From assembly GCA_030390025.1 (NCBI GenBank), contig CM059431.1, positions 144,152,001 through 144,216,000 on the forward strand: a DNA stretch of 64,000 nt. The letters are read 5' to 3'. How positions within the stretch are numbered: position 1 is the first letter of the stretch; each line of letters starts with the position of its first letter. Shown piece by piece: positions 1 through 64,000 of the stretch. The notes under the pieces were generated by a model. That model did no database searches. It was not told where the DNA came from and worked only from the letters and a program-made list of their open reading frames with translations. The position numbers and the translations under genes were made by a program. The stretch is from Squalus acanthias. Taxonomy: Eukaryota.

Positions 1-2290
1 AAAATAGATTAAAGGGTAAGACGATACATGATCAGTGGTGTACATTTAAGGAGTTATTTTACAACTTCCAAAAAATATTTATTCCACTGAGAAGAAAATG
101 GTGTTAAAGAAAAGACAGTCATCCGTGGCTAAGTAAAGAAATTAAGGATAGTATTCGACTAAAAACAGGTAGCCAAATCTGGTGGGAGGATAGAGGATTG
201 GGAAAACTTTAAGAGACAGCAAAAAATAACAAAAAGATTGATTAAGAAAGGGAAGATAGATTATGAAAGTAAATTAGCAAAAAATATAAAAACAGAAAGA
301 AGGAGGTTTTATAGTTATATAAAAATAAAAAGGGTGGCTAAAGTAAATGTTGGTCCCTTAGAGGAGGAGACCGGGAAATTAATGGTGGGAAATATGGAGA
401 TGGCAAATACACTGAATGGATATTTTGTATCAGTCTTTACAGTAGATGACACTAAGAATATAGCAACACTGGACAAACAGGGGGCTATAGGGGGCGGGGG
501 GAGGAGCTAAACACGATCAAAATCACTAAGGAAGTGTTACTCGGTAGAATAATGGGACTGAAGGCGGATAAATCACCTGGACCTGATGGCTTACATCCTA
601 GGATCTTGAGGGAAGTGGCGGTAGGGATTGTGGATGCATTGGTAATAATTTTCCAAAACTCCCTGGACTCAGCAAAGATCCCGGCAGACTGGAAAACTGT
701 TAATGCAACACCCTTATTTAAAAAGGGTAGTAGACAGAAGGATGGAAGCTATAGACCGGTTAGCCTAACATCTGTGGTAGGTAAAATTTTGGAGTCCATT
801 ATTAAGGAGAGAGTAACGGGACATTTGGATAATCATAATTTAATAGGACAAAGTCAGCATGGTTTTATGAAGGGGAAGTCATGTTTGACAAATTTGCTGG
901 AGTTCTTTGAGGAAGTAACATACAGGGTGGATAAAGGGCAACCAGTGGATGTGGTGTATTTAGACTTCCAAAAGGCATTTGACAAGGTGCCACACAAAAG
1001 ATTATTGCTTTAGATAAAAAATCACGGCATTGGGGGTAATATTCTGGCATGGATAGAGGATTGGCTATCTAACAGAAGGCAGAGAGTTGGGATAAATGGT
1101 TCATTCTCAGACTGGCAATCAGTAACTAGTGGTGTTCTGCAGGGGTCAGTGCTGGGTCCCCAACTCTTTACAATCTATATTAACGATTTGGAGGAGGGGT
1201 ACGAGAGTAACATATCAAAGTTTGCAGATGATACTAAGATGGGAGGGAAAGTAGTGAGTGAGGAGGACATACAAAATCTGCAAGGCGGCATAGACAGGCT
1301 AACTAAGTGGGCAGAGATTTGGCAAATGGAAAACAATACTGGAAAGTGTGAGGTTATGCACTTTGGCAGGAAAAATAGTAGAGCAAGTTATTATCTTAAT
1401 GGCAAGAAACTGGAAAGTACTGAAGTACAAAGGGATCTGGGGCTCCTGGTGCACGAAACTCAAAAGGTTAGTATGCAGGTGCAGCAAGTGAGTAAGAAGG
1501 CCAATGGAATGTTGGCTTTCATTGCTAGGGTGATAGAATATAAAAATAGGGAGGTATTGCTTCAGTTGTACAGGGTATTGTTGAGACAGCACCTGGAATA
1601 CTGCATACAGTTTTGGTGTCCATACTTAAGAAAAGACATACTTGCTCTTGAGTCAGTACAAAGAAGGTACACTCGGTTAATCCCGGGGATGAGGGGATGG
1701 ACATACGTGGAGAGGTTGGGAAGATTGGGACTCTACTCATTGGAGTTCAGAAGAATGAGAGGCGATCTTATTGAAATATTAAAGATTGTGAAGGGGTTGG
1801 ATCGGGTGGATGCGTGGAGGATGTTCCTGATGATGGGAGAAACTAGAACTAGGGGGCATAGTCTTAGAATAAGGGGCTGCTATTTCAAAACTGAGATGAG
1901 AAGGAACTACTTCACTCAGAGGGTGGTAGGTTCATGGAATATGCTGCCCCAAAAAGCTGCAGAAGCTACATCATTACATAAATTTAAAACAGAAATGGAC
2001 AGTTTCCTAGAAGTAAAGGGAATTAAGGGTTACGGGGAGCGGGCAGGAATTTGGACATGTTCTAGGTTCGGATTGGTCATGCCCTGTGGGAAGCGTAGCG
2101 GGCCCAGGATCCGTGTAGCCTGATCCTGCTCCTATTTCGTGTGCCCAATTCTGTTAGGTTCAGGAGATGGTTCTGTGATAGTAGATTGGCGGTTAGGATC
2201 AGATCAGCCACGATCTTATTGAATGGCAGAGCAGGCTCGAGGGTCCAATTGGCCTATTCCTGCTCCTATTTCTTATGTTCTTATGTTCTT
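1..2290 (+). mobile_element. CR1-clade LINE, ORF2 (reverse transcriptase) region and 3' UTR, degraded; begins before the window
   Basis: ORF pieces 238-510, 534-1013 and 1149-2123 carry CR1 RT motifs (KSPGPDGLHPRIL, QHGFMKGKSCLTNLLEFF, YLDFQKAFDKVPH, LFTIYINDL, KFADDTK, LGLYSLEFRRMRGDLIE), broken by stops. Ends in a (TTCTTATG)n tail at ~2270-2290. Confidence 0.95.
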
Positions 2291-2455
2291 ATTGTAAATG
2301 GACCGAACCACCGAGATACATGTGGGTGACGGGACTGGCCAGGATGGACTGATCATTACAATAGATTGATCGCTGCAGACCAATCCCACTGATCATTATA
2401 AATGCGCCATGTAGCTACATGTGGAAAACGAGTTTGGCAAGGATGGACTGCTCAT

Positions 2456-5400
2456 TACAACAACAATAACCTTAATTTATATAATGCATCTAACTTAGTA
2501 AAACGCCCCAAGGTGCTTCACGTTAGTGGAATAAGACAACACTGGATCTTCTTCTTCGGTAGTCCCTCGGAAACGAGGATGACTTGCTTCCGCATTAAAA
2601 ATGAGTTCTCAGGTGACTGATGAGTCCAATGCGGGACCTACAGTCTCTGTCACAGGTGGGGCAGACGGTGGTTGAAGGGGCGGGTGGGTGGGGTTCTTGG
2701 GTTGACGTGCATTCCTTGCGCTGCCTACGCTTGGCTTCCGCTTGCTCCCGGCGAAGAGACTCGAGGTGCTCGGCGCCTTCCCGGATGCTTCTCCTCCACT
2801 TTGTGCGGTCTTGGGCCAGGGATGCCCAGGTGTACGTGGGGTTGTTACACTTTTTCAAGGACGCTTTGAGGGTGTCCTTGAAGCGTTTCCTCTGCCCACC
2901 TGGGGCTCTCTTGCCGTGTCGGAGCTCCAAGTAGAGCGCTTAATTTGGGAGTCTCGTATCGAGCATGCGTACAATGTGACCCGTCCATCGGAACTGATCC
3001 AGTGTGGTCAAAGTTTCGATGCTGGGGATGTTGGCCTGAGCAAGAACCTGACGTTGGTGCGCCTATCCTGCCAATGCAATTGCAGGATCTTGCAGAGGCA
3101 GCATTGGTGGTACCTCTCCAGTGCTTAGAGGTCCCTGCTGTACATGGTCTATGTCTCTGAGGCATACAGCAGGGCGGGTATCACTGCTGCTCTGTATACC
3201 ATGAGCTTAGTGCTGGGGTTGAGGTCCTGATCTTCAAACACTCTCATTCTATGGCGACAAAAGGCTGCACTCGCACACTGAAGGCGGTGTTGGACTTTGT
3301 CGTCGATGTCTGCCGTTGTTGACAGTAGGCTCCCGAGATATGGAAAGTGGTCCACGTTGTCCAAGGCCTTGTCGTGGATTTTGATAATCGGGGGGGGCTG
3401 TACTGTGTGGCCTGGGCAGGTTGGTAGAGGACCTTTCTCTTACGGATGTTTAGTTTAAGGCCATGCTCTCGTACGCTTCGGTGAAGGTGTTGACGATGTT
3501 TTGGAGTTCGACCTCCGAGTGAGCACAGACGCAAGCATTGTCTGCATACTGTAATTCCACGACAGAGGATGGGACGACCTTGGATCCAGACTGGAGGCGA
3601 CGAAGTTTGAACAGTTTCCCGTTTGTTCTGTAAATTACCTTCACTCCAGCGGGGAGCTTACTGAGGGTGAGATGGAGCATTGCAGCAAGGAAGATCGAGA
3701 AGAGTGTTGGTGCGATGACACAGCCTTGTTTGACACCGGTTCGTACGTGAATTGGGTTTGTGGTGGAACCATTGGTCAGGATCACGACTTGCATGTCGTC
3801 GTGAAGCAGGCGGAGGATGGTGACAAAATTTTGAGGGCAGCCGAAGTTGCGGAGGACACTTCACAATCCCTGACGGTTGACAGTTTCGAAGGCCTTTGTG
3901 AGATCGAAGAAGGCCATGTACAGCGCTTGGTGCTGTTCCCTGCATTTCTCTTGTAGTTGACGTGCGGTGAAGAAGCAGGATACCGAGCCAAAGAAGGAGA
4001 TTTTAGGACAGGTGACCAAACTTTTTCTCAAATACTTAGGTTTTACTGAGCTCTTAAAAGAAGAAGAGATATGTGGAAAGGTTAAGGGAGGGATTACCAG
4101 AGTTTAGAGCACAGACAGCTGAAGGCACATTCGCCATTAATGGGGAGAAGAAAGAGAAGGGTGCAAAAGCGGCCAGATTTGGAGCAATGCAGACATCTCA
4201 GAGGGCTGTAAGGCTGGACAAGGTGACCGAGATAGGGGAGGTGTGAGGCAATGGAGCGACTTGAACATGAAGATGTATGTTTCTCAATCGAGAAGTTGCT
4301 GGAGCGAGAGCCAATGTAGTTGATCGAGCAAAAAGGTGATGTCTCAAAGGAACTTGGTGGATTCAAGCTATGGGCAGCAGAGTTTTGGGTATGATTAAGA
4401 TTATGGAGGGTATGAGATAGGAAGCCGGACAGAATGGCCTTGGATTGTCAAGTGTGGAGGTGGCAAAAACATGGAGGGTTCTGGCGGACGATGGAGCGGA
4501 GCTGGCAGATGTTATGCAGTCATTGAGATGGAGACGATATCGAGTCAGAAGCTGAGCTGGGGCGCTGAGATTCCGAACACGCTGGTTCAGCCTCAGACAT
4601 TGGCCGTGGAGGTAAAGTGAATCGATGGCTAGAGAACGGAATTTGTCGCTGGGACCAACGACAATGGATTCAGTTTGCCCAATGTTTAATTGAAGGCTCA
4701 TCCACGGCTGCAGGTCAGACAAGTCATTTGACAACACAGAGGCAGTGGAGGGGTCGAGAGAGGTGGTGGTGAGGTGGAACGGTGTGTCGTCAGCAAACAT
4801 GTGGAATCTGACGTTGTGTTCCCGGATGATGTCGCCAAGGGGCAGCATGTAGATGAGAAATCGGAGGATGAAAGACTATGATCTTTGGGGTCACCAGTGG
4901 TAACGGTGCGAGAGCACATATTTAAAGCCATTGCAGGATATTCTCTGGCTCTGACTGCATAGGTAACAGTGGAACCAGGTGAATGCAGGAAAATGGAGGA
5001 GAGGCTTTGGGGTCAAACTTGTCAGAGACGGGAAGAATGAGGCAGGATAGTGCACCAGGGTCACAGTCACACAGGATGCCGTTTGTGACTGCGATAATGG
5101 CAGGTTCAGTGCGGTGGAAAACGCAGGAAACTAATTGGAGAGATTCAAACATGGATTTGCGGAAAGATGGTCATGGATTTGGGAGAAAACAGTACGTTCA
5201 AGGACTTTGGAGAGGAATAGGAGGTTGGAGATGGGTTGATAATTTGAAAAGATAGAGGGATCAAGCTGCATTTGTTAGGAGGTGTGTGAGACGGCAGATT
5301 TGAAAGGGATGGGAACAGTTCCAGAGCAGAGCGAACCGTTCAGAATATCAGCCAGCATATTGGCCAGGAACAGAAGTTGAGTAGTCAGCCATTTTATGGG
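2456..5400 (-). mobile_element. Degraded L2-clade LINE split by an RTE insertion (pieces ~2456-2547 and ~3978-5400)
   Basis: (CAA)n tail at ~2456. The sequence on either side of the RTE joins into a 3' end resembling the L2 at 8866-9340. The minus-strand fragment reads PLGDIIREHNVRFHMFADDT (L2 RT motif). Confidence 0.85.
2547..3977 (-). mobile_element. 5'-truncated RTE-clade (BovB-like) LINE
   Basis: Minus-strand ORF pieces GVKQGCVIAPTLFSIF, ELQYADN, VDHFPYLGS, KRFKDTLKASLKKC and C-terminal CPTCDRDCRSRIGLISHLRTH. (GAA)n tail appears as TCTTCTTCTTC at 2547. Confidence 0.92.
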
Positions 5401-5439
5401 ATTTAGTTGGAAGAAGGTCGAGAGAGCACGAGGTGTATC

Positions 5440-5975
5440 ACGAGGACAAAATTAGATCGGAGAGCACACAACGGGAAATGGGGAACATCGGGGAATTTAC
5501 GGTAATACTGTAACTGTTTAATTACAAATACACGGCAGGTGAATTGAAAGGAGTACAGCATCTGTTTAAATAGAAATACAGAACTGGAGAATTTAGGGGA
5601 ATAGAACAATTGTTTAGTTATAAATGGAATAAAAGGAACTGTAGTTGAACAGAGTAAGAGTTTAGTTAGAAATAGAACTAAAGTGACTTTAGTGGAACAC
5701 AGTAACCTTGTAATTAGAAACAAGGATCACGGGGAATTAGGGGAACACATTAACTGTTTAATTAGGAATCGAGAACAGGGGAATTTGGGAGTAAAGGTTT
5801 AATTACAAATTGGGGCTCATACAACTTAGTAGCCATGTGTATAGAAGTAGGTGACAGGGGAACACGCTTACTGTTTGATAACAAATAGAGGGCAAGGAAT
5901 GTCAGGGAAACACAGTAACTGTTTAATTAGAAATAAAAAATCTCAAGGGAAGACAATTACTTAATTAGAAACAGG
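5440..5975. repeat. Degenerate tandem repeat, unit ~47-50 bp (approx. GGGGAATTAGGGGAACACAGTAACTGTTTAATTAGAAATAGAGAACA)
   Basis: TAACTGTTTAATTA(G/C)AAATA-like cores recur about 10 times at a spacing near 48 bp. Confidence 0.7.
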
Positions 5976-7273
5976 GGGCGGGCAATCACAAACATACGGG
6001 ACTTAATTTGACACGGTAATGTAATGGTTACATTGTTCATGCCTTTGATTTCTATTTTATATGTTGATATTAGATGATTTGATTGATTACACATCGCCTT
6101 CTCACGATTGTAGCTGAGTACAGATACATCGCTCACTGAGAGAATTAAAAACTCTGCCTGCTGCCTTACTCCAGCCTCAAATAGAGTTGGCCGTCTGAAT
6201 CCTGTTTAAAGAGAATGTGCCCATTACAAAAAACTGCCCGCTATTCACCAACACTGCCCCCAGAAGCTGGATGCCGGCCGGATTACCAGAGCCTGGGATC
6301 CACGGGGAAATGAAACCAATTTGCATAACCTTTATCAATAACGAGTTTTCCTTACTGAATGAGCGGTTTTCTTTCTATTGGGCTGACGCGTATCGTAATC
6401 TTAGCTTATTATCTTATCGATAGTTTCACTCTTGATCCATATAATTGCAATTATACCAAGTGAAACCCTGAATTATAAGTCATGACATTCTCTGTATCAT
6501 TGATGTCAATTAAAAATGCTGATGTATGTCCAGATGTTTTCCTTCGCAGAGCATAACCTTCCCACACGTTATCAAATTATTAATGTTCTCTGAAATATAT
6601 GAATCAGTTTGGGATCACATCTCTTAAATTAAATATATTATTGCTTCATCCTGAAACTGACTATTGCTGCAGGGTCAGGCCTGGCCGATCAGCTCAGCGG
6701 TACTTTAAATTGTCTTGTACTTCCCTGCTTAACAGACAAAGGCTGAAGGTTAACATTACTAAAATATAAAGAGAAACCAACACAATATAACATTAGCAGA
6801 TTTCAGGACAGTCTGATTAACCCATTTCTTACAGTGCCCCTCTGTTGGTGTTAGCATACTAACGGCCATCACTTACCAACATCTCAGCAGCATCATATAT
6901 TTATCACGACGTATTCTATAGCGCAGATTTCTACCTATTGGTTTTACACATGTTCTCACTCTCTGGAGCCACATTAACAAATTCATGTAGTGGTGATGTC
7001 AGCTTGACTGACCATGTCATGGATCCGTTCTTCAGGAATCTGCATCATGTATATCGCATGCTGGTTGGTTCACGTTCACGTCAGTTCTGTACACACAGTG
7101 ACATCACAAGATCAGGCAGTACCAGACATCCGATATTGACCCATTTCTGTCCTTTCTGGCTATCGATCAAAAGATCGGGGCTGTGGACGTGTTTGATTTG
7201 AATTTCACCCTGCCTGGTCCTGATGTTTCGGATAGTGGCCAAGCTATCAAATATATTCTTCTCATTGTTCAGT

Positions 7274-7508
7274 ATGTGAGAAGTCGCACAACACCAGGTT
7301 ATAGTCCAACAGCTTTATTTGAAATCACAAGCTTTCGGAGCGCTGCTCCTTCCTCAGGTGAAGTGAAGAGATGCATCTCTTCAGTTCACCTGACGAAGGA
7401 GCAGCGCTCCGAAAGCTTGTAATTTCAAATAAAGCTGTTGGACTATAACCTGGTGTTGTGCGATTTCTCACATTTGTCCACCCCAAGTCCAACACCGGCA
7501 TCTCCACA
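7274..7508. mobile_element. Non-autonomous Penelope-like palindromic element: 200-bp hairpin plus ~35-bp tail
   Basis: 7274-7473 is self-complementary about ATGCAT (7371-7376) with about 4 mismatches. It is flanked by direct repeat TCATTGTTCAGTAT at 7262-7275 and 7509-7522 and contains CTGANGA..GAAA cores typical of Penelope terminal repeats. Confidence 0.8.
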
Positions 7509-8277
7509 TCATTGTTCAGTATAAACAAGGACACAAACATCGTAAACAGAAAGCTATACATTAATTATTTTCACTGCACTTTCCTGAATTTTACAACATA
7601 GTGTATGTGTAAGAATCTCTTTCTGAGATCTTCGATTCCAACTGATTCGACATTGACCCGTATTGGTGGCAGTAATTAAAACTTTAATCATCACAAGCAA
7701 GAATTACTACAATTACTGTATCTTAAGCAGCAATTTACAATGTATAATTAAGAGTTATACTACCCCGTTTCTGCCTCCGGTAATAGTCGAGTTAAGATTT
7801 GTCTGCACCCCTCTGGCCCTGCCTCAGGTCCGTATTCGCCTAGGAATGTCTCCGAGAATACTCTGGATCCTTCTCTGCCTTCCACAACTTACAACTGTCA
7901 GGACTTCCTTCTTATACACTGTAGAGGAGTTTGATTACAATCTCCCCCTGCATGGACCCGACGTTGCGGGATTTCACTAAGCTATCAAGTCCATTCTTCT
8001 CATTGTTCAGTACCATAAAGGACACAACCATCTCCAAGATAAATCAATAAATTAACTGTCTTAGCTACACTTTCATGATTTTCACTAGACTGTGCATTGA
8101 TAAATCGCCACCAGGTTAACTGGAATAAAGAGAGAAATAAATGTTACAATTATGTTAAACCACAAAATTACAATCAACCGTAATATGTGAGCAACTAAAA
8201 GCTTCGTTTCTTCCATCCCGTGAGGACAATTGCTCTTTAATTTTTTCGCGATTTTTTTAACTAACATGTCAGAAAAT

Positions 8278-8683
8278 AAGGAAATACTTGCATTTATAAA
8301 GAACCTTCGATGATTTCAGGACGTCCCAAAGCGCTTTGTAGCCACGTTTTACATTTTTGCTATTTTAATGTTAAAAACACAGCAGCCAAGATCTTTCAAA
8401 CCGCAATCTGATAATGACCAGATTATCTCTTTCAGTGATGTTGGTTCAGGGATAAATATTGGCCAGGAAACCGGGGAGAACTCCCCTGCTCTACTTCGAA
8501 ACAGTGCCATTGGATCTTTTACATCCACCTGAGAGAGCAGTTGCGGCCTCGGTTTAGCATTTCATCTGTAAAACGGCTCATCCGATAGTGCAGCTCTCCC
8601 TCAGTACAGCACTCGAGTGTCAGTCTGAATGAAACCTTCTGACTCAGAGGCGAGAGTGCTATCAACTGAGCCGCGGCTGACAC
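8278..8683 (-). mobile_element. tRNA-derived DeuSINE (SacSINE1-like), lying in the pseudogene intron
   Basis: Minus strand: GGCTCAGTTGATAGCACTCTCGCCTCTGAGTCAGAAGG head; body with GGTGGATGTAAAAGATCCAATGGCAC..GAGCAGGGGAGTTCTCCCCGG; tail AAAGCGCTTTGGGACGTCCTG..TATAAATGCAAGT. Confidence 0.8.
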
Positions 8684-8865
8684 TTTGGAAAATATAGAAA
8701 ATGATGTTAGTAGTGAAAAGGCTTGGAGATGATCGAAGGTGGTGTGGGGATCTGTAGAGTAAATGAAACTACGAGCGTGTAACGGTTAAGAGAGCAGATG
8801 GGAATAAATACGGACACATCGGATTGAAATGGATCAGAAAATATAAAAAGGAGGAAGTAACATTA

Positions 8866-9340
8866 AACAACAACAACAACTTGTATTTAGATAACGTCTT
8901 TAACGTATTAAAATGTCCCAAGGCGCTGCTCAGGAGTATTTTAAGAAAAACAATTTGACAGCGAGCTACTAAAGGATAAATTTGGACAGGCGACCAAAAG
9001 CTTGGTCAAAGAGGTAGGTTTTAAGGAGCGTTTCAAAGGAGGAAAGAGAGGTAGCGAGGTGGAGAGTATTAGGCAGGGAATCCCAGAGCTTTGGGTCTCG
9101 GCAACAGAAGGCACGAACACCAAAGGTTGAGCGATTATAATCAGGGATGCTCAAGAAGCAGAATTAAAGGAGCGCAGATAACTCGGGGTTGTGGTGCTGA
9201 AGGAGAATACAGAGATAGTGAAGGGCGCGGCCATGGAGGGATTTGAAAACAAGGATGATAATTTTGAAATCGAGGCGCTGCTTAACCGGGAGCCAATATA
9301 TGTCAGCGAGCACAGGGGTGATGGGCGAACGCGACTTGAT
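8866..9340 (-). mobile_element. L2-clade LINE 3' fragment
   Basis: (CAA)n tail at ~8866-8880. Minus-strand peptides SPITPVLADIYWLPVKQRLDFKIIILVFKSLHG and LWDSLP..SFETLLKTYLFDQAF. Confidence 0.88.
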
Positions 9341-10483
9341 GCTAGAATAAAGATTTCGGGAGAAATAACCGCCCCACCACGATAAACATCTTGACCGCCT
9401 ATCCAATGTCGGTCTGAATTGTAGAAAGTGGAAGCAGGATAGGGGAACGGGATTCTACAGCTGCAGCCACAGTAGATCGTGTGTTAAAATGTGACATGAT
9501 TCTGAACTAAATCATTTGTTTATACTTTATATTCTGAATACACATTTTAACCATCAGGATCATTTGGAAGGAAGCAGTTCTGATTGTGGCGCGCAGTCTT
9601 ATGACACACGGACTGTTGGAGCTGACTCAGATATTGACAGTGCATTTTGGAGATATACAGCGCAAGTGAGAATGCTTCGAACATTTAATTAAACTGAATG
9701 GTCAACATTACCGTGCCTTTAAATAAGAACTATTCTTACTATAGCATATGAGATTAATAATAACACACTGAATTTTCAGGGTAATACACAAGCACACATT
9801 GGTGATCTAACACCAGCTCCGGATTTAATCTGGAGATTGCTTGGGGCTCAGTATTGATAATAAATCCGGTCACCAGTGAACGTGTTACTTGTCAGACAAT
9901 AAAAGTCATTTATTGTTTGCGGAGCGAATCAATTCGCGAGAAAGCACTGCTCAAATTCACGTCCCAGCTTACCAGGGATAGAGAAGACTGTAACTGGTGG
10001 GCAGTGAACACCGAAAGGAATGTGAAGAGACAACTTTATAACAAACACGGAGAAACTCCTCATCATCTGGCAGGCACCAATAGAGATAATACAGTCTAAC
10101 ATCGCTCCATACAAAGCAATAACGGGTTAAAAGACTTACCTGGGACACCGATGGCTGTAATAATTAGGTAGAGAATTTCCGGGTAATCAATCATTGTATT
10201 TTAGTGTGAAATGTTTTCTTACAGGCCAACGTTACAGGATTCAGCCGAATTGAGACTCTGCTGGGAGTTATTCCAAATGATTAAAATTCATACAATGACT
10301 TTTGTTAGTCTTTAAATTTGAACAAACAGAAGACACCACCGGACAAATTTAGCACAAAACAATTGTATAATTTATACAGGTGATGTAGCGCGCTGTCACT
10401 CTATTTATTATAGAAGAAGGTGTGGATTCGGTCCTGCTTTAAGGTTCCATCCCAAGTGCATCTGAGATCCGAAAATTTTGCCC

Positions 10484-10562
10484 ATGTATAGACCACTCGG
10501 TGCCCCGGTGATAAAATCCGCTTACTCAATAACTGGCGTTAGTTACAGTCACTTAATAAACA
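10484..10562 (-). promoter_or_regulatory. Conserved GPCR-family promoter motif with degenerate TATA (TATACAT)
   Basis: Minus strand TTTATTAAGTGACTGTAACTAACGCCAGTTAT; GTAACTAA starts at 10546, TATA position 10490 (56 nt), the same spacing as at the other four loci. Confidence 0.65.
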
Positions 10563-10654
10563 AGGCAACATTTTCCGCTTCAGTGTCCTGGAACAAAATG
10601 GTGTAATAATGCACCTCGGTCCATAGATTCTACACTAACAGTACACAACTCTAT

Positions 10655-13322
10655 CATTACTGATGTTGACTCTACTCTAACATTACTGGTGGTGACCCTA
10701 CTGTAACATTACTGGTGGTGACACTACTTTAAGATTACTGGAGGTGAGCCTACTCTAATATTATTGGTGGTGACACTACTTTAAGATTACTGGACGTGAC
10801 CTAATTCTAACATTACTGGTGGTGACTCTACTCTAACATTACTGGTGGTGACTCTACACTAACGTTACTGGTGGTGACGCTAAACAAGCATTAGTGGTGG
10901 AGACCCAACTACATCGTTATTGGTGCTAACCCTACTCTAACATTACTGGTGGTGAACCTCTTCTAACTAAACTGATGATGACATTAATGCAACATTACTT
11001 TTGTTGACTCTACTCTAACAATACTGATGGTGAATATATTCTAAAATTACTGGCGGTGACCCTGCTATAACATTACTGGTGGTGTCCCTACTCTAACATG
11101 ACTAGTGGTGTCTCTACTTTAACATGATTGGTGGTGATTCTACTCTAACATTACTGGTGGTGACCCTACTCTAACATTGCTGGTGGTGACCCCACTCTAA
11201 CATTACTGTTGGTGACTCTACTCTAACATTACTGGTGGTGACCCTACTCTAAGATTACTGGTGGTGACTCTACTCTAACATTACTGGTGGTGACTCTGCT
11301 CTAACGTTACTGGTGGTGACCCAAAACTAACATTACTGGTGGTGACTCTACTATAACATTACTGTTGGTGACCCAAAACTTACATTACTGGTGGTGACTC
11401 TACACTAACATTACTGGTGGTGACCCAAATCTAACATTACCGGTGGTGACTCCACTCTAACATTACTGCTGGAAACCGCACCCTGACATTAATGCTGATG
11501 ACTCGGATTTAACTTTTAAATGTGGGCACGCTACTCTGACATTGCTGATTGTGACCAAACTGTAACATTACTGGTGCTGACTCAACTCTACCATAACTGG
11601 TGGTTACGATACGCTACCATTAATGTGGTGACTCTATTCTAACATTACTGGTGGTGTCCTTACTCTAACATTACTGGTGGTGATCTGACTCTATCATTAC
11701 AGGTTGTGGCGCTACTCTAACATTACTGCTTGTGACTATACCCTAACATTGCTGGGTATGACTCTACCCTCGTATTACTGGTTTTGACCTTACTCTAACA
11801 TTACTGGTGTTGACAATACTCTAGAATTGCTGTTGGTGGCCCTACTATGACATTACTAGGGTTGTGCCTACTCTAACATTACTGGTGTTGATTTTATGTT
11901 AGCGTTAATGTTGGTGTTTCTGCACTAACATTACTGGTGGTGAATCAAATCTAACCTAACTGATGATGACTTTAATGGAACATTACTGGTGCTGACACTA
12001 ATTTAACATTACTGGTGCTGATCATGCTTTAACATTACTGGTGGTGACTCGACTCCAACATTACTGGTGATGAACCTATTCTAACATTACTGATGATGAA
12101 CCTACTCAAGCATTAATGGTGATGATTCTTCTCTAACATAACTGCTGGTGACTCTAATCTAACGTTACTGGTGGTGACTATAAACTAAAATTGGTGGTGG
12201 TGCTCCTACTCTAACTTTATTGTAGGTGACTCTACTCTAATATAAATGGTCGAGATTCTACTCTAACATTACTGGTTGTCGCCCTACTCTAAAATAGCTG
12301 GTTTTGACCCTACTTTCACATTGCTGGTGGTGACACTACTCTAATGATAGAATAGGGTCATCAAGAGTAAAGTTAAATAGAATTCACAAGCAGTAATATT
12401 AGAGTAGAGTCAAAACCAGTAATGTTAGAACAGAATCATCACGAGAAAATTTAGGGCAGATTCACCACCAGTGTAAGTGTAGGGTCACAACCAGTAATGT
12501 TAGTGTCTGGACAACACAAGTAATGTTAGAATAATGCCACCACAAGTAATGTTAGAGTAGAGATACCACCAGTAATGATAGAGTAGAGCCACCAAAAGTA
12601 ATATTACTGTAGAGTCAGCACCAGTAACGGTAGAGTAGGGTCACCGCCTCTAATGTTACAGTCAGGTCAACACCAGTAAAGTTAGATTAGTTTGAACACC
12701 AGTACAAATAGAGTAGGATCACCGCCAGTAATGTTAGAGTAGGGTCACTACTAGTTATGTTAGAGTAGGGTCACCATCAGTAATTTTAGAGAATGTTCGC
12801 CACCTCTAATGTTACAGTCGGGTCAAAACCAGTAAAGTTAGATTAGATTCACCAGCAGTAACAATAGGGTAGGGTCACCACTAGTAATGTTACAATAGAT
12901 TTACGACGAGTAATGTTTGAGTAGGGACACCACCAGTATTGTCAGTGAGAGGTCACCACCAGCAATAAAACAGTAGGCTCTGCACAATTAATGTTAGAAT
13001 AGAATCACCACCAGTAACATTAGAGTAGGGTCACCACCAGTAATATTTGAGTAAGGTCGCCACCAGTAATGTTAGAATAGGGTCACAACTAGTACTGTTA
13101 GAGTAGGCTCACCACCATTAATGTTAGAGAAAGGTCACCACCTGTAATGTTGCAGTCGGGTCAAAACCAGTAAAGTTAGATTATGTTCACCACCAGTAAT
13201 GATAGGGGTGGGGGGGCGGGTCACCACTAGTAATGTTAGAGTAGGATCACTATCAGTAATGTTAGAGTCGGGTAACCACCAGTAATGTTTGAGTAGGGTC
13301 GACACTAGTAATATTAGTGTAG
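10655..13322. repeat. 26-bp satellite (CTACTCTAACATTACTGGTGGTGACC), about 100 degenerate copies, orientation flips at ~12345
   Basis: Period 26 (TGAC at 11161 and 11187). From ~12345 the array reads as the reverse complement (CCAGTAATGTTAGAGTAGGGTCACCA). Confidence 0.95.
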
Positions 13323-13325
13323 AAC

Positions 13326-16300
13326 GGGAACGGTAGCGTATTGGTAATGTCACTTGACTAGTAATCCACAGGCCTGGATTAATGATCCAGAGACGTGAGT
13401 GCAAATCCCACCACGGCAGCTGGGGAATTTAAATTCAGTTAATTAATTAAATCTGGAATAAAAAGCCAGTATCAGTAATATTAACCATGAAACTATCGGA
13501 TTTTCGTAAAAACCCATCTGGTTCACTAATGTCCTTTAGGTGAAAGAAATCTGCCGTCCTTACCAGGTCTGGCCGATATCTGAATCCAGACCCACAGCAA
13601 TGTGGTTGACTCTTAACTGCCCGCTGAAATGGTCAAACAAGTCACTCAGTTGTAACTAGCCGCTACGAAACAAAATAATAAGAATGAAACCGGACGGACC
13701 ACCCGGCATGAACCGCGGCACTGGCTACGGACACGGATACGGCACACCCAGCCCACTCAACCCTACAAAGTCCTCCTCACCAACATCTGGGGACTTGCCC
13801 CAATATTGGGAGATCTGTCCCACAGACTAGTCAAGCAACAGCCTGACATAGTCATACTCACAGAATCATACATTTCTGCCAATGTTCCGAACTCCTCCAT
13901 TACCATCCCTGGGTATGTCCTGTCCCACCGGCAGGACAGACCCACCAGGGGTGGCGGCACAATGGTATACAGTCGGGAAGGAGTGGCCCTGGAAGTCCTT
14001 AACATTGATTCTGGACCCAATGAATTCTCATGGATCCAAGTAAATTCAAACCTCCTGCTGATTGCCACCTACCGCCCTCCCTCAGCTGATGAAACAGTAC
14101 TCCTCCATGTTGAACACCACTTGGAAGAATCACTGAGAGTAGCAAGGGCACAGAATGCACTCTGGGTGGGGGAATTCAATGTACATCACCAAGCGTGGCT
14201 CGGTAGCACCACTACTGGCCGAGTCTTGAAGGACATAACTGCGAGTCTGGGCCTGCGACAGGTGGTGAGTGAACCAACACGAGGGAAAAACCTACTTGAC
14301 CTCGTCCTCACCAATTTACCTGTCACAGATGCATCTGTCCATGGCAGCTGTGACCACTGCACAGTCATTGTGGAGCCGAAGTTCCATCTTCACACTGAGA
14401 ATACTCTCCATCGTGTTGTGTGGAACTACCACCGTGCTAAATGGGATACATTCAGAACAGATCTAGCAGTTCAAAACTGGGCATCTATGAAGGCGCTGTG
14501 GGGCAGCAGCAGAATTGTATTTCACCACAATCTGTAACCTCATGGCCCGGCATATCACTCACTCTAGCATTACCACCAAGCCAGGGGACCAAACCGTGGT
14601 TCAACAACGAGTGTAGAAGAGCATGCCAGGAGCAGCACCAGGCGTACCTAAAAATGAGGTGCCAGCCTGGGGAAGCTGCAACACAGGACTACATGCATGC
14701 TAAAAAGTGGAAGAAGAATGCTATAAGACAGGGCTAAGCGATCCCACAATCAATACATCAGATCAAAGCTCTGCAGTCCTGCCACATCCAGTCGTGAATG
14801 GTGGTGGACCATTAAACAAGTAACGGGAGGAGGAGGCTCCAAGAATATCTGCATCCTCAATGATGGTGGAGCCCAGCACCTGAGTGCAAAAGACAAGGCT
14901 GAAGCGTAAGCAATCAACTTCAGCCATAAGTGCCAAGTGGATGATCCATATTGGCCTACTCCCGAGGTCCCCACCATCACAGAAGCCAGTCTTCAACCAA
15001 TTCGATTCAGTCCACGTGATATCAAGAAACGGCAGAACGCACTGGATATAGCAAAGGCTATGGGGCCCGAAAACATCGCGGCTATCGTGCTGAAGGCTTG
15101 TGCTCCAAAATTAGCTGCGGGTCTAGCTAAGCTTTTCCAGTACAGCTACAACACTAGCATCTATCCGACAATATGGAAAACTACCCAGGTATGTCCTGTC
15201 CACAAAAAGCAGGACAAATCCAACTCGGCCAATTAACGCCCCATCAGTCTACTCTCAATCATCAGCAAAGTGATGGAAGGTTTCATCGACAGTGCTATCA
15301 AGCAGCACTTACCCACCAATTACCAGCTCACTGATGTCCAGATTGGGTTCCGCAAAGACCACTCAGGTTCCGCAAAGACCACTCGGCTCCCGACCTAATT
15401 ACAACCTTGTTCCAAACATGGACAATGGAGCTGACTTCCAGATATGAGATGAGAGTGCCTGCCCTTGACATCAGGGCAGCATTTGAACGAGTGTGGCATC
15501 AAGGAGCCCTAGTAAAAATGAAGTCATTGGGAATCGGGTGAGGGGGCTAAATCTTAAATGGCTGGAGTCATACCTAGTGCAAAGGAAGATGGCGGCGTTG
15601 TTGGATGTCAAACATCACAGGCCCAGGACATCGCAGCAGGAGTTCCTTAGGGCAGCGTCCAAGGCCGAACCATCTTCAGCTGCTTCGTCAATGACCATCC
15701 CTCCATTATAATGTCAGAAGTGGGGAAGTTCGCTGATGACTGCACTGGCTTCAGTGCCATTCGCAACTCCTCAGATAATGAAACAGTTCATGCCCACATG
15801 CAACAAGACCTGGTCAACGTTCAGGCTTGGGCTGATAATTGGCAGGTAATATTCGCGCCACACAAGTGACAGGCAATTACTATCTCCAACAAGTGAGCTT
15901 CTAACCAACGCCCCCTGACATTCAACGGCATTACCATCGCCGAATGCTCCACCATTAATATACTGGGGATCTTCATTGACCAGAAACTTAATACTATGGC
16001 AACAACAGCAGGTCAGAGGCTGGCTATTCGACGGCGAGTGTCTCACCTCCTGACTCCCCAAAGCCTTTCCGCCAACTGCAAGGCGCAAGTCAGGAGTGTG
16101 ATGGAACACTCTGCACTCGCCTGGATGAGTGCAGCACCAACAACACTCAAGAAGCTCGACACCATCCAAGACAAAGCAGCCCGCTTGATTGGCAACACAT
16201 CCACTACCTTAAACATTCACCCCGTCCACCAACATGCGCGCCCTGACTGCAGTGGGTACCGTCTACAAGATGCACTGTAGCCAAGGCTTTTTCCGCAGCA

Positions 16301-16612
16301 CCTCACAAACTAGCGACCTCTACCACATAGAAGGACAAGGGCAGCAGGCGCATGGGAACACCACCACATCCAAGTTCCCCTCCAAGTCACACACCATCCT
16401 CACTTGGAAGTATATCGCCATTGCGTTATCGTCGCTGGCTCAAAATCCTGGAACTCCCTCCCTAATAGCACTGTGGCATTACCTTCACCACACTGACTGC
16501 AGCTTTTCAAGAAAGCTGCTCACCACCAGCTTCTCAACGTCAACTACAGATGGACAATAAATACTGGCCATGCCAGCGTCGCCCACATCCCATGAACGAA
16601 CGTAAAAACAAA
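13326..16612 (+). mobile_element. Degraded CR1/L2-group LINE (APE + RT) preceded by a tRNA-derived SINE-like head
   Basis: 13326-13660 is a tRNA-SINE-like head and body. APE motifs PDIVILTESY..IPGYVLSHRQDRPTRGGG and VGEFNVHH; RT motifs KAMGPENI and KFADD. 3' end CAATAAATACTGGCCATGCCAGCGTCGCCCACATCCCATGAACGAA followed by an A-rich tail. Confidence 0.88.
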
Positions 16613-16619
16613 CAGAGCA

Positions 16620-18665
16620 GCACTGTCACATCTAGTGTTAGTGTAGGGGTACCACTAGTACCGGAGGTGCACGATCGGCTCTTTTATAATTTTAGGGTTA
16701 CGACTATTAGGAGAGGTGCACGGTTAGAATTAATGTCAGTGTAGTGACACCAATATGACTATAGGAGCACGACAATATCGAGTGGAAGTTGATCGCACCA
16801 CCAGCACCAGACGTGTCTGGTCATCTCTTGCATAAGTGCAGTGTACCACTAGTACCATAGCAGCACGATCAGCTCTCGTGTAAGTGTAGCGTTCCACCAG
16901 TACCTGAGGAGCCCGGCCAACTGTACAGTAAGAGTAGTGTTCCACGAGTACCTAAGGAGCACGGTCAACTGTAGTGTAAGTGTAGGCTTCCACTAGTACC
17001 CGAGGAGCACGGGCAACTGTAGTGTAAGTGTAGGGTTCCACTAGCACCCGAGGTGCACGGTCAACTGTAGTGTAAGTGTAGGGGTCCACTAGTACCTGAG
17101 GAGCACGGTCAATTGTAGTGTAAGTGTAGGGTTCCAGAAGTACCTGAGGAGCACGGTCAAATGTAGTGTAAGTGTAGGGTTCCACTAGTACCTGAGGAGC
17201 ATGGTCAAATGTAGTGTAAGTGTAGGGTTCCACTAGTACCTGAGGCTCACGGTCAACTGTAGTGTAAGTGTAGCGTTCCACTAGTACCCGAGGAGCACGG
17301 TCAACTGTAGTGTAAGTGTAGCGTTCCACGAGTACCTGCGAAGCACGGTCAACTGTAGTGTAAGTGTAGGGTTCCACTAGTACCTGAGGAGCACGGGCAA
17401 CTGTAGTGTAAGTGTAGCGTTCCACTAGTACCCGAGGAGCACGGTCAACTGTAGTGTAAGTGTAGCGTTCCACGAGTACCTGCGAAGCACGGTCAACTGT
17501 AGTGTAAGTGTAGGGTTCCACTAGTACCTGAGGAGCACGGTCAACTGTAGTGTAAGTGTAGCGTTCCACGAGTACCTGCGGAGCACGGTCAACTGTAGTG
17601 TAAGTGTAGGGTTCCACTAGTACCTGAGGAGCACGGTCAAATGTAGTGTAAGTGTAGCGTTCCACGAGCACCTGAAGAGCACGGTCAACTGTAGTGTAAG
17701 TGTAGGGTTCCAGGAGTACCCGAGGAGCACGGTCAAATGTAGTGTAAGTGTAGAGTTCCAGGAGTACCTGAGGAGCACGGTCAAATGTAGTGTAAGTGTA
17801 GGGTTCCAGGAGTACCTGAGGGGCACGGTCAAATGTAGTGTAAGTGTAGGGTTCCACTAGTACCCGAGGAGCAAGATCAACTGTAGTGTAAGTGTAGGGT
17901 TCCACTAGTACCTGAGGTGCACGTTCAACTGTAGTATAAGTGTAGCGTTCCAGGAGTACCTGTGGAGCACGGTCAGCTGCAGTGTAAGTGTAGGGTTCCA
18001 CTAGTACCTGAGGCTCACGGTCAATTGTAGTGTGAGTGTAGGGTTCCACTAGTACCTGAGGAGCACGGTCAACTGTAGTGTAAGTTTAGGGATCCACTAG
18101 TACCTGAGGAGCACGGTCAACTGTAGTGTAAGTGTAGGGTTCCACGATTACCTGAGGAGCACGTCAACTGTAGTGTAAGTTTAGGGATCCACTAGTACCT
18201 GAGGAGCACGGTCAACTGTAGTGTAAGTGTAGGGTTCCACGATTACCTGAGGAGCACGTCAACTGTAGTGTAAGTGTAGGGTTCCACTAGTATCTGAGGA
18301 GCACGGTTAACAGTAGTGTAAGTGTAGGGTTCCACGAGTACCTGAGGAGCGCGGTCAACTGTAGTTTAAGTGTAGGGTTCCACTAGTACCTGAGCAGCAC
18401 CTTCAACTGTAGTGTAAGTGTAGGGTTCCACTAGTACCTGAGGAGCACGGTGAACACTGGTGCAAGTGTAGCGTACACTAATAACGAAGGATACATCTAG
18501 TTTAAGTGTAGGATTACCACTAGTGCCAGTGGAGCACGTTCACATCTATTTACGTGTAGAGTTACAAGTATTGCAGGAGGAGCACGCTGACTTCTAGTAT
18601 AAGTTACCCACTTAGCGGAGGGGCACGGTCACATCCAGTATAAGTGTAGGGGTAACACCACACTT
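16620..18665. repeat. 48-bp minisatellite (CTAGTACCTGAGGAGCACGGTCAACTGTAGTGTAAGTGTAGGGTTCCA); about 33 homogeneous copies at ~16890-18465 with degenerate flanks
   Basis: 48-bp periodicity is directly visible and produces the 16-aa repeat ORF 16952-18049. Confidence 0.97.
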
Positions 18666-18679
18666 AAACTAGGATGTAA

Positions 18680-20104
18680 CAAGAGGTAGCAAATGTAACA
18701 CCGCTATTCAAGAAAGAATGGAAAGAAAAAACAGGGAACGACTGGTCAGTTAGCCTGACCTACATCGTCGGGAAAATGCTGGAATCCACTATTAAGGAAG
18801 TGGTAACAGGGCACTTAAAAAATTATAATATGATTAGGCAGAGTCAACATGTTTTTATGAAAGGGAAATCGTGATTTACAAATGTATTAGTTATTTGAGG
18901 ATATAACTAACAGGATTGACAAAGGGGAACCAGTGGATGAAGTAGATTTCGATTTTCACAAGGCATTTGATAAGGTGCCACACGAAAGGTTGTTACACTA
19001 GATAAGGGATCATGGGGTTGGGGGTAATATGTTAGCCTGAACAGAGGATTGATTAAAGGAAAGATAACAGACACCAGTTGTAAACGGGACATTTTCAGCT
19101 GGGCAGGCTACTAAGGATCATTGCTGGGGCCTCAGCTATTTGCAATCTATATTAATCGCTTAGATGGATGTAATGTATCCAAGTTTCTGGCGATACAGAA
19201 CTAGGTTGGAAAGTAACATGTGAGGAGGACACACAGAGTGTGCAAAGTGATATAGCCAGTTATAGAGAGTGGGCAAGAACATGGCAGCTGGAGTATAATG
19301 TGGGGAAATGGAAGGTTATTCACTTTGGTAAGAAGCACAGAAAATATTACTATTTTGAAATGGTGAGAAACAATTAAATGTTGGTGTTCAGAGAGATTTA
19401 AGTGTCCTCGTAAAGGAAACAGAGAGAGTTACCATGCAGGCAGAACAAGCAATTAAGAAGGCAAATGGCATGTTGGTCTTTATTCCAAGGGGGGTTGGAG
19501 TACAAGAGTAAGGAAATTTTGCTGTAATTGTACAGGCCTTTGGTGGGAGACCACACCTTGAGCACTGTGTACAGTTGTGATCTCCTTTTCTAAGACAGGA
19601 TACACTGGCATTAGAGGAGGTGCAACAAAGGTTCACTAGATTGATTCCTGGGATGAGACAGTTGTCCTATGAGGAGAGATTGAGTTGATTGGTCCTATAC
19701 TCTCTATAGTTTAGAAGAATGAGAGGTGATCTCATTGAAACATATAATATTCTTAGGGTAGATGCTGAGAGCTTGCTTCCCCTAGCTGGAGAGCCTAGAA
19801 ATATGGGGATAGCCTCAGGATAAGGAGTCGGCCATGTAAGACTGACATGAGGAGAAATGTCTTCCCTCAGAGGATTTTGAATCTTTGGAATTCTCTACTC
19901 CAGAGGGCAGTGAATGCTCAGCCGTTGAGTATATTCAAGGCGGAGATAGATAGATTTTGGACTCTAAGGGAATCAAGGGATATGGGTATCGGGCGGCAAA
20001 GTGGATTTGAGGTCGAATATCAGCCAATATCTTATTGAAAGGCGGGGCAGGCTCGAAGGGCGGTATGGACTACCCCTACTCCTATTTATTATGTTCCTAT
20101 GTTC
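18680..20104 (+). mobile_element. 5'-truncated, degraded CR1 LINE inserted in the satellite field
   Basis: CR1 RT-like sequence (GGCATTTGATAAGGTGCCACAC; AGAAGAATGAGAGGTGATCTCATTGAAAC); tail TATGTTCCTATGTTC at ~20090-20104. Satellite continues on both sides. Confidence 0.9.
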
Positions 20105-20772
20105 TAGTGTACTATCATTCGAAGAGCACAATCAGCTGTGTTATAATGTTAGGGGTGCAACTGATACTGGAGGTGCACGGTCAACGCTAGTGTTAGTGCA
20201 GCGATACGACTATTACTGTAGGAGCACGCTCAACTGTAGTGTAAGTTTAGGGGTACTACTAGTACAAGAGGAGCACGGTCACAACTAGTGCAACTGCAGA
20301 GCACCGCTAATAGCAGAGGGACAAGGTTACCTCTAGTGTAAGTTCAGGGATACTATGAATACACGAGGAACATGGTCAGCTCTAGTGTAATTGCAAAGCA
20401 CCGCTAATAGCGGAGCGGCACGGTAACCACAAGTTCAAATGCAGGTATACTTCTAGTACCGGTGGAGAACGGTCATCCCTAGTGTAAGTGTACGGGCACC
20501 ACTTGTGCAGGTCGAGCACACGCACATGTAGTGTAATTGCAAGGTTAGCATTAGTACTTGAGCAGCACGGTCAATACTAGTGTCAGTGTAGTGCTACCAC
20601 TATTACCATTGGACCACATTGAACTCTACTGTAAGTGTAGGGTGCCAGAACGACAGCAGGAGCATGGTCATCTTTAGCGTAAGTGTAGAGTACCACTATA
20701 CCAGAGAAGACGGTTACCTCTAGTGTAAGTGTCGGCTACCACTATACCGGAGGAGACAGCCACCTCTAGTGC
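20105..20772. repeat. Degenerate continuation of the 48-bp satellite
   Basis: Recurring GAGCACGGTCA..CTAGTGTAAGTGTAG motifs at ~48-50 bp spacing. Confidence 0.85.
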
Positions 20773-21046
20773 GGACTGACTGTGCTCATCACCAGTATTG
20801 AAGGATTTGTTTCACCGCCTGTTCTGAAGGAGTTGGTGCACTAGGTGAATCATGGGCAGGATCAGGACGAATATTGCAAGGTGAGCTACCTTCATCACGC
20901 CTGTAGGAATAGAGTCAGAGCTAGTACTGGAAGATTTCACTTTCCACTTGTAAACAATGTTTCAATTTTTTAACTTTACTATAATAATTTCACCTATTTC
21001 TCTTAATCTGACGTATCAGACAAGAAAAACAACTTACCTGAGTCTA

Positions 21047-21125
21047 TTTGTTAAATGACTGTAACTAATGCTAATTATGATTTAACCTGATTGACACCTT
21101 GGAGGATTGAAGTGAGTATAAATAT
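21047..21125 (+). promoter_or_regulatory. Putative GPCR promoter: conserved motif plus TATA box
   Basis: TTTGTTAAATGACTGTAACTAATGCTAATTAT; GTAACTAA at 21061, TATAAAT at 21117, 87 nt before the ATG. Confidence 0.7.
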
Positions 21126-21203
21126 AGGTTCCCTTACATTGCTTCAGCCCTGCGCCAGTCAGAGTCTTTCATCTCCTGCAGAATTCATCCATTCTCACAG
21201 AAA

Positions 21204-22624
21204 ATGGGTCAACAAACTATTTTGCTAATCAAAGAGAGTTACTACCCGATCCTCGCAGCTGTCGGTGTCCCCGGTGAGCCATTGTAACCTGTTTGTTGTT
21301 AATCGGCGTTAACTGTCTCCTCTTCATACAGCCTGTTGGCTAATGTAACGTGATTTCTAGATGTCAACATTCCACAGTCGGTAGTAACTGGAACCAACTA
21401 ATGAACCGGGTGTCCGCACTTTCCAAGTTTCCCTTAATTCGATAATATCACTGATGTTACAATGTTCTTTGGAGCTCCAACACAAGGATTTTAGCTGATT
21501 TCCGGACCGTCTTGTCCCCCCGTGCAGAGTGAGCGCTGCAGCAGCTCATTAAAATGTGTGGGTGGGTTTCCCAGGTAATGGCTCCAAAACTAACCTGTTC
21601 TCACACTGCTCCGTGTAGATAATCACACTGAATGGAGCAAAATGCTCTCAACAGTTTTCTCCATATATATTTCAAAACAGACACTGGAAATTTATTTCTC
21701 TCCTCTCTGTTTCTTACAGCGAATTTGGTGACAATGGTGATTCTGTCCCTAGGAAACTGCAGACTTTCCAAGTGTATCTCTGTCTACATGGTGGCCATGG
21801 CAACAGCAGATCTACTGGTCATGATCTTCAATGTAATGATGTATTATATATTCAGTTATCACTTTCCACTTTCATTCCTGTCCCACACTCCCGTGTGTAA
21901 GTTCATTCTATACATGACTGCTGTCACCATCGATTTGTCTGTTTGGTTCACCGTTTCATTCACATTTGACCGATTTGTAGTTATCTGCTGCCAGAAGTTT
22001 AGAACAAAGTATTGCACCGAGAAAACTGCGGCCGGGGTTATAGCAAACGTCTCGATCCTAATTTTTTTAAAGGACATCCCCGTATTGTTTGCATTTGAAC
22101 CTGAACAAATAATTAACAAGGTGCAGTGGGGCTGCCGGAATAGTGTGGCTTTTTTTTCCTCATCTCCTGGTGTAGCGTACGTCTGGTTTTATTCTGCCTC
22201 GGTCGTTTGTATTCCCTTTACATTAATTATCTTATTTAATAGTTTGACAGTCAGCCGTATTTTAGTGGCAAGTAGAGCCCGCAGGGGACTCCGGGGCCAC
22301 AGTAGTGAAAATCAGAGCGATCCAGAGATGGAGAACCGAAGGAAATCCATCATTTTACTGTTCACTGTATCGGGCAGTTTTATATTGTTGTGGCTGACAA
22401 CTGCCGTGAGTTTTGTAACTACCAGACTGACAAACACGACTTATTACCGAGGTGACCGCACAGACCCTGCATATATCGCCACTGAAACCGGAGCAATGCT
22501 GAAGCATTTGAGCTCCTGTCTAAACCCGTGTATTTATGCAGCGACCCAGAGGAAATTCAGAGAAGAGCTGAAGAATGTTGTGAAATCTCCCTGGACACTG
22601 ATTCTGAGATTAGCTGGAAAATGA
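21204..22624 (+). CDS. Intact orphan class-A GPCR, GPR139/GPR142-like, 324 aa; exon 1 21204-21273, exon 2 21720-22624
   Basis: Exon 1 MGQQTILLIKESYYPILAAVGVP, phase-1 GT-AG intron of 446 bp (CCG|GTGAGC..TTCTTACAG|CG), then ANLVTMVIL. Motifs: TM2 MATADLLV, PVCKF, FTFDRFVVICC, ECL2 WGC, RRKSIILLF, SCLNPCIY and a helix-8-like RKFREELK. Confidence 0.93.
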
Positions 22625-23299
22625 GGATGAAAAGAATCAAGTCAAACGAGATCTTCCTCGTAAGTAAAGCTCAATTTCAACTCCTTTTCAATCGTAGACA
22701 ATCCTTCTTTCTGGTAATGTGAAAAATGGGTGAGTTATTGTGTAAACATTTCTTCCATTTTGCAGCATGCATTGATTTCTGCTTTGCTTTCTTTTTCTAC
22801 GCTTCTTTCGTTGAATAAACATAACCTATTCCTGCAACTTTAGCACATTTCACCTTCAGGGATCAAAGATAACAATGATGAGGTTCAGCAGTGGAGTCGG
22901 ACATGTGGGTAATAGAGGAATCCACGTTACACTGCAGGATCGGGCGCGCCACTTTAAAATCATCAATAAAGTTTTATTTAGTGCCTTAACGATCAAAGGT
23001 CTTGCGATCCCCGATATTGGTAACTGTGCTGGAAGTTTCGTGTGAATAATTCAGGCACGGGTTTCTCTATCGGACTCCATTCCTCATTGACAAATAAAGC
23101 GGGCTCTTGTCCCGTGATCAGTGTTCGAATGGAGGAAACAGTTCGTAACTCGGCTCATCGAAGTGAACTTTCACCTATTTTGCCCCAGAAACAGACGTAA
23201 ATTCTCGATTGTACACTGACTGGTGTCTCTCACTCAGCACAAAGATGGAGTCTGCTCTTGTTTTGTGCTGCCGATAAAAGTATCATGAGTAATATTATT

Positions 23300-24070
23300 G
23301 ATATTCTGACACATGGGCCGCATATACCGAAACCTACGGGCGTGTACGGGCTGTGCACACACGTAGGGGCATCGGAAATGCCGATTTTCAGGCATGCGAA
23401 GCGCATGCGCTGAAAACCGGCTTTTTCGATCTGTCAAGATTGCTCTGGACAGATCGGACGCCTGCCCTGGAGAAGGGAGTCTGCGGGCCGATAGTTCCGC
23501 TTTCAGGAGCACCTCCGCCCGCAGAAAACCCTTACAAGTCTTACACCTGGTAAAAGCAGGCATAAGGCCTGCCTTTACCAGCATAAGCGCTGGAAAAAAG
23601 TAAAAAACAAAAATTTTCTTCACTCATTTATAATTTAAAATACTTTTTTTTTAAAAAGTAAGTTTATTTTTAGCCCGTAAATAACTTACTTATTTTTTTA
23701 ATTAAACTGTTGTTTAAAATATGTAATTTATTGTAATTTCAACTAATTTTAAAAAGGTGATGGTTTTTAAATTTATTTAAAGTTTCACTATGTTTTTGGG
23801 GTGATCTCCATTCATACTTTTGACAGGTCTATTTGTCAAGTGTACGAAGGGAGATTCCCTTCTTCTATTGGCTCCCCATGGCCCACGTGATCCCAGGGAC
23901 ACTTGCAAACTGCCTGCGCCTATGTGATATGTGGGACCTGCGCATTTCGACTGTGGAGAGACCCAGAAGCGTAGGTAGAGGCGTCTGGGGAGCCCTCAGG
24001 GAAGTTCGTAATTTTCTCCAGATCGGAGGCCTCCGCACGCGGGAAGCCTCCAATCGGAAAATGCGGCCCA
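23300..24070. repeat. Unclassified interspersed repeat with GC-rich flanks and AT-rich core, copy A
   Basis: Shares ordered blocks with 26500-27190: TTTAC(C/A)AGCATAAG, TTCACTCATTTATAATTTAAAA, GTAAGTTTATTTTTAGCCC, CATTCATACTT, CCCACGTGAT(C/T)CCAGGG. Confidence 0.6.
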
Positions 24071-24379
24071 TTCTCTCTCAATCAGTCTCCCAAACAAAAC
24101 GGTAAAGGAATGTAAAAATTAATGTTTATTCATGAAGTTATTAACTATTACATTTGATGCAAGTTATCGGTAAAAAAGCAACCTTGAAATAAATTCTGAT
24201 AAAATGAACTGATATAAAATATTCTTTGTTTGACTGAACATGTGCAGACGGTCAGAAAAAATCTTGGTTCATTAACGTTTTATTATGCGGTTACACATTT
24301 TTTCAAATAATATCTGAAAAATACCAGCAACTTTGAATCAGTTACAAATTGTTCATCGGCGATCTCGCCTGATTGTGCG

Positions 24380-24975
24380 AGAAACGCCAAGGAATGCGAG
24401 CAGAATATCAATGGGAAGGAGCTGAAGGGTGTGGATGAACTGCGAGCGATAGGGTTCCAAATAATCAATTCCGGAAAGGTGGATGAGAAAACAAGCAGAA
24501 ATGTGTGTTTTTCGATATGGGCTTAGATCACAAGAATAAACAGGAGATGATGAATCTTTACAAAATGCTGGTGAGTTCACCGTTAGAACACCAGCTACAG
24601 TTTCGGACCCTCATTGAGGAAAGGCCATTAACTCCACTGAGAGCGGGCAGTGTAGATAAACTAGTTTGGTGCCATGGATCAGAACTATACTGAAAATAAG
24701 GGACAAGATATTGGGATTATTTGCACTGGAGCAGTGAAAGCTAAGAGGAGTTTTAATACAGAATTTAAACATTTTGAACAGTTTAGCAGAGTGAAGAGGG
24801 AGAGCACATTCCATCTAGTTGAGGAGCTGGCAATAAAGGGTGATCGACTTTAAATGTTCACAAAGGGAATGAGCAGACTGGTTAGCACAAACTTCTCTAT
24901 GCAAAGGTTTGCTGGAGACCGAATGTTTGCTTCAGGCAATAGTTAAGGGAAAGTTAGAACAATATTGAAGCAGAG
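24380..24975 (+). mobile_element. Old, degraded CR1 3' ORF2 fragment
   Basis: Peptide remnants such as NGKELKGVDELRAIG and MMNLYKMLVSSPLEHQLQF resemble the CR1 ORF2 C-terminus. Confidence 0.6.
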
Positions 24976-25229
24976 AAAATAAATGTCTGTGGATGACATT
25001 GCAGATAGTTTCTGATTGTTGTATCAAATAATCCACTACAGAGAGAATGGGTCACATGACCTACTCCCGCCCAGTAAGTGTGTATGGTTTTATCGAGTTA
25101 CTTACGTTGGTATCATTTTCATTGTTTTCTTTCTAAGATACCTTCATCTTCGTTGTGATTCTATTAACCAAAACATTAAAAATAAATTGGTACCAAGGAA
25201 GATCCCAATAGTCACCCGTCCCTTACAGG

Positions 25230-25900
25230 TTCCCAATTGTCGATAACCTACTTTCATTTTGTAATTAGCTGTCTGTGCAGTGCCAGATCTCCCACCCATC
25301 CCATAATTCCTCACCGTTTGTAGATGCGGGACCTTGTCCGCTGCTTCGTTAAAATCAGACTGGGTCATTCCAACTGAATCTCCCCTGCCCGACAGGCCAG
25401 TGATGTGTTTCAGAAACTCCAGCAGGTTAGTTAAAGATGACACATCGTCACTCAAACTAATACAATTCCCTTTTACATTGCTCCTCTCCCAGGTGCTCAC
25501 CCACTGGATTTCTCCTGGCCTTATTTTAACCACTGGGATTATTTCAGCCGCTGTTGGATCCTCAGGAATATTCTCTAATTGAGGAAACTTGCAACATTGT
25601 CAGTGAAGCGGCACTCCTGCAAGTCCCCATTCCTCGATCTCGCGGTGTCTGGGTCTCTGGATTTCAGAATCCAATGTTCTGTGGTTGAACACTGTAACTA
25701 CATTTAAAAAAAAAACCTGCTCGCTGCCTCTCATACAAACCTTCCATTGATTCACTTGTGATCTACTCCAAATATTTACCAAGCGATCATTGCTGCTCTT
25801 TACTTTCTACCTTCTGGATTCGTTGGATAATTGAAAAGGTTTTTCTTAATCCTTGATATTGCTCCTGAATAATGAATCGTACCCACGGTGCCTCCTATTC
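25230..25900 (-). mobile_element. Old, degraded CR1 RT fragment
   Basis: Minus-strand SSLTNLLEFLKHIT..GDSVG..SDFNEAADKVPH. Confidence 0.65.
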
Positions 25901-26119
25901 TCTTTTAATACATTAAAATTCCACACTCATTAACACTTTCTTAATTACTTTCTGCTTGTCTACTCCAGCGCTGGGATCTCCCAGACCTGCCCCACGGTCG
26001 GAGTCTCACTCGCACAGCGGGCGGATTGTCGGAAAATGATGGAAGCGCTTCCTCAGCTTTCATTCCATTCACATTAAAGGGCGGAAGATCGCGGGCAACA
26101 CAAGCGGTAGAGATTCAGA

Positions 26120-26270
26120 AAACACATAAGGAGGCCATTCGGCCTATCATGCCTCTCCCGGCTCTATGAAATAGGAATCCAATTAGTCCAACTCCCCTGC
26201 TATTTCCCCACTGCCCAGCAACCCTTTCCTTTTCAAGTATATATCCAATTCCTTTTTAAATTTGCTATTT
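26120..26270 (-). mobile_element. CR1-type 3' tail fragment
   Basis: GGAGGCCATTCGGCCTATCATG..CCAATTAGTCCAACTCCCCTGC is the reverse complement of a CR1 3' UTR. Confidence 0.6.
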
Positions 26271-26277
26271 TTTAAAA

Positions 26278-26475
26278 ATGTGAGCAGTGGCTCTGCGGTA
26301 GCACTCTCGCCTCTGCATCAGATGGCAATGCGTTAATGTCCCGCTCCAGAGACTTAAACACAAAATCTATGCTGACACCTCAATGCAGTACTGAGTGTGT
26401 GCTGCACTGTCGGAGGTGCGGTCTTTCGGATGGAACGTCAAACCGAGGCACCGTCAGCCCTCAAAGGAGGACCCG
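26278..26475 (+). mobile_element. DeuSINE 5' half
   Basis: GGTAGCACTCTCGCCTCTG..CTGCACTGTCGGAGGTGCGGTCTTTCGGATGGAACGTCAAACCGAGGC, homologous to 8278-8683. Confidence 0.7.
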
Positions 26476-26499
26476 GAACATGCGGTCTTTCAAGAATTC

Positions 26500-27190
26500 T
26501 CTTTGCAGATTCCCCGCATCCCCGGGAAAATGACCTCCGCGGGGCGAGAGTTGCGCTATTAACCGAACCTCCGCCCGCTGAATGCCCGTGAAATTCTTAA
26601 GCCTGGTAAAAGCAGGCAAAATACTTTCCGTACCTTCCGGAACTCCAGGTAAATTCGGAGGCATCTGCCATAATGTTTGCTTTTACAAGCATAAGAGGTT
26701 TAAAATTAGAAAAAAAATTCACTCATTTATAATTTAAAAAGCCTGTCTAATAAGGTAAGTTTATTTTTAGCCCCGTTAAAACAAATAATATTTTTTTAAA
26801 TTTAGTTAAAAAAAATATTTAATTAAATGGGATTTTAATTAATTTTAAATATGTATTTTTTATTATTTCATTTGTTCGTGATTTTTTTAAGTGGTCCCCA
26901 TTCATACTTATGGGGATTCCGTACGTACGTCACGCCCATAAGTATGAATGGCGATCCCTTCTTTTATTGGTTGGGCCGACCCACGTGATTCCAGGGCGCT
27001 TGTTAACCGCATGCCCCCCTGGGAAATGTGGGCCTCTACCCGCGCGGACCCGGAGAGGCCCAGGATCGCAAGTCTTCCGCTCTATGAAGAACCATCCCAG
27101 CTTCCGGCCATGTCCAACATTTTCAGGCCTTTCACTTGCTGTGGGCGAGGGCCCGCCCGAGACCTCACATCCGGGACACTCCAGTCATAA
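26500..27190. repeat. Unclassified interspersed repeat, copy B (related to 23300-24070)
   Basis: Same ordered blocks as copy A; it abuts the truncated DeuSINE. Confidence 0.6.
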
Positions 27191-29279
27191 ATTGAACTTT
27201 CTCTTGCTCAGTATAGAAGATTATTCTTTGTTATGTATAATCAACAATTTAAGAATCAGCAAAGCATATTTTAAATATGTTAACAAATTCCCCTTTCAAA
27301 GGATGCAACATTTCCTTTAACAATTTTGTCGAATCGCTGTTAATATCAATTCACCGATCAGTGTTTAAAAGCTGAAAACAGAATAAGATTAATACTTCAT
27401 TAATGCAAAGTGGAGCTGCCTCCGTCAGTTGATTTGTCCGACTCTTCCCGCTCTCCTTCCCATCATGGCCCCGCTCTCCTGTATTCCACACTCTACCAGA
27501 TCCCAGTCCCACGGGTTCCCGCACTCTGCCAGATCCCAGTCCCACGGGTTCAAACACTCTGCCAGTTCCCGCTCTCCCCTTTGTTCGAGAATGGCCCCTC
27601 CAATGTCAAAGGGATAGAATTCCAATTAAATCTATTATTGTTGTCACGAGAAGTGTTGGGATTATCTCATTTGGACTGTGTGGACAATTCTGGCAACCTA
27701 ATCATAAAATGGAAATTTCTGCACTGTATAGTTCACACGGCTCAGTCCCAGAGATTCCAGGGATTCACAATTCCAGTTTTGAAGCAATTATAGAAAATCC
27801 TGTTTTCTATCTTTAGAAAAGAGGAAACCTCCAGGTGATCTAATGTCAGTTTTATTGTTAGGAGTAGAATGCACAAATTACTCAAATGTGAAATTAAGAG
27901 ATAGACGGGAAGCCGGGCGGAACATTTCAGCTCACTGGGTAACTGTATTCTGTATGTTATTTACTGAATTACCAGGAGGGTCATTCGGCACAAACCTATT
28001 TATCTGCTTCTGAAATTGACAACTATTTTATCGAAAGTTTATCACATGACAAATATGACCTTCTGTAAACAAACTGCAAAATCCATGTGCTGCATAACAC
28101 AGGAAAAGGTAAACTGATGAACTTCAATCTGAGGAGTTTAGCAATCAAGATATACAACGAAGAAAGCAAGAGAATTATCTTGAAAGAAGGGAAGATTATC
28201 AAAATGTGCACCTTTAAGTGGAATACTCCTGACATTGCATATACTGCAGTTTAGGAGGCAATACAGGAGCTCTATTATTTAACGTTTATTTGTTAAGTTG
28301 TCGATTTATCTTAATCATCCTCATAGTTATTAATGGGATAATCTGCGGTGCCTGTCCCTACTGTAACAAATCAAAAGCTGGCAACCCAGTTATATGCACT
28401 ATATTAAAGTACACACAGAGGAATTTTGTCGGGTTGTGTTGAAGGGGCCCTGCACAGCATCAAATGCACGGAATCTCCAATGTTGTGAATCCAAGTATTT
28501 CCCCACGTCCTGGAGATCCCATTGTTGGAAAGCTTCATTTTATTATCCTGAAATATATATGGTGAGGAAGAAGATGAATCCTTCATTCACTCCTTTACCT
28601 TCTCACTAATAATTGGATTAAAGAGGAGTAGGGGCGGGGTTATGCTGTATTGTAGAATTAAGTGTTAAACGGACTGAGCTGCACTACTACGCTGCTGCAT
28701 TATGGGAGTTGTAGTCCACCCGTGACAGAGACTAAAACTGAACTGGTGCATTATGGGAGACCGGTACTGGGCGAGCTTCTTGATTCTGAAAATTGAGCAA
28801 AGTATAAGAAACCGGCTCCAGAAAGAGATGCACGGTTGGGGTGAAACTCCAGCAGGCATTTCTCACAGATAAATGCTGATAAACAACTAATTATTAGTTT
28901 GAATTCCAATTTTAAATGATTTTTATGAATTTATTACATTTACTAATGCTTGGCTATAGTGCGGGTTGCGCTTCAATTGAACCACTAGCAATAATTTTAA
29001 AAAAAGTTAAAATTTTCTGATTAATTCAAATGTCTCTTAAAGGAAATGACCCTTACTTAACTGTTAGTGCTAATTGGTGAGAAATGCCTCGCGGAGGGTT
29101 CACGTGAATTCGTGCATTTTTCTGCAGTCTGAGCTCTTCAATCTGAGCCCACATCTCCCAAAGTTAGTTCAGGATTCCATATCTGCTCCCAAGAATCGGT
29201 ATCTCCGCTTTCCTACTGCAGCATTTGTTAAATTTACACACTACACTGCGACTGACTACGGACAATGGCACGGGGATCA

Positions 29280-29530
29280 TACAATCATAGAATCCTCGAA
29301 TTATACAGTACAGAAGGAAACCATTTGGCACATTGTGCCTGTTCCGACTCTTTGAAAGAGATAATCCATTAGTCCCACTCCTCTGCTACTTATTTTATTT
29401 TAATTTATTTTTCCTATTGTCCCCGCTGGTTTTTGTGTCAATTACCTTAAATCTGTGTCCTCTGTTTACCGAACAGTCTGCCCCAAGAAACTAATTCGTC
29501 GAATTTCCTTTATCAAAACCATTCCTAATT
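29280..29530 (-). mobile_element. CR1-type 3' tail fragment
   Basis: ATCATAGAATC..ACAGAAGGAAACCATTTGGC..GACTCTTTGAAAGAG..TTAGTCCCACTCC. Confidence 0.55.
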
Positions 29531-29614
29531 TGAATTCAGTTTGGTGCTCCACTGAATTATTTACCTAACATTTATCTTAAGCTTCCTTTTTTTCTGTTTT
29601 CAATTCTAAATTCA

Positions 29615-30560
29615 ATTTTGGCTTCAATGTTGCTAACAGGTCTATCATGCAGTACTTTCTCAAATGCGCTTTGAAAGTCCATATACACAGCATCAACTGT
29701 ACTACCCTCTTCAACCCTCTCAGTTACTTCATCAAAGGACTCGATCAACTTAGTAAAACCTGATTCCCCAATAAAAAGTCCGTGCTGGCTTTCATTGATT
29801 AAACAACATATTCCAAGTGCCAATTAAGATTCTGTCGGATTATTGTCTCTAAATGTTTCCGCGCGACGTTAGGTTGACTGGCCGGTAGTTGTCAGGTTTA
29901 TCCCTCTCCCCTTTTTGGACCGGGGTGTAATATTTCCAATCCACCACTATTCTGGCAGCACTCTGATATCTATGAGGATTGGAAAAATTTGTGACTCCAG
30001 AGCTTCTGTAATTTCAACCCTTACTTCCCTCAGCTACCCAGTACACAGCCCAGTTGGACCGGGTAACCTTTCTACATTGAGCGCTTCCAATCTTTCAATT
30101 AACTCCTCGTTATTTATGTTTTTCCTTTCCAATTTCTCTACTGTCGCCTCCTCTACTGTGACATTGACAGCATCTTTTTCTTTAGTGAAGACACATGCAA
30201 AATATTCATTTAATATCTAAGCCACGCTCCCTGCCTGCACAAGAAATTCTCCATTCTGGTCTGTAATTGACCCCGTCCTTGAGAGTGCCACACTCCCGGA
30301 GGATCCCTGCACCACCTGCCTCTTCGCACCCTGCCCATGGACACCAACTTACTATCCTCCTGAACTCACTGCGCCTGCGGGTTGTCCATCTCCTGGAATA
30401 TGTGGTCGAGCAAATTCTCAGCCCTGCAGCGACTCCAGCCGCTCCTCAAGCTCAGAAACACTGAGCAAAATGTTCGAGCAGATGGAGGCACTTCTTGGAC
30501 ATGTGATTATCATGGCCAGGTGAAGCGCCCTGGAGTTCCAACATGTCGCAGGCATTTCCA
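29615..30560 (-). mobile_element. Internally deleted CR1: ORF1 remnant (~30270-30560) joined to an RT remnant
   Basis: RT piece LINESQHGLFIGESGFTKLIESFDEVTERVEEGSTVDAVYMDFQSAFEKVLH. The upstream piece reads DNHMSKKCLHL..LEERLESLQ, resembling the CR1 ORF1 zinc-finger/leucine-zipper region. Confidence 0.72.
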
Positions 30561-32367
30561 CTGTTGTTATCAATGTAAATTGCAGCATCTAAATTCCACA
30601 GTGACAGAAATCACGATGGAAGCTTAAAGAGAGTTTGCAAATAAAATAACATTAAATTAAATTAAACGAAATATATTAAACCAAATTAAATTGAAATAAA
30701 TGAAATTCAATTAAATTACATACATTACTTTAAAATGAAATCCAGTGTGCTATATGGCACTTTAGGCATTATTGTACATGGTTGTTGCCAGGAACAGAAT
30801 TACTGTCCGATGTGCCCTGTCCAGTGATATTTGTTCCAATTCTCGTGTTGTTTGCTTGTAGAGTTGTAGAGTGAACTCATATCGTGGGGCTGACGGGCTT
30901 GGTGTTTGGTTATACTCCCCTAATTTGTTGGTCCGGAGGAATTCCGGGACTGGGGAAAATGACATCTGGTCACTGAGAAAGACCAAGCATTCTCACACAG
31001 ACACTGAACGGCGGCAGCATTCCCTGTTCTCAGACAATCAGACTGTGACCTCACTTCCTGCGGCCCATCGAGAAGAGCGCCATAGTCTGCAGTACAGAGT
31101 TCCGACTGACGAGGACGCGTTTCAAAGGTAAATCTGATTCGTCACACTTCTGACACTAACAGCCAATGGGTGCAGCGCTCAGCCGATTCTGTGACGTACC
31201 ACCGATTATGTTCAGGTGATGGTGTATCATTCACTCCTTGCAGTTTGTTTGTTTAGCAGTTTCACTTTACTTCCGTAGTTCAAGGATAACAAATACATCG
31301 CTAATATTTATGCTTACTTTTGTTTGCGATGATTAGAATTGTGGACATGAGCTCTGGGTATTGATTTAATTCCCTTTAATATAACGCAAAATATATTAGA
31401 TTCCAGCTGAGAAAAAGATCCAATTACATTCTTCTAGCATTGAGTGAAACAAGAGGCAGATTAGGATGTTAAGGGCGTCCGTCAGACTCAGGAGGGAACC
31501 GTGTAATCCTTCACTAACAGTCGACAGCCACAGAATTCTCTGCACTGTCATACAAGCACACCCAACGCGAGCATCGTGTTGCGACTTATAGATACACACT
31601 GGAGAGCTTCGCGTGAGTTACACGCCAAATATACCAGTCTTTCTTTCGACACGATTATGCAATGCATTTGTATTGAACATTTAAATCTGTTACTGCCTCT
31701 AAGAATTTAAGAGAGACTAGTTTTCATCTACAAGAACTAAAAGCTGACCCACAATTCAAGTACTGCCACTCCCCAACTGACTCTGATAGTACAGTGTCTT
31801 GAAACAATAGGCGGCTGCTTCAATAGTGTCGGTATTTTATCAATTAGTATTCGAAAAGCAGGAAACAGGTCAATCATTCCGTGATTTGACTAAACTTTCC
31901 TCCACTTTAGTGAATTCTGCCGATTGACAGTTGCATATTTTACACCCGCTCCAATTTCGTTTCCATTACAGTCACTACAAAGAGAAATTGGGCGGGGTGT
32001 ATGACTGGCGGACAGTCCGCTCCAGCTAGATTTCCGCCCAGGCTGAAATTGAAAATGATCATCGTTTCAGAATATTCAGATTCCACTGAACCCAAATGGA
32101 CATAAATACAACTTTTCAACTTATGTATAAAACAGCTTAAATTTGGGACACTGAATTGCTCCTTACAACTAGTTCTGGAGATTTGGCTGGAAATAATGAA
32201 TTTGAGGTGAAATTGTCCACGTGCGCGTCGGCTAAACGGGCGGCGTGACTTCGATCACCTGTTACACACTCGGCCAGATATTCAGTTCCATTCAGCGCAA
32301 CTTTAGGCGGTACCTATAACAGGCGGCGATATGATTTTCCAGTACTGCCCAGACGAATTTCCAGCCA

Positions 32368-32810
32368 TTCGCATTTATATAGCGCCTTTCAACCAAGTGC
32401 TTTTGACTTGTAGTCAATTTTGTAAAATTAGGCAATGCAAAAGTCAGTTTGTGCACAGCAAGGTCCCGCACATAGCAATGAGGTAAATGACAAGATAGAG
32501 TGAAATTGGGCACGGGCGGGTGTCGTAAAATGGGTGCTTTCGCAGCGGTCGCCTGTTACACGCTTCACCTGATATTCAGTTCCACTGACTTCAATAGAAG
32601 CGAATATTGGATGTGTGGTATGGCGGCCGGTAAATGAGATTCTGCCTGTTTTGCATTCCCGCCCATGTCCAATTTCACCCCAATAATCTGTTGTAAACTC
32701 CCAATCTGCTTGTATTTCTGCTCATTGATTAATAAATACTGACCAGGACACCCGGACAAATACTGAAACAGTCCTCTGACTTTCTTACACATCCTGCAGT
32801 GTGAACAGTG
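32368..32810 (-). mobile_element. Degraded DeuSINE interrupted by a MITE
   Basis: GCATTTATATAGCGCCTTTC tail, TTTGTGCACAGCAAGGTCCC and ATAAATACTGACCAGGACACCCGG are body pieces on either side of 32500-32678. Confidence 0.65.
32500..32678. mobile_element. Short MITE-like element with ~21-bp terminal inverted repeats
   Basis: GTGAAATTGGGCACGGGCGGG (32500-32520) pairs with CCCGCCCATGTCCAATTTCAC (32658-32678). Related degenerate copies lie at ~31930-32050 and ~32205-32365. Confidence 0.72.
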
Positions 32811-32849
32811 GATTTAACAAGTTGAAGGGATAGCCTCTCCACAACATCT

Positions 32850-35045
32850 AGCAATAATACTGTGGAGAATGAAATCCTGGAATGTGTACGAGACGGTTTT
32901 TTAGACCAGTACATTGAGGAACCAACTAGGGAACAGGCTATCCTAGATTGAGTATTTTGTAATGAGAAGGGGTTAATTCATAATTATGGAAAAGTGATCA
33001 AACATGATAAAATTCTTCATTAAGATGGAAAGTGAAATAGTCCAGTCCGAAACAAGGTCCTAAATCTTAACAAAGGAAACTACAAAGGTATGAGGATGAG
33101 TTGGCTATGATAGATTAGGGAGCTTCATTAAACGTCATGACTGTGGATAGGCAATGGCTAACATTTAAGGAACGAATGCATGAATTGCAACAGTTATACA
33201 TTCCTTTCTGGTGCAAAAACACTAAAGGAAAAACGGCCCAACCATGGCTAACAAAAGAAATTTAGATCCAAAGATGTGTCATATAAAGTTTCTAGAAAAA
33301 GAAGCAAGCCTGAGGATTGTGAGCATTTTCGAATTCAGCAATAAATCACCAAGAGATTGATTAAGAGGGGAAAAAAATATTATGAGATTAAACTTGCAAG
33401 GGACATAAAAGCGGATTGTAAAAGCTCTACAAATATGTAAAAAGAAAAATTAGTGAAACGAAATGTAGGTGTCTTACAGTCAGAAACGGGAGAAATGATA
33501 AAGGGGAACAATGAAATGGCGAGAAATTAAACAATATTTTGGTTCTGTCTTCACAGAAGAGGACACAAATAACTTTCCAGAAATGCTAGGGAAACAAATG
33601 GTCTAGCGAGCAGGAGGAATTAAAGGAAATTAGTATTTGTAAAACAATAGTGCTGGAGAAATTAATGGGACTGAAAGCCGATAAATCACCAGGGCCTGAT
33701 AATCTGCATCCCAGAGTACAAAAAGAAGTAGACATGTAAATAGTGGATGCATTGGTTGTTATCTTCCAAAATAATACAGATTATGGAACAGTTCCTGTAG
33801 ATTGGAGGGTTGCAAATGTAACTCCGCTAGTTAAAAAAGGAGGGAGAGAAAACACAGGGAACTACAGATCGGTTAGTCTAACATCAGTAGTAGGGAAAAT
33901 GCTAGAGTGTATTATAAAGGATGTAATAACAGGACACTTAGAAAATATCAACGAGATTAGACAAAGTCAACATGAATTATGAAAGGGAAATCGTGTTTGT
34001 CAAACCTACTGGAGTTTTTTGTGGATGTAGCTGTTGAATAGATAAGGGAGAACCAGTGGATGTGGTGTATTTGGAATTTCAGACGGCCTTTGATAAAGTC
34101 CCAAATAAGAGGTTAGGGTGCAAAATTAAAGCACATGGGATTGGGGGTAATATACTGGCATGGATTGAAAATTGATTAACAGACATGAAACAAAGAGTAG
34201 GAATAAATGGGTATTTTTCAGGGTGGCAGGTGGAGACGTGTGGGGAACCGCAGGGAACAGTGCTTGTTCCCCAGCTAGTCACAATATATATGAATGATTT
34301 GGATGAGCGAACCAAATGTAATTTTCCAAGTTTGCTGACGACACGAAATTGGTGAGATTGTGAGTTGTGTGGAGAATTCAAAGAGGCTTCAAGTCGATTT
34401 AGACAAGTTGAGTGAATGGGTAAATAAATGGCAGATGCAGTATAACGTGCAAAAATGTGAAGTTATCTACTTCGGTAGGAAAAACAGAAAGGCAGAGTAT
34501 CATTTAAATGGTGATAGATTGGGAAATATTGATATACAAAGGGACCTGGGTGTCCTTGTACACCAGTCACTGAAAGCAAACATGCAGTTGCAGCAAGCAG
34601 TTAGGAAGGCAAATGGTATGTTGGCCTTCATTGCAAGACGATTTCAGTACAGGGGCTAACATGTCTTGCTACAGTTGTACAGGGCCTTGCTGGATGCAGG
34701 GAGGATGTTTCCCCAGGCTAGGAAGTTTAGAACGAGGGTTCACAGTCAAAGGATAAGGGGTAGGACATTTAGGACTGAGATGAGGAGAAATTTCTTCACT
34801 CAGAGATTGGTGAACCTGTGGAATTCTCTATCACAGATGGCTGTGGAGGCCAAGTCACTGTACATGTTTAAGAAGGTGATAGATAGATTTGTAGACACAA
34901 AAGGCATCAAGGGGTATGGGGAGAGAGCGGGATAATGGTTTTGAGATAGAGGATCAGCCATGATCATATTGAATTGCGGAGCAGGCTCGAAGTGCCGAAT
35001 GGCCTACTCCTGCTCCTATTTATCTTAGTTTCTATGTTTCTATGT
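32850..35045 (+). mobile_element. 5'-truncated CR1 LINE forming the inner end of the left arm; carries a 221-bp internal deletion at ~34690
   Basis: RT motifs DWRVANVTPLVKKGGRENTGNYRSVSLTSVVGKMLE; tail TTTCTATGTTTCTATGT ends at ~35045. Confidence 0.93.
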
Positions 35046-35135
35046 AGGTTATCACAAGTAGTAGAGGAGTAGTGTCACGTCTGGTGTAAGTTTTGGGAGC
35101 TACTATTACCAGAGGAACAAGGTCATCTCTAATGC
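35046..35135. repeat. Short remnant of the 48-bp satellite upstream of the central GPCR
   Basis: CTGGTGTAAGTTTTGGGAGCTACTATTACCAGAGGAACAAGGTCATCTCTA resembles units at 20680-20770. Confidence 0.55.
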
Positions 35136-35414
35136 TGCAGGACTGTTTCAGATATTGCAGGATTTCTTTCACCGCCTGTTCTGGAGGTGTTGGAGCACGA
35201 GGAGCCAGTGAAGGGCTGGGCTAGGGCGATGGCTGCCAGGGGAGCAGCTTCCGCCAGTCCTGCTGGAATAGGGTCAGCATCAGTATTGGGTGATTCCAGT
35301 TTCCATTTTTAAAGAATGTTTGTACTGTGCGTGTTTTTGAAACTGTACAATTACAATTTCACATATTTCTCTTAACCTGAATTATCAGTCTAAAAAACAA
35401 CTTACCTCAGTCTA

Positions 35415-35494
35415 TTTGTTAAATGATTGTAACTAATACCAATTATGAGTTAATTTGATTAACTCCCTGACGGATTGATGTGTGGATAAATATA
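35415..35494 (+). promoter_or_regulatory. Putative GPCR promoter: conserved motif plus TATA-like GATAAATATA
   Basis: TTTGTTAAATGATTGTAACTAATACCAATTAT; GTAACTAA at 35429, GATAAAT at 35485 (56 nt). Confidence 0.68.
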
Positions 35495-35571
35495 GGTTCC
35501 CCTCTATTGTCTCAGCCGTGCGTCAGTCAGAGTCTTTCATCTCTTACAGAATTCATCCAATCTCACTGGAA

Positions 35572-36983
35572 ATGGGGCGACCAGCTTTTCTGCTGATAAA
35601 AGAGATTTACTACCCGATTCTCGCAGCTTTCGGTGTCCCCGGTGAGCCATTGTAACCTGTTTGTTGTTAATCGATGTTAACTGTATCACTGTTCATGTCG
35701 CATGTTGGATATGGTAACTTTTTTACAGGTGTCAGCATGACACAGTGAACCACGTGTCCTCACTTTCCCAGTTGCTCTTGATATGATAACATTGCTGATG
35801 TTACAATCTTCTTTGTAGCTCCAACACAAGGATTTTAGCGGATTTCCGGACCGTCTTGTCACCCCGTGCAGAGTGAGCGCCGCAGGAGCTCATTACAATG
35901 TGTGGGTGGGTTTCCCAGGTAATGGCTCCAATACTAATCCTGTTCTCACACTGCTCCGTGTTGATAATCACACTGAATGGAGCAAAATGCGCTCAACAGA
36001 GATCTCCATATATATTTCAATCAGACACTGGAACATTATTTGTCTCCTCTCTGTTTCTTACAGCGAACTTGGTGACAATCGTGATTCTCTCCCGAGGAAA
36101 CTGCGGCCTTTCCAAGTGTATCTCTATCTACATGGTGGCCATGGCAACAGCAGATCTACTTGTCATAATCTTCAATGTAATAGCGTATTATATTTTCAGT
36201 TATCACTTTCCACTTTCATTCCTGTCCCACACTCCGGTGTGTAAGTTCAATCTATACATGAATGCTGTCACCTTCGATTTGTCTGTTTGGTTCACCGTCT
36301 CCTTCACATTTGACCGATTTGTAGTTATCTGCTGCCAGAAGTTTAAAGTAAAGTATTGCACCGAGAGAACTGCGGCCGCGGTTATAACAGCGTTCACGTT
36401 CCTGGTCTTTTTAAAGGGCATCCCCGTATTGTTTGCATATGAATCTCAGCAAATAATTATCAAGGTGCAGTGGGGCTGCCGGTCAAGTGTAGCTTTTTTT
36501 TCCGCACCTCCAGGGGTAGCGTATCTCTGGTTTCACATCATATGGCTCGTTTGGTTTCCCTTTACGTTAATGGCCTTTTTTAATTGTTTGACAATCAGAC
36601 GTATTTTAATGGCCAGCAGAGCCCGCAGGGGACTCCGGTGTCAGTGCAGTGAGAATCAGTGTGATCCCGAGATGGAGAGCCGCAGGAAATCCATCATTTT
36701 GCTCTTTGCTATATCGGGCAGTTTTATATTGCTGTGGCTGACAGCTGCCGTGAGTTTTGTAATTACCAGACTCACAAACCCCAATTATTACCGCGGCGAC
36801 CTCACGAACCCAGCCTATATCGCCACTGAAACCGGAGCCATGCTGAGGCTTTTGAGTTCCTGTCCGAACACGTGTATTTATGCAGCTACCCAGAGGAAAT
36901 TCAGAGAAGAGCTGAAGAAGGTGCTGAAATCTCCCTGGACACTGATTCTAAGATTGGTTAAACATGAAAGAAAGCCGAACTAG
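35572..36983 (+). CDS. Intact orphan class-A GPCR, GPR139/GPR142-like, 329 aa; exon 1 35572-35641, exon 2 36064-36983; in the palindrome spacer
   Basis: Exon 1 MGRPAFLLIKEIYYPILAAFGVP, phase-1 GT-AG intron of 422 bp, then ANLVTIVILSRGNCGLSKCIS. Motifs ATADLLV, FTFDRFVVICC, WGC, RRKSIILLF, SCPNTCIY; no internal stop. Confidence 0.93.
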
Positions 36984-38035
36984 AGCTTCGGTTGGGATAT
37001 TAGAATTCCGTTCTAGCTCGTGTTCCAGTAAGACTAAGGTTCTCTCTGCTAACCGTTACATAAGGATCGTTCTGTATAAAATTTCACAGGTACGCGATTA
37101 TATTTGGTGTCTTTTTAGCATTAAACGCCAGTAAGGACTGTGGGTTTCCGCAGTTCTTTGGCCGATTGACTCATCCCAAACAAGGTCATTCCCCCTTAAG
37201 TATGAAAAATGTCAGCGATGAAGTGAAATTTAACAGTGGTATATAATAGTTGATTAATGAGTTTAATATCTGATCCTGTGAGGACTGTAATCAATTCTAT
37301 CCTATATTGACCGGATCAGTCATTTGTTTTAGGGAAAGATTTCGTCGTTTACAACTTCCGGTCTCTTACCTTTTCTAGCAGGATTGTTGAAAATCTTTCT
37401 TGGACTGATTGCTGCTGCAAGGGCCGCTTCACCCCTTCTCCTGGGATCAAGCAGCGGTGCCGCTGTCCCCTTCTCAGTGTTGCGATGTTTTACCATTGTT
37501 TTGAATGTTAACTGGCGTTGCCTCGTTTTACCTGTTGTTTTCCTGACGTCTCAAGTAATGAGAAATAGTTGAAGGCCGCCCAGCAACATTAAATAAAGTT
37601 GTTACTTGCTGTTACTAAATATATCGTGGGGAATCTGACTGCTATTAATGTGAATCAGCGACCCTGTAACCGGGTACAACAGTGTAAGAAATAAGAAATT
37701 ATAATCGGGGCATTTCAGTCATGGATCAGTAATCAGGACTCTCAGATATTTATATCGAATCATCAGCTGTGTGTGTTGGTGCAAAGACAGTGCCGTGTAA
37801 TACCCCGTCCCCTTTTACCAACTGTTGTTGGCCGGGTATCTCCAGTGCAAGACGGTGTAATCGGAGCTCCGTCCGGCACCACTGGGGACCTGATTTTGAG
37901 AGTGTTGATCGGTGCAAAGGCTTCAAATGAGGATTTGAACCAATTAACTCGAATTTCGTTCGCCCGCTAGATTCTGTGCCTCGGTAGAAGCTGTTTACCA
38001 ATTTATCCTGCAGGATATGGGTTGCAGAATGGAAG

Positions 38036-40448
38036 ATAGAAACATAGAAACATAGAAAACTAGGAGCAGGAGTAGGCTATTCGGCACTTCGAGTCTGCTC
38101 CGCCATTCAATATGATCATGGCTGACCATCTATCTCAATACCATATTCCCGCTCTCTCCCCATACCCCTTGATGCCTTTTGTGTCTAGAAATCTATCTAT
38201 CTCCTTCTTAAATAAATTCAGTTCGTTGGCCTCCTTCTGCGGTAGAGAATTCCACAGGTTCAGCACCCTCTGATTGAAGCTATTTCGCCTCATCTCAGTC
38301 CTAAATGTCCTACCCCGTATCCTGAGAATGTGACCCCTCGTTCTAAACCCCCCAGCCAGGGGAAACATCCTCCCTGCATCCAGTCTGTCTAGCCCTGTCA
38401 GGATTTTATACGTTTCAATGAGATCCCCTCTCATTCTTCTAAACTCTAGTGAATGCAGGCCTAGTCGACGCAATCTCTTCTGATACGACAGTTCATCCCA
38501 GGAATCAGTCTGGTGAACCTTCGCTGCACTCCCTCTATGGCAAGTATATCCTTTCTTAGGTAAGGAGACCTAAACTGCACACAGTACTCCAGGTGTGGTC
38601 TCAGCAAGGCCGTGTAGAACTGTAGCAAGACATGCTAGCCCCTGTACTCAAATCCTCTTGCAATGAAGGCCAACATACCATTTGCCTTCCTAACTGCTTG
38701 CTGCAACTGAATGTTTGCTGTCAGTGACTGGTGTACAAGGACACCCCGGTCCCTTTGTATATCAACATTTCCCAATCTATCAGCATTTTAATAATACTCT
38801 ACCTTTCTGTTTTTCCTACCGAAGTGGATAACTTCACATTTATGCACGTTATACTGCATCTGCCATTTATTTCCCCACTCACTCAACTTGTCTGAATCAA
38901 CTTGAAGCCTCTTTGAATCCTCCTCACAACTCACAATCTCACCAATTTCGTGTCGTCAGCAAACTTGGAAATATTACATTTGGTTCGCTCATCCAAATCA
39001 TTGATATATATTGTGAATAGCTGGGGAACAAGCACTGTTCCCTGCGGTACCCCACTCGTCTCCACCTGCCACCCGGAAAAATACCCATTTATTCCTACTC
39101 TTTGTTTCATGTCTGTTAACCAATTTTCAATCCATGTCAGTATATTACCCCCAATCCCATGTGCTTTAATTTTGCACCCTAACCTCTTATTTGGGACTTC
39201 ATCAAAGGCCGTCTGAAATTCCAAATACACCGCACCACTGGTTCTCCCTTATCTATTCTAACAGTTACATCCTCAAAAAACTCCAGTAGGTTTGACAAAC
39301 ACGATTTCCCTTTCATAATTCATGTTGACTTTGTCTAATCCCGTTGATATTTTCTAAGTGTCCTGTTATTACATCCTTTATAATATACTCGGGTATTTTC
39401 CCTACTGCTGATGTTAGGCTGTAGTTCCCTGTGTTTTCTCTCCCTCCTTTTTTAACAAGTGGAGTTGCATTTGCCACCCTCCAATCTACCGGAACAGTTC
39501 CATAATCTATATTATTTTGGAAGATAACAACCAGTGCATCCACTATTTCCATGTCTACCTCTTTTTGTACTCTGGGATGAAGATTATCAGGCCCTGGTGA
39601 TTTATCGGCTTTCAGTCCCATTAATTTCTCCAGCACTATTGTTTTACAAATACTAATTTTCTTTAATTCCTCCTTCTCGCTAGACCATTTGTTTCCCTAG
39701 CATTTCTGGAAAGTTATTTGTGTCCTCTTCTGAGAAGACAGAACCAAAATATTTGTTTAATTTCTCAGCCATTTCCTTGTTCCCCTTTATAATTTCTCCC
39801 GTTTCTGACTGTAAGACACCTACATTTCGTTTCACTAATCCTTTTCTTTTTACATATTTGTAGAGATTTTACATTCCGATTTTATGTCCCTTGCAAGTTT
39901 AATCTTTTCCTCCTCTTAATCAATCTTTTGGTGATTCTTTGCTGAATTCGAAACTGTTCCCAATCCTCAGGCTTGCTTCTTTTTCTAGCAACTTTATATG
40001 ACACATCTTTGGATCTAAATGTCTTTTGTTAGCCATGGTTGGACCGTTTTTCCTTTACATTTTTTGCACCAGAAAGAAATGTATAACTGTTGCAATTCAT
40101 GCATTCGTTCCTTAAATGTTAGCCATTGCCTATCCACCGTCATGCCTTATAATGAAGCTCCCCAATGTATCATAGCCAACTCATCCTCATACCTTCGTCG
40201 TTTCCTTTGTTTAGATTTAGGACCTTGTTTCGGATTGGACTATTTCACTTTCCATCTTAATGAAGAATTTTATCATGTTTGATCACTTTTCCATAAAGAA
40301 CCCCCACAACAGGATTATTAATGAACCCCTTCTCATTACAAAATACTCAATCTAATATAGCCTGTTCCCTAGTTGGCTCCTCAATGTATTGGTCTAAAAA
40401 ACCGTCTCGTACACATTCCAGGATTTCATTCTCCACAGTATTATTGCT
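38036..40448 (-). mobile_element. CR1 LINE, mirror copy of 32850-35045, retaining the 221 bp missing on the left
   Basis: ATAGAAACATAGAAACATAGAAA tail at 38036. Minus-strand ORFs LGLHSLEFRRMRGDLIETYKIL, SGVPQGTVLVPQLFTIYINDL..KFADDTK and KSPGPDNLHPRV. Confidence 0.93.
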
Positions 40449-43400
40449 AGATGTTGTGGAGAGGCAGTCCCTTCAACTGGTCAAATCCACTGTTCACACT
40501 GCAGGATGTGTAAGAAAGTCAGAGGACTGTTTCAGTATTTGTCCGGGTGTCCTGGTCAATATTTATTACTCAATGAGCAGAAATAGAAGCAGATTGGGAG
40601 TTTACAACGGATTATTGGGGTGACATTAGACATGGGCGGGAATGCAAAACAGGCAGAATCTCATTTACCGGCCGCCATACCACACATCCAATATTCGCTT
40701 CTATTGATGTCAGTGGAACTGAATATCTGGCGAAGCGTGTAACAGGCGACTGCTGCGAGAGCACTCATTTTCCGATACCCGCCCACGCCCAATTTCACTC
40801 TATCTTGTCATTTACATCATTGCTATGTGTGGGACCTTGCTGTGCACAAACTGACTTTTGCATTGCCTAACTTTACAAAATTGACTTCCAGTCAAAAACA
40901 CTTGGTTGAAAGGCGCTATATAAATGCGAATGGCTGGAAATTCGTCTGGGCAGTAGTGGAAAATCATATTGCCGCCTGTTATAGGTACCGCCTAATATTG
41001 TGCTCAATGGAACTGAATATCTGGCCGAGTGTGTAACAGGTGATCTAAGTCACGCCGCCTGTTTACCCGACCCGCACGTGGACAATTTCACCTCAAATTC
41101 ATTATTTCCAGCCAAATCTCCAGAACTAGTTGTAAGGAGCAATTCAGTGTCCCCAATTTAAGCTGTTTTACACATAAGTTGAAAAGTTGGATTTATGACC
41201 ATTTGGGTTCAGTGGAATCTGAATATTCTGAAACGCGGATCATTTTCAATTTCAGCCTGGGCGGAAATCTAGCTGGAGCGTACAGTCCGCCAGTCATCCA
41301 CCCGAAATTGGAGCGGGTGTAAAATATGCAACTGTCAATCGGCAGAATTCACTAAAGTGGAGGAAATTTTAGTCAAATCGCCGAATTATTGACCTGTTTC
41401 CTGTTTTCCGAATACTAATTGATAAAATACCGACACTAATGAAGCAGCCGCCTATTGTTTCAAGACTCTGTACTATCAGAGTCAGTTGGGCAGTGGCAGT
41501 ACTTGGATTGTGGGTCAGCTTTTAGTTCTTGTAGATGAAAACCAGTCTCTCATAAATTCCTAGAGCTAGTAACAGATTTAAATGTTCAATACAAATGCAT
41601 TGCATAATCGTGACGAAAGAAAGACTGGAATGTTTGGCCTGTAACTCACGCGAATTTCTCCATTGTGTATCTATAAGTCGGAACACGATGCTCGCGTTGG
41701 GTGTGCTTGTATAACAGTGCAGAGAATTATGTGGTTGTTGACTGTTAGTGAACGATTACACGGTTCCCTCCTGAGTCTGACGGACGCCCTTAACATCGGA
41801 ATCTTCCTCTTGTTCCACTCAATGCTAGAAGAATGTAATGGGACCTTTATCTCAGCTGGAATTTAATATATTTTGCGTTATATTAAAGGGAATTAAATCA
41901 ATGCCCAGAGCTCATGTCCACAAGTCTAATCAGCGCAAACAAAAGTAAGCATAAATATTAGCGATGTATTTGTTATCCTTGAACTACGAAAGTAAAGTAA
42001 AACTGCTGAACAAACAAACTGCAAGGAGTGAAAGATGCAGAAGCAACTGAACATAATTGGTGGCACGTCAAAGAATCGGCTGAGCGCTGCACGCATTGGC
42101 TGTTAGTGTCAGAAGTGTGACGAATCAGATTTACCTTTGAAACGCGCCCTCGTCAGTCGGAACCCTGTACTGCAGACTATGGCGCTCTTCACGATGGGCC
42201 GCAGGAAGTGAGGTCACAGTCTGATTGTCTGAAAACAGGGAATGTTGCCGCCGATCAGTGTCTGTGTCAGAATGCTTGGTCTTTCTCAGTGACCAGGTGT
42301 CATTTTCCCCAGTCTCGGAATTCCGCCGGACCACCAAATTAGGGGAGTAAAACCAAACACCAAGCCCGTCAGTCCCACGATATGAGTTCACTCTGCAACT
42401 CCACAAGCAAACAACACGAGAATTGGAACAAATATCACTGGACAGGGCAAATCGGACAGTAATTCTGTTCCTGGCAACAACCATGTAATGCCTCAAGTGC
42501 CATATAACACACTAGATTTAATTTAAAAGTAATGAATGTAATTTAATTGAATTTCATTTATTTCAATTTAATTTAATTTAATGTATTTCGTTTAATTTAA
42601 TTTAATGTTATTTTATTTTCGAAATCAATTTAAGCTTCCATCGTGATTTCTGTCGCTATGGAATTTAGATGCTGCAATTTACATTGATAACAACAGTGGA
42701 TATTCCTGCGACATCTTGGACCTCCAGGGCACTTCAACTGGCCAGGATAATCACGTGTCCATGATGTGCCTCCATCTGCTTGGAATTTCTGAGCTTGAGG
42801 AGCGGCTGGAGTCACTGCAGGGCTGAGAATTTGCTCGACCACATATTCCAGGAGATGGACAACCCGCAACCACAGTGAGTTCAGGAGGATAGTAAGTTGG
42901 TGGCCATGGACAGGGTGCGAAGAGGTAGGTGGTGCTGGGATCCTCCGGGAGTGTGGAACTCTCAAGGATGGGACCGATTACAGAACAAAAATGAGATTTT
43001 CTTGTGCAGGCAGGGGCATAGTTTTGATATTGAATGAATATGTTGCATGTTTCTTCACTAAAGAAAAGGATGCTGTCAATGTCACAGTAAAGGAGGCGAT
43101 AGTAGAGAAATTGGAGAGGAAAAACATTAATAAAGAGGAGGTACTTAAAAGATTGGAAGCGCTCAAAATAGAAATGTCACCGGCCCAAATGGGCTGTGTC
43201 CTAGGTTACTGGGGGAAGTAATGGTTGAAATTGCAGAGACTCTGGGGTCAAAAAATCTTCCAATCCTCCTTAGATATGGGAGAGCAGCCACAGTAGTGGT
43301 GGATTGCAAACATTACACCCCATTCAAAAAAGGGGAGAGTGATAAACCTGGCAACTACAGGCCAGTCAGCCTAACGACGTACGGAAACATTTAGAGACAA

Positions 43401-46400
43401 TAATCCGACAAAAAAGTTCATTGGCACTTGGAAAATGTGGGTTAATCAATGAAAGCCAGCGCTGATTTTTTATTGGGGAATCATGTTTTACTAAGTTGAT
43501 CGAGTCCTTTGATGAAGGGACTGAGAGGGTTGATGAGGGTAGTGCAGTTGATGCTGTGTATATGGACTTTCAAAGCGCATTTGAGAAAGTACTGCATGAT
43601 AGACCTGTTAGCAAAATTGAAGCCAAAATTGAATTCATAATTGAAAACAGAAAAAAGGAAGCTTAAGATAAATGTTAGGCAAATAATTCAGTGGAGCACC
43701 AAACTGAATTCAAATTAGGAATGGTTTTGATAAAGGATATTCGACGAAATTGTTTCTAGGTGCAGACTGCTCGGTAACCAGAGGACACAGATTTAAGGTA
43801 ATTGGCACAAAAAACAGCGGGGACATGAGGAAAAATAAATTAAAATAAAATAAGTAGCAGAGGATGCGACTAATTGATTATTTCTTTCAAAGAGTCAGAA
43901 CAGACACAATGGGCCAAATTGCCTCCTCCTGTACTGTATAATTCGTGGATTCTATGATTGTACGATCTTCCGTGTCATTGTTCGCAGTCAGTCGCAGTGT
44001 AGGGTGTAAATTTAACAAATGCTGCAGTAGGAAAGCGGAGATACCGATTCTTTGGAGCAGATATGGAATCTTGAACTAACTTTGGGAGATGTGGGCTCAG
44101 AGTGAAGAGCTCAGACTGCAGAAAAAGACACAAATTCACGTGAACCCTCCGCGAGGCCTTTCTCACCAATTATGTACTAACAGATAAAGAAGGCTCATTT
44201 CCTTTAAGAGACATTTGAATTAATCAGAAAACTATAACAATGTTTTTTATTATTGCTAGTGGTTCAATTGAAGCGCATCACACACTATAGTCAAGCATTA
44301 GTAAACGTAATAAATTAATAAAAAATCATTTAAAATTGGAATTGAGATTAAACATTTGGAGTTTATCAGCAATTATGTGTGCGAAATGCCTCCTGTAGTT
44401 TTACCCCAACCGTGCATCTCTTGCTGGAGCCGGATCCTTACACTTTGCTCAATTTTCAGAATCATGAAGCGCAGCCCAGTACCGATCTCCCATAATGCAC
44501 CAGTTCAGTTTGAGTCTCTGTCACGGGTGGACTACAACACCCAGATTGCAGCAGCGTAGTAGAGCACCTCGGTCCGTTTAACTCTCAATCTTGCAATGCA
44601 GCATAACCCCGCTCCTACTCCTATTAATCCAATTCCTCAGTAAGAAGTTAAAGGAGTGAATGAAGGAATCATCTTCTTCCTCAGCATATATATTTCAAGA
44701 TAATAAAATCCAGCTTTCCAACAATGGGATCTCCAGGACCTGGGGAAATACTTGGATTCACAACATTGGAGATTCCGTGCATTTGATGCTGTGCAGGGCC
44801 CCTTCAACACAACCCGACAAAACTCCTCTGTGTGTACTTTAATATAGTGCATATAATTGGGTTGCCAGCTTTTGATTTGTTAAAGTAGGTACAGGCACCG
44901 CAGATTATCCCATTAACAACTGTGAGGCTGATTAGGATAATTCGACAACTTAACAAAAATAACGTTAAATAATAGAGTTCCAAATATTGCCTCCTAAACT
45001 GCATTATATATAATTCCAGGATTATTCCACTTAAAGGTGTACATTTTGATAATCTTCCCTTCGTTCAAGATAATTTTCTTGCTTTCAACGTTGTATATCT
45101 TAATTGTTAAACTCCTCAGATTGAAGTTCATCAGTTTCCCTTTGCCTGTGTTATGCAGCACATGGATTTTGCAGTTTGTTTAGAGAAGGTTATATTTGTC
45201 ATGTGATAAACTTTCGATAAAATAGTTATCAATTTCAGAAGCAGATAAAAACGTTTGTGCCGAATGACCCTCCTAGTAATTCAGTAAATATCATACAGAA
45301 TACAGTTACCCAGTGAGCTGAAATGTTCCGCCCAGCTTCCCGTCTAACACTTAATTTCACATTTGAGTAATTTGTGCATTCGCCTCATAACATTAAAACT
45401 GACATTAGATCAGCTGGAGGTTTCCTCTTTTCTAAAGATAGAGAACAGGATTTTCTATAATTTCTTCAAAACTGGAATTGTGAATCCCTGGAATTTCTGG
45501 GACTGAGCCGTGTGAACTATACAGTGCAGAAATTTCCATTTTATGATTAGGTTGCCAGAATTGTCCACACAGTCTAAATGAGATAACCCCAACATTTCTT
45601 GTGACAACAAAAATAGATTTAATTGGAACTCTATCCCTTTGATATTCATGGGGCTTTCTCGAACAAAGGGGAAAGCGGGAACTGGCAGAGTGCGGGAACC
45701 CGTGGGACTGGAATCTGGCAGAGTGTGGGATACAGGCGAGCTGGGCCATGCTGAAAAGGATAGCGGGAAGAGTCGAACAAATCAACTGACGGAGACAGCT
45801 CCAATTTGCATTAATAGAATATCAATCTTATTTTGTTTTCAGCTTTTAAACACTGATCGGTGAATTGATATTAACAGCGATTCGATAACGTTGTTAAAGG
45901 AAATGTTGGATCCTTTGAAAGGGGAAATTGTTAACATATTTAAAATATGCTTTGCTGATTCTTAAATTGTTGATTATACATAAAAAAATAATCTTCTAAA
46001 CTGAGCAAGAAAGAGATCAAGTTATGACTGGAGTGTCCCGGATGTGAGGTCTGGGGCGGGCCCTCGCCCACAGCAAGTGAAAGACCTGAAAATGTTGGAT
46101 ATGGACGGGTGCTGGGATGGTTCTGCATAGAGCAGAAGTTTTGCGATCCTGGGCCTCTCCGGTCCGCGCGGGTAGAGGCCCACATATCCCAGGGGGGCAT
46201 GCGGTTAACAAGTGCCCTGGAATCACGTGGGCCGGCTCAACCAATAAAAGAAGGGATCGCCAATTCATCCTTATGGGAGTTCCTAAGTACAGAATTCCCA
46301 TAAGTATGAATGGGGACCACTTAAAAAATACAGAAACAAATGAAATAATAAAAATACATATTTAAAATTAATGAAAATCCCATTTAATTTAAGATTTTAA

Positions 46401-49400
46401 ACAAAAATGTAATTTAAAAAATGTATATTAGATGTTTTAACAGGGTTAAAAATAAACTTACCTTAGTAGACAGGGTTTTTAAAGTATAAATGAGTGAACA
46501 TTTTTTTTCTTATGTTATAACTCTTATGCTGGTAAAAGTTGGCATTATGGCAGACGCCTCCGAATTTACCTGGAGTTCCGGAAGCTACGGAAAGCATTTT
46601 GCCTGCTTTTACTAGGCGTAAGAATTTCACGGGCATTCAACGGGCGGAGGTTCGATGAATAGCGCAACTCTCGGCCCCGCGGAGGTACTTTTCCCGGGGA
46701 TGCGGAGAATCTGCAAAGAGAATTCTTGACAGACCGCAAGTTTCGGGTCCTCCTGAGAGGGCAGACGGTGCCTCGGTTTGACGTTCCATCCGAAAGACCG
46801 CACCTCCGACAGTGCAGCACACACTCAGTACTGCATTGAGGTGTCAGCATATATTTTGTGTTCAAGTCTCTGGAGCTGGACATTAACCCATTGCCATCTG
46901 ATGCAGAGGCGAGAATGCTGCCGCAGAGCCACTGCTCACATTTTTATAAAAATAGTAAATCTCAAAAAGGAATTGGATATATACTTGAAAAGGAAATGGT
47001 TGCTGGGCAGTGGGGAAATAGCAGTGGAGTTGGACTAATTGGATTCCTATTTCAAAGAGCCGGGAGAGGCATGATAGGCCGAATGGCCTCCTTATGTGCT
47101 TTCTGAATCTCTACCGCTTGTGTTGACCGCGATCTTCCGCCCTTTGATGTGAATGGAATGAAAGCTGAGGAAGCGCTTCCATCATTTTCCGACAATCCGC
47201 CCGCTGTGCGAGTGAGACTCCGGCCGTGGCGCAGCTCTGGGAGATCCCAGCGCTGAAGTAGACAAGCAGAAAGTAATTAAGAAAGTGTTAGTGAGTTTCG
47301 AATTGTAATGTATTGATTCACTTAAAAGAGAATAGGAGGCACCGTGGGTCCAATTCATTATTCAGGAGCAATATCAAGGATTAAGAAAAAGCTTTTTAAT
47401 TATCCAACGAATCCAGTAGGTAGAAAGTAAAGATCAGCAAAGGCCGCTTGGTAAATATTCGGAGTGGATCACAAGTGTTTTCATGAGAGGCAACGATCAA
47501 GGTTTTTTTTTTAATCAAGTTACGGTGTTCAAACACACAACTTTGGATTCAGAAATCCAGAGACCCAGAAACCGCGAGGTAAAGCAATGGGGACTGACAG
47601 TAGTGACGGTTTACTGACACTGTTGCAATTTTCCTCAATTAGAGAAGATTCCCGAGGATCCAACAGCGGCTGAAATAATCCCAGTGGTTAAAATACGGCC
47701 AGGAGAGAACCAGTGGGTGAGCACCTGGGAGAGGAGCAATGTAAAAGGGAATTATACTAGTTTGAATGACGATGTGTCATTTTTAACTAACTTGCTGGAG
47801 TTTCTGAAACACATCACTGGCCTGTAGGGCAGGGGAAATGCAGTTGGAATGACCCAGTCTGATTTTAACGAAGCAGCGGACAAGGTTCCGCATCTACAAA
47901 CGGTGAGGAATTATGGGATGGGTGGGAGATCTGGCTCTGCACAGACAGCTCATTACAAAATAAAAGTAGGTTATCGACAATTGGGAACCTGTAAGGGACG
48001 GGTGACTATTGGGATCTTCCTTGGTACCAGTTAATTTTTAATGTTTTGGTTAATAGAATCACAACGAAGATGAAGGTATCTTAGAAAGAAAACAATGAAA
48101 GTAACTCGATAAAACCATACACATTTACTGGGCGGGAGCAGTTCATGTTACCCATTCTCTCTGTAGTGGATTATTGGATACAACAATCAAAAACTATCTG
48201 TACTGTCATCCACAGACATTTATTTTCTCTGCTTCAATATTGTTCTAACTTTCCCTTTACTATTGCCTGAGGCAAACATTCGATCTCCAGCAATCCTTTG
48301 ATAGAGAAGTTTGTGCTAACCAGTCTGCTCATTCCCTTTGTGAACATTTAAGGTCGATCACCCTTTATTGCCAGTTCCTCAACTAGATGGAATGAGCTCT
48401 CCCTCTTCACTCTGCTAAACCGTTCAAAATGTTTAAATTCTGTATTAAATCTCCTCTTAGCTTTCACTGCTCCAGTGCAAATAGTCCCAATATCGTGTCC
48501 CTTATTTTCAGTATAGTTCTGATCCATGACACCAAACTGGTTTATCTGCACTGCCCGCTCTCAGTGGAGTTAATGGCCTTTCCACAATGAGGGGCCGAAA
48601 CTGTACCTGGTGTTCTAACGGTGAACTCACCAGCATTTTGTAAAGATTCATCATCACCTGTTCATTCTTGTGATCTAAGCCCATGTCTATAAAACACACA
48701 TTTCTGCTGGTTTTCTCATCCACCTTTCCGGAATTGATTATTTGGAACCCTATCGCTCGCAGTTCATCCACACCCTTCAGCTCCTTCCCATTGATATTCT
48801 GCTCCAATTCCTTGGCGTTTCTCGCATATTCAGGCGAGATCGCCGATGAACAATTTGTAACTGATTCAAAGTTGCTGGTATTTTTCAGATATTATTTGAC
48901 GATAATGAACAAAGATTTTTTCTGACCGTCTGCGCATGTTCAGTCAAACACAGAATATTTTATATCAGTTTATTTTATCAGAATTTCTTGCAGGGTTGCT
49001 TTTTTACCGATAACTTGCATCAAATGTAATAGTTAATAACTTTTTGAATAAACATTAATTTTTACATTCTTTTACCGTTTTGTTTGGGAGACTGATTGAG
49101 ACAGAATGGGCCGTATTTTCCGATCGGAGGATTCCTGCGTGCGGAGGCCTCCGATCTGGAGAAAATTACGAACTTACCTGATGGCTTCCGAGGCGCCTCC
49201 ACCTCCGCTACTGGGCCTCTCCACAGTCGAAATGCGCAGGTCCCACGTATCACATTGGCGCAGGCAGTTTGCAAGTGTCCCTGGGATCAAGTGGGCCATG
49301 GGGAGCCAATAGAAGAAGGGAATCTCCCTTCGTACACTTGACAAAGAGACCTGTCAAAAGTATGAATGGAGATCACCCCAAAAACACATTGAAACTTTTA

Positions 49401-50572
49401 TAAATTTAAAAAACCATCACCTTTTTAAAATTAGTTGAAATTACAATAAATTAAATATTTTAAACAACAATTTAATTTAAAAAATAAGTCAATTATTTAC
49501 TGGCTAAAAATAAACTTACTTTTTTTTAAAAAGAATTTTAAATTATAAATGAGTGAAGAAAATGTTTGTTTTTTACTTTTTTCCAACGCTTATGCTGGTA
49601 AAGGCAGGCCTTACGCCTGCTTTTACCAGGCGTGAGATTTGTAAGGGTTTTCTGCGGGCGGGGGTGCTCATGAAAGCGGAAATATCGGCCCGCAGACTCC
49701 CTTCTCCAGGGCAGGTGTCCCATCTGTCCAGAGCATTCTGGAGAGATCGAAAATGCCGGTTTTCAGCGCATGCGCTTCGCATGCCTGAAAACGGCATTTC
49801 CGATGCCCCTACGTGTGTGCACATCCCGTACACGCCCGTAGGGTTCGGTATATGCGGCCCGTGAGTCAGAATATCAGTAATATTACTCATGATACTTTTA
49901 TCGGCAGCACAAAACAAGAGCAGACTCCATCTTTGTGCTGAGTGAGAGACAACATTCAGTGTACAATCGAGAATTTAAGTCTGTTTCTGGGGCAAAATAG
50001 GTGAACGTTCACATCGATGAGCCGAGTTACGAACTGTTTCCTCCATTCGAACAGTGATCACGGGAGAAGAGCCCGCTTTATTTGTCAATGAGGAATGGAG
50101 TTCGATAGAGAAACCCGCGCCTGCAATATTCACACCAAACTTCCAGGATTGTTACCAGTATCGGGGATCGCAAGACCTTTGATCGTTAAGGCACCAAATA
50201 AAACTTTATTGATGATTTTAAAGTGGCGCGCCCGATCCCAGTACCTCCAGTGTAAGGTGGATTCCTCTGTTACCCACATGTCCGATTCCACTGCTGAAAC
50301 TCATCATTGTTATATTTGATCCCTGAAGGTGAAATGTGCTAAAGTTGCAAGAATAGGTTATGTTTATTCAACGAAAGTAGCGTAGAAAAAGAAATCAAAG
50401 CAGACATCAATGCATGCTGCAAAATGGAAGAAATGTTTAAACAAGAACTCACCCATTTTTCACATTACCAGAAAGAAGGATTGTCTACGATTGAAAAGGA
50501 GTTTAAATTGAGCTTTACTTACGAGGAAGATTTCCTTTGACTTGATTCTTTTCATCCTCATTTTCCAGCTAA

Positions 50573-51979
50573 TCACAGAATCAGTGTCCAGGGAGATTTC
50601 ACAACATTCTTCAGCTCTTCTCTGAATTTCCTCTGGGTCGCTGCATAAATACACGGGTTTAGACAGGAGCTCAAATGCTTCAGCATTGCTCCGCTTTCAG
50701 TGGCGATATATCCAGGGTCTGTGCGGTCACCTCGGTAATAAGTCGTGTTTGTCAGTCTGGTAGTTACAAAACTCACGGCAGTTGTGAGCCACAACAATAT
50801 AAAACTGCCCGATAAAGTGAACAGTAAAATGATGGATTTCCTTCTGATCTCCATCTCTGGATCGCTCTGATTTTCACTCCTGTGGCCCCGGAGTCCCCTG
50901 CAGGCTCTACTTGCCACTAAAATACGGCTGACTGTCAAACTATTACATAAGACAATTAATGTAAAGGGAATACAAACGACCGAGGCAGAATAAAACCAGA
51001 CATACGCTACACCAGGAGGTGAGGAAAAAAAAGCCCCACTATTCCGGCAGCCCCACTGCACCTTGTTAATTATTTGTTCCGGTTCAAATGCAAACAATAC
51101 GGGGATGTCCTTTAAAAAAATTAGGATCGAGACGTTTGTTATAACCGCGGCCGCAGTTCTCTCGGTGCAATACTTTGTTCTAAACTTCTGGCAGCAGATA
51201 ACGACAAATCGGTCAAATGTGAAGGAGACGGTGAACCAAACAGACAAATCGATGGTGACAGCAGTCATGTATAGAATGAACTTACACACGGGAGTGTGGG
51301 ACAGGAATGAAAGTGGAAAGTGATAACTGAATATATAATACATCATTACATTGAAGATCATGACCAGTAGATCTGCTGTTGTCATGGCCACCATGTAGAC
51401 AGAGATACACTTGGAAAGTCCGCAGTTTCCTAAGGAGAGAATCACCATTGTCACCAAATTCGCTGTAAGAAACAGAGAGGAGAGAAATAAATTTCCAGTG
51501 TCTGTTTTGAAATATATATGGAGAAAACTGTTGAGAGCATTTTGCTCCATTCAGTGTGATTATCTACACGGAGCAGTGTGAGAACAGGATTAGTATTGGA
51601 GCCATTACCTGGGAAACCCACCCCCACATTTTAATTAGCTGCTGCAGCGCTCACTCTGCACGGGGGGACAAGACGGTCCGGAAATCCGCTAAAATCCTTG
51701 TGTTGGAGCTCCAAAGAACATTGTAACATCAGTGATATTATCGAATTAAGGGAAACTTGGAAAGTGCGGACACCCGGTTCATTAGTTGGTTCCAGTTACT
51801 ACGGACTGTGTAATGTTGACATCTAGAAATCACGTTACATTAGGCAACAGGCTGCATGAAGAGGAGACAGTTAACCCCGATTAACAACAAACAGGTTACA
51901 ATGGCTCACCGGGGACACCGACAGCTGCGAGGATCGGGTAGTAACTCTCCTTGATTAGCAATATAGTTTATTGACCCAT
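50573..51979 (-). pseudogene. GPR139/GPR142-like GPCR, mirror copy of 21204-22624, with nonsense mutations (exon 1 51979-51910, exon 2 51462-50573)
   Basis: Exon 1 reads ATG GGT CAA TAA (stop at codon 4, plus-strand 51968-51970; CAA in the left copy). A second AGA-to-TGA change at 50573-50575 removes the last 5 aa. Splice sites are intact and exon 2 is otherwise open. Confidence 0.85.
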
Positions 51980-52057
51980 TTTCTGTGAGAATGGATGAAT
52001 TCTGCAGGAGATGAAAGACTCTGACTGGCGCAGGGCTGAAGCAATGGAAGGGAACCT

Positions 52058-52136
52058 ATATTTATACTCACTTCAATCCTCGAATGTGTCAATCAGGTTA
52101 AATCATAATTAGCATTAGTTACTGTCATTTAACAAA
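52058..52136 (-). promoter_or_regulatory. Putative GPCR promoter: conserved motif plus TATA
   Basis: Minus strand TTTGTTAAATGACAGTAACTAATGCTAATTAT; core starts at 52122, TATAAAT at 52066 (56 nt). Confidence 0.68.
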
Positions 52137-52409
52137 TAGACTCAGGTAAGTTGTTTTTCTTGTCTGATACGTCAGATTAAGAGAAATAGGTGAAATTATT
52201 ATTGTAAAGTTAAAAAATTGAAACATTGTTTACAAGTGGAAAGTGAAATCTTCCAGTACTAGCTCTGACTCTATTCCTACAGGCGTGATGAAGGTAGCTC
52301 ACCTTGCAATATTCGTCCTAACCCTGCCCATGATTCACCTAGTGCACCAACTCCTTCAGAACAGGCGGTGAAACAAATCCTTCAATACTGGTGATGAGCA
52401 CAGTCAGGC

Positions 52410-53078
52410 CGCACTAGAGGTGGCCGTCTCCTCCGGTATAGTGGTAGCCTACACTTACACTAGAGGTAACCGTCTTCTCTGGTATAGTGGTACTCTACAT
52501 TTACGCTAAAGATGACCATGCTCCTGCTGTTGTTCTGGCACCCTACACTTACAGTAGAGTTCAATGTGGTCCAATGGTAATAGTGGTAGCACTACACTGA
52601 CACTAGTATTGACCGTGCTGCTCAAGTACTAATGCTAACCTTGCAATTACACTAGATGTGCGTGTGCTCGACCTGCACAAGTGGTGCCCGTACACTTACA
52701 CTAGGGATGACCGTTCTCCACCGGTACTAGAAGTATACCTGCATTTGAACTTGTGGTTACCGTGCCGCTCCGCTATTAGCGGTGCTTTGCAATTACACTA
52801 GAGGTGACCATGTTCCTCGTGCACTCATAGTATCTCTGAACTTACACTAGAGGTAACCTTGTCCCTTTGCTATTAGCGGTGCTCTGCAGTTGCACTAGTT
52901 GTGACCGTGCTCCTCTTGTACTAGTAGTACCCCTAAACCTACACTAGAGTTGAGCGTGTTCCTACAGTAATAGTCGTATCGCTGCAATAACACTAGCGTT
53001 GACCGTGCACCTCCAGTATCAGTTGCACCCCTAACATTATAATAGAGCTGATTGTGCTCTTCCAATGATAGCACACTA
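52410..53078. repeat. Degenerate 48-bp satellite (mirror of 20105-20772)
   Basis: Recurring TACACTTACACTAG and TGACCGTGCTC motifs. Confidence 0.85.
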
Positions 53079-54490
53079 GAACATAGGAACATAATAAATA
53101 GGACTGGGGTAGTCCATACCACCCTTCGAGCCTGCCCCGCCATTCAATAAGATCCTGGCTGATATTCGACCTCAACTTCACTTTGCCGCCCGGTCCCCAT
53201 ATCCCTTGATTCCCTTAGAGTCCATAACCGGTCTATCTCCGCCTTGAATATACTCGACGGCTGAGTATTCACTGCCCTCTGGGGTAGAGAATTGCAAAGA
53301 TTCAAAATCCTCTGAGTGAAGACATTTCTCCTCATGTCAGTCTTATATGGCCGACTCCTTATCCTGAGGCTATCCCCATATTTCTAGACTCTCCAGCCAG
53401 GGGAAACAGGCTCTCAGCATCTATCCTGTCAATCCCCCTAAGAATATTATATGTTTCAATGAGATCACCTCTCATTCTTCTAAACTATAGAGAGTATAGG
53501 ACCAATCAACTCAATCTCTCCTCATAGGACAACTGCCTCATCCCAGGAATCAATCTAGTGAACCTTTGTTGCACCTCCTCTAATGCCAGTATATCCTTTC
53601 TTAGAAATGGAGACCAAAACTGTACACAGTGCACAAGGTGCGGTCTCCCACCAAAGGCCTGGACAATTACAGCAGGATTTCCTTACTCTTGTACTCCAAC
53701 CCCCTTGGAATAAAGACCAACATGCCATTTGCCTTCTTAATTGCTTGTTCTGCCTGCATGGTAACTCTTTCTGTTTCCTGTACGAGGACACTTAAATCTC
53801 TCTGAACAGCAACATTTAATTTTTTCTCACCATTTCAAAATATTAATATTTTCTGTTCTTCTTACCAAATTGAATTTCCTTCCATTTCCCCAAATAATAC
53901 TCCAGCTGCCATGTTCTTGCCCACTCTCTATACCTGGCTATATCACTTTGCATACTCTGTGTGTCCTCATCACATCTTACTTTCCAACCTAGTTCGGTAC
54001 CGCCACAAACTTGGATACATTACATCCATCTAAGCGATTAATATAGATTCCAAATAGCTGAGTCCCCAGAATGATCTAGCTGAAAATGTCCCGTTTACTC
54101 CTGCTGTCTGTTTTCTTTCCTTTATTAATCCTCAGCTCAGGCTAATATATTACACCCAACCCCATGATCCCTTATGTAGCGTAACAACCTTTCTAATGGC
54201 ACCTATTCGAATGCCTTTTGAAAATCGAAATATACTTCATCCACTGGTTCCCCTTTATCAATCCTGTTAGTTATATCCTCAAATAACTAATACATTTGTA
54301 AATCACGATTTCCCTTTCATAAAAGCATGTTGATTCTGCCTAATCATTTTATAATTTTCTAAGTGCTCTGTTACCACTTCCTTAATAATGATTTCCAGCA
54401 TTTTCCCCACGATGTATGTCAGGCTAACTGACCAGTCGTTCCCTGATTTTTCTTTCCATACTTTCTTGCATAGCGGTGGTACATTTGCTA
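53079..54490 (-). mobile_element. CR1 fragment (mirror of 18680-20104)
   Basis: GAACATAGGAACATA tail at ~53079; reverse-complement match to the left copy. Confidence 0.9.
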
Positions 54491-54509
54491 CCTCTTGTTA
54501 CATCCTAGT

Positions 54510-55260
54510 TTAAGTGTGGTGTTACCCCTACACTTATACTGGATGTGACCGTGCTCCTCCACTAAGAGTGGTAAGTTATACTAGATGTCAGCGTGCTCCT
54601 CCTGCACTACTTGCAACTCTGCACTTAAATAGATGTGACCGTGCTCCACTGGCACTAGTGGTAATCCTAGACTTAAAGTAGATGTATCCCTCGTTATTAG
54701 TGTACCCTACACTTGCACCAGTGTTTACCGTGCTCCTCAGGAACTCGTGGAACCTTACACTTACACTAGTTGACCGTGCTCCTCAGGTACTCGTGGAACC
54801 CTACACTTACATTACAGTTGACCGTGCTCCTCAGGTACTAGTGGAAACCTACACTTACACTACAGTTGACCGTGCTCCTCAGGTACTAGTGGAACCCTAC
54901 ACTTACACTACAGTTGACCGTGCTCCTCAGGTACTCGTGGAACCCTACACTTACACTACAGTTGACCGGGCTCCTCAGGTACTAGTGGAACGCGACACTT
55001 ACACGAGAGCTGATCGTGCTGCTATGGTACTAGTGGTACACTACACTTATGCAAGAGATGACCAGACACGTCTGGTGCTGGAGGTGCGATCAACTTCCAC
55101 TCGATATTCGCGTGCTCCTATAGTCATAGTGGTGTCACTACACTGACATTAATGTTAACCGTGCACCTCCCCTAAAAGTCGTAAGCCTAAAATTATAAAA
55201 GAGCCGATCGTGCACCTCCGGTACTAGTGGTACCCCTACACTAACACTGGATGAGACAGT
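54510..55260. repeat. 48-bp minisatellite with only about 6 homogeneous copies (~54715-54990)
   Basis: TTGACCGTGCTCCTCAGGTACTAGTGGAACCCTACACTTACACTACAG units. Confidence 0.93.
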
Positions 55261-55269
55261 GCTTCTCCG

Positions 55270-58200
55270 TTTTTTTTATATTAGTTCATGGGCAAGGCCA
55301 GCATTTATTGCCCATCTGTAGTTGCCGTTGAGAAGGTGGTGGTTGAGCCGCCTTCTTGAACCGCTGCAGTCAGTGTGGTGAAGGTAATCCCACAGAGCTA
55401 TTAGGGAGTGAGTTCCAGGAGTTTGAGCCAGCGACGATAAAGCAATGGTGATATACTTCCAAGTGAGGATAGTGTGTGACTTGGGAGCGGAACTTGGATG
55501 TGGTTGTGTTCCCATGCGCCTGCTGCCCTTGTCCTTCTAGGTGGTAGAGGTCGCGGGTTTGTGAGGTGCTGCCGAAAAAGCCTTGGCTACAGTGCATCTT
55601 CTAGAAGGTGCACACTGCAGTCAGGGCACACATGTTGGTGGACGGGGTGAATGTTTAAGGTGGTGGATGTGGTGCCAATCAAGCGGGCTGCATTTTCTTG
55701 GATGGTGTCGAGCTTCTTGAATATTGTTAGTGCTGCACTCATCCAGACGACTGCAGAATATACAATCACACTCCTGACTTGCGCCTTGCAGATGGAGAAA
55801 AGGCTTTGAGGAGTCAGGAGGTGAGACACTCGCCGCAGAATAGCCAGCCTCTGACCTGCTCTTGTTGCCATAGTATTAATGTGGCTGGTCCAGTTGAGTT
55901 TCTGGTCAATGGAGATCCCCAGTATATTAATGGTGGAGCATTCGGCGATGGTAATGCCGTTGAATGTCAGGGGGCGTTGGTCAGAAGCTCACTTGTTGGA
56001 GATATTAATTGCCAGTCACTTGTGTGGCGCGAATGTTACCTGCCACTTATCAGCCCAAGCCTGAACGTTGACCAGGTCTTACTGCATGTGGGCATGAACT
56101 GTTTCATTATCTGAGGAGTTGCGAATGGCATTGAAGCCAATGCAGTCATCAGCGAACTTCCCCACTTCTGACCTTATAATGGAGGGATGGTCATTGATGA
56201 AGCAGTTGAAGATGGTTCGGCCTTGGACGCTGCCCTGAGGAACTCCTGCTGCGATGTCCTGGGCCTGTGATGTTTGACATCCAACAACGCCGCCATCTTC
56301 TTTTGTGCTAGGTATGACTCCAGCCATTTAAGATTTCGCCCCCTCACCCGATTCCCATTTTTACTAGGGCTCCTTGATACCACACTCGTTCAAATGCTGC
56401 CTTGATGTCAAGGGCAGTCACTCTCACCTCATATCTGGAAGTCAGCTCCTTTGTCAATGTTTGGAACAAGGCTGTATTTTGGTCGGGAGGCGAGTGTTTT
56501 TTGCGGAACCCAATCTGGGCATCAGTGAGCAGGTTATTGGTGAGTAAGTGTTGCTTGATAGCACTGTCGATGCTACCATTCATCACTTTGCTGATGATTG
56601 AGAGTAGACTGATGAGGCGGTAATTGGCCGAGTTGGATCTGTCCTGCTTTTTGTGAACAACCATACCTGGGTAGTTTTCCACATTGTTGGATAGATGCTA
56701 GTGTTGTAGCTGTACTGGAACAGCTTGGCTAGACCCGCAGCTAATTTTGGAGCACAAGCCTTCAGCATGATAGCCAGGATGTTTTCGGGGCCCATAGCCT
56801 TTGCTGTATCCAGTGCGCTCAGACGTTTCTTGATATCACGTGGAATGAATCGACTTGGCTGAAGACTGGCTTCTGTGATGGTGGGGACCTCGGGAGTAGG
56901 CCGATATGGATCATCCACTCGGCACTTCTGGCTGAAGTTGATTGCAAACGCCTAATCCTTGTCTTTTGCACTCAGGTGCTGGGATCCACCATCATTGAGG
57001 ATGGGGATATTCTTGGAGCCTCCTCCTCCCGTTAGTTGTTTAATGGTCCACCACCATTCACGACTGGATGTTGCAGGACTGCAGAGCTTTGATCTGATCC
57101 ATTGATTGTGGGATCGCTGAGCCCTGTCTTATAGCATTCTTCTTCCGCTTTTTAGCATGCATGTAGTCCTGTGTTGCAGCTTCTCCAGGTTGGCACCTCA
57201 TTTTTAGTTACGCCTGGTGCTGCTCCTGGCATGCTCTTCTACACTCCTTATTGAACCAGGGTTTGGTCCCCAGGCTTGGTGGTAATGGTAGAGTGAGTGA
57301 TATGCCGGGCCATGAGGTTACAGATTGTGGTGGAATACAATTCTGCTGCTGCTGATGGCCCACAGCGCCTCATGGATGCCCAGATTTGAGCTGCTAGATC
57401 TGTTCTGAATCCAACCCATTTAGCACGATGGTAGTGCCACACAACACGATGGAGTGTATTCTCAGTGTAAAGGTGGGACTTCGTCTCCACAATGGATGTG
57501 CGGTGGTCACAGCTGCCAATGCTGTCATGGACAGATGCATCTTCGACAAGTAGATTGGTGAGAACGTGGTCAAGTAGGTTTTTCCCTCGTGTTGGTTCAC
57601 TCACCACCTGTCGCAGGCCCATACTGGCAGTTATGTCCTTCAAGACTCGGCCAGCTGGGTCAGTAGTGGTGCTACCGAGCCGCTCTTGGTGATGGACATT
57701 GAAGTCCCCCAGCCAGAGTGCATTCTGTGCCCTTGCTACTCTCAGTGCTTCTTCCAAGTGGTGTTCAACATGGAGGAGCACTGATTCATCAGCTGAGGGA
57801 GGGCGTAGGTGGCAATCAGCAGGAGGTTTCCTAGCCCATGCTTGACTTGGAGCCATGAGACTTCATTGGGTCCAGGGTCAATGTTAAGAACTCCCAGGGC
57901 GACTCCTTCCCGACTGTATACCATTGTGCCGCCACCACTGGTGGGTCTGTCCTGCCGGTGGGACAGGACATACCCCGGGATGGTGATGGAGGAGTTTGGG
58001 ACATTGGCGGAAATGTATGATTCTGTGAGTATGAGTATGTCAGGCTATTGCTTGACTAGTCTGTGGGACAGCTCTCCCAAAATTGGAACAAGTCCCCATA
58101 TGTTGGTGAGGAGGACTTTGTAGTGTTGACTGGGCTGGGTGTGGCGTTTCTGTGTCCGTAGCCGCTGCCGAGGTTCATGCCGGGTGGTCCGTCCGGTTTC

Positions 58201-58558
58201 ATTCTTATTATTTTGCTTCGTGACGGCTTGTTACAACTGAGGGACTTGCTCGGCCATTTCAGCGGGCAGTTAAGAGTCAAAAACATTACTGTGGTCTGGA
58301 TTCACATATAGGCCAGACCAGGTAAGGATGGCAGATTTCCTTCCCTAAAGGACATTAGTGAACCAGATGGGTTTTTACGACAATCCGATAGTTTCATGGT
58401 TACCATTAATGATACTAGCTTTTTATTCCAGATTTAATTAATTAACTGAATTTAAGTTCCCCAGCTGCCGTGGTGGGATTTGAACTCACGTCTCTGGATC
58501 ATTAGTCCAGGCATGTGGATTACTAGCCAAGTGACATTATCAATACTGTACCGTGCCC
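55270..58558 (-). mobile_element. SINE-headed APE+RT LINE (mirror of 13326-16612)
   Basis: Minus-strand ORFs with LGDFNVHH, NLLDHVLTN, GSCDH, ALDIKAAFERVW and GVPQGS..FINDHP..KFADD. B-box-like GTTCAAATCC at ~58475-58484 on the minus strand. Confidence 0.88.
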
Positions 58559-58560
58559 GT

Positions 58561-61500
58561 TCTACTCTAATATTACTGGTGTCGACCATACTCTAACATT
58601 AATGGTGGCGAACTTACTCAAACATTTTTCTGGTGAACCTACTCTAACATTACTTGTGGTGAGCCTACTCTAACAGTACTAGTTGTGACCCTATTCTAAC
58701 ATTACTGGTTGCGACCTGACTCAAACAATACCGGTGGTGACCCTACACTAACATTACTGGTGATGAGTCTATTCTAACATTACTAATGGTGATACTACAT
58801 TAACATTACTGGTGGTGACTCTACTCTAACATTACTGGTGGTGACTCTACACTAACATTACTGGTTGTGACCCTATTCTAACATTACTGGTGGTGACCCG
58901 TTTCTAACGTTACTGATAGTAATGCTACTCTAACATTACTAGTGGTGACCCTACCCTATTATTACTGGTGGTGAACCTAATCTAACATTACTGGTTTTGA
59001 CCCGACTGCAACATTACAGGTGGTGACCATTCTCTAACATTAATGGTGATGAACCTAATCTAACAGTACTAGTTGTGACCCTATTCTAACATTACTGGTG
59101 GCGACCTTACTCAAATATTACTGGTGGTGACCCTACTCTAACATTACTGGTGGTGATTCTATTCTAACATTAATTGTGCAGAGCCTACTGTTATATTGCT
59201 GGTGGTGACCCCTCACTGACAATACTGGTGGTGTCCCTGCTCAAACATTACTCGTCGTAAACCTACTGTAACATTACTAGTGGTGACCCTACCTTATTAT
59301 TACTGGTGGTGAATCTAATCTAACTTTCCTGGGTTTGACCCGACTGTAACATTACAGGTGGCGACCATTCTCTAACATTACTGATGGTGACCCTACTCTA
59401 ACATAACTTGTAGTGACCCTACTCTAACATTACTGGCGGTGATCCTACTCTATTTGGAGTGGTGTTCAAACTAATCTAACTTTACTGGTGTTGATCTGAC
59501 TTTAACATTAGAGGCGGTGAACATACTCTAACATTAGAGGTGGTGAACATACTCTAACATTAGAGGTGGTGAACATACTCTAACATTAGAGGTGGTGACC
59601 CTACTCTAACGTTACTGGTGCTGACTCTACAGTAATATTACTTTTGGTGGCTCTACTCTATCATTACTGGTGGTATCTCTATTCTAACATTACTTGTGTT
59701 GTCGAGACACTAACATTACTGGTTGTGACCCTACACTTACACTGGTGGTGAATCTGCCCTAAATTTTCTCGTGATGATTCTGTTCTAACATTACTAGTTT
59801 TGAATCTACTCTAATATTACTGCTTGTGAATTCTATTCAACATTATTCTTGATGACCTTATTCTATCATTAGAGTAGTGTCACCACCAGCAATGTGAAAG
59901 TAGGGTCAAAACCAGCAATTTTAGAGTAGGGCAACAACCAGTAATGTTAGAATAGAGTCACGACCATTTATATTAGAGTAGACTCACCAACAATAATGTT
60001 AGAGTAGGATCACCATCACTAAAATGAGTGCATAGTCACCACCAGTAACGTTAGAGTAGAGTCACCAGCAGTTATGTTAGAGAAGAATCATCACGATTAA
60101 TGCTTGAGTAGGTTCATCATCAGTAATGTTAGAATAGGTTCATCACCAGTAATGTTGGAGTCGAGTCACCACCAATAATGTTAGAGCAAGATCAGCACCA
60201 GTAATGTTAAATTAGTGTCAGCACCAGTAATGTTCCATTAAAGTCATCATCAGTTAGGTTAGATTTGATTCACCACCAGTAATATTAGTGAAGAGACACC
60301 AACATTAACGTTAATATAAAATAAACACCAGTAATGTTATAGTCGGCACACCCCAAGTAATGTCATAGTAGGGCCACCACCAGCAATTCTAGAGTATTGT
60401 CACCACCAGTAATGTTAGAGTAAGGTCACATCCAGTAATGCGAGGGTAGAGTCATACCCAGTAATGTTAGAGTATAGTCACCAGCAGTAATGTAAAAGTA
60501 GGCACACCCCTAGTAATGTCATAGTAGAGCCACCACCCGCAATTCTAGAGTATTGTCAACACCAGTAATGTTAGAGTAAAGTCAAAAGCAGTAATTCTAC
60601 GGTAGAGTCATACCCAGTCATGTTAGAGTATAGTCACCAGCAGTAATGTTAGAGTAGCGCCACCACCTTTAATGATAAAGTAGAATCACCAACAGTAACG
60701 TTAGAGCAGCGTCACCAACAGTAATGTTAGAGTAGGGACACCACCAGTAATGTTAGAATAGAGTCACCACCAGTAATGTTAACGTATCGTAACCACCAGT
60801 TATAATAGAGTTGAATCAGCACCAGTAATGTTGCAGTTTGGTCACAATCAGCAATGTCAGAGTAGCATGCCCACATTTAAAGTTAAATCCGAGTCATCAG
60901 CATTAATGTCCGTGTGTGGTTTCCAGCAATAATGTTAGAGTAGAGTCACCACCAGTAATGTTAGATTAGGGTCACCACCAGTAATGTTAGTTTTGGGTCA
61001 CCACCAGTAATGTTAGAGTAGAGTCACCACCAATCATGTTAAAGTAGAGACACCACCAGTCATGTTAGAGTAGGGGCACCACTAGTAATGTTATAGTAGG
61101 GTCACCGCCAGTAATGTTAGAATAAATTCACCAACAGTATTGTTAGAGTAGAGTCAACAAAAGTAATGTTGCATTAATGTCATCCTCATTTTAGTTAGAA
61201 GAGGTTCAACAACAGTAATGTTAGAGTAGGGTCAGCACCAATAACGAGTTAGTTGGGTCACTACCAGTAATGCTTGTGTAGAGTCACCACCAGTAACGTT
61301 AGTGTAGAGTCACCACCAGTAATGTTAGAATAGGGTCACCTCCAGTAATCTTAAAGTAGTGTCACCACCAGTAATGTTAGAATATGGTCACCTCCAGTAA
61401 TCTTAAAGTAGTGTCACCACCAGTAATGTTAGAATAGGGTCACCATCAGTAATCTTAAAGTAGTGTCACCACCAGTAATGTTAGAATAGGGTCACTTCCA

Positions 61501-61615
61501 GTAATCTTAGAGTAGTGTCATCACCAGTAATGTTAGAGTAGGGTCACCACCAGTAATGTTAGTGTAGGGTCACCACCAGTTTTGTTAGAGTACAGTCAAC
61601 ACCAGTAATGATAGA
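58561..61615. repeat. 26-bp satellite, orientation flips at ~59868 (mirror of 10655-13322)
   Basis: Same unit and the same flip junction (TTCTATCA|TTAGAGTAG). Confidence 0.95.
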
Positions 61616-61705
61616 GTTGTGTACTGTTAGTGTAGAATCTATGGACCGAGGTACATCATTACACCATTGGTGTTTCAGGACACTGAAGCGCAAAATCTTG
61701 CCTTT

Positions 61706-61782
61706 TTTGTTAAGTGTCTGTAACTAACGCCAGTTATTGTGTAAGCGGATTTTCTCACCGGGGCACCGCGTGGTCTATAAAT
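61706..61782 (+). promoter_or_regulatory. Putative GPCR promoter: conserved motif plus TATA
   Basis: TTTGTTAAGTGTCTGTAACTAACGCCAGTTAT; GTAACTAA at 61720, TATAAAT at 61776 (56 nt). Confidence 0.65.
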
Positions 61783-62071
61783 GGGTAACATTTATGGATC
61801 TCAGATGCACTTGGGATGGAACCTTAAAGCAGTACAGGATCCACACCTTCTTCTATAATAAATAGAGTGACAGCGCGCTACATCACCTGTATAAATTATA
61901 CAATTGTTTTGTGCTAAATTTGTCCGTTGGTGTCTTCTGTTTGTTCAAATATAAAGACGAACAAAAGTCGTTGTATGAATATTAAACATTTGGAATAACA
62001 CCCAGCAGAGTCTCAATTCGGCTGAATCCTGTAACGTCGGCCCGTAAGAAAACATCTCACACTAAAATACA

Positions 62072-62126
62072 ATGACAGATTACCTGGAAATTCTCCACCT
62101 AATTATTACAGCCATCGGTGTCCCAG
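62072..62126 (+). CDS. Exon 1 of a GPR139/GPR142-like GPCR locus; exon 2 not in the window, functional status unknown
   Basis: MTDYLEILHLIITAIGVP followed by phase-1 donor CCAG|GTAAGT; mirror of 10194-10140. Confidence 0.7.
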
Positions 62127-62924
62127 GTAAGTCTTTATCACCAGTTATTGCTTTGTATGGAGCGATGTTAGACTGTATTATCGCTATTGGTGCCTGCCGG
62201 ATGATGAGGAGTTTCTCCGTGTTTGTTATAAAGTTGTCTCTTCACTTTCCTTTGGGTGTTCACTGCCCACCAGTTACAGTCTTCTCTGTCCCTGGTAAGC
62301 TGGGACTTGAATTTGAGCAGCGCCTTATCGCGAATTGATTCGCTCCGCAAACAACCAATGACTTTTATTGTCTGACAAGTAACACGTTCACTGGTGACCG
62401 GATTTATCATCACTACTGAGCCTCAAGCAGTCTCCAGAATAGATCCGGAACTGGTGTTAGATCACCAATGTGTGCTTGTGTATTACCCTGAAAATTCAGA
62501 GTGTTATTATTATTCTCATATGCTATAGTAAGAATAGTTCTTATTTAAAGGCACGGTCATGTTCCCCATTCAGTTTAATTAAATGTTCGAAGCATTCTCA
62601 CTTGCGCTGTATATCTCCAAAATGCACTGTCAATATCTGAGTCAGCTCCAACAGTCCGTGTGTCATAAGACTGCGCGCCACAATCAGAACTGCTTCCTTC
62701 CAAATGATCCTGATGGTTACAATGTGTATGCAGAATATAAAGTATAAACAAATGATTTAGTTCAGAATCATGACACATTTTAACACATCATCTACTGTAG
62801 CTGCAGCTGTAGAATCCCGTTCCCCTATCCTGCTTCCACTTTCTACAATTCAGACCGACATTGGGTAGGCGGTGAAGATGTTTACTGTGGTGGGGGGGTT
62901 AATTTCTCCCGAAATCTTTCTTCT

Positions 62925-63402
62925 AGCATCAAGTCCCGTTCGCCCATCACGCCGGTGCTCGCTAACATATATTGGCACCCGGTTAAGCAGCGCCTCGATT
63001 TCAAAATTATCATCCTTGTTTTCAAATACCTCCACCGCCTCGCCCCTCCCTTTCTCTGTAATCTCCTTCAGCCCCATAACCCCCTGAGTTATCTGCGCTC
63101 CTTTAATTCTGCCCTCTTGAGCATCCCTGATTATAAGACTCAATCATTGGTGGCCGTACGTTCTGTTGCCTAGGCCATAAGCTCTGGAATTCCCTGCCTA
63201 AACCTCTCCACCTCGCTACCTCTCTTTCCTCCTTTAAGACGCTCCTTAAAACCTACCTCTTTGACCAAGCTTTTGGGCGCCTGTCCAAATTTAACCTTTA
63301 GTGACTCGCTGTCAAATTGTTTGTCTTAAAATACTCCTGAGCAGCGCCTTGGGACATTTTACTACGTTTAAGACGTTATATAAATACAAGTTGTTGTTGT
63401 TG
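62925..63402 (+). mobile_element. L2 3' fragment (mirror of 8866-9340)
   Basis: WHPVKQRLDFKIIILVFKYLH; (GTT)n tail at ~63390-63402. Confidence 0.88.
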
Positions 63403-63595
63403 TTTATTGTTACTTCCAACTTTTAATATTTTCTGATCCAGTTCAATCCGATGTGTCGGTATTTATTCCCATCTGCTCCTTTAACCTTTACACGGTCGTA
63501 GTTTCATGTATCTTCTATCCTCTACAGAGCCCCAGACCACATTCGATCATCTGCAAGTCTTTTCAATATTAACATACTTTTCTATATTTTCCACA

Positions 63596-63840
63596 GTGTC
63601 AGCCGCGGCTCAGTTGGTAGCACTCACGCCTCTGAGTCAGAAGGTTTCATTCTGGCTGACACTCCAGTGCATTCTTGAGTGAGTGCTGCACTGTCGGAGG
63701 AGCCGTTTTTCAGATTAAATGCTAAACCGAGGCCGCAACTGCTCTCTCAGGTGGATGTAAAAGATCCAATGGCACTGTTTCGAAGTAGAGCAGGGGAGTT
63801 TTCCCCGGTTTCCTGGCCAATATTTATCCCTCAACCAACA
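63596..63840 (+). mobile_element. DeuSINE 5' part (mirror of 8439-8683), cut by a CR1
   Basis: GTGTCAGCCGCGGCTCAGTTGGTAGCACTC..TATTTATCCCTCAACCAACA, then an abrupt switch of sequence. Confidence 0.8.
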
Positions 63841-64000
63841 TATAGAGTGGATAAAGGGGAACCAGTGGACGTAGTGTATTTAGACTTCCAAAAGGCATTT
63901 GACAAGGTGCCACACAAAAGATTATTGCTTAAGGTAAAAAATCACGGGATTGGGGGTAATATTCTGGCATGGATACAGGATTGGCTATCTAACAGAAAGC
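63841..64000 (+). mobile_element. Start of a 5'-truncated CR1 LINE, same subfamily as 1-2290
   Basis: Closely matches ~921-1080 (YRVDKGEPVDVVYLDFQKAFDKVPHKRLLLK) in the same orientation. Confidence 0.9.

Follow-up and report, generated by a model that had tools for sequence, protein, structure and literature searches.

What kind of receptor is encoded, in several copies, in a 64,000-nucleotide stretch of the Squalus acanthias genome (the window; contig CM059431.1), and what might a shark use it for? The five loci share an exon 1 design, as an earlier reading of the sequence (the initial annotation) had noted: exon 1 ends G-V-P in each and is followed by a phase-1 GT donor. Five independent cassettes are ruled out by self-BLAST, which finds the two arms of a single inverted duplication of ~26 kb, ~92% identical (Table 1). 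Since the window is one inverted duplication, A' duplicates A and C' duplicates C, leaving three lineages among the five loci. The initial tally of two intact, two dead and one unresolved locus holds for the intact and the dead pair; the unresolved C' is a pseudogene (its exon 2, from C7:144217537 onward, carries a 1-nt frameshift), so that two loci are intact and three dead. Long intron-spanning reading frames (starting MEQNALN or APQELIT) are ruled out as N-termini, since the splice joints fit a two-exon model. ORF-like stretches at 6863-7977 have no Pfam match.

Table 1. Positions of arms, genes, promoters and satellites in the window.
Feature	Position	Strand	Evidence or remark
Left arm of 26-kb inverted segmental duplication (contains C, A)	8438..34692	+	self-BLAST, 90-93% identity to 63841-38602
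Right arm of inverted duplication (contains A', C')	38602..63841	-	self-BLAST
Gene C acceptor (8119) and first exon 2 codons, then ~3.3 kb deletion that includes exon 2; pseudogene	8103..8119	-	
Gene C coding exon 1, 55 nt, GVP end, phase-1 donor	10140..10194	-	ATG 10194
Gene C promoter box	10529..10557	-	
26-bp satellite upstream of C, orientation flip ~12342	10648..13322	both	
48-bp satellite block (diverged dimer of 26-mer)	16615..18651	+	
Degenerate 48-bp satellite directly upstream of A	20165..20771	+	
Gene A promoter: FOX-like/CTGTAACTAAT box 21050-21078, homeodomain-like TGATTG, O/E-like site (3 mismatches), TATAAA at 21117	21050..21122	+	
Gene A coding exon 1, 70 nt	21204..21273	+	ATG 21204; intron 446
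Gene A exon 2; intact class A GPCR of 324 aa after splicing	21720..22624	+	
83-bp relic of 48-bp satellite upstream of B	35043..35125	+	72% identity, E 2e-8
Gene B promoter box	35418..35446	+	
Gene B coding exon 1, 70 nt	35572..35641	+	ATG 35572; intron 422; joined to exon 2 in paralogue transcripts
Gene B exon 2; intact class A GPCR of 329 aa after splicing	36064..36983	+	
Gene A' exon 2, open	50573..51462	-	
Gene A' exon 1, TAA at codon 4, pseudogene	51910..51979	-	ATG 51979
Gene A' promoter box	52105..52133	-	
Degenerate 48-bp satellite upstream of A'	52412..53013	-	
48-bp satellite block, shorter mirror of 16615-18651	54526..55247	-	
26-bp satellite upstream of C', orientation flip ~59870	58562..61617	both	
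Gene C' promoter box 61709-61737 and TATAAA at 61776	61709..61781	+	
Gene C' coding exon 1; exon 2 3.4 kb downstream beyond window, frameshifted; pseudogene	62072..62126	+	ATG 62072

The 26-bp and 48-bp arrays belong to one satellite family, the 48-mer being a diverged dimer (score 87 vs at most 83 in 2000 shuffles). To this extent the notion of a single family upstream of all five loci stands, but at B only the relic is left. As a family-wide design or regulator the satellite is ruled out: it is present at 3 of 29 distant promoters of the receptor family and absent from C1-C6, although family clusters sit there. It is confined to one subclade, probably as a passenger.

The intact products of A and B are class A (rhodopsin-like) GPCRs, a class with seven TM helices and a helix 8. 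Pfam 7tm_1 scores above its cut-off and is the sole Pfam match at E 0.1, with no OR, TAAR, V1R or V2R family profile matched by either gene; D2.50, R3.50, N7.49 and Y7.53 are present in 33/33 family representatives. The extracellular N-terminus is nearly absent, as had been proposed (TM1 begins at residue 5 in the predicted model, pLDDT 87.7, of a 78%-identical relative), so that ligands must bind in the helical pocket. Sequence entropy is 0.4-1.3 bits in the inner segments vs 1.3-2.4 in the outer ones, and pN/pS is 0.30 in the inner half vs 0.58 in the outer (37 disjoint pairs). The inner, G-protein-facing half is thus under purifying selection while the pocket and outer loops are strongly diversified: a variable pocket with a conserved signalling face. 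(Since outer-half pN/pS lies below 1, what stands is diversification without demonstrated positive selection.) GPR139 and GPR142 respond to Trp and Phe, through pocket residues that include F109, H187, W241 and N271 (PMC5430874). Among the 33 representatives W241 (W6.48) is found in 31, F109 in 4, H187 in 10 and N271 in 2; R244 is also not conserved, and R6.51, N7.39 and most other residues of that pocket are lost. With W6.48 alone retained, the earlier hint at Trp/Phe ligands finds no support.

RefSeq and UniRef automatically name family members 'probable G-protein coupled receptor 139' (sharks, rays, Callorhinchus), and the best 120 matches listed are all shark proteins, most of them so named. 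These models are of the same family, and their names were assigned by best hit alone. The family is not GPR139 itself, just as the initial annotation maintained: true GPR139 and GPR142 have one copy each in this genome (C18, C24) and form a separate clade in the phylogeny (support 100/100). GPR139 is the nearest solved structure (E 3e-5), with W6.48 and without P7.50 like the family, and shark GPR139, compared at the acceptor alone, has an acceptor of matching phase ahead of the TM1 Asn; identity to the family is nevertheless 20-25% for GPR139 and 18-25% for GPR142. The sister of the family (support 100/99) is an amphibian/sturgeon 'probable GPR139' (e.g. XP_069092602.1) that has the DPEM..RR.S loop motif in common with it at 32-34% identity. 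This sister gene is single-copy and 66-74% conserved in amphibians; the species listed have a single conserved cluster each (20 in amphibians, 1 in sturgeon) vs thousands of shark loci. A single-copy gene on C17, with exon 1 ending GIP and 62% identity to a coelacanth gene, is probably one of GPR210A/GPR210B. In the accessible part of PMC6504862 these are GPR139/142-like subtypes of bony fish and coelacanth, and sharks have 0 mentions there; they belong to the same wider family but are not expanded. The nearest named invertebrate relative is an FMRFamide-receptor-like protein.

Two exact DNA motifs have 1,815 and 1,581 matches in the genome (controls 0), and the overlap of the two sets (55 of 84/100, giving ~2,800 loci) suggests about 2,400-2,800 family loci; class C (V2R-type) loci in the same genome number at most 93. 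Exon 2 is open in 21 of 30 motif-picked loci (~70%). Loci are clustered on many chromosomes, with some clusters on small and unplaced sequences. Haplotype artefact contributes little to the count: of 22 unplaced loci, 4 match a partner at ≥99%. A separate set of 8 near-identical loci, spread over 4 unplaced contigs, may represent either haplotypes or a young array. Family members are found in sharks, rays and chimaera, and the shark has subfamilies in common with the other two groups. The family is large and not single-copy-like, and the lineage-expanded, birth-and-death character proposed for it is upheld by at least 1,815 loci, clustered and renewed by segmental duplication and pseudogenisation. 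No published account of this receptor family, its size or its function was found in the literature.

A 29-bp promoter motif is present at all five loci with 0-1 mismatch, and its exact form has 108 genome matches vs 0 for a reversed control. Described as fixed in the initial annotation, the motif is so relative to the TATA box (~72 bp), but its distance from the ATG varies (154 bp in A and B, 363 bp in the C type). The compact, fixed-spacing promoter recurs across subfamilies, as predicted, and its boxes are retained while flanks decay. This family-wide grammar contains candidate homeodomain, O/E-like and TATA sites, like mouse odorant-receptor promoters. The O/E consensus is TCCCYNGRGAR (PMC3247239). 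In a scan window picked after the motif was seen, and among promoters that are homologous and non-independent, it occurs (≤2 mismatches allowed) at 6-30 bp upstream of TATA in 20/32 promoters (1.6 expected) and in 8/16 non-redundant ones (0.7 expected); a homeodomain site lies immediately 5' of the O/E-like site in 10 of the 16 (3.2 expected). Measured against same-window shuffles, O/E reaches z 7.3-7.4 and seven other motifs z ≤4.2. (The O/E-like sites are degenerate, often with TCAC in place of TCCC, and genes A and B have 3 mismatches.) EBF and homeodomain factors are also active in B cells and many neurons. The composite promoter pattern has 55 matches vs 1 in the control, and a family exon 1 follows 2 of the 3 matches inspected. 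V2R genes were not found to share this promoter: the full pattern has 0 matches on C5, and downstream of the one match of a short pattern inside the V2R cluster no exon was seen. On C18, a perfect homeodomain/O-E/TATA site is surrounded only by transposon remains.

Paralogues are covered over exons only, with intron-skipping joints, in 156 contigs of run X1 and 174 of X2, which are sequencing runs of another species taken as RNA by guess. Spliced paralogues are seen in the RNA-like runs X1, X2 and X7 (other species, or species unnamed), many of them within the same sample; none of the runs listed as matching is on record as RNA. The supplements of PMC10529500 and PMC13188829 have 0 family matches; one of these, from a nurse-shark spleen paper, runs to 4,750 characters and carries no weight.

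Family size, pocket diversity and promoter sites point to some sensory role, which we regard as probable. The specific proposal, to which we assign a probability of about 0.5, is that this is a previously undescribed olfactory receptor repertoire. A chondrichthyan-wide set of class A GPCRs, derived from one GPR139-related gnathostome gene, would let olfactory sensory neurons detect odorants or pheromones. Lhx2- and EBF-type factors would read the homeodomain and O/E-like sites, as at mouse odorant-receptor genes, and one or a few genes would be picked per neuron. Each kind of pocket may recognise its own waterborne molecules, such as peptides or other small polar compounds rather than Trp/Phe in particular. 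All receptors would signal through one conserved transducer, plausibly the Go/TRPC2 pathway that microvillous neurons of sharks use. Catshark olfactory neurons form a near-continuous layer in which the V2R co-receptor labels 5.94 cells/mm (PMC10116579); because so few are labelled, we infer that most of these neurons lack a known receptor. Counting against the olfactory proposal, the same paper concludes that V2Rs carry shark olfaction, and the top 50 genes of a catshark brain-plus-nose library include no GPCR (PMC11979771).

Family size and divergence pattern would fit equally a sensory repertoire outside the nose, whether in somatosensory neurons (MRGPR-like), in taste buds, in solitary chemosensory cells (skin or gill) or in endocrine cells of the gut. 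GPR142 is active in gut and islet cells. Cartilaginous fishes lack MAS1-related receptors (PMC8455134), and the family could fill that niche. The homeodomain, O/E and TATA arrangement is nonetheless the known olfactory signature, and the octamer motif (POU2F3-type) shows no enrichment over the pre-TATA window (z -0.45), which leaves a non-nasal sensory role unlikely. Somewhat more doubtful is an immune repertoire, on leukocytes or mast-like cells, that senses microbial or damage peptides. Birth-and-death, a variable outer face and clusters on small and unplaced sequences would suit it, and EBF1 is a B-cell factor; yet ~2,000 genes is far above known leukocyte GPCR families, and an outer-half pN/pS of 0.58 is no arms-race excess.

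Neuropeptide or hormone receptors of brain or gonad, on the pattern of the ancestral GPR139/FMRFamide-receptor lineage, are suggested by the nearest solved and nearest named invertebrate relatives and by the conserved, single-copy amphibian sister. A handful of endogenous ligands would not call for thousands of pocket variants, however, and the loss of R6.51, N7.39 and most of the GPR139 pocket makes this very improbable. We also disfavour, and give scant credence to, mostly neutral amplification, in which the genes ride along with duplication-prone, satellite-rich DNA and few of them matter. The window is indeed an inverted duplication with 3/5 copies dead, most C-type copies carry stops, and near-identical copies exist. 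Against this stand the low inner-half pN/pS, the ~97% DNA identity of A and A' (28 codons differ) vs 92% for the duplicated flanks, subfamilies that also occur in chimaera and rays, spliced transcripts, and promoter boxes that outlast their flanks.

Sharks have large, keen noses. Their published repertoire comprises ~34 V2Rs plus 4-9 genes for each of the other families (PMC10116579), and they have been described as GPCR-poor (PMC8455134). That description is overturned outright by a family that outnumbers the class C loci of the same genome 20-30 times. Its size also opens the small published olfactory repertoire to a direct, cheap test, and the single-copy sister in Xenopus and axolotl is usable for functional work. 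Whatever the tissue, this is among the largest GPCR families known in any vertebrate. We tentatively entertain a broader claim that falls short of an even chance: that the family supplies the main odorant receptors in cartilaginous fishes, being of independent origin from a neuropeptide-receptor lineage >400 million years ago, with one to two thousand working genes expressed one per neuron by the Lhx2/EBF logic of mammalian ORs. It would have been overlooked because surveys sought only OR, TAAR, V1R and V2R.

Compared with mammalian ORs, V1Rs and TAARs, the shark family is of other ancestry (Pfam 7tm_1 only) and has an intron inside TM1; its promoters have two further upstream boxes, and its olfactory expression is a candidate property. 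In other respects it can be thought of as their counterpart: a large clustered family with many pseudogenes, a compact coding region, a very short N-terminus, a variable pocket and a candidate homeodomain, O/E and TATA promoter of the kind described in PMC3247239, PMC5608512 and PMC8213819.

The family of GPR139-like class A receptors represented in the window is real and large, apparently undescribed, and of a function that we infer. In the 3.71-Gb genome, three protein searches give at least 129, 150 and 118 scored loci from 4,629, 4,213 and 4,196 first-look candidates, respectively. Two degenerate DNA motifs built from 45 representatives match exactly at 1,815 and 1,581 places (reversed controls, 0), and this genome-wide count upholds the proposal of a lineage-expanded receptor family made in the initial annotation. 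From C1 to 142.1 Mb of C7 the two motif lists (100 vs 84) have 55 loci in common, an overlap that implies a union of ~2,400 loci and a mark-recapture estimate of ~2,800, which rests on 129 loci and is biased low. Exon 2, which alone was assessed, is open in 21 of 30 motif-picked loci (19 passed by script; L145 and L154 added by eye), 19 of the 30 being from one C1 array; a manual count finds internal stops in 26 of the 129 rows of the first protein search. Haplotypes seem to inflate the count only a little: a partner at ≥99% exists for 4 of 22 unplaced loci, although a further 8, spread over four unplaced contigs, are all ~99% alike. Counted cautiously, intact-looking genes number at least about 1,000, and the central estimate is 1,500-2,000; family clusters occur on C1, C3, C6, C7, C12, C21, C26, C29, C30 and numerous unplaced contigs. 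Class C receptors, V2Rs included, give 93 matches of 140 candidates, about 70 on C5.

Because the window is an inverted duplication, its five loci amount to three lineages; A and B are live, and C, A' and C' are dead. A single design had been claimed for the five loci: all five do have an exon 1 ending in G-V-P with a phase-1 GT donor, and a 29-bp motif upstream (108 exact matches genome-wide vs 0 for the control), but they are three lineages within an inverted duplication. Spliced models of A (324 aa) and B (329 aa) are intact, as had been thought. A' has a stop at codon 4, C retains its acceptor and then lacks ~3.3 kb, and C', the mirror gene of C that had been left undecided, is dead by a 1-nt frameshift in an exon 2 lying just outside the window. 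Most of the 18 C-type loci in this genome (L043-L060; long 5' leader, exon 1 of 55 nt) contain stops, frameshifts or truncations, so that the subfamily is largely in decay; catshark keeps intact tandem C-type copies.

Coordinates of features in the window and elsewhere in the genome (G000)
Feature	Location	Observation
Inverted duplication	window:8438-34692 vs 63841-38602	90-93% identity, 4-kb spacer between (window self-comparison)
Acceptor of gene C	window:8119	
26-bp satellite arrays	window:12342 and 59870	orientation switch at same internal point
Palindrome	window:7274-7473	200 bp, near-perfect, 96% self-complementary; probably inserted as a MITE- or SINE-type element
ORF-like stretch downstream of C deletion	window:6863-8100	degenerate, partly duplicated (7181-7274 resembles 7919-8012); no Pfam match in three + strand frames
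Decayed CR1-/L2-type LINE copies between genes	window:193-2120, 13656-16557, 18685-19873, 33312-34811, 38041-39968	
Head-to-tail receptor array (L126-L144)	G000:C1:98.9-99.7 Mb	both TM3-ECL2 disulfide cysteines lost
Single-copy GPR139-like gene (L073)	G000:C17:37413763	
Single-copy GPR139-like gene (L074)	G000:C9:120526322	without close relative in the trees built
Promoter-like site (L176)	G000:C18:38876032	textbook homeodomain + EBF palindrome + TATA among transposon remains; no family exon nearby; may be an enhancer, the promoter of a different gene, or a chance match
V2R/OlfC cluster	G000:C5:2.4-5.9, 9.8-10.7 and 45.2-45.7 Mb	~70 class C cysteine-rich exons; the published count for catshark is about half of this

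In the satellite, the 48-bp unit is a diverged dimer of the 26-bp one (score reached by 0 of 2000 shuffles), and at B only an 83-bp relic is left. Exon 1, the motif and the satellite (often as a short relic) accompany 30, 28 and 29, respectively, of the 30 loci closest to B; these are 81-100% identical, so the features are common by descent. Among 40 upstream regions from distant subfamilies (2 single-copy controls, 9 in which exon 1 was not found, 29 with exon 1), the satellite lies within 3 kb upstream in 3 of the 29. An exact satellite 43-mer has 891 genomic matches, and the first 100 listed include none on C1-C6, nor on C7 before 137.1 Mb. The two results together imply that the satellite marks one subclade; of the upstream design first proposed, the promoter proves common across subfamilies and the satellite does not. 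The identical internal flip of the two window 26-bp arrays makes that inversion older than the 26-kb duplication, and the same flip is seen at L038 and L121. The promoters of loci in other subfamilies (L113, L114, L115, L116, L158, L161, L163, L104, L105) are preceded, at a distance of 0.4-2 kb, by unrelated tandem repeats (18, 35, 42, 89 bp).

A database search returns 2,095 clusters at E ≤0.001; each of the best 120 is a shark protein, most under the automatic name 'probable GPR139'; the closest (77-80% identical) come from Heptranchias and Pristiophorus, and 30 representatives looked up come from sharks, skates, stingray, manta, electric ray and Callorhinchus. (One bamboo-shark model, P0134 and P0285, joins a family receptor to other sequence, with a cluster mate labelled RING-type, and is probably an annotation merge.) With shark GPR139 as query, only GPR139 (C18) and GPR142 (C24) reach E ≤1e-15, 2 of 141 scored matches; C17 and C9 each carry a further single-copy relative. 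In a 35-row IQ-TREE phylogeny rooted on arthropod receptors, with which a 128-row FastTree agrees, GPR139 and GPR142 form one clade (100/100), bearing out the view that the family is not GPR139 itself. The family groups with a single-copy amphibian and sturgeon gene (100/99), its own node being weaker (89/64). Two chimaera proteins fall in different subfamilies (98/95 and 84/88), which places the start of the expansion before the chimaera/elasmobranch split, about 400 My ago.

Distinct proteins from an open exon 2 number 90 (clustered at 85% to 33 representatives); their median identity is 54% (minimum 43%), and they are 20-25% identical to GPR139. Solved structures found at E <1e-4 are GPR139 chains only; a relative at 78% identity is modelled with seven helices and helix 8, TM1 starting at residue 5 (pLDDT 87.7). 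Nine inner segments average 0.43-0.95 bits of entropy (inner TM4, 1.30) and the outer ones 1.30-2.39 bits. Taken over 37 disjoint close pairs, pN/pS comes to 0.30 in the inner part and 0.58 in the outer; the latter, being <1, is evidence of relaxed or mixed selection and not of positive selection. Among the GPR139 residues required for Trp/Phe (PMC5430874), W6.48 is retained in 31/33 representatives and the equivalents of F109, H187 and N271 in 4, 10 and 2; R6.51 is absent from the six commonest residues at its position. A family-specific D3.37 occurs in 28/33. Variation in the L126-L144 array is block-wise at the top of TM3, ECL2 and ECL3, which suggests gene conversion.

The promoter grammar is wider in distribution than the satellite: TGTTTGTTYA (a box that we take to be FOX-like) ~72 bp before TATA, CTGTAANTAA, homeodomain-like YTRATTR, an O/E-like site and TATA. 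Anchoring was on TATA alone in 32 of 35 promoters, four probably mis-anchored and retained. The O/E consensus (PMC3247239) is matched with ≤2 mismatches in 20/32 promoters (1.6 expected) and in 8 of the 16 that are non-redundant (0.7 expected); for the homeodomain site the counts are 15/32 (6.2) and 10/16 (3.2). Against same-window shuffles two O/E consensus forms give z 7.3 and 7.4, and seven other motifs z ≤4.2; the scan window was chosen post hoc, the promoters are homologous and the sites are degenerate and predicted from sequence. A composite pattern has 55 matches vs 1 for its control (of three opened, two lead to a family exon 1 and one to no gene), and a shorter pattern 70 vs 12.

Four of nine listed sequencing runs, none recorded as RNA, were mapped to gene B at 80% likeness. 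X1 (156 contigs) and X2 (174 contigs) cover the exons, with zero depth at the promoter and none or <3 in the intron, and have joints skipping the 422-nt intron; X7 (16 contigs) has a single joint of this kind, at depth 3.4. In X3 both promoter and intron are covered, and the joints listed include none of these. The joints in X1, X2 and X7, which are RNA-like by coverage, imply that a large number of paralogues are transcribed in a related species, with splicing as the models have it.

A search of listings for GPR139/GPR142 with shark terms, over a literature with few subscription papers, yields no paper describing the family. GPR139 has 0 mentions in the main text of PMC11979771, PMC8455134 describes cartilaginous fishes as having a paucity of GPCRs, and PMC6504862, which names GPR210A/B in bony fish, includes no shark. 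Family proteins are already in RefSeq under automatic names; new here are the two-motif count, the sister gene, the contrast of local satellite with family-wide promoter, and the spliced transcripts.

A constant inner face and variable pocket in a family this large would make a device for telling many ligands apart, with different ligands feeding one common pathway, and the promoter would point to olfactory neurons. We put the probability that the family works in the nose at about one half. In catshark, the olfactory neurons make up a nearly unbroken layer in which every one is Go- and TRPC2-positive; the V2R co-receptor marks 5.94 cells/mm and each of four V2R probes 0.7-1.1 (PMC10116579), so that, if neuron somata are taken to be near 10 um, known receptors would explain roughly a tenth of these cells. 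Against a place in the nose, the same authors take V2Rs as the main system, and no GPCR is among the top 50 nose-library genes of PMC11979771, a list that would not show sparsely expressed genes.

Action of the family in other sensory cells is conceivable though unlikely, and action in immune cells slightly less likely still. Endocrine or brain roles are improbable, and neutral amplification marginally more so. As for the favoured olfactory role, mouse odorant-receptor choice is driven by adjacent Lhx2 and Ebf sites (PMC5608512), and TAATGA, present in the promoters of one subfamily here, is the homeodomain site of OR enhancers (PMC8213819).

Follow-up and report, generated by a model that had tools for sequence, protein, structure and literature searches.

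An old inverted duplication carrying GPR139-like receptor genes in the shark Squalus acanthias

Background

Large palindromes on the X and Y chromosomes of primates and mice combine arms of more than 8 kb with a short spacer, and carry genes in both arms and spacer (PMC8327919; 10.1101/800185). As set out in PMC8327919, this class is defined by arms of at least 8 kb that are at least 99% identical to each other, with arms of 8–140 kb and spacers of 77 bp to 358 kb on the primate X. A different kind of inverted structure is described at junction 1 of human DUP-TRP/INV-DUP rearrangements (PMC11293582) and in ODIRA (PMC10766186), where an inverted copy is joined through facing repeats and a unique segment is retained between them. 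In the human account, inverted Alu pairs of about 85% identity mediate such switches and leave a chimeric repeat at the junction; the cases it describes are recent, pathogenic and near-identical.

The locus described here lies in 64,000 nucleotides of Squalus acanthias DNA (contig CM059431.1, positions 144,152,001 to 144,216,000; hereafter the window). It resembles the primate and mouse palindromes in arm length, short spacer, genes in arms and spacer, and a sign of arm-to-arm conversion, but this sign covers just 2.6 of 26 kb, the arms are 93% rather than at least 99% identical, one arm gene is dead and the locus is probably autosomal. It shares with junction 1 and ODIRA an inverted copy joined through facing repeats around a retained unique segment, and its left inner repeat is apparently chimeric as well; unlike the human cases it is old (6.6% divergence), and its mediators would be CR1 LINEs 3 kb apart instead of Alu elements, for which about 85% identity is enough. 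On balance, we favour the reading that this is an old, probably autosomal inverted segmental duplication inside a birth-and-death cluster of shark GPR139-like receptors, produced by a CR1–CR1 template switch and followed by later conversion.

Results and discussion

Geometry of the inverted duplication

Self-BLAST and global alignment delimit two arms and, between them, a spacer.

8438..35043, + strand: left arm (26.6 kb)
35044..38035, no strand: spacer (2,992 bp)
38036..63841, - strand: right arm (25.8 kb), matching the left arm in reverse complement at 93.15% identity

The first-pass annotation had proposed a palindrome with arms of about 26 kb and a spacer of about 3 kb, and both methods bear this out. 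Its limits, 8439..63840, match the visible arm ends at 8438 and 63841, but these may not be the true outer ends, given a young CR1 piece that starts at 63837. Self-BLAST gave four collinear minus-strand blocks (8438-13323/63841-58846 at 86.3%, 12391-17371/59435-54526 at 86.0%, 17933-34692/55248-38602 at 92.1% and 34690-35043/38383-38036 at 87.0%), and the global alignment counted 1,713 mismatches in 24,990 aligned columns together with 84 indel events, 72 of them outside arrays. Without the tandem arrays, arm identity is 93.41% over 20,886 columns. The earlier estimate of 88-97% identity was broadly right, the range in 500-bp windows being slightly wider (81.6-98.2%); divergence is heterogeneous also outside arrays, where 250-bp windows run from 85.9 to 98.8%. 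The arms also show dispersed deletions of 13-36 bp, and the longest perfect match between them is 154 bp. Divergence is about 7% arm-wide outside a low-divergence, conversion-like tract described below, and beyond this tract the arms are now decaying.

That the duplication is real and older, and no fold-back artefact, also holds up: at 6.6%, the arms diverge about 30 times as much as the diversity given for one shark in PMC10587355 (pi 0.002), and both arm types are present in public contigs. Absolute dating was dropped, as the reported direct shark rate of 7e-10 per generation leads to an implausible figure of about 47 million generations.

Two families of tandem arrays occur in the arms, and a remnant of one lies at the left inner junction.

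10648..13322, no strand: 26-bp tandem array, orientation reversing at ~12343
58562..61617: right-arm copy of the 26-bp array, reversal at ~59869
16615..20771, no strand: 48-bp array, split by a CR1 from a different subfamily (~18700-20107)
35043..35134, + strand: what is left of a 48-bp array (92 bp), between the left CR1 tail, which it adjoins, and the spacer gene

In the right arm the 48-bp array is shorter by 1,296 bp, and the low-divergence tract starts at the edge of this array (20141). Comparison of the 26-mer with the 48-mer gave no sign of kinship, with a score of 29 against a shuffled maximum of 31. Apart from the receptors, no genes were recognised in the arms: stop-to-stop frames of at least 110 aa in 2300-38100, judged by eye, appeared to be LINE pieces, array read-through or noise, nine ORFs having been scanned against Pfam. 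Rfam and ARAGORN each returned 0 matches in the window.

Three receptor copies

Each arm and the spacer hold one copy of a GPR139-like GPCR gene.

21204..22624, + strand: left-arm gene, intact, 324 aa (exon 1 21204-21273, intron 446 nt, exon 2 21720-22624; TATA-like motif at 21118)
35572..36983, + strand: spacer gene, intact, 329 aa (exon 1 35572-35641, intron 422 nt, exon 2 36064-36983; TATA-like motif at 35486)
50558..51979, - strand: right-arm copy, pseudogene (exon 1 51979-51910, intron 447 nt, exon 2 51462-50558; TATA-like motif at 52065)

All have two exons, with a 70-nt exon 1 and a GT-AG intron of 422-447 nt, and single long ORFs are therefore not equal to genes. The receptor in the loop had been taken as intact, which it is, and so is the left-arm gene; the right-arm copy has stops at codons 4 and 320 that had been overlooked. 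The spacer does contain a third, more divergent receptor, as had been noted; 253 of 324 residues are identical to the left-arm protein, with dS 0.27 and dN 0.12. The left and right copies are sisters in the family tree (support 100) and are separated by 11 synonymous changes (~4.9%). Relative to the spacer gene, 372 of 420 intron positions are identical, while the upstream DNA of the arm gene is just 78.5% identical and thus not strongly constrained.

Inner CR1 LINEs and the proposed template switch

Both inner arm ends coincide with the 3' tails of CR1 LINEs.

32850..35043, + strand: inner CR1 LINE of the left arm, its 3' tail forming the arm end; probably chimeric
38036..40480, - strand: inner CR1 LINE of the right arm, its 3' tail forming the arm end

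The left element lacks, at 34689/34690, 221 bp that are present in the right one (38383-38604). The two differ at 96 of 1,820 columns before this gap (5.3%) and at 40 of 348 after it (11.5%; Fisher p=5e-5), the best change-point being at 34714 (support 34623-34738, permutation p=0.003); a control CR1 in mid-arm has no such step (71/1,076 vs 23/353). This step is not extreme against arm-wide heterogeneity, since 2.7% of positions along the arms start a window of 350 columns with at least 45 mismatches, and conversion that stalls at a heterology would likewise leave a step beside a large indel. The part before the gap is one insertion that was duplicated, because at 33223 and 33720 both arms carry letters that nearly all family contigs lack. 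A remnant of the 48-bp array adjoins the left CR1 tail and none is found at the 5' end of that element, unlike the CR1 of the arm gene, which has array on both sides. At each of the two inner junctions a diverged public contig reads across (9 other letters and 1 gap in 162 at one, 12 in 150 at the other), and both adjacencies therefore look old. By eye, no target-site duplication was seen at either inner CR1.

Two facing CR1 copies were probably the trigger of the duplication. In the mechanism that we propose, the spacer gene would already have been flanked by two CR1s of one subfamily in facing orientation. A fork that broke or stalled within one element could then have invaded the other and copied backwards, so that an inverted duplicate of the downstream flank, which is the right arm, came to stand before the spacer gene. 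The chimeric junction would then be the left CR1, in which synthesis changed template at about 34623-34738 and passed over the 221 bp. Afterwards a single ectopic conversion may have re-homogenised 2.6 kb around the duplicated receptor, and the final stage would be one in which the arms diverge and the right receptor copy carries two stops, both of which are observed.

The low-divergence tract and the outer end

The conversion step is drawn from one segment of the arms.

20141..22736, no strand: low-divergence tract, probable conversion tract, with differences at 62 of 2,596 columns (2.4%); right-arm counterpart ~50450-53040

This tract covers part of the 48-bp array, upstream DNA, intron and gene, with 16/636 differences in the array, 7/429 upstream and 9/445 in the intron, against 700/9,661 columns in mid-arm (permutation p=0.002). 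It is most simply explained by one later arm-to-arm conversion, which we regard as probable; the earlier suggestion of conversion between the arms stands for this tract, but the remaining arm length is decaying. Some of the low divergence could nonetheless be due to constraint or to conversion by other members of the family, because the synonymous divergence between the two arm copies is not clearly below that of the flank and the intron is conserved relative to the spacer gene.

Beyond the right arm, the window ends in a CR1 piece whose nearest match lies near the start of the window.

63837..64000, + strand: CR1 piece (reverse-transcriptase region) bordering the right arm on its outer side, 154/164 identical to 917-1080
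193..2290, + strand: young-looking CR1, nearest match of that piece, whose 508 codons hold a single stop and no frameshift

The piece overlaps the right-arm end by 5 bp (63837-63841). What is seen at 63841 is more probably a younger CR1 insertion than the real limit of the arm, and the arms may therefore extend past the window. The repeat at the outer arm end may be a SINE that continues left of 8438; other copies in the window do not reach that part.

Alternative explanations

The low divergence around the arm gene might reflect purifying selection or conversion from other family members without any arm-to-arm conversion, which we hold to be unlikely. Stretches within 21500-22000 differ from the spacer gene at merely 3-9 per 100, and the summed contig depth over receptor and intron (1,600-15,700 vs tens for single contigs) points to many close paralogs; the tract, however, takes in a tandem array together with upstream sequence, where it departs from the spacer gene at 15-36 per 100, and its two gene copies are sisters of which one is a pseudogene. 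An equally unlikely account of the inner junctions is a plain inverted duplication, in which one CR1 was copied with the arm and the break occurred in the simple-repeat tail of that element; the 221 bp would have been deleted afterwards, and the step would be chance or a conversion stop. The heterogeneous divergence of the arms and the 13-36 bp deletions dispersed over them are consistent with this, but the change-point falls at the gap, the control CR1 lacks a step, the left CR1 has array at just one end, and both junctions are crossed by diverged contigs. Somewhat less probable again is a fixed DUP-TRP/INV-DUP, in which the fork copied back to 8438, switched to 917 and ran forward; 917-8437 would then recur in direct orientation beyond 64000, together with another spacer and a third arm. 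The terminal CR1 piece is in direct orientation to 917-1080 with 10/164 differences (6.1%), indistinguishable from the 6.6% of the arms, and its 5-bp overlap recalls human junction 2, where 14 of 24 samples in PMC11293582 have 1-9 bp of microhomology; public contigs also hold arm types of an intermediate kind and copies of the spacer at 92-94%. Yet the CR1 at 193-2290 looks young, with 1 disabling change in 508 codons where 4.4 would be expected at arm age (P=0.066), five of the ten differences are synonymous, CR1 copies are extremely abundant, and a large family alone would yield diverged spacer-like contigs.

Two further alternatives concern the structure as a whole. It is very unlikely that an assembly error joined two haplotypes, or distant paralogous blocks, through CR1 copies. 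The LINE in which both junctions lie does occur in very many copies, none of the listed contigs covers the whole arm-spacer-arm stretch or links both arms in cis, and the best right-junction contig, with 3 other letters in 326, reaches just 30 letters into the CR1, one below the bridging threshold. The comparison drew on the 32 of 166,598 matching records that were listed, and 16 records were compared in a mostly non-LINE part of the arm. Left-type and right-type contigs are both present, including within one run, and 27 of 31 left-arm variant rows equal the right-arm letter (from 40 of 317 rows listed, with 9 spacer rows left out). Right-like contigs are 2.5-5 times deeper than left-like ones, depth not being taken as copy number, and several contigs are intermediate. 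Two apparent spacer-skipping joints (35018/35021 to 38036) were discarded as family noise, one side being just 22 letters in CR1 tails. Against a misjoin stand the occurrence of both contig types in one run, the 6.6% divergence and 72 non-array indels, far beyond allelic levels, and the inner CR1s, which at 5-11% apart plus the 221-bp gap should be resolvable by long reads. Least probable of all is a conversion-maintained ampliconic or sex-chromosome palindrome with a spacer gene that flips between haplotypes, as the first-pass annotation had framed it. The arms (26.6 and 25.8 kb) and spacer fall within the primate X range given in PMC8327919, and there is a single local conversion-like tract. 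That framing fails on arm identity, 93.15% where the same source asks for at least 99%, and on arm-wide conversion, which would be ongoing in such a palindrome and is here confined to one 2.6-kb tract; one arm gene is dead, and homologs with a recorded contig sit on contigs of up to 376 Mb. The zebra shark X is about 17 Mb according to PMC10620051. The inverted duplication is probably autosomal. Spacer flipping is probably rare now, because no perfect run exceeds 154 bp, and a flip would alter little since the gene would turn along with its promoter.

The shark receptor family

Under the favoured reading of a CR1–CR1 switch with later conversion, the locus is a readable fossil of gene-cluster growth, recording a probable LINE-to-LINE switch, cassette-limited conversion and then the loss of one copy. 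Such duplication is an ordinary route by which large gene families grow, known biology in a new lineage, and the receptor family is a larger lead than the structure of the duplication. Sharks are reported in PMC11979771 to have very few OR, ORA and TAAR genes, and if these receptors are sensory they would add a further repertoire in this group. It is a doubtful, largely speculative idea that they form a hidden chemoreceptor-like repertoire, in which receptor cassettes would be duplicated or triplicated in inverted form from facing CR1 LINEs, with conversion setting out from the satellite array before each gene and preserving the likeness of promoter and gene as the flanks decay.

The receptors of the window carry a Pfam 7tm_1 domain, and a family search gave 2,095 matches among 3,297 candidates, the 120 matches listed being all from sharks and 62-80% identical to the window receptors. 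The exon-1 pattern of a short N-terminus and a TM1 motif is present in 56 of these 120. In a tree that contained no true GPR139, the window genes nest within shark 'probable GPR139' proteins of the rhodopsin-type 7TM class. The shark RefSeq and UniRef proteins named 'probable G-protein coupled receptor 139' share the Pfam domain, short N-terminus and TM1 motif; their names are automatic, and the literature searched yielded neither a functional description nor a paper on the expansion of this family, which the supplementary tandem cluster list of the Squalomix preprint could include.

Activation of GPR139 by Trp and Phe requires F109, H187, W241 and N271, as stated in PMC5430874. In alignments read by eye the spacer protein retains two of these four ligand-site residues (H and W) and the left-arm protein one, so that neither carries the full ligand site of GPR139 proper, the Trp/Phe receptor. 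Human GPR139 (PDB 7vug, 9m42) is distant from the window receptors, and is their best solved-structure match; a single protein matched it at E 2.8e-5, with 0 PDB matches at E 1e-10, and it was the top match of the family profile at E 2.3e-15, the next being at 1.4e-12. An intron in TM1 is presumably common to GPR139 and the receptors of the window.

Structure of the inverted duplication

Self-comparison of the window gave one long anti-diagonal, and the long collinear inverted arms described in the first-pass annotation were recovered. The arms and their receptor genes are as follows:

8438–35043, left arm
38036–63841, right arm, inverted relative to the left arm
21204–22624, left-arm receptor gene, 324 aa, intact
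35572–36983, spacer receptor gene, 329 aa, intact
51979–50558, minus strand, right-arm receptor copy, stops at codons 4 and 320

A spacer of 2,992 bp separates the arms. In a global alignment they are 93.15% identical (1,713 mismatches in 24,990 columns) with 84 indel events; outside arrays identity is 93.41% over 20,886 columns, and the longest perfect run shared is 154 bp. Among the gaps, the largest are two length changes in arrays (1,296 and 233 bp) and one of 221 bp within the innermost LINE. At 6.6%, arm divergence greatly exceeds the value of 0.002 given for diversity in the epaulette shark (PMC10587355), and, since arm types and adjacencies also occur in outside contigs, the earlier view of a real, older duplication is upheld. 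The inverted duplication in this receptor cluster is therefore real, old and decaying, and was probably primed by a CR1 LINE. The type of duplication is known biology; this instance is new.

Arms and junctions in public contigs

Four public runs, comprising three samples from three studies, were aligned as contigs to 30750–38900. Up to 52% of spacer words were found in public runs, and none of the contigs compared spans the whole interval. Of 31 listed letter differences from the left arm, 27 were the right-arm letter. In run X1, a left-type contig carries one other letter across a stretch with 10 differences between the arms, and right-type contigs carry nine across a stretch with nine. X1 record 8 reads across the right junction (121 + 42 letters, nine other letters, one gap), and X6 record 29, from another organism, across the left (50 + 100 letters, 12 other letters). 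X5 record 24 nearly crosses the right junction (3 of 326 other letters), its 30 letters on the LINE side being one below the crossing rule. Thus both arm types, and each arm-spacer adjacency separately, occur outside the assembly.

Several contigs are intermediate between the arms (5 of 8, 11 of 17 and 4 of 8 differences), and two of these retain 36 bp missing from the right arm. In three runs, the depth of right-like arm contigs (30750–32850) and of the spacer's right end (37006–38065) is 2.5–5 times that of left-like contigs, contig depth not being equivalent to copy number. Together, the intermediate contigs and the right-like excess weaken a simple two-copy picture; further copies or allelic variation beyond the two arms are likely, perhaps including recent additional copies of the right arm together with the spacer. 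Of one 1,782-bp contig, just 248 bases match the window.

The three receptor genes

Three ORFs in the window belong to Pfam 7tm_1, and every copy has a 70-nt exon 1, a GT-AG intron and a long exon 2. The spacer protein is identical to the left protein at 253 of 324 residues (dS 0.27, dN 0.12), in agreement with the earlier description of an intact and more divergent receptor. A quick tree built from 123 proteins places the left and right proteins as sisters (support 100) and the spacer protein with sawshark protein P0013 (support 96), which marks the spacer gene as an old paralog rather than a product of the duplication. The right-arm copy carries A51T and R211C, at positions where 116 and 119 of the 120 homologs listed have A and R, respectively. 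The left copy also departs from consensus, for example with R at 38, where 107 of the 120 homologs listed have G, and its function is therefore not assured.

Origin of the junctions

On its inner side each arm stops exactly where a CR1 LINE ends in its 3' simple-repeat tail. Arm divergence within this inner CR1 rises at the 221-bp gap, from 96 of 1,820 columns on the 5' side to 40 of 348 on the 3' side; the change-point that fits best is 34714 (support 34623–34738; permutation p=0.003), and a mid-arm control CR1 has no such step. Before the gap, at 33223 and 33720, both arms share letters absent from nearly all contigs of the family. The arm gene's own CR1 interrupts a 48-bp array, which continues on either side of it. 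Only 92 bp of this array remain at the spacer gene, adjoining the left CR1 tail, and none is found at the 5' end of the left inner CR1. A template switch between two facing CR1s is an economical reading, and one that we somewhat favour. Two independent CR1 insertions, facing each other, would have flanked the spacer gene, and the switch would have copied the downstream flank, inverted, to a position ahead of that gene, leaving the left CR1 chimeric. The inner CR1 junction would correspond to junction 1 of the human DUP-TRP/INV-DUP model, for which Alu pairs of ~85% identity are reported to be enough (PMC11293582). However, windows as divergent as the 3' part of the inner CR1 account for a few percent of arm sequence, and conversion that stalled at an indel could also have produced the step at the gap.

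At its outer end, at 63837, the right arm passes into another CR1 piece with a 5-bp overlap. This piece is identical at 154 of 164 positions to 917–1080, in direct orientation, as would fit the second junction of an inverted triplication, but we consider that origin unlikely. Over 508 codons the CR1 at 193–2290 shows a single stop and no frameshift, where 4.4 disabling changes would be expected if it were as old as the arms (P=0.066). This favours a younger, 5'-truncated insertion from a young family.

Probable conversion between the arms and the palindrome comparison

The arm-to-arm conversion proposed earlier is supported for a local tract, 20141–22736, where the arms differ at 62 of 2,596 columns (array 2.5%, upstream DNA 1.6%, intron 2.0%, exon 2 2.8%), but not for the larger flanking segments, which are 6.6–7.3% diverged (permutation p=0.002). 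Because the tract includes non-coding DNA that differs from that of the spacer gene by 15–36 per 100, and because one copy is dead, its simplest reading is one conversion event about one third as old as the duplication itself. Constraint or conversion by other paralogs could also produce low divergence, as the synonymous divergence of the arm genes (~4.9%, 11 changes) and an intron also conserved relative to the spacer gene would suggest. Between 21500–22000 and ~35840–36340 (3' half of the intron and first helices) differences number 3–9 per 100, versus 10–36 elsewhere in the cassette of gene, array and upstream DNA; this similarity may stem from an earlier conversion or from constraint on an element in the intron.

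The definition of a primate X palindrome calls for arms of 8 kb or more that are at least 99% identical, and the spacers of such palindromes are described as often inverting (PMC8327919). The shark arms are alike in length, but their identity of 93.15% places them outside this class of palindrome, to which they had been likened. The zebra shark X is put at ~17 Mb (PMC10620051). A literature search on shark palindromes returned nothing relevant, and an elasmobranch sex-chromosome preprint does not mention palindromes. Since the arms did interact, a past flip of the spacer is possible; it would have turned the gene along with its promoter, and the flanks on either side are nearly equivalent, so that little effect would be expected.

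The receptor family

With the spacer-gene exon 2 as query, 2,095 of 3,297 candidates matched; the 120 matches listed are all from sharks, at 62–80% identity, and nearly all are named 'probable G-protein coupled receptor 139'. The closest PDB match is human GPR139, a distant one. Of four residues reported for the GPR139 Trp/Phe site (PMC5430874), alignments show two kept in the spacer protein and one in the left-arm protein, so the ligand cannot be assumed from GPR139. Contig depth summed over the receptor (35374–37005) ranges from 1,600 to 15,700, compared with depths in the tens for individual contigs, which points to a very large number of paralogs with at least 91% identity.

In a literature consisting mostly of non-subscription papers, four mention both GPR139 and sharks, and none of them deals with a family expansion judging by title or opening abstract lines; the full receptor name combined with cartilaginous-fish expansion returned nothing. 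In the main texts, 'gpr' is absent from the catshark and zebra shark genome papers and GPR91 is the only GPR mentioned in the Squalomix preprint; sharks go unmentioned in a review of GPR139 and in a survey of vertebrate GPCRs. The family thus seems undescribed in the papers searched, and is itself worth separate study.

Repeats and substitution pattern

LINE pieces and tandem arrays make up most of the window. Decayed remnants of LINEs from other clades, with reverse-transcriptase and endonuclease frames, lie at 2595–4875 and 13331–16574, and a direct repeat of ~70% identity (23424–23935 versus 26483–27032) is internal to each arm. A 26-bp array (10648–13322 and 58562–61617) reverses orientation at ~12343 and ~59869, the two directions being just ~4 bases apart; this is a small fold-back in each arm that predates the large duplication. 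On the minus strand of the 48-bp array (16952–18085) is a 377-aa open frame of a 16-residue repeat, which probably arises because the array period, being divisible by three, reads through; its shorter right-arm copy had no Pfam match.

Outside arrays the arms differ by 589 transitions and 798 transversions, and only 101 of 789 CpG sites have TG or CA in the other arm. Fewer transitions than transversions is unusual for a vertebrate. Transitions are also rarer in the public contigs (113 versus 139 in X1, 86 versus 108 in X5), and the deficit looks like a property of these genomes.

Follow-up and report, generated by a model that had tools for sequence, protein, structure and literature searches.

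A block of 32 nucleotides lies upstream of each of five receptor gene loci in the 64,000-nucleotide stretch of shark DNA analysed here (the window), and it is likely to be a functional promoter element. The fuller statement, that it is a family-wide proximal promoter element which derives from the common ancestor of the subfamilies and has been kept by purifying selection, is probable though held a little less firmly. As judged from the sequence, the element is real and old, and it probably functions as a promoter element of a very large orphan shark receptor family.

The 32-letter pattern was found without mismatch at the five positions given in Table 1, and scanning the window with up to three mismatches gave no further match. 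Shuffled controls contained a match in 0/100 cases. A profile made from the five sites scored those sites at 45–49 bits and the next-best site in the window at 7.4 bits. Within the window the motif is thus upstream of 5/5 gene loci, as the sequence-only reading had claimed, and is absent elsewhere, hence not a word common away from the genes. A candidate second copy of the motif in the distal 5' region was rejected (16–17/32 identity, profile score 6.4). Metagenome scans with a 27-letter pattern of the motif gave 0 matches, and those with the receptor protein gave 416 pattern matches with 0 confirmed. Since the pattern was drawn from these same five loci, the fair test of its conservation is the comparison of inner with distal genes made below.

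Table 1. Coordinates of the motif, TATA-like box, exons and satellite arrays in the window.
Feature	Locus	Position	Strand	Remarks
Motif	A21	21047..21078	+	weaker extension to 21092; palindrome TAAT-N4-ATTA 21066-21077
Motif	B35	35415..35446	+	palindrome 35434-35445
Motif	A52	52105..52136	-	A52 is the inverted duplicate of A21
Motif	C10 (distal)	10529..10560	-	palindrome TAAC-N4-GTTA 10541-10530
Motif	C61 (distal)	61706..61737	+	palindrome 61725-61736
Box TATAAATA	A21	21117..21124	+	56 nt after anchor G 21061
Box GATAAATA	B35	35485..35492	+	non-canonical; equals majority form in contigs
Box TATAAATA	A52	52059..52066	-	
Box TATACATG	C10	10483..10490	-	non-canonical
Box TATAAATG	C61	61776..61783	+	TCAG with A at 61803, 27 nt on
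Initiator-like TCAG	A21	21144..21147	+	predicted start A21146, 29 nt after box
Exon 1, coding part	A21	21204..21273	+	23 codons + 1 nt, phase-1 donor
Exon 2	A21	21720..22624	+	open 7tm_1 frame; 'probable GPR139'-like shark family
Exon 1, coding part	B35	35572..35641	+	
Exon 2	B35	36064..36983	+	open 7tm_1 frame
Exon 1	A52	51910..51979	-	TAA at codon 4
Exon 2	A52	50573..51462	-	open; 5 residues shorter than that of A21
Exon 1, coding part	C10	10140..10194	-	18 codons + 1 nt
Exon 2 remnant	C10	8103..8119	-	only first six codons (VNLVAI)
Exon 1, coding part	C61	62072..62126	+	
48-bp tandem array	upstream of A21	20165..20771	.	related to 26-bp satellite
48/49-bp array	upstream of A52	52412..53013	.	
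26-bp satellite arrays	upstream of C10	10648..13322	.	
26-bp satellite arrays	upstream of C61	58562..61617	.	

The five loci are two-exon shark 'GPR139-like' GPCR genes, in which a phase-1 intron separates a short coding exon 1 from a long exon 2. Rhodopsin-family receptors (7tm_1) are encoded by the open frames at 21.7, 36.0 and 51.5 kb. They fall into three types: the twins A21 and A52, the gene B35 (83% identical to type A) and the twins C10 and C61; types A and B are referred to as inner and type C as distal. An inverted duplication fills most of the window (17933–34692 against 55248–38602, 92% identity) and a second inverted pair relates 8438–13323 to 63841–58846 at 86% identity. The region 8438–63841 has the layout of a nested inverted duplication, with outer arms at 86%, inner arms at 92% and B35 single between the arms. 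A52 is a probable pseudogene given the stop at codon 4 of its exon 1. C10 is a truncated pseudogene because the body of exon 2 is absent; at about 8070–8100 on the minus strand a short frame following VNLVAI ends in LVKIMKV-stop and resembles a receptor C-terminus, and the sequence suggests that exon 2 was lost through one large internal deletion. No exon 2 of C61 was found up to the end of the window. Both broken copies are young, C10 being 86% identical to C61 and A52 92% identical to A21. A 94-nt stretch downstream of C10 occurs in two copies (7181–7274 and 7919–8012, 77% identical); its translation resembles the mis-annotated tail of the Heptranchias protein P0064, and it may be a family-associated 3' element.

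Besides the satellite arrays in Table 1, further stretches of the 48-bp array were observed at 16833–18471 and 54704–55049. Comparison of the 48-bp with the 26-bp satellite showed that they are related (p 0.001). The Heptranchias gene model P0014 has a false N-terminus that is the translation of a similar 48-bp array, so the array precedes such genes in another shark too.

Between inner and distal genes the motif is identical at 26–27 of 32 positions in all four pairs (binomial p 4e-12 for 27/32). The same comparison gives 9–12/32 for the upstream flank, 16–17/38 for the spacer between motif and box, 5–7/8 for the box and 5–8/32 downstream of the box, with 27/32 in the motif set against 12/32 and 5/32 in the flanks. 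Columns invariant at all five loci number 23/32 in the motif, 7/14 in the stretch that follows it, 5/24 in the rest of the spacer and 5/8 in the box, as against 6/32 upstream and 4/32 downstream of the box, so that the alignment bears out the conservation of the motif above its flanks. The motif is also kept better between inner and distal genes than the coding end of exon 1 with its donor (76–79% over 38 nt). Introns 21274–21719 and 35642–36063, of A21 and B35, were observed to be 88% identical outside gaps and the upstream regions 75%; many 32-nt bins of this intron reach 29–32/32, and its first 60 nt are common to the distal loci at 72%. With 29/32 identities between A21 and B35 the motif is no better conserved than such bins, and the signal therefore comes from one deep comparison. 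Three independent sequence types had been counted previously; these reduce to the single comparison of inner with distal, since the genes at 21 kb and 35 kb share 83% identity over 1.9 kb. It had also been stated that the distal loci share little other flanking sequence with the inner genes. This cannot be maintained, as the two sets share, at 72–79%, the 3' part of exon 1 with its donor and some 60 nt of the intron, the spacer aligns in register and both have satellite-like DNA upstream in matching orientation.

The depth of this comparison was gauged from the proteins. Among 268 relatives screened that had an alignable junction, the distal exon 1 peptide best matched the P0176 subfamily, which has the same 18-residue exon length, and the start of P0176 exon 2 also matches the distal locus. 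P0176 comes from the catshark and matches A21 exon 2 at 42% identity; the catshark also has A-like members, at 75% identity, among the best 120 of 1605 relatives. The likely relatives of the distal subfamily thus share only about 42% protein identity with the inner gene, and the motif would have outlasted a deep protein divergence. If the 18-residue assignment is right, we infer that the motif is older than the split of both subfamilies and of these shark lineages.

The anchor G of the motif had been placed exactly 56 nt from the box at each locus, and all five pairs of positions (21061/21117, 35429/35485, 52122/52066, 10546/10490 and 61720/61776) were confirmed. The spacer aligned best at shift 0 of 17 shifts in 4/4 inner–distal pairs (16–17/38, p 0.008–0.02) and the 56 nt thus reflect true homology in register. 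Paralogue pairs in the window show 0.04–0.10 indel events per substitution, from which 1.6–4.0 events are expected in 38 nt, and the chance of no net indel in the spacer is about 0.08–0.27. The divergence used here is a lower bound and a constraint on spacing is therefore plausible. The exact 56-nt spacing may be under selection, a proposition to which we give slightly less than even credence.

The box at +56 had been called a TATA box, which is correct in the canonical sense for three of the five loci. The TATA consensus is TATAWAWR, and a strict match is present at A21, A52 and C61. B35 and C10 are non-canonical, and in most inner-type contigs the box starts with G. This G replaces the T at 21117 in 10, 20, 17 and 12 contigs of the four runs described below (77–91% of contig depth), and the usual inner-type box is therefore GATAAATA. 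Between motif and ATG the inner loci have no TATA-like word other than the +56 box. The word TCAG follows the box at 5/5 loci, with its A at +29 in types A and B (three loci) or +27 in type C (two loci), and it marks a start predicted from sequence only (21146, 35514 and 61803, plus or minus 3, in A21, B35 and C61). In the distal genes 296 nt separate the box from the ATG, and this interval holds three upstream ATGs and an AATAAA; further TATA-like words occur at +134, +170 and +177 (and at +230 in C61) and the predicted leader is 269 nt long. Given these features of the distal leader, the true distal start may lie elsewhere. The +56 box is likely to be a core element, a reading that is weaker at the distal loci. 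Erythroid promoters can carry a GATA-factor box, WGATAR, in place of TATA; this candidate was rejected, as WGATAR is found at +56 in 0/5 loci and the 35-kb locus reads GGATAA.

Contigs of four of 23 runs (X3, X7, X15 and X16, from organisms A, C, I and J) aligned to 20861–21340 at 80% likeness, a threshold that favours similar, gap-poor copies. The numbers aligned in the four runs were 144, 191, 144 and 152. The element was present upstream of exon 1 in contigs from all four organisms. No substitution falls in the motif (21047–21078) among the 40 listed of 207, and no indel falls in 21025–21175 among the 12 listed of 16. The substitutions listed mostly mark departures of A21 itself, since 15/15 majority letters checked equal B35. 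Among the 32 pieces listed of 640, 19 span both the anchor G and the box; six of these (from X3, X15 and X16) are gap-free, so the 56 nt are kept in them, and the other 13 have gaps whose positions are not given. As exceptions, two X3 contigs, read from a loose end, show a 1-nt shortening just after 21073 and one X16 contig has lost the box. Three X16 contigs align to 21081–21095 and again from 21168–21200, leaving the box region unaligned, a pattern suggesting that distant copies lose the box before the motif. In inner-type genes the whole 350-nt promoter–exon block is conserved, often gap-free; as the gap-free pieces often run through exon 1 too, rigidity is not special to the spacer in these genes. 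Summed contig depth forms a peak over the motif in X7, X15 and X16 (2.1–8.1 times three comparison bins), whereas in X3 the depth over the motif is below that over the box (0.8). Depth cannot rank the parts of a gene, and this peak was not counted as evidence.

Some contigs showed further features. The alignments frequently start close to 21025. In one X7 contig 21087 is joined to 21047 through 7 extra letters, so that the start of the motif recurs; this may be a tandem motif duplication of 48-nt period. Four X16 contigs with a loose end behind 21081 match the motif, and the letters after it resemble, by eye, the distal-type spacer; these are possibly distal-subfamily promoters in organism J.

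It had been proposed that motif and spacing are both selectively kept. For the motif, selective retention is supported by its conservation above the flanks and its presence in four organisms. For the spacing, retention is no more than plausible, given the chance of 0.08–0.27 above and the exceptions among the contigs.

The motif had further been described as a composite homeodomain, POU or forkhead-type site. The homeodomain part of this fits, because the cores kept at 5/5 loci are TAAY half-sites, arranged as RTTA-N8-TAAC, TAACTAAY and TAAY-N4-RTTA; POU and forkhead fit less well. Candidate sites were judged by consensus words, and the reading is given at the level of factor class. The arms of TAAY-N4-RTTA read TAAT..ATTA in types A and B and TAAC..GTTA in type C, a symmetric difference that would fit a dimer on a palindrome, though it is one event of two substitutions and could be chance. 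The POU octamer, ATGCAAAT, was found at 0/5 loci (ATGCWAAT at 2/5) and the HNF1 site, GTTAATNATTAAC, likewise at 0/5; both were rejected. The O/E (EBF) site is known by the words YYYCARRRR and TCCCNNGGGA and was rejected with 1/5 and 0/5 loci respectively within -120..+100. The forkhead site is TRTTTRY, and a word of this form lies at the 5' edge of the motif (-16) at 4/5 loci, being absent at 61.7 kb. The fixed spacing of two TAAY half-sites recalls cooperative homeodomain dimer sites. A paired-like dimer site with a 3-nt spacer was nevertheless rejected, as the spacer is 4 nt at 5/5 loci, with the 3-nt form only at +22 of the 35-kb locus, and the distal lineage has TAAC instead of TAAT. In HT-SELEX data, as far as presented in the part of PMC10325903 available, paired-like palindromes are 3 bp apart, GSX has 7 bp and only BSX has a 4-bp spacer; the comparison with BSX made here covers spacer length. 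If the motif is functional, a homeodomain-class reader is moderately probable. An observation upstream of the motif is the antisense splice-donor-like word CTTRCCT, at -28 in A21 (21033–21039), B35 and A52 and at -23 in C61; it may represent a further element or serve as the donor of a divergent transcript.

A mechanism may be put forward on this basis. The motif would lie ~70–100 nt upstream of the predicted start site, and its cluster of TAAY half-sites would be read by one or more homeodomain-class factors, probably binding as a dimer on the palindrome TAAY-N4-RTTA. Such factors would help TFIID to load on a weak core, which in most inner-type copies is GATAAATA. It is proposed that, if factors are needed at a weak core, the paralogues would depend on one cell-type-specific activator and be co-regulated.

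Other explanations have to be weighed against this. The upstream element may be functional without the +56 box being a working TATA, particularly at the distal loci, in which case the 56 nt would be merely inherited. The G that most contigs of the four runs have as first box base, the distal TATA-like words with a 269-nt predicted UTR containing three ATGs and AATAAA, and the appreciable chance of unchanged spacing all favour this, as does the statement in PMC7279448, made with regard to polymerase III, that GATAAA is not bound by TBP alone. It is difficult to reconcile, however, with the lack of any other TATA-like word between motif and ATG at the inner loci, with the 5/8 invariant columns in the box compared to 5/24 in the adjacent spacer and with TCAG 27–29 nt after the box at 5/5 loci, and we consider it unlikely. 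The motif might, alternatively, be leftover homology or a short tract of gene conversion and have no function itself. A counterpoint to the promoter reading is indeed that two of the five loci are broken genes and keep the motif. All loci also descend from one cassette of satellite, motif, box and exon 1, the inner-type 350-nt block is conserved throughout with the A21–B35 motif (29/32) no better than the intron (29–32/32), and gene conversion has been proposed for V1R promoters (PMC1955453, in the part available). Residual homology does not explain why 27/32 positions are kept beside flanks near background in subfamilies probably ~42% identical in protein, or why the motif exceeds the coding end and donor of exon 1; the broken copies, moreover, are young (86% and 92% identity to their twins). 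This explanation is judged quite improbable.

ACTAAY is a branch-point or QKI/SF1-type word, and its invariance at 5/5 loci would fit a signal at the RNA level, in a longer transcript starting further upstream; the antisense donor-like CTTRCCT at -28 in three loci and -23 in one could be taken the same way. An intron branch point was rejected, though, on the position of AG and on pyrimidine content. No AG is conserved after the putative branch A (the first lies 35, 12, 35, 5 and 5 nt on) and the pyrimidine content is 0.50–0.57 compared to 0.73–0.80 at three real acceptors. No hairpin is common to the loci, no Rfam match reached the gathering score and the conserved 5' half of the motif would be left unexplained, making an RNA-level signal very improbable. 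Least credible of all is an origin in the neighbouring satellite, with the motif as its founder or a remnant unit, or a role of the motif in duplicating or recombining the cassette. Satellite-like DNA, oriented alike at 5/5 loci, does end ~90–130 nt before the anchor, and one X7 contig may carry a duplicated motif at the joint 21087 to 21047, but the motif did not match the 26-bp or 48-bp consensus above shuffles (p 0.17–0.52, 8/8 tests) and the duplication breakpoints in the window are not at the motif. A promoter element thus remains the preferred reading.

The receptor family is large. At E<=1e-10 its relatives form 1605 clusters at 90% identity, and the best 120 of these are all from sharks, at 52–81% identity, and mostly named 'probable G-protein coupled receptor 139', a RefSeq label. 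The nearest solved relative is a GPR139 chain at E 1e-8, barely above adenosine receptors. One-to-one orthology with GPR139 was rejected on similarity values, this E value standing against hundreds of closer shark paralogues; GPR139 is the nearest named receptor and the shark family is both distant from it and hugely expanded. Family members were found in sharks and a ray, and the more distant relatives, from 10 of 150 listed proteins looked up, come from ray, salamanders, coelacanth and teleosts. Four low-copy relatives from salamanders, coelacanth and teleosts (P0217, P0226, P0232 and P0254, 26–34% identity) were noted; these may be an outgroup of the shark expansion and are possibly the GPR210 orphans of PMC6504862, a source available in part. 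GPR139/GPR142 and the related orphan sets GPR210A/B are described in the accessible text of PMC6504862 and PMC12208981, and GPR139 responds to L-Trp and L-Phe (PMC12208981).

Promoter motifs common to expanded GPCR families have precedents in the V1R (PMC1955453, PMC3247230) and OR (PMC3247239) genes, as far as the accessible parts of these papers go. Mouse V1R genes are likewise expanded, clustered GPCR genes whose promoters are kept within subfamilies and share short motifs near the start across them; in the part of PMC1955453 available, cross-subfamily homology is invisible by alignment and strict spacing was not found. Here, by contrast, a 32–46 nt block aligns gap-free across subfamilies in register with a TATA-like box. 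Expression of V1R genes in sensory neurons is known, whereas the shark family is known here from sequence alone. OR promoters, as described in the same partial sources, likewise combine AT-rich cores of the TAAT type with a TATA-like box and serve a large class A GPCR family; they differ in their O/E or EBF site (1/5 loci here) and in having short sites with no long fixed block. Odorant-receptor identity itself was rejected, the genes being GPR139-like. The element is thus of a known kind, that of OR and V1R promoter motifs, and looks longer and more rigid than in the V1R case.

Fixed-distance family promoter elements include the immunoglobulin V octamer–TATA pair, the MHC SXY module and the protocadherin conserved sequence element. 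Each resembles the present case in having one upstream element per paralogue at a set distance from the core promoter and differs from it in sequence; the octamer is at 0/5 loci here. No paper on the expansion or promoter of the shark family was found in a search that was thin in subscription papers and supplements. The gene cluster did not come up under the terms searched in the main text of bioRxiv 10.1101/2025.06.08.657570 or in the accessible part of PMC10620051, and in that of PMC12294341 GPR139 is named only in a reference.

A more speculative possibility, to which we attach a low probability, is that these genes form a fifth large chemoreceptor family, so far unrecognised, which expanded in sharks and rays from the amino-acid-sensor branch of GPR139/142, with the 32–46 nt block as a receptor-choice promoter signature. 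A homeodomain dimer element of fixed geometry and a deliberately weak GATAAA core would then make many paralogues compete for one activator. The catshark has small olfactory repertoires, given as 2 ORs, 3 ORAs, 3 TAARs and about 32 V2Rs in the part of PMC11979771 available. Together with the amino-acid response of GPR139, this makes a chemosensory role attractive, and the chemoreceptor reading, if true, would help to explain how sharks get by with such small OR, ORA, TAAR and V2R repertoires. Immune, gut or gonadal expression is just as conceivable as sensory expression.

The conservation of so long an element across subfamilies of ~42% identity implies a common regulator for the paralogues and probably a common cell type. 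In automatic gene models several relatives have spurious N-termini, and the motif is a probe for the promoters and first exons that such models often miss. It is also a DNA bait for the factor, and thence for the tissue and the likely job of the family. The motif is probably a shared switch that would turn the genes of this family on in one cell type, as in smell-receptor genes.
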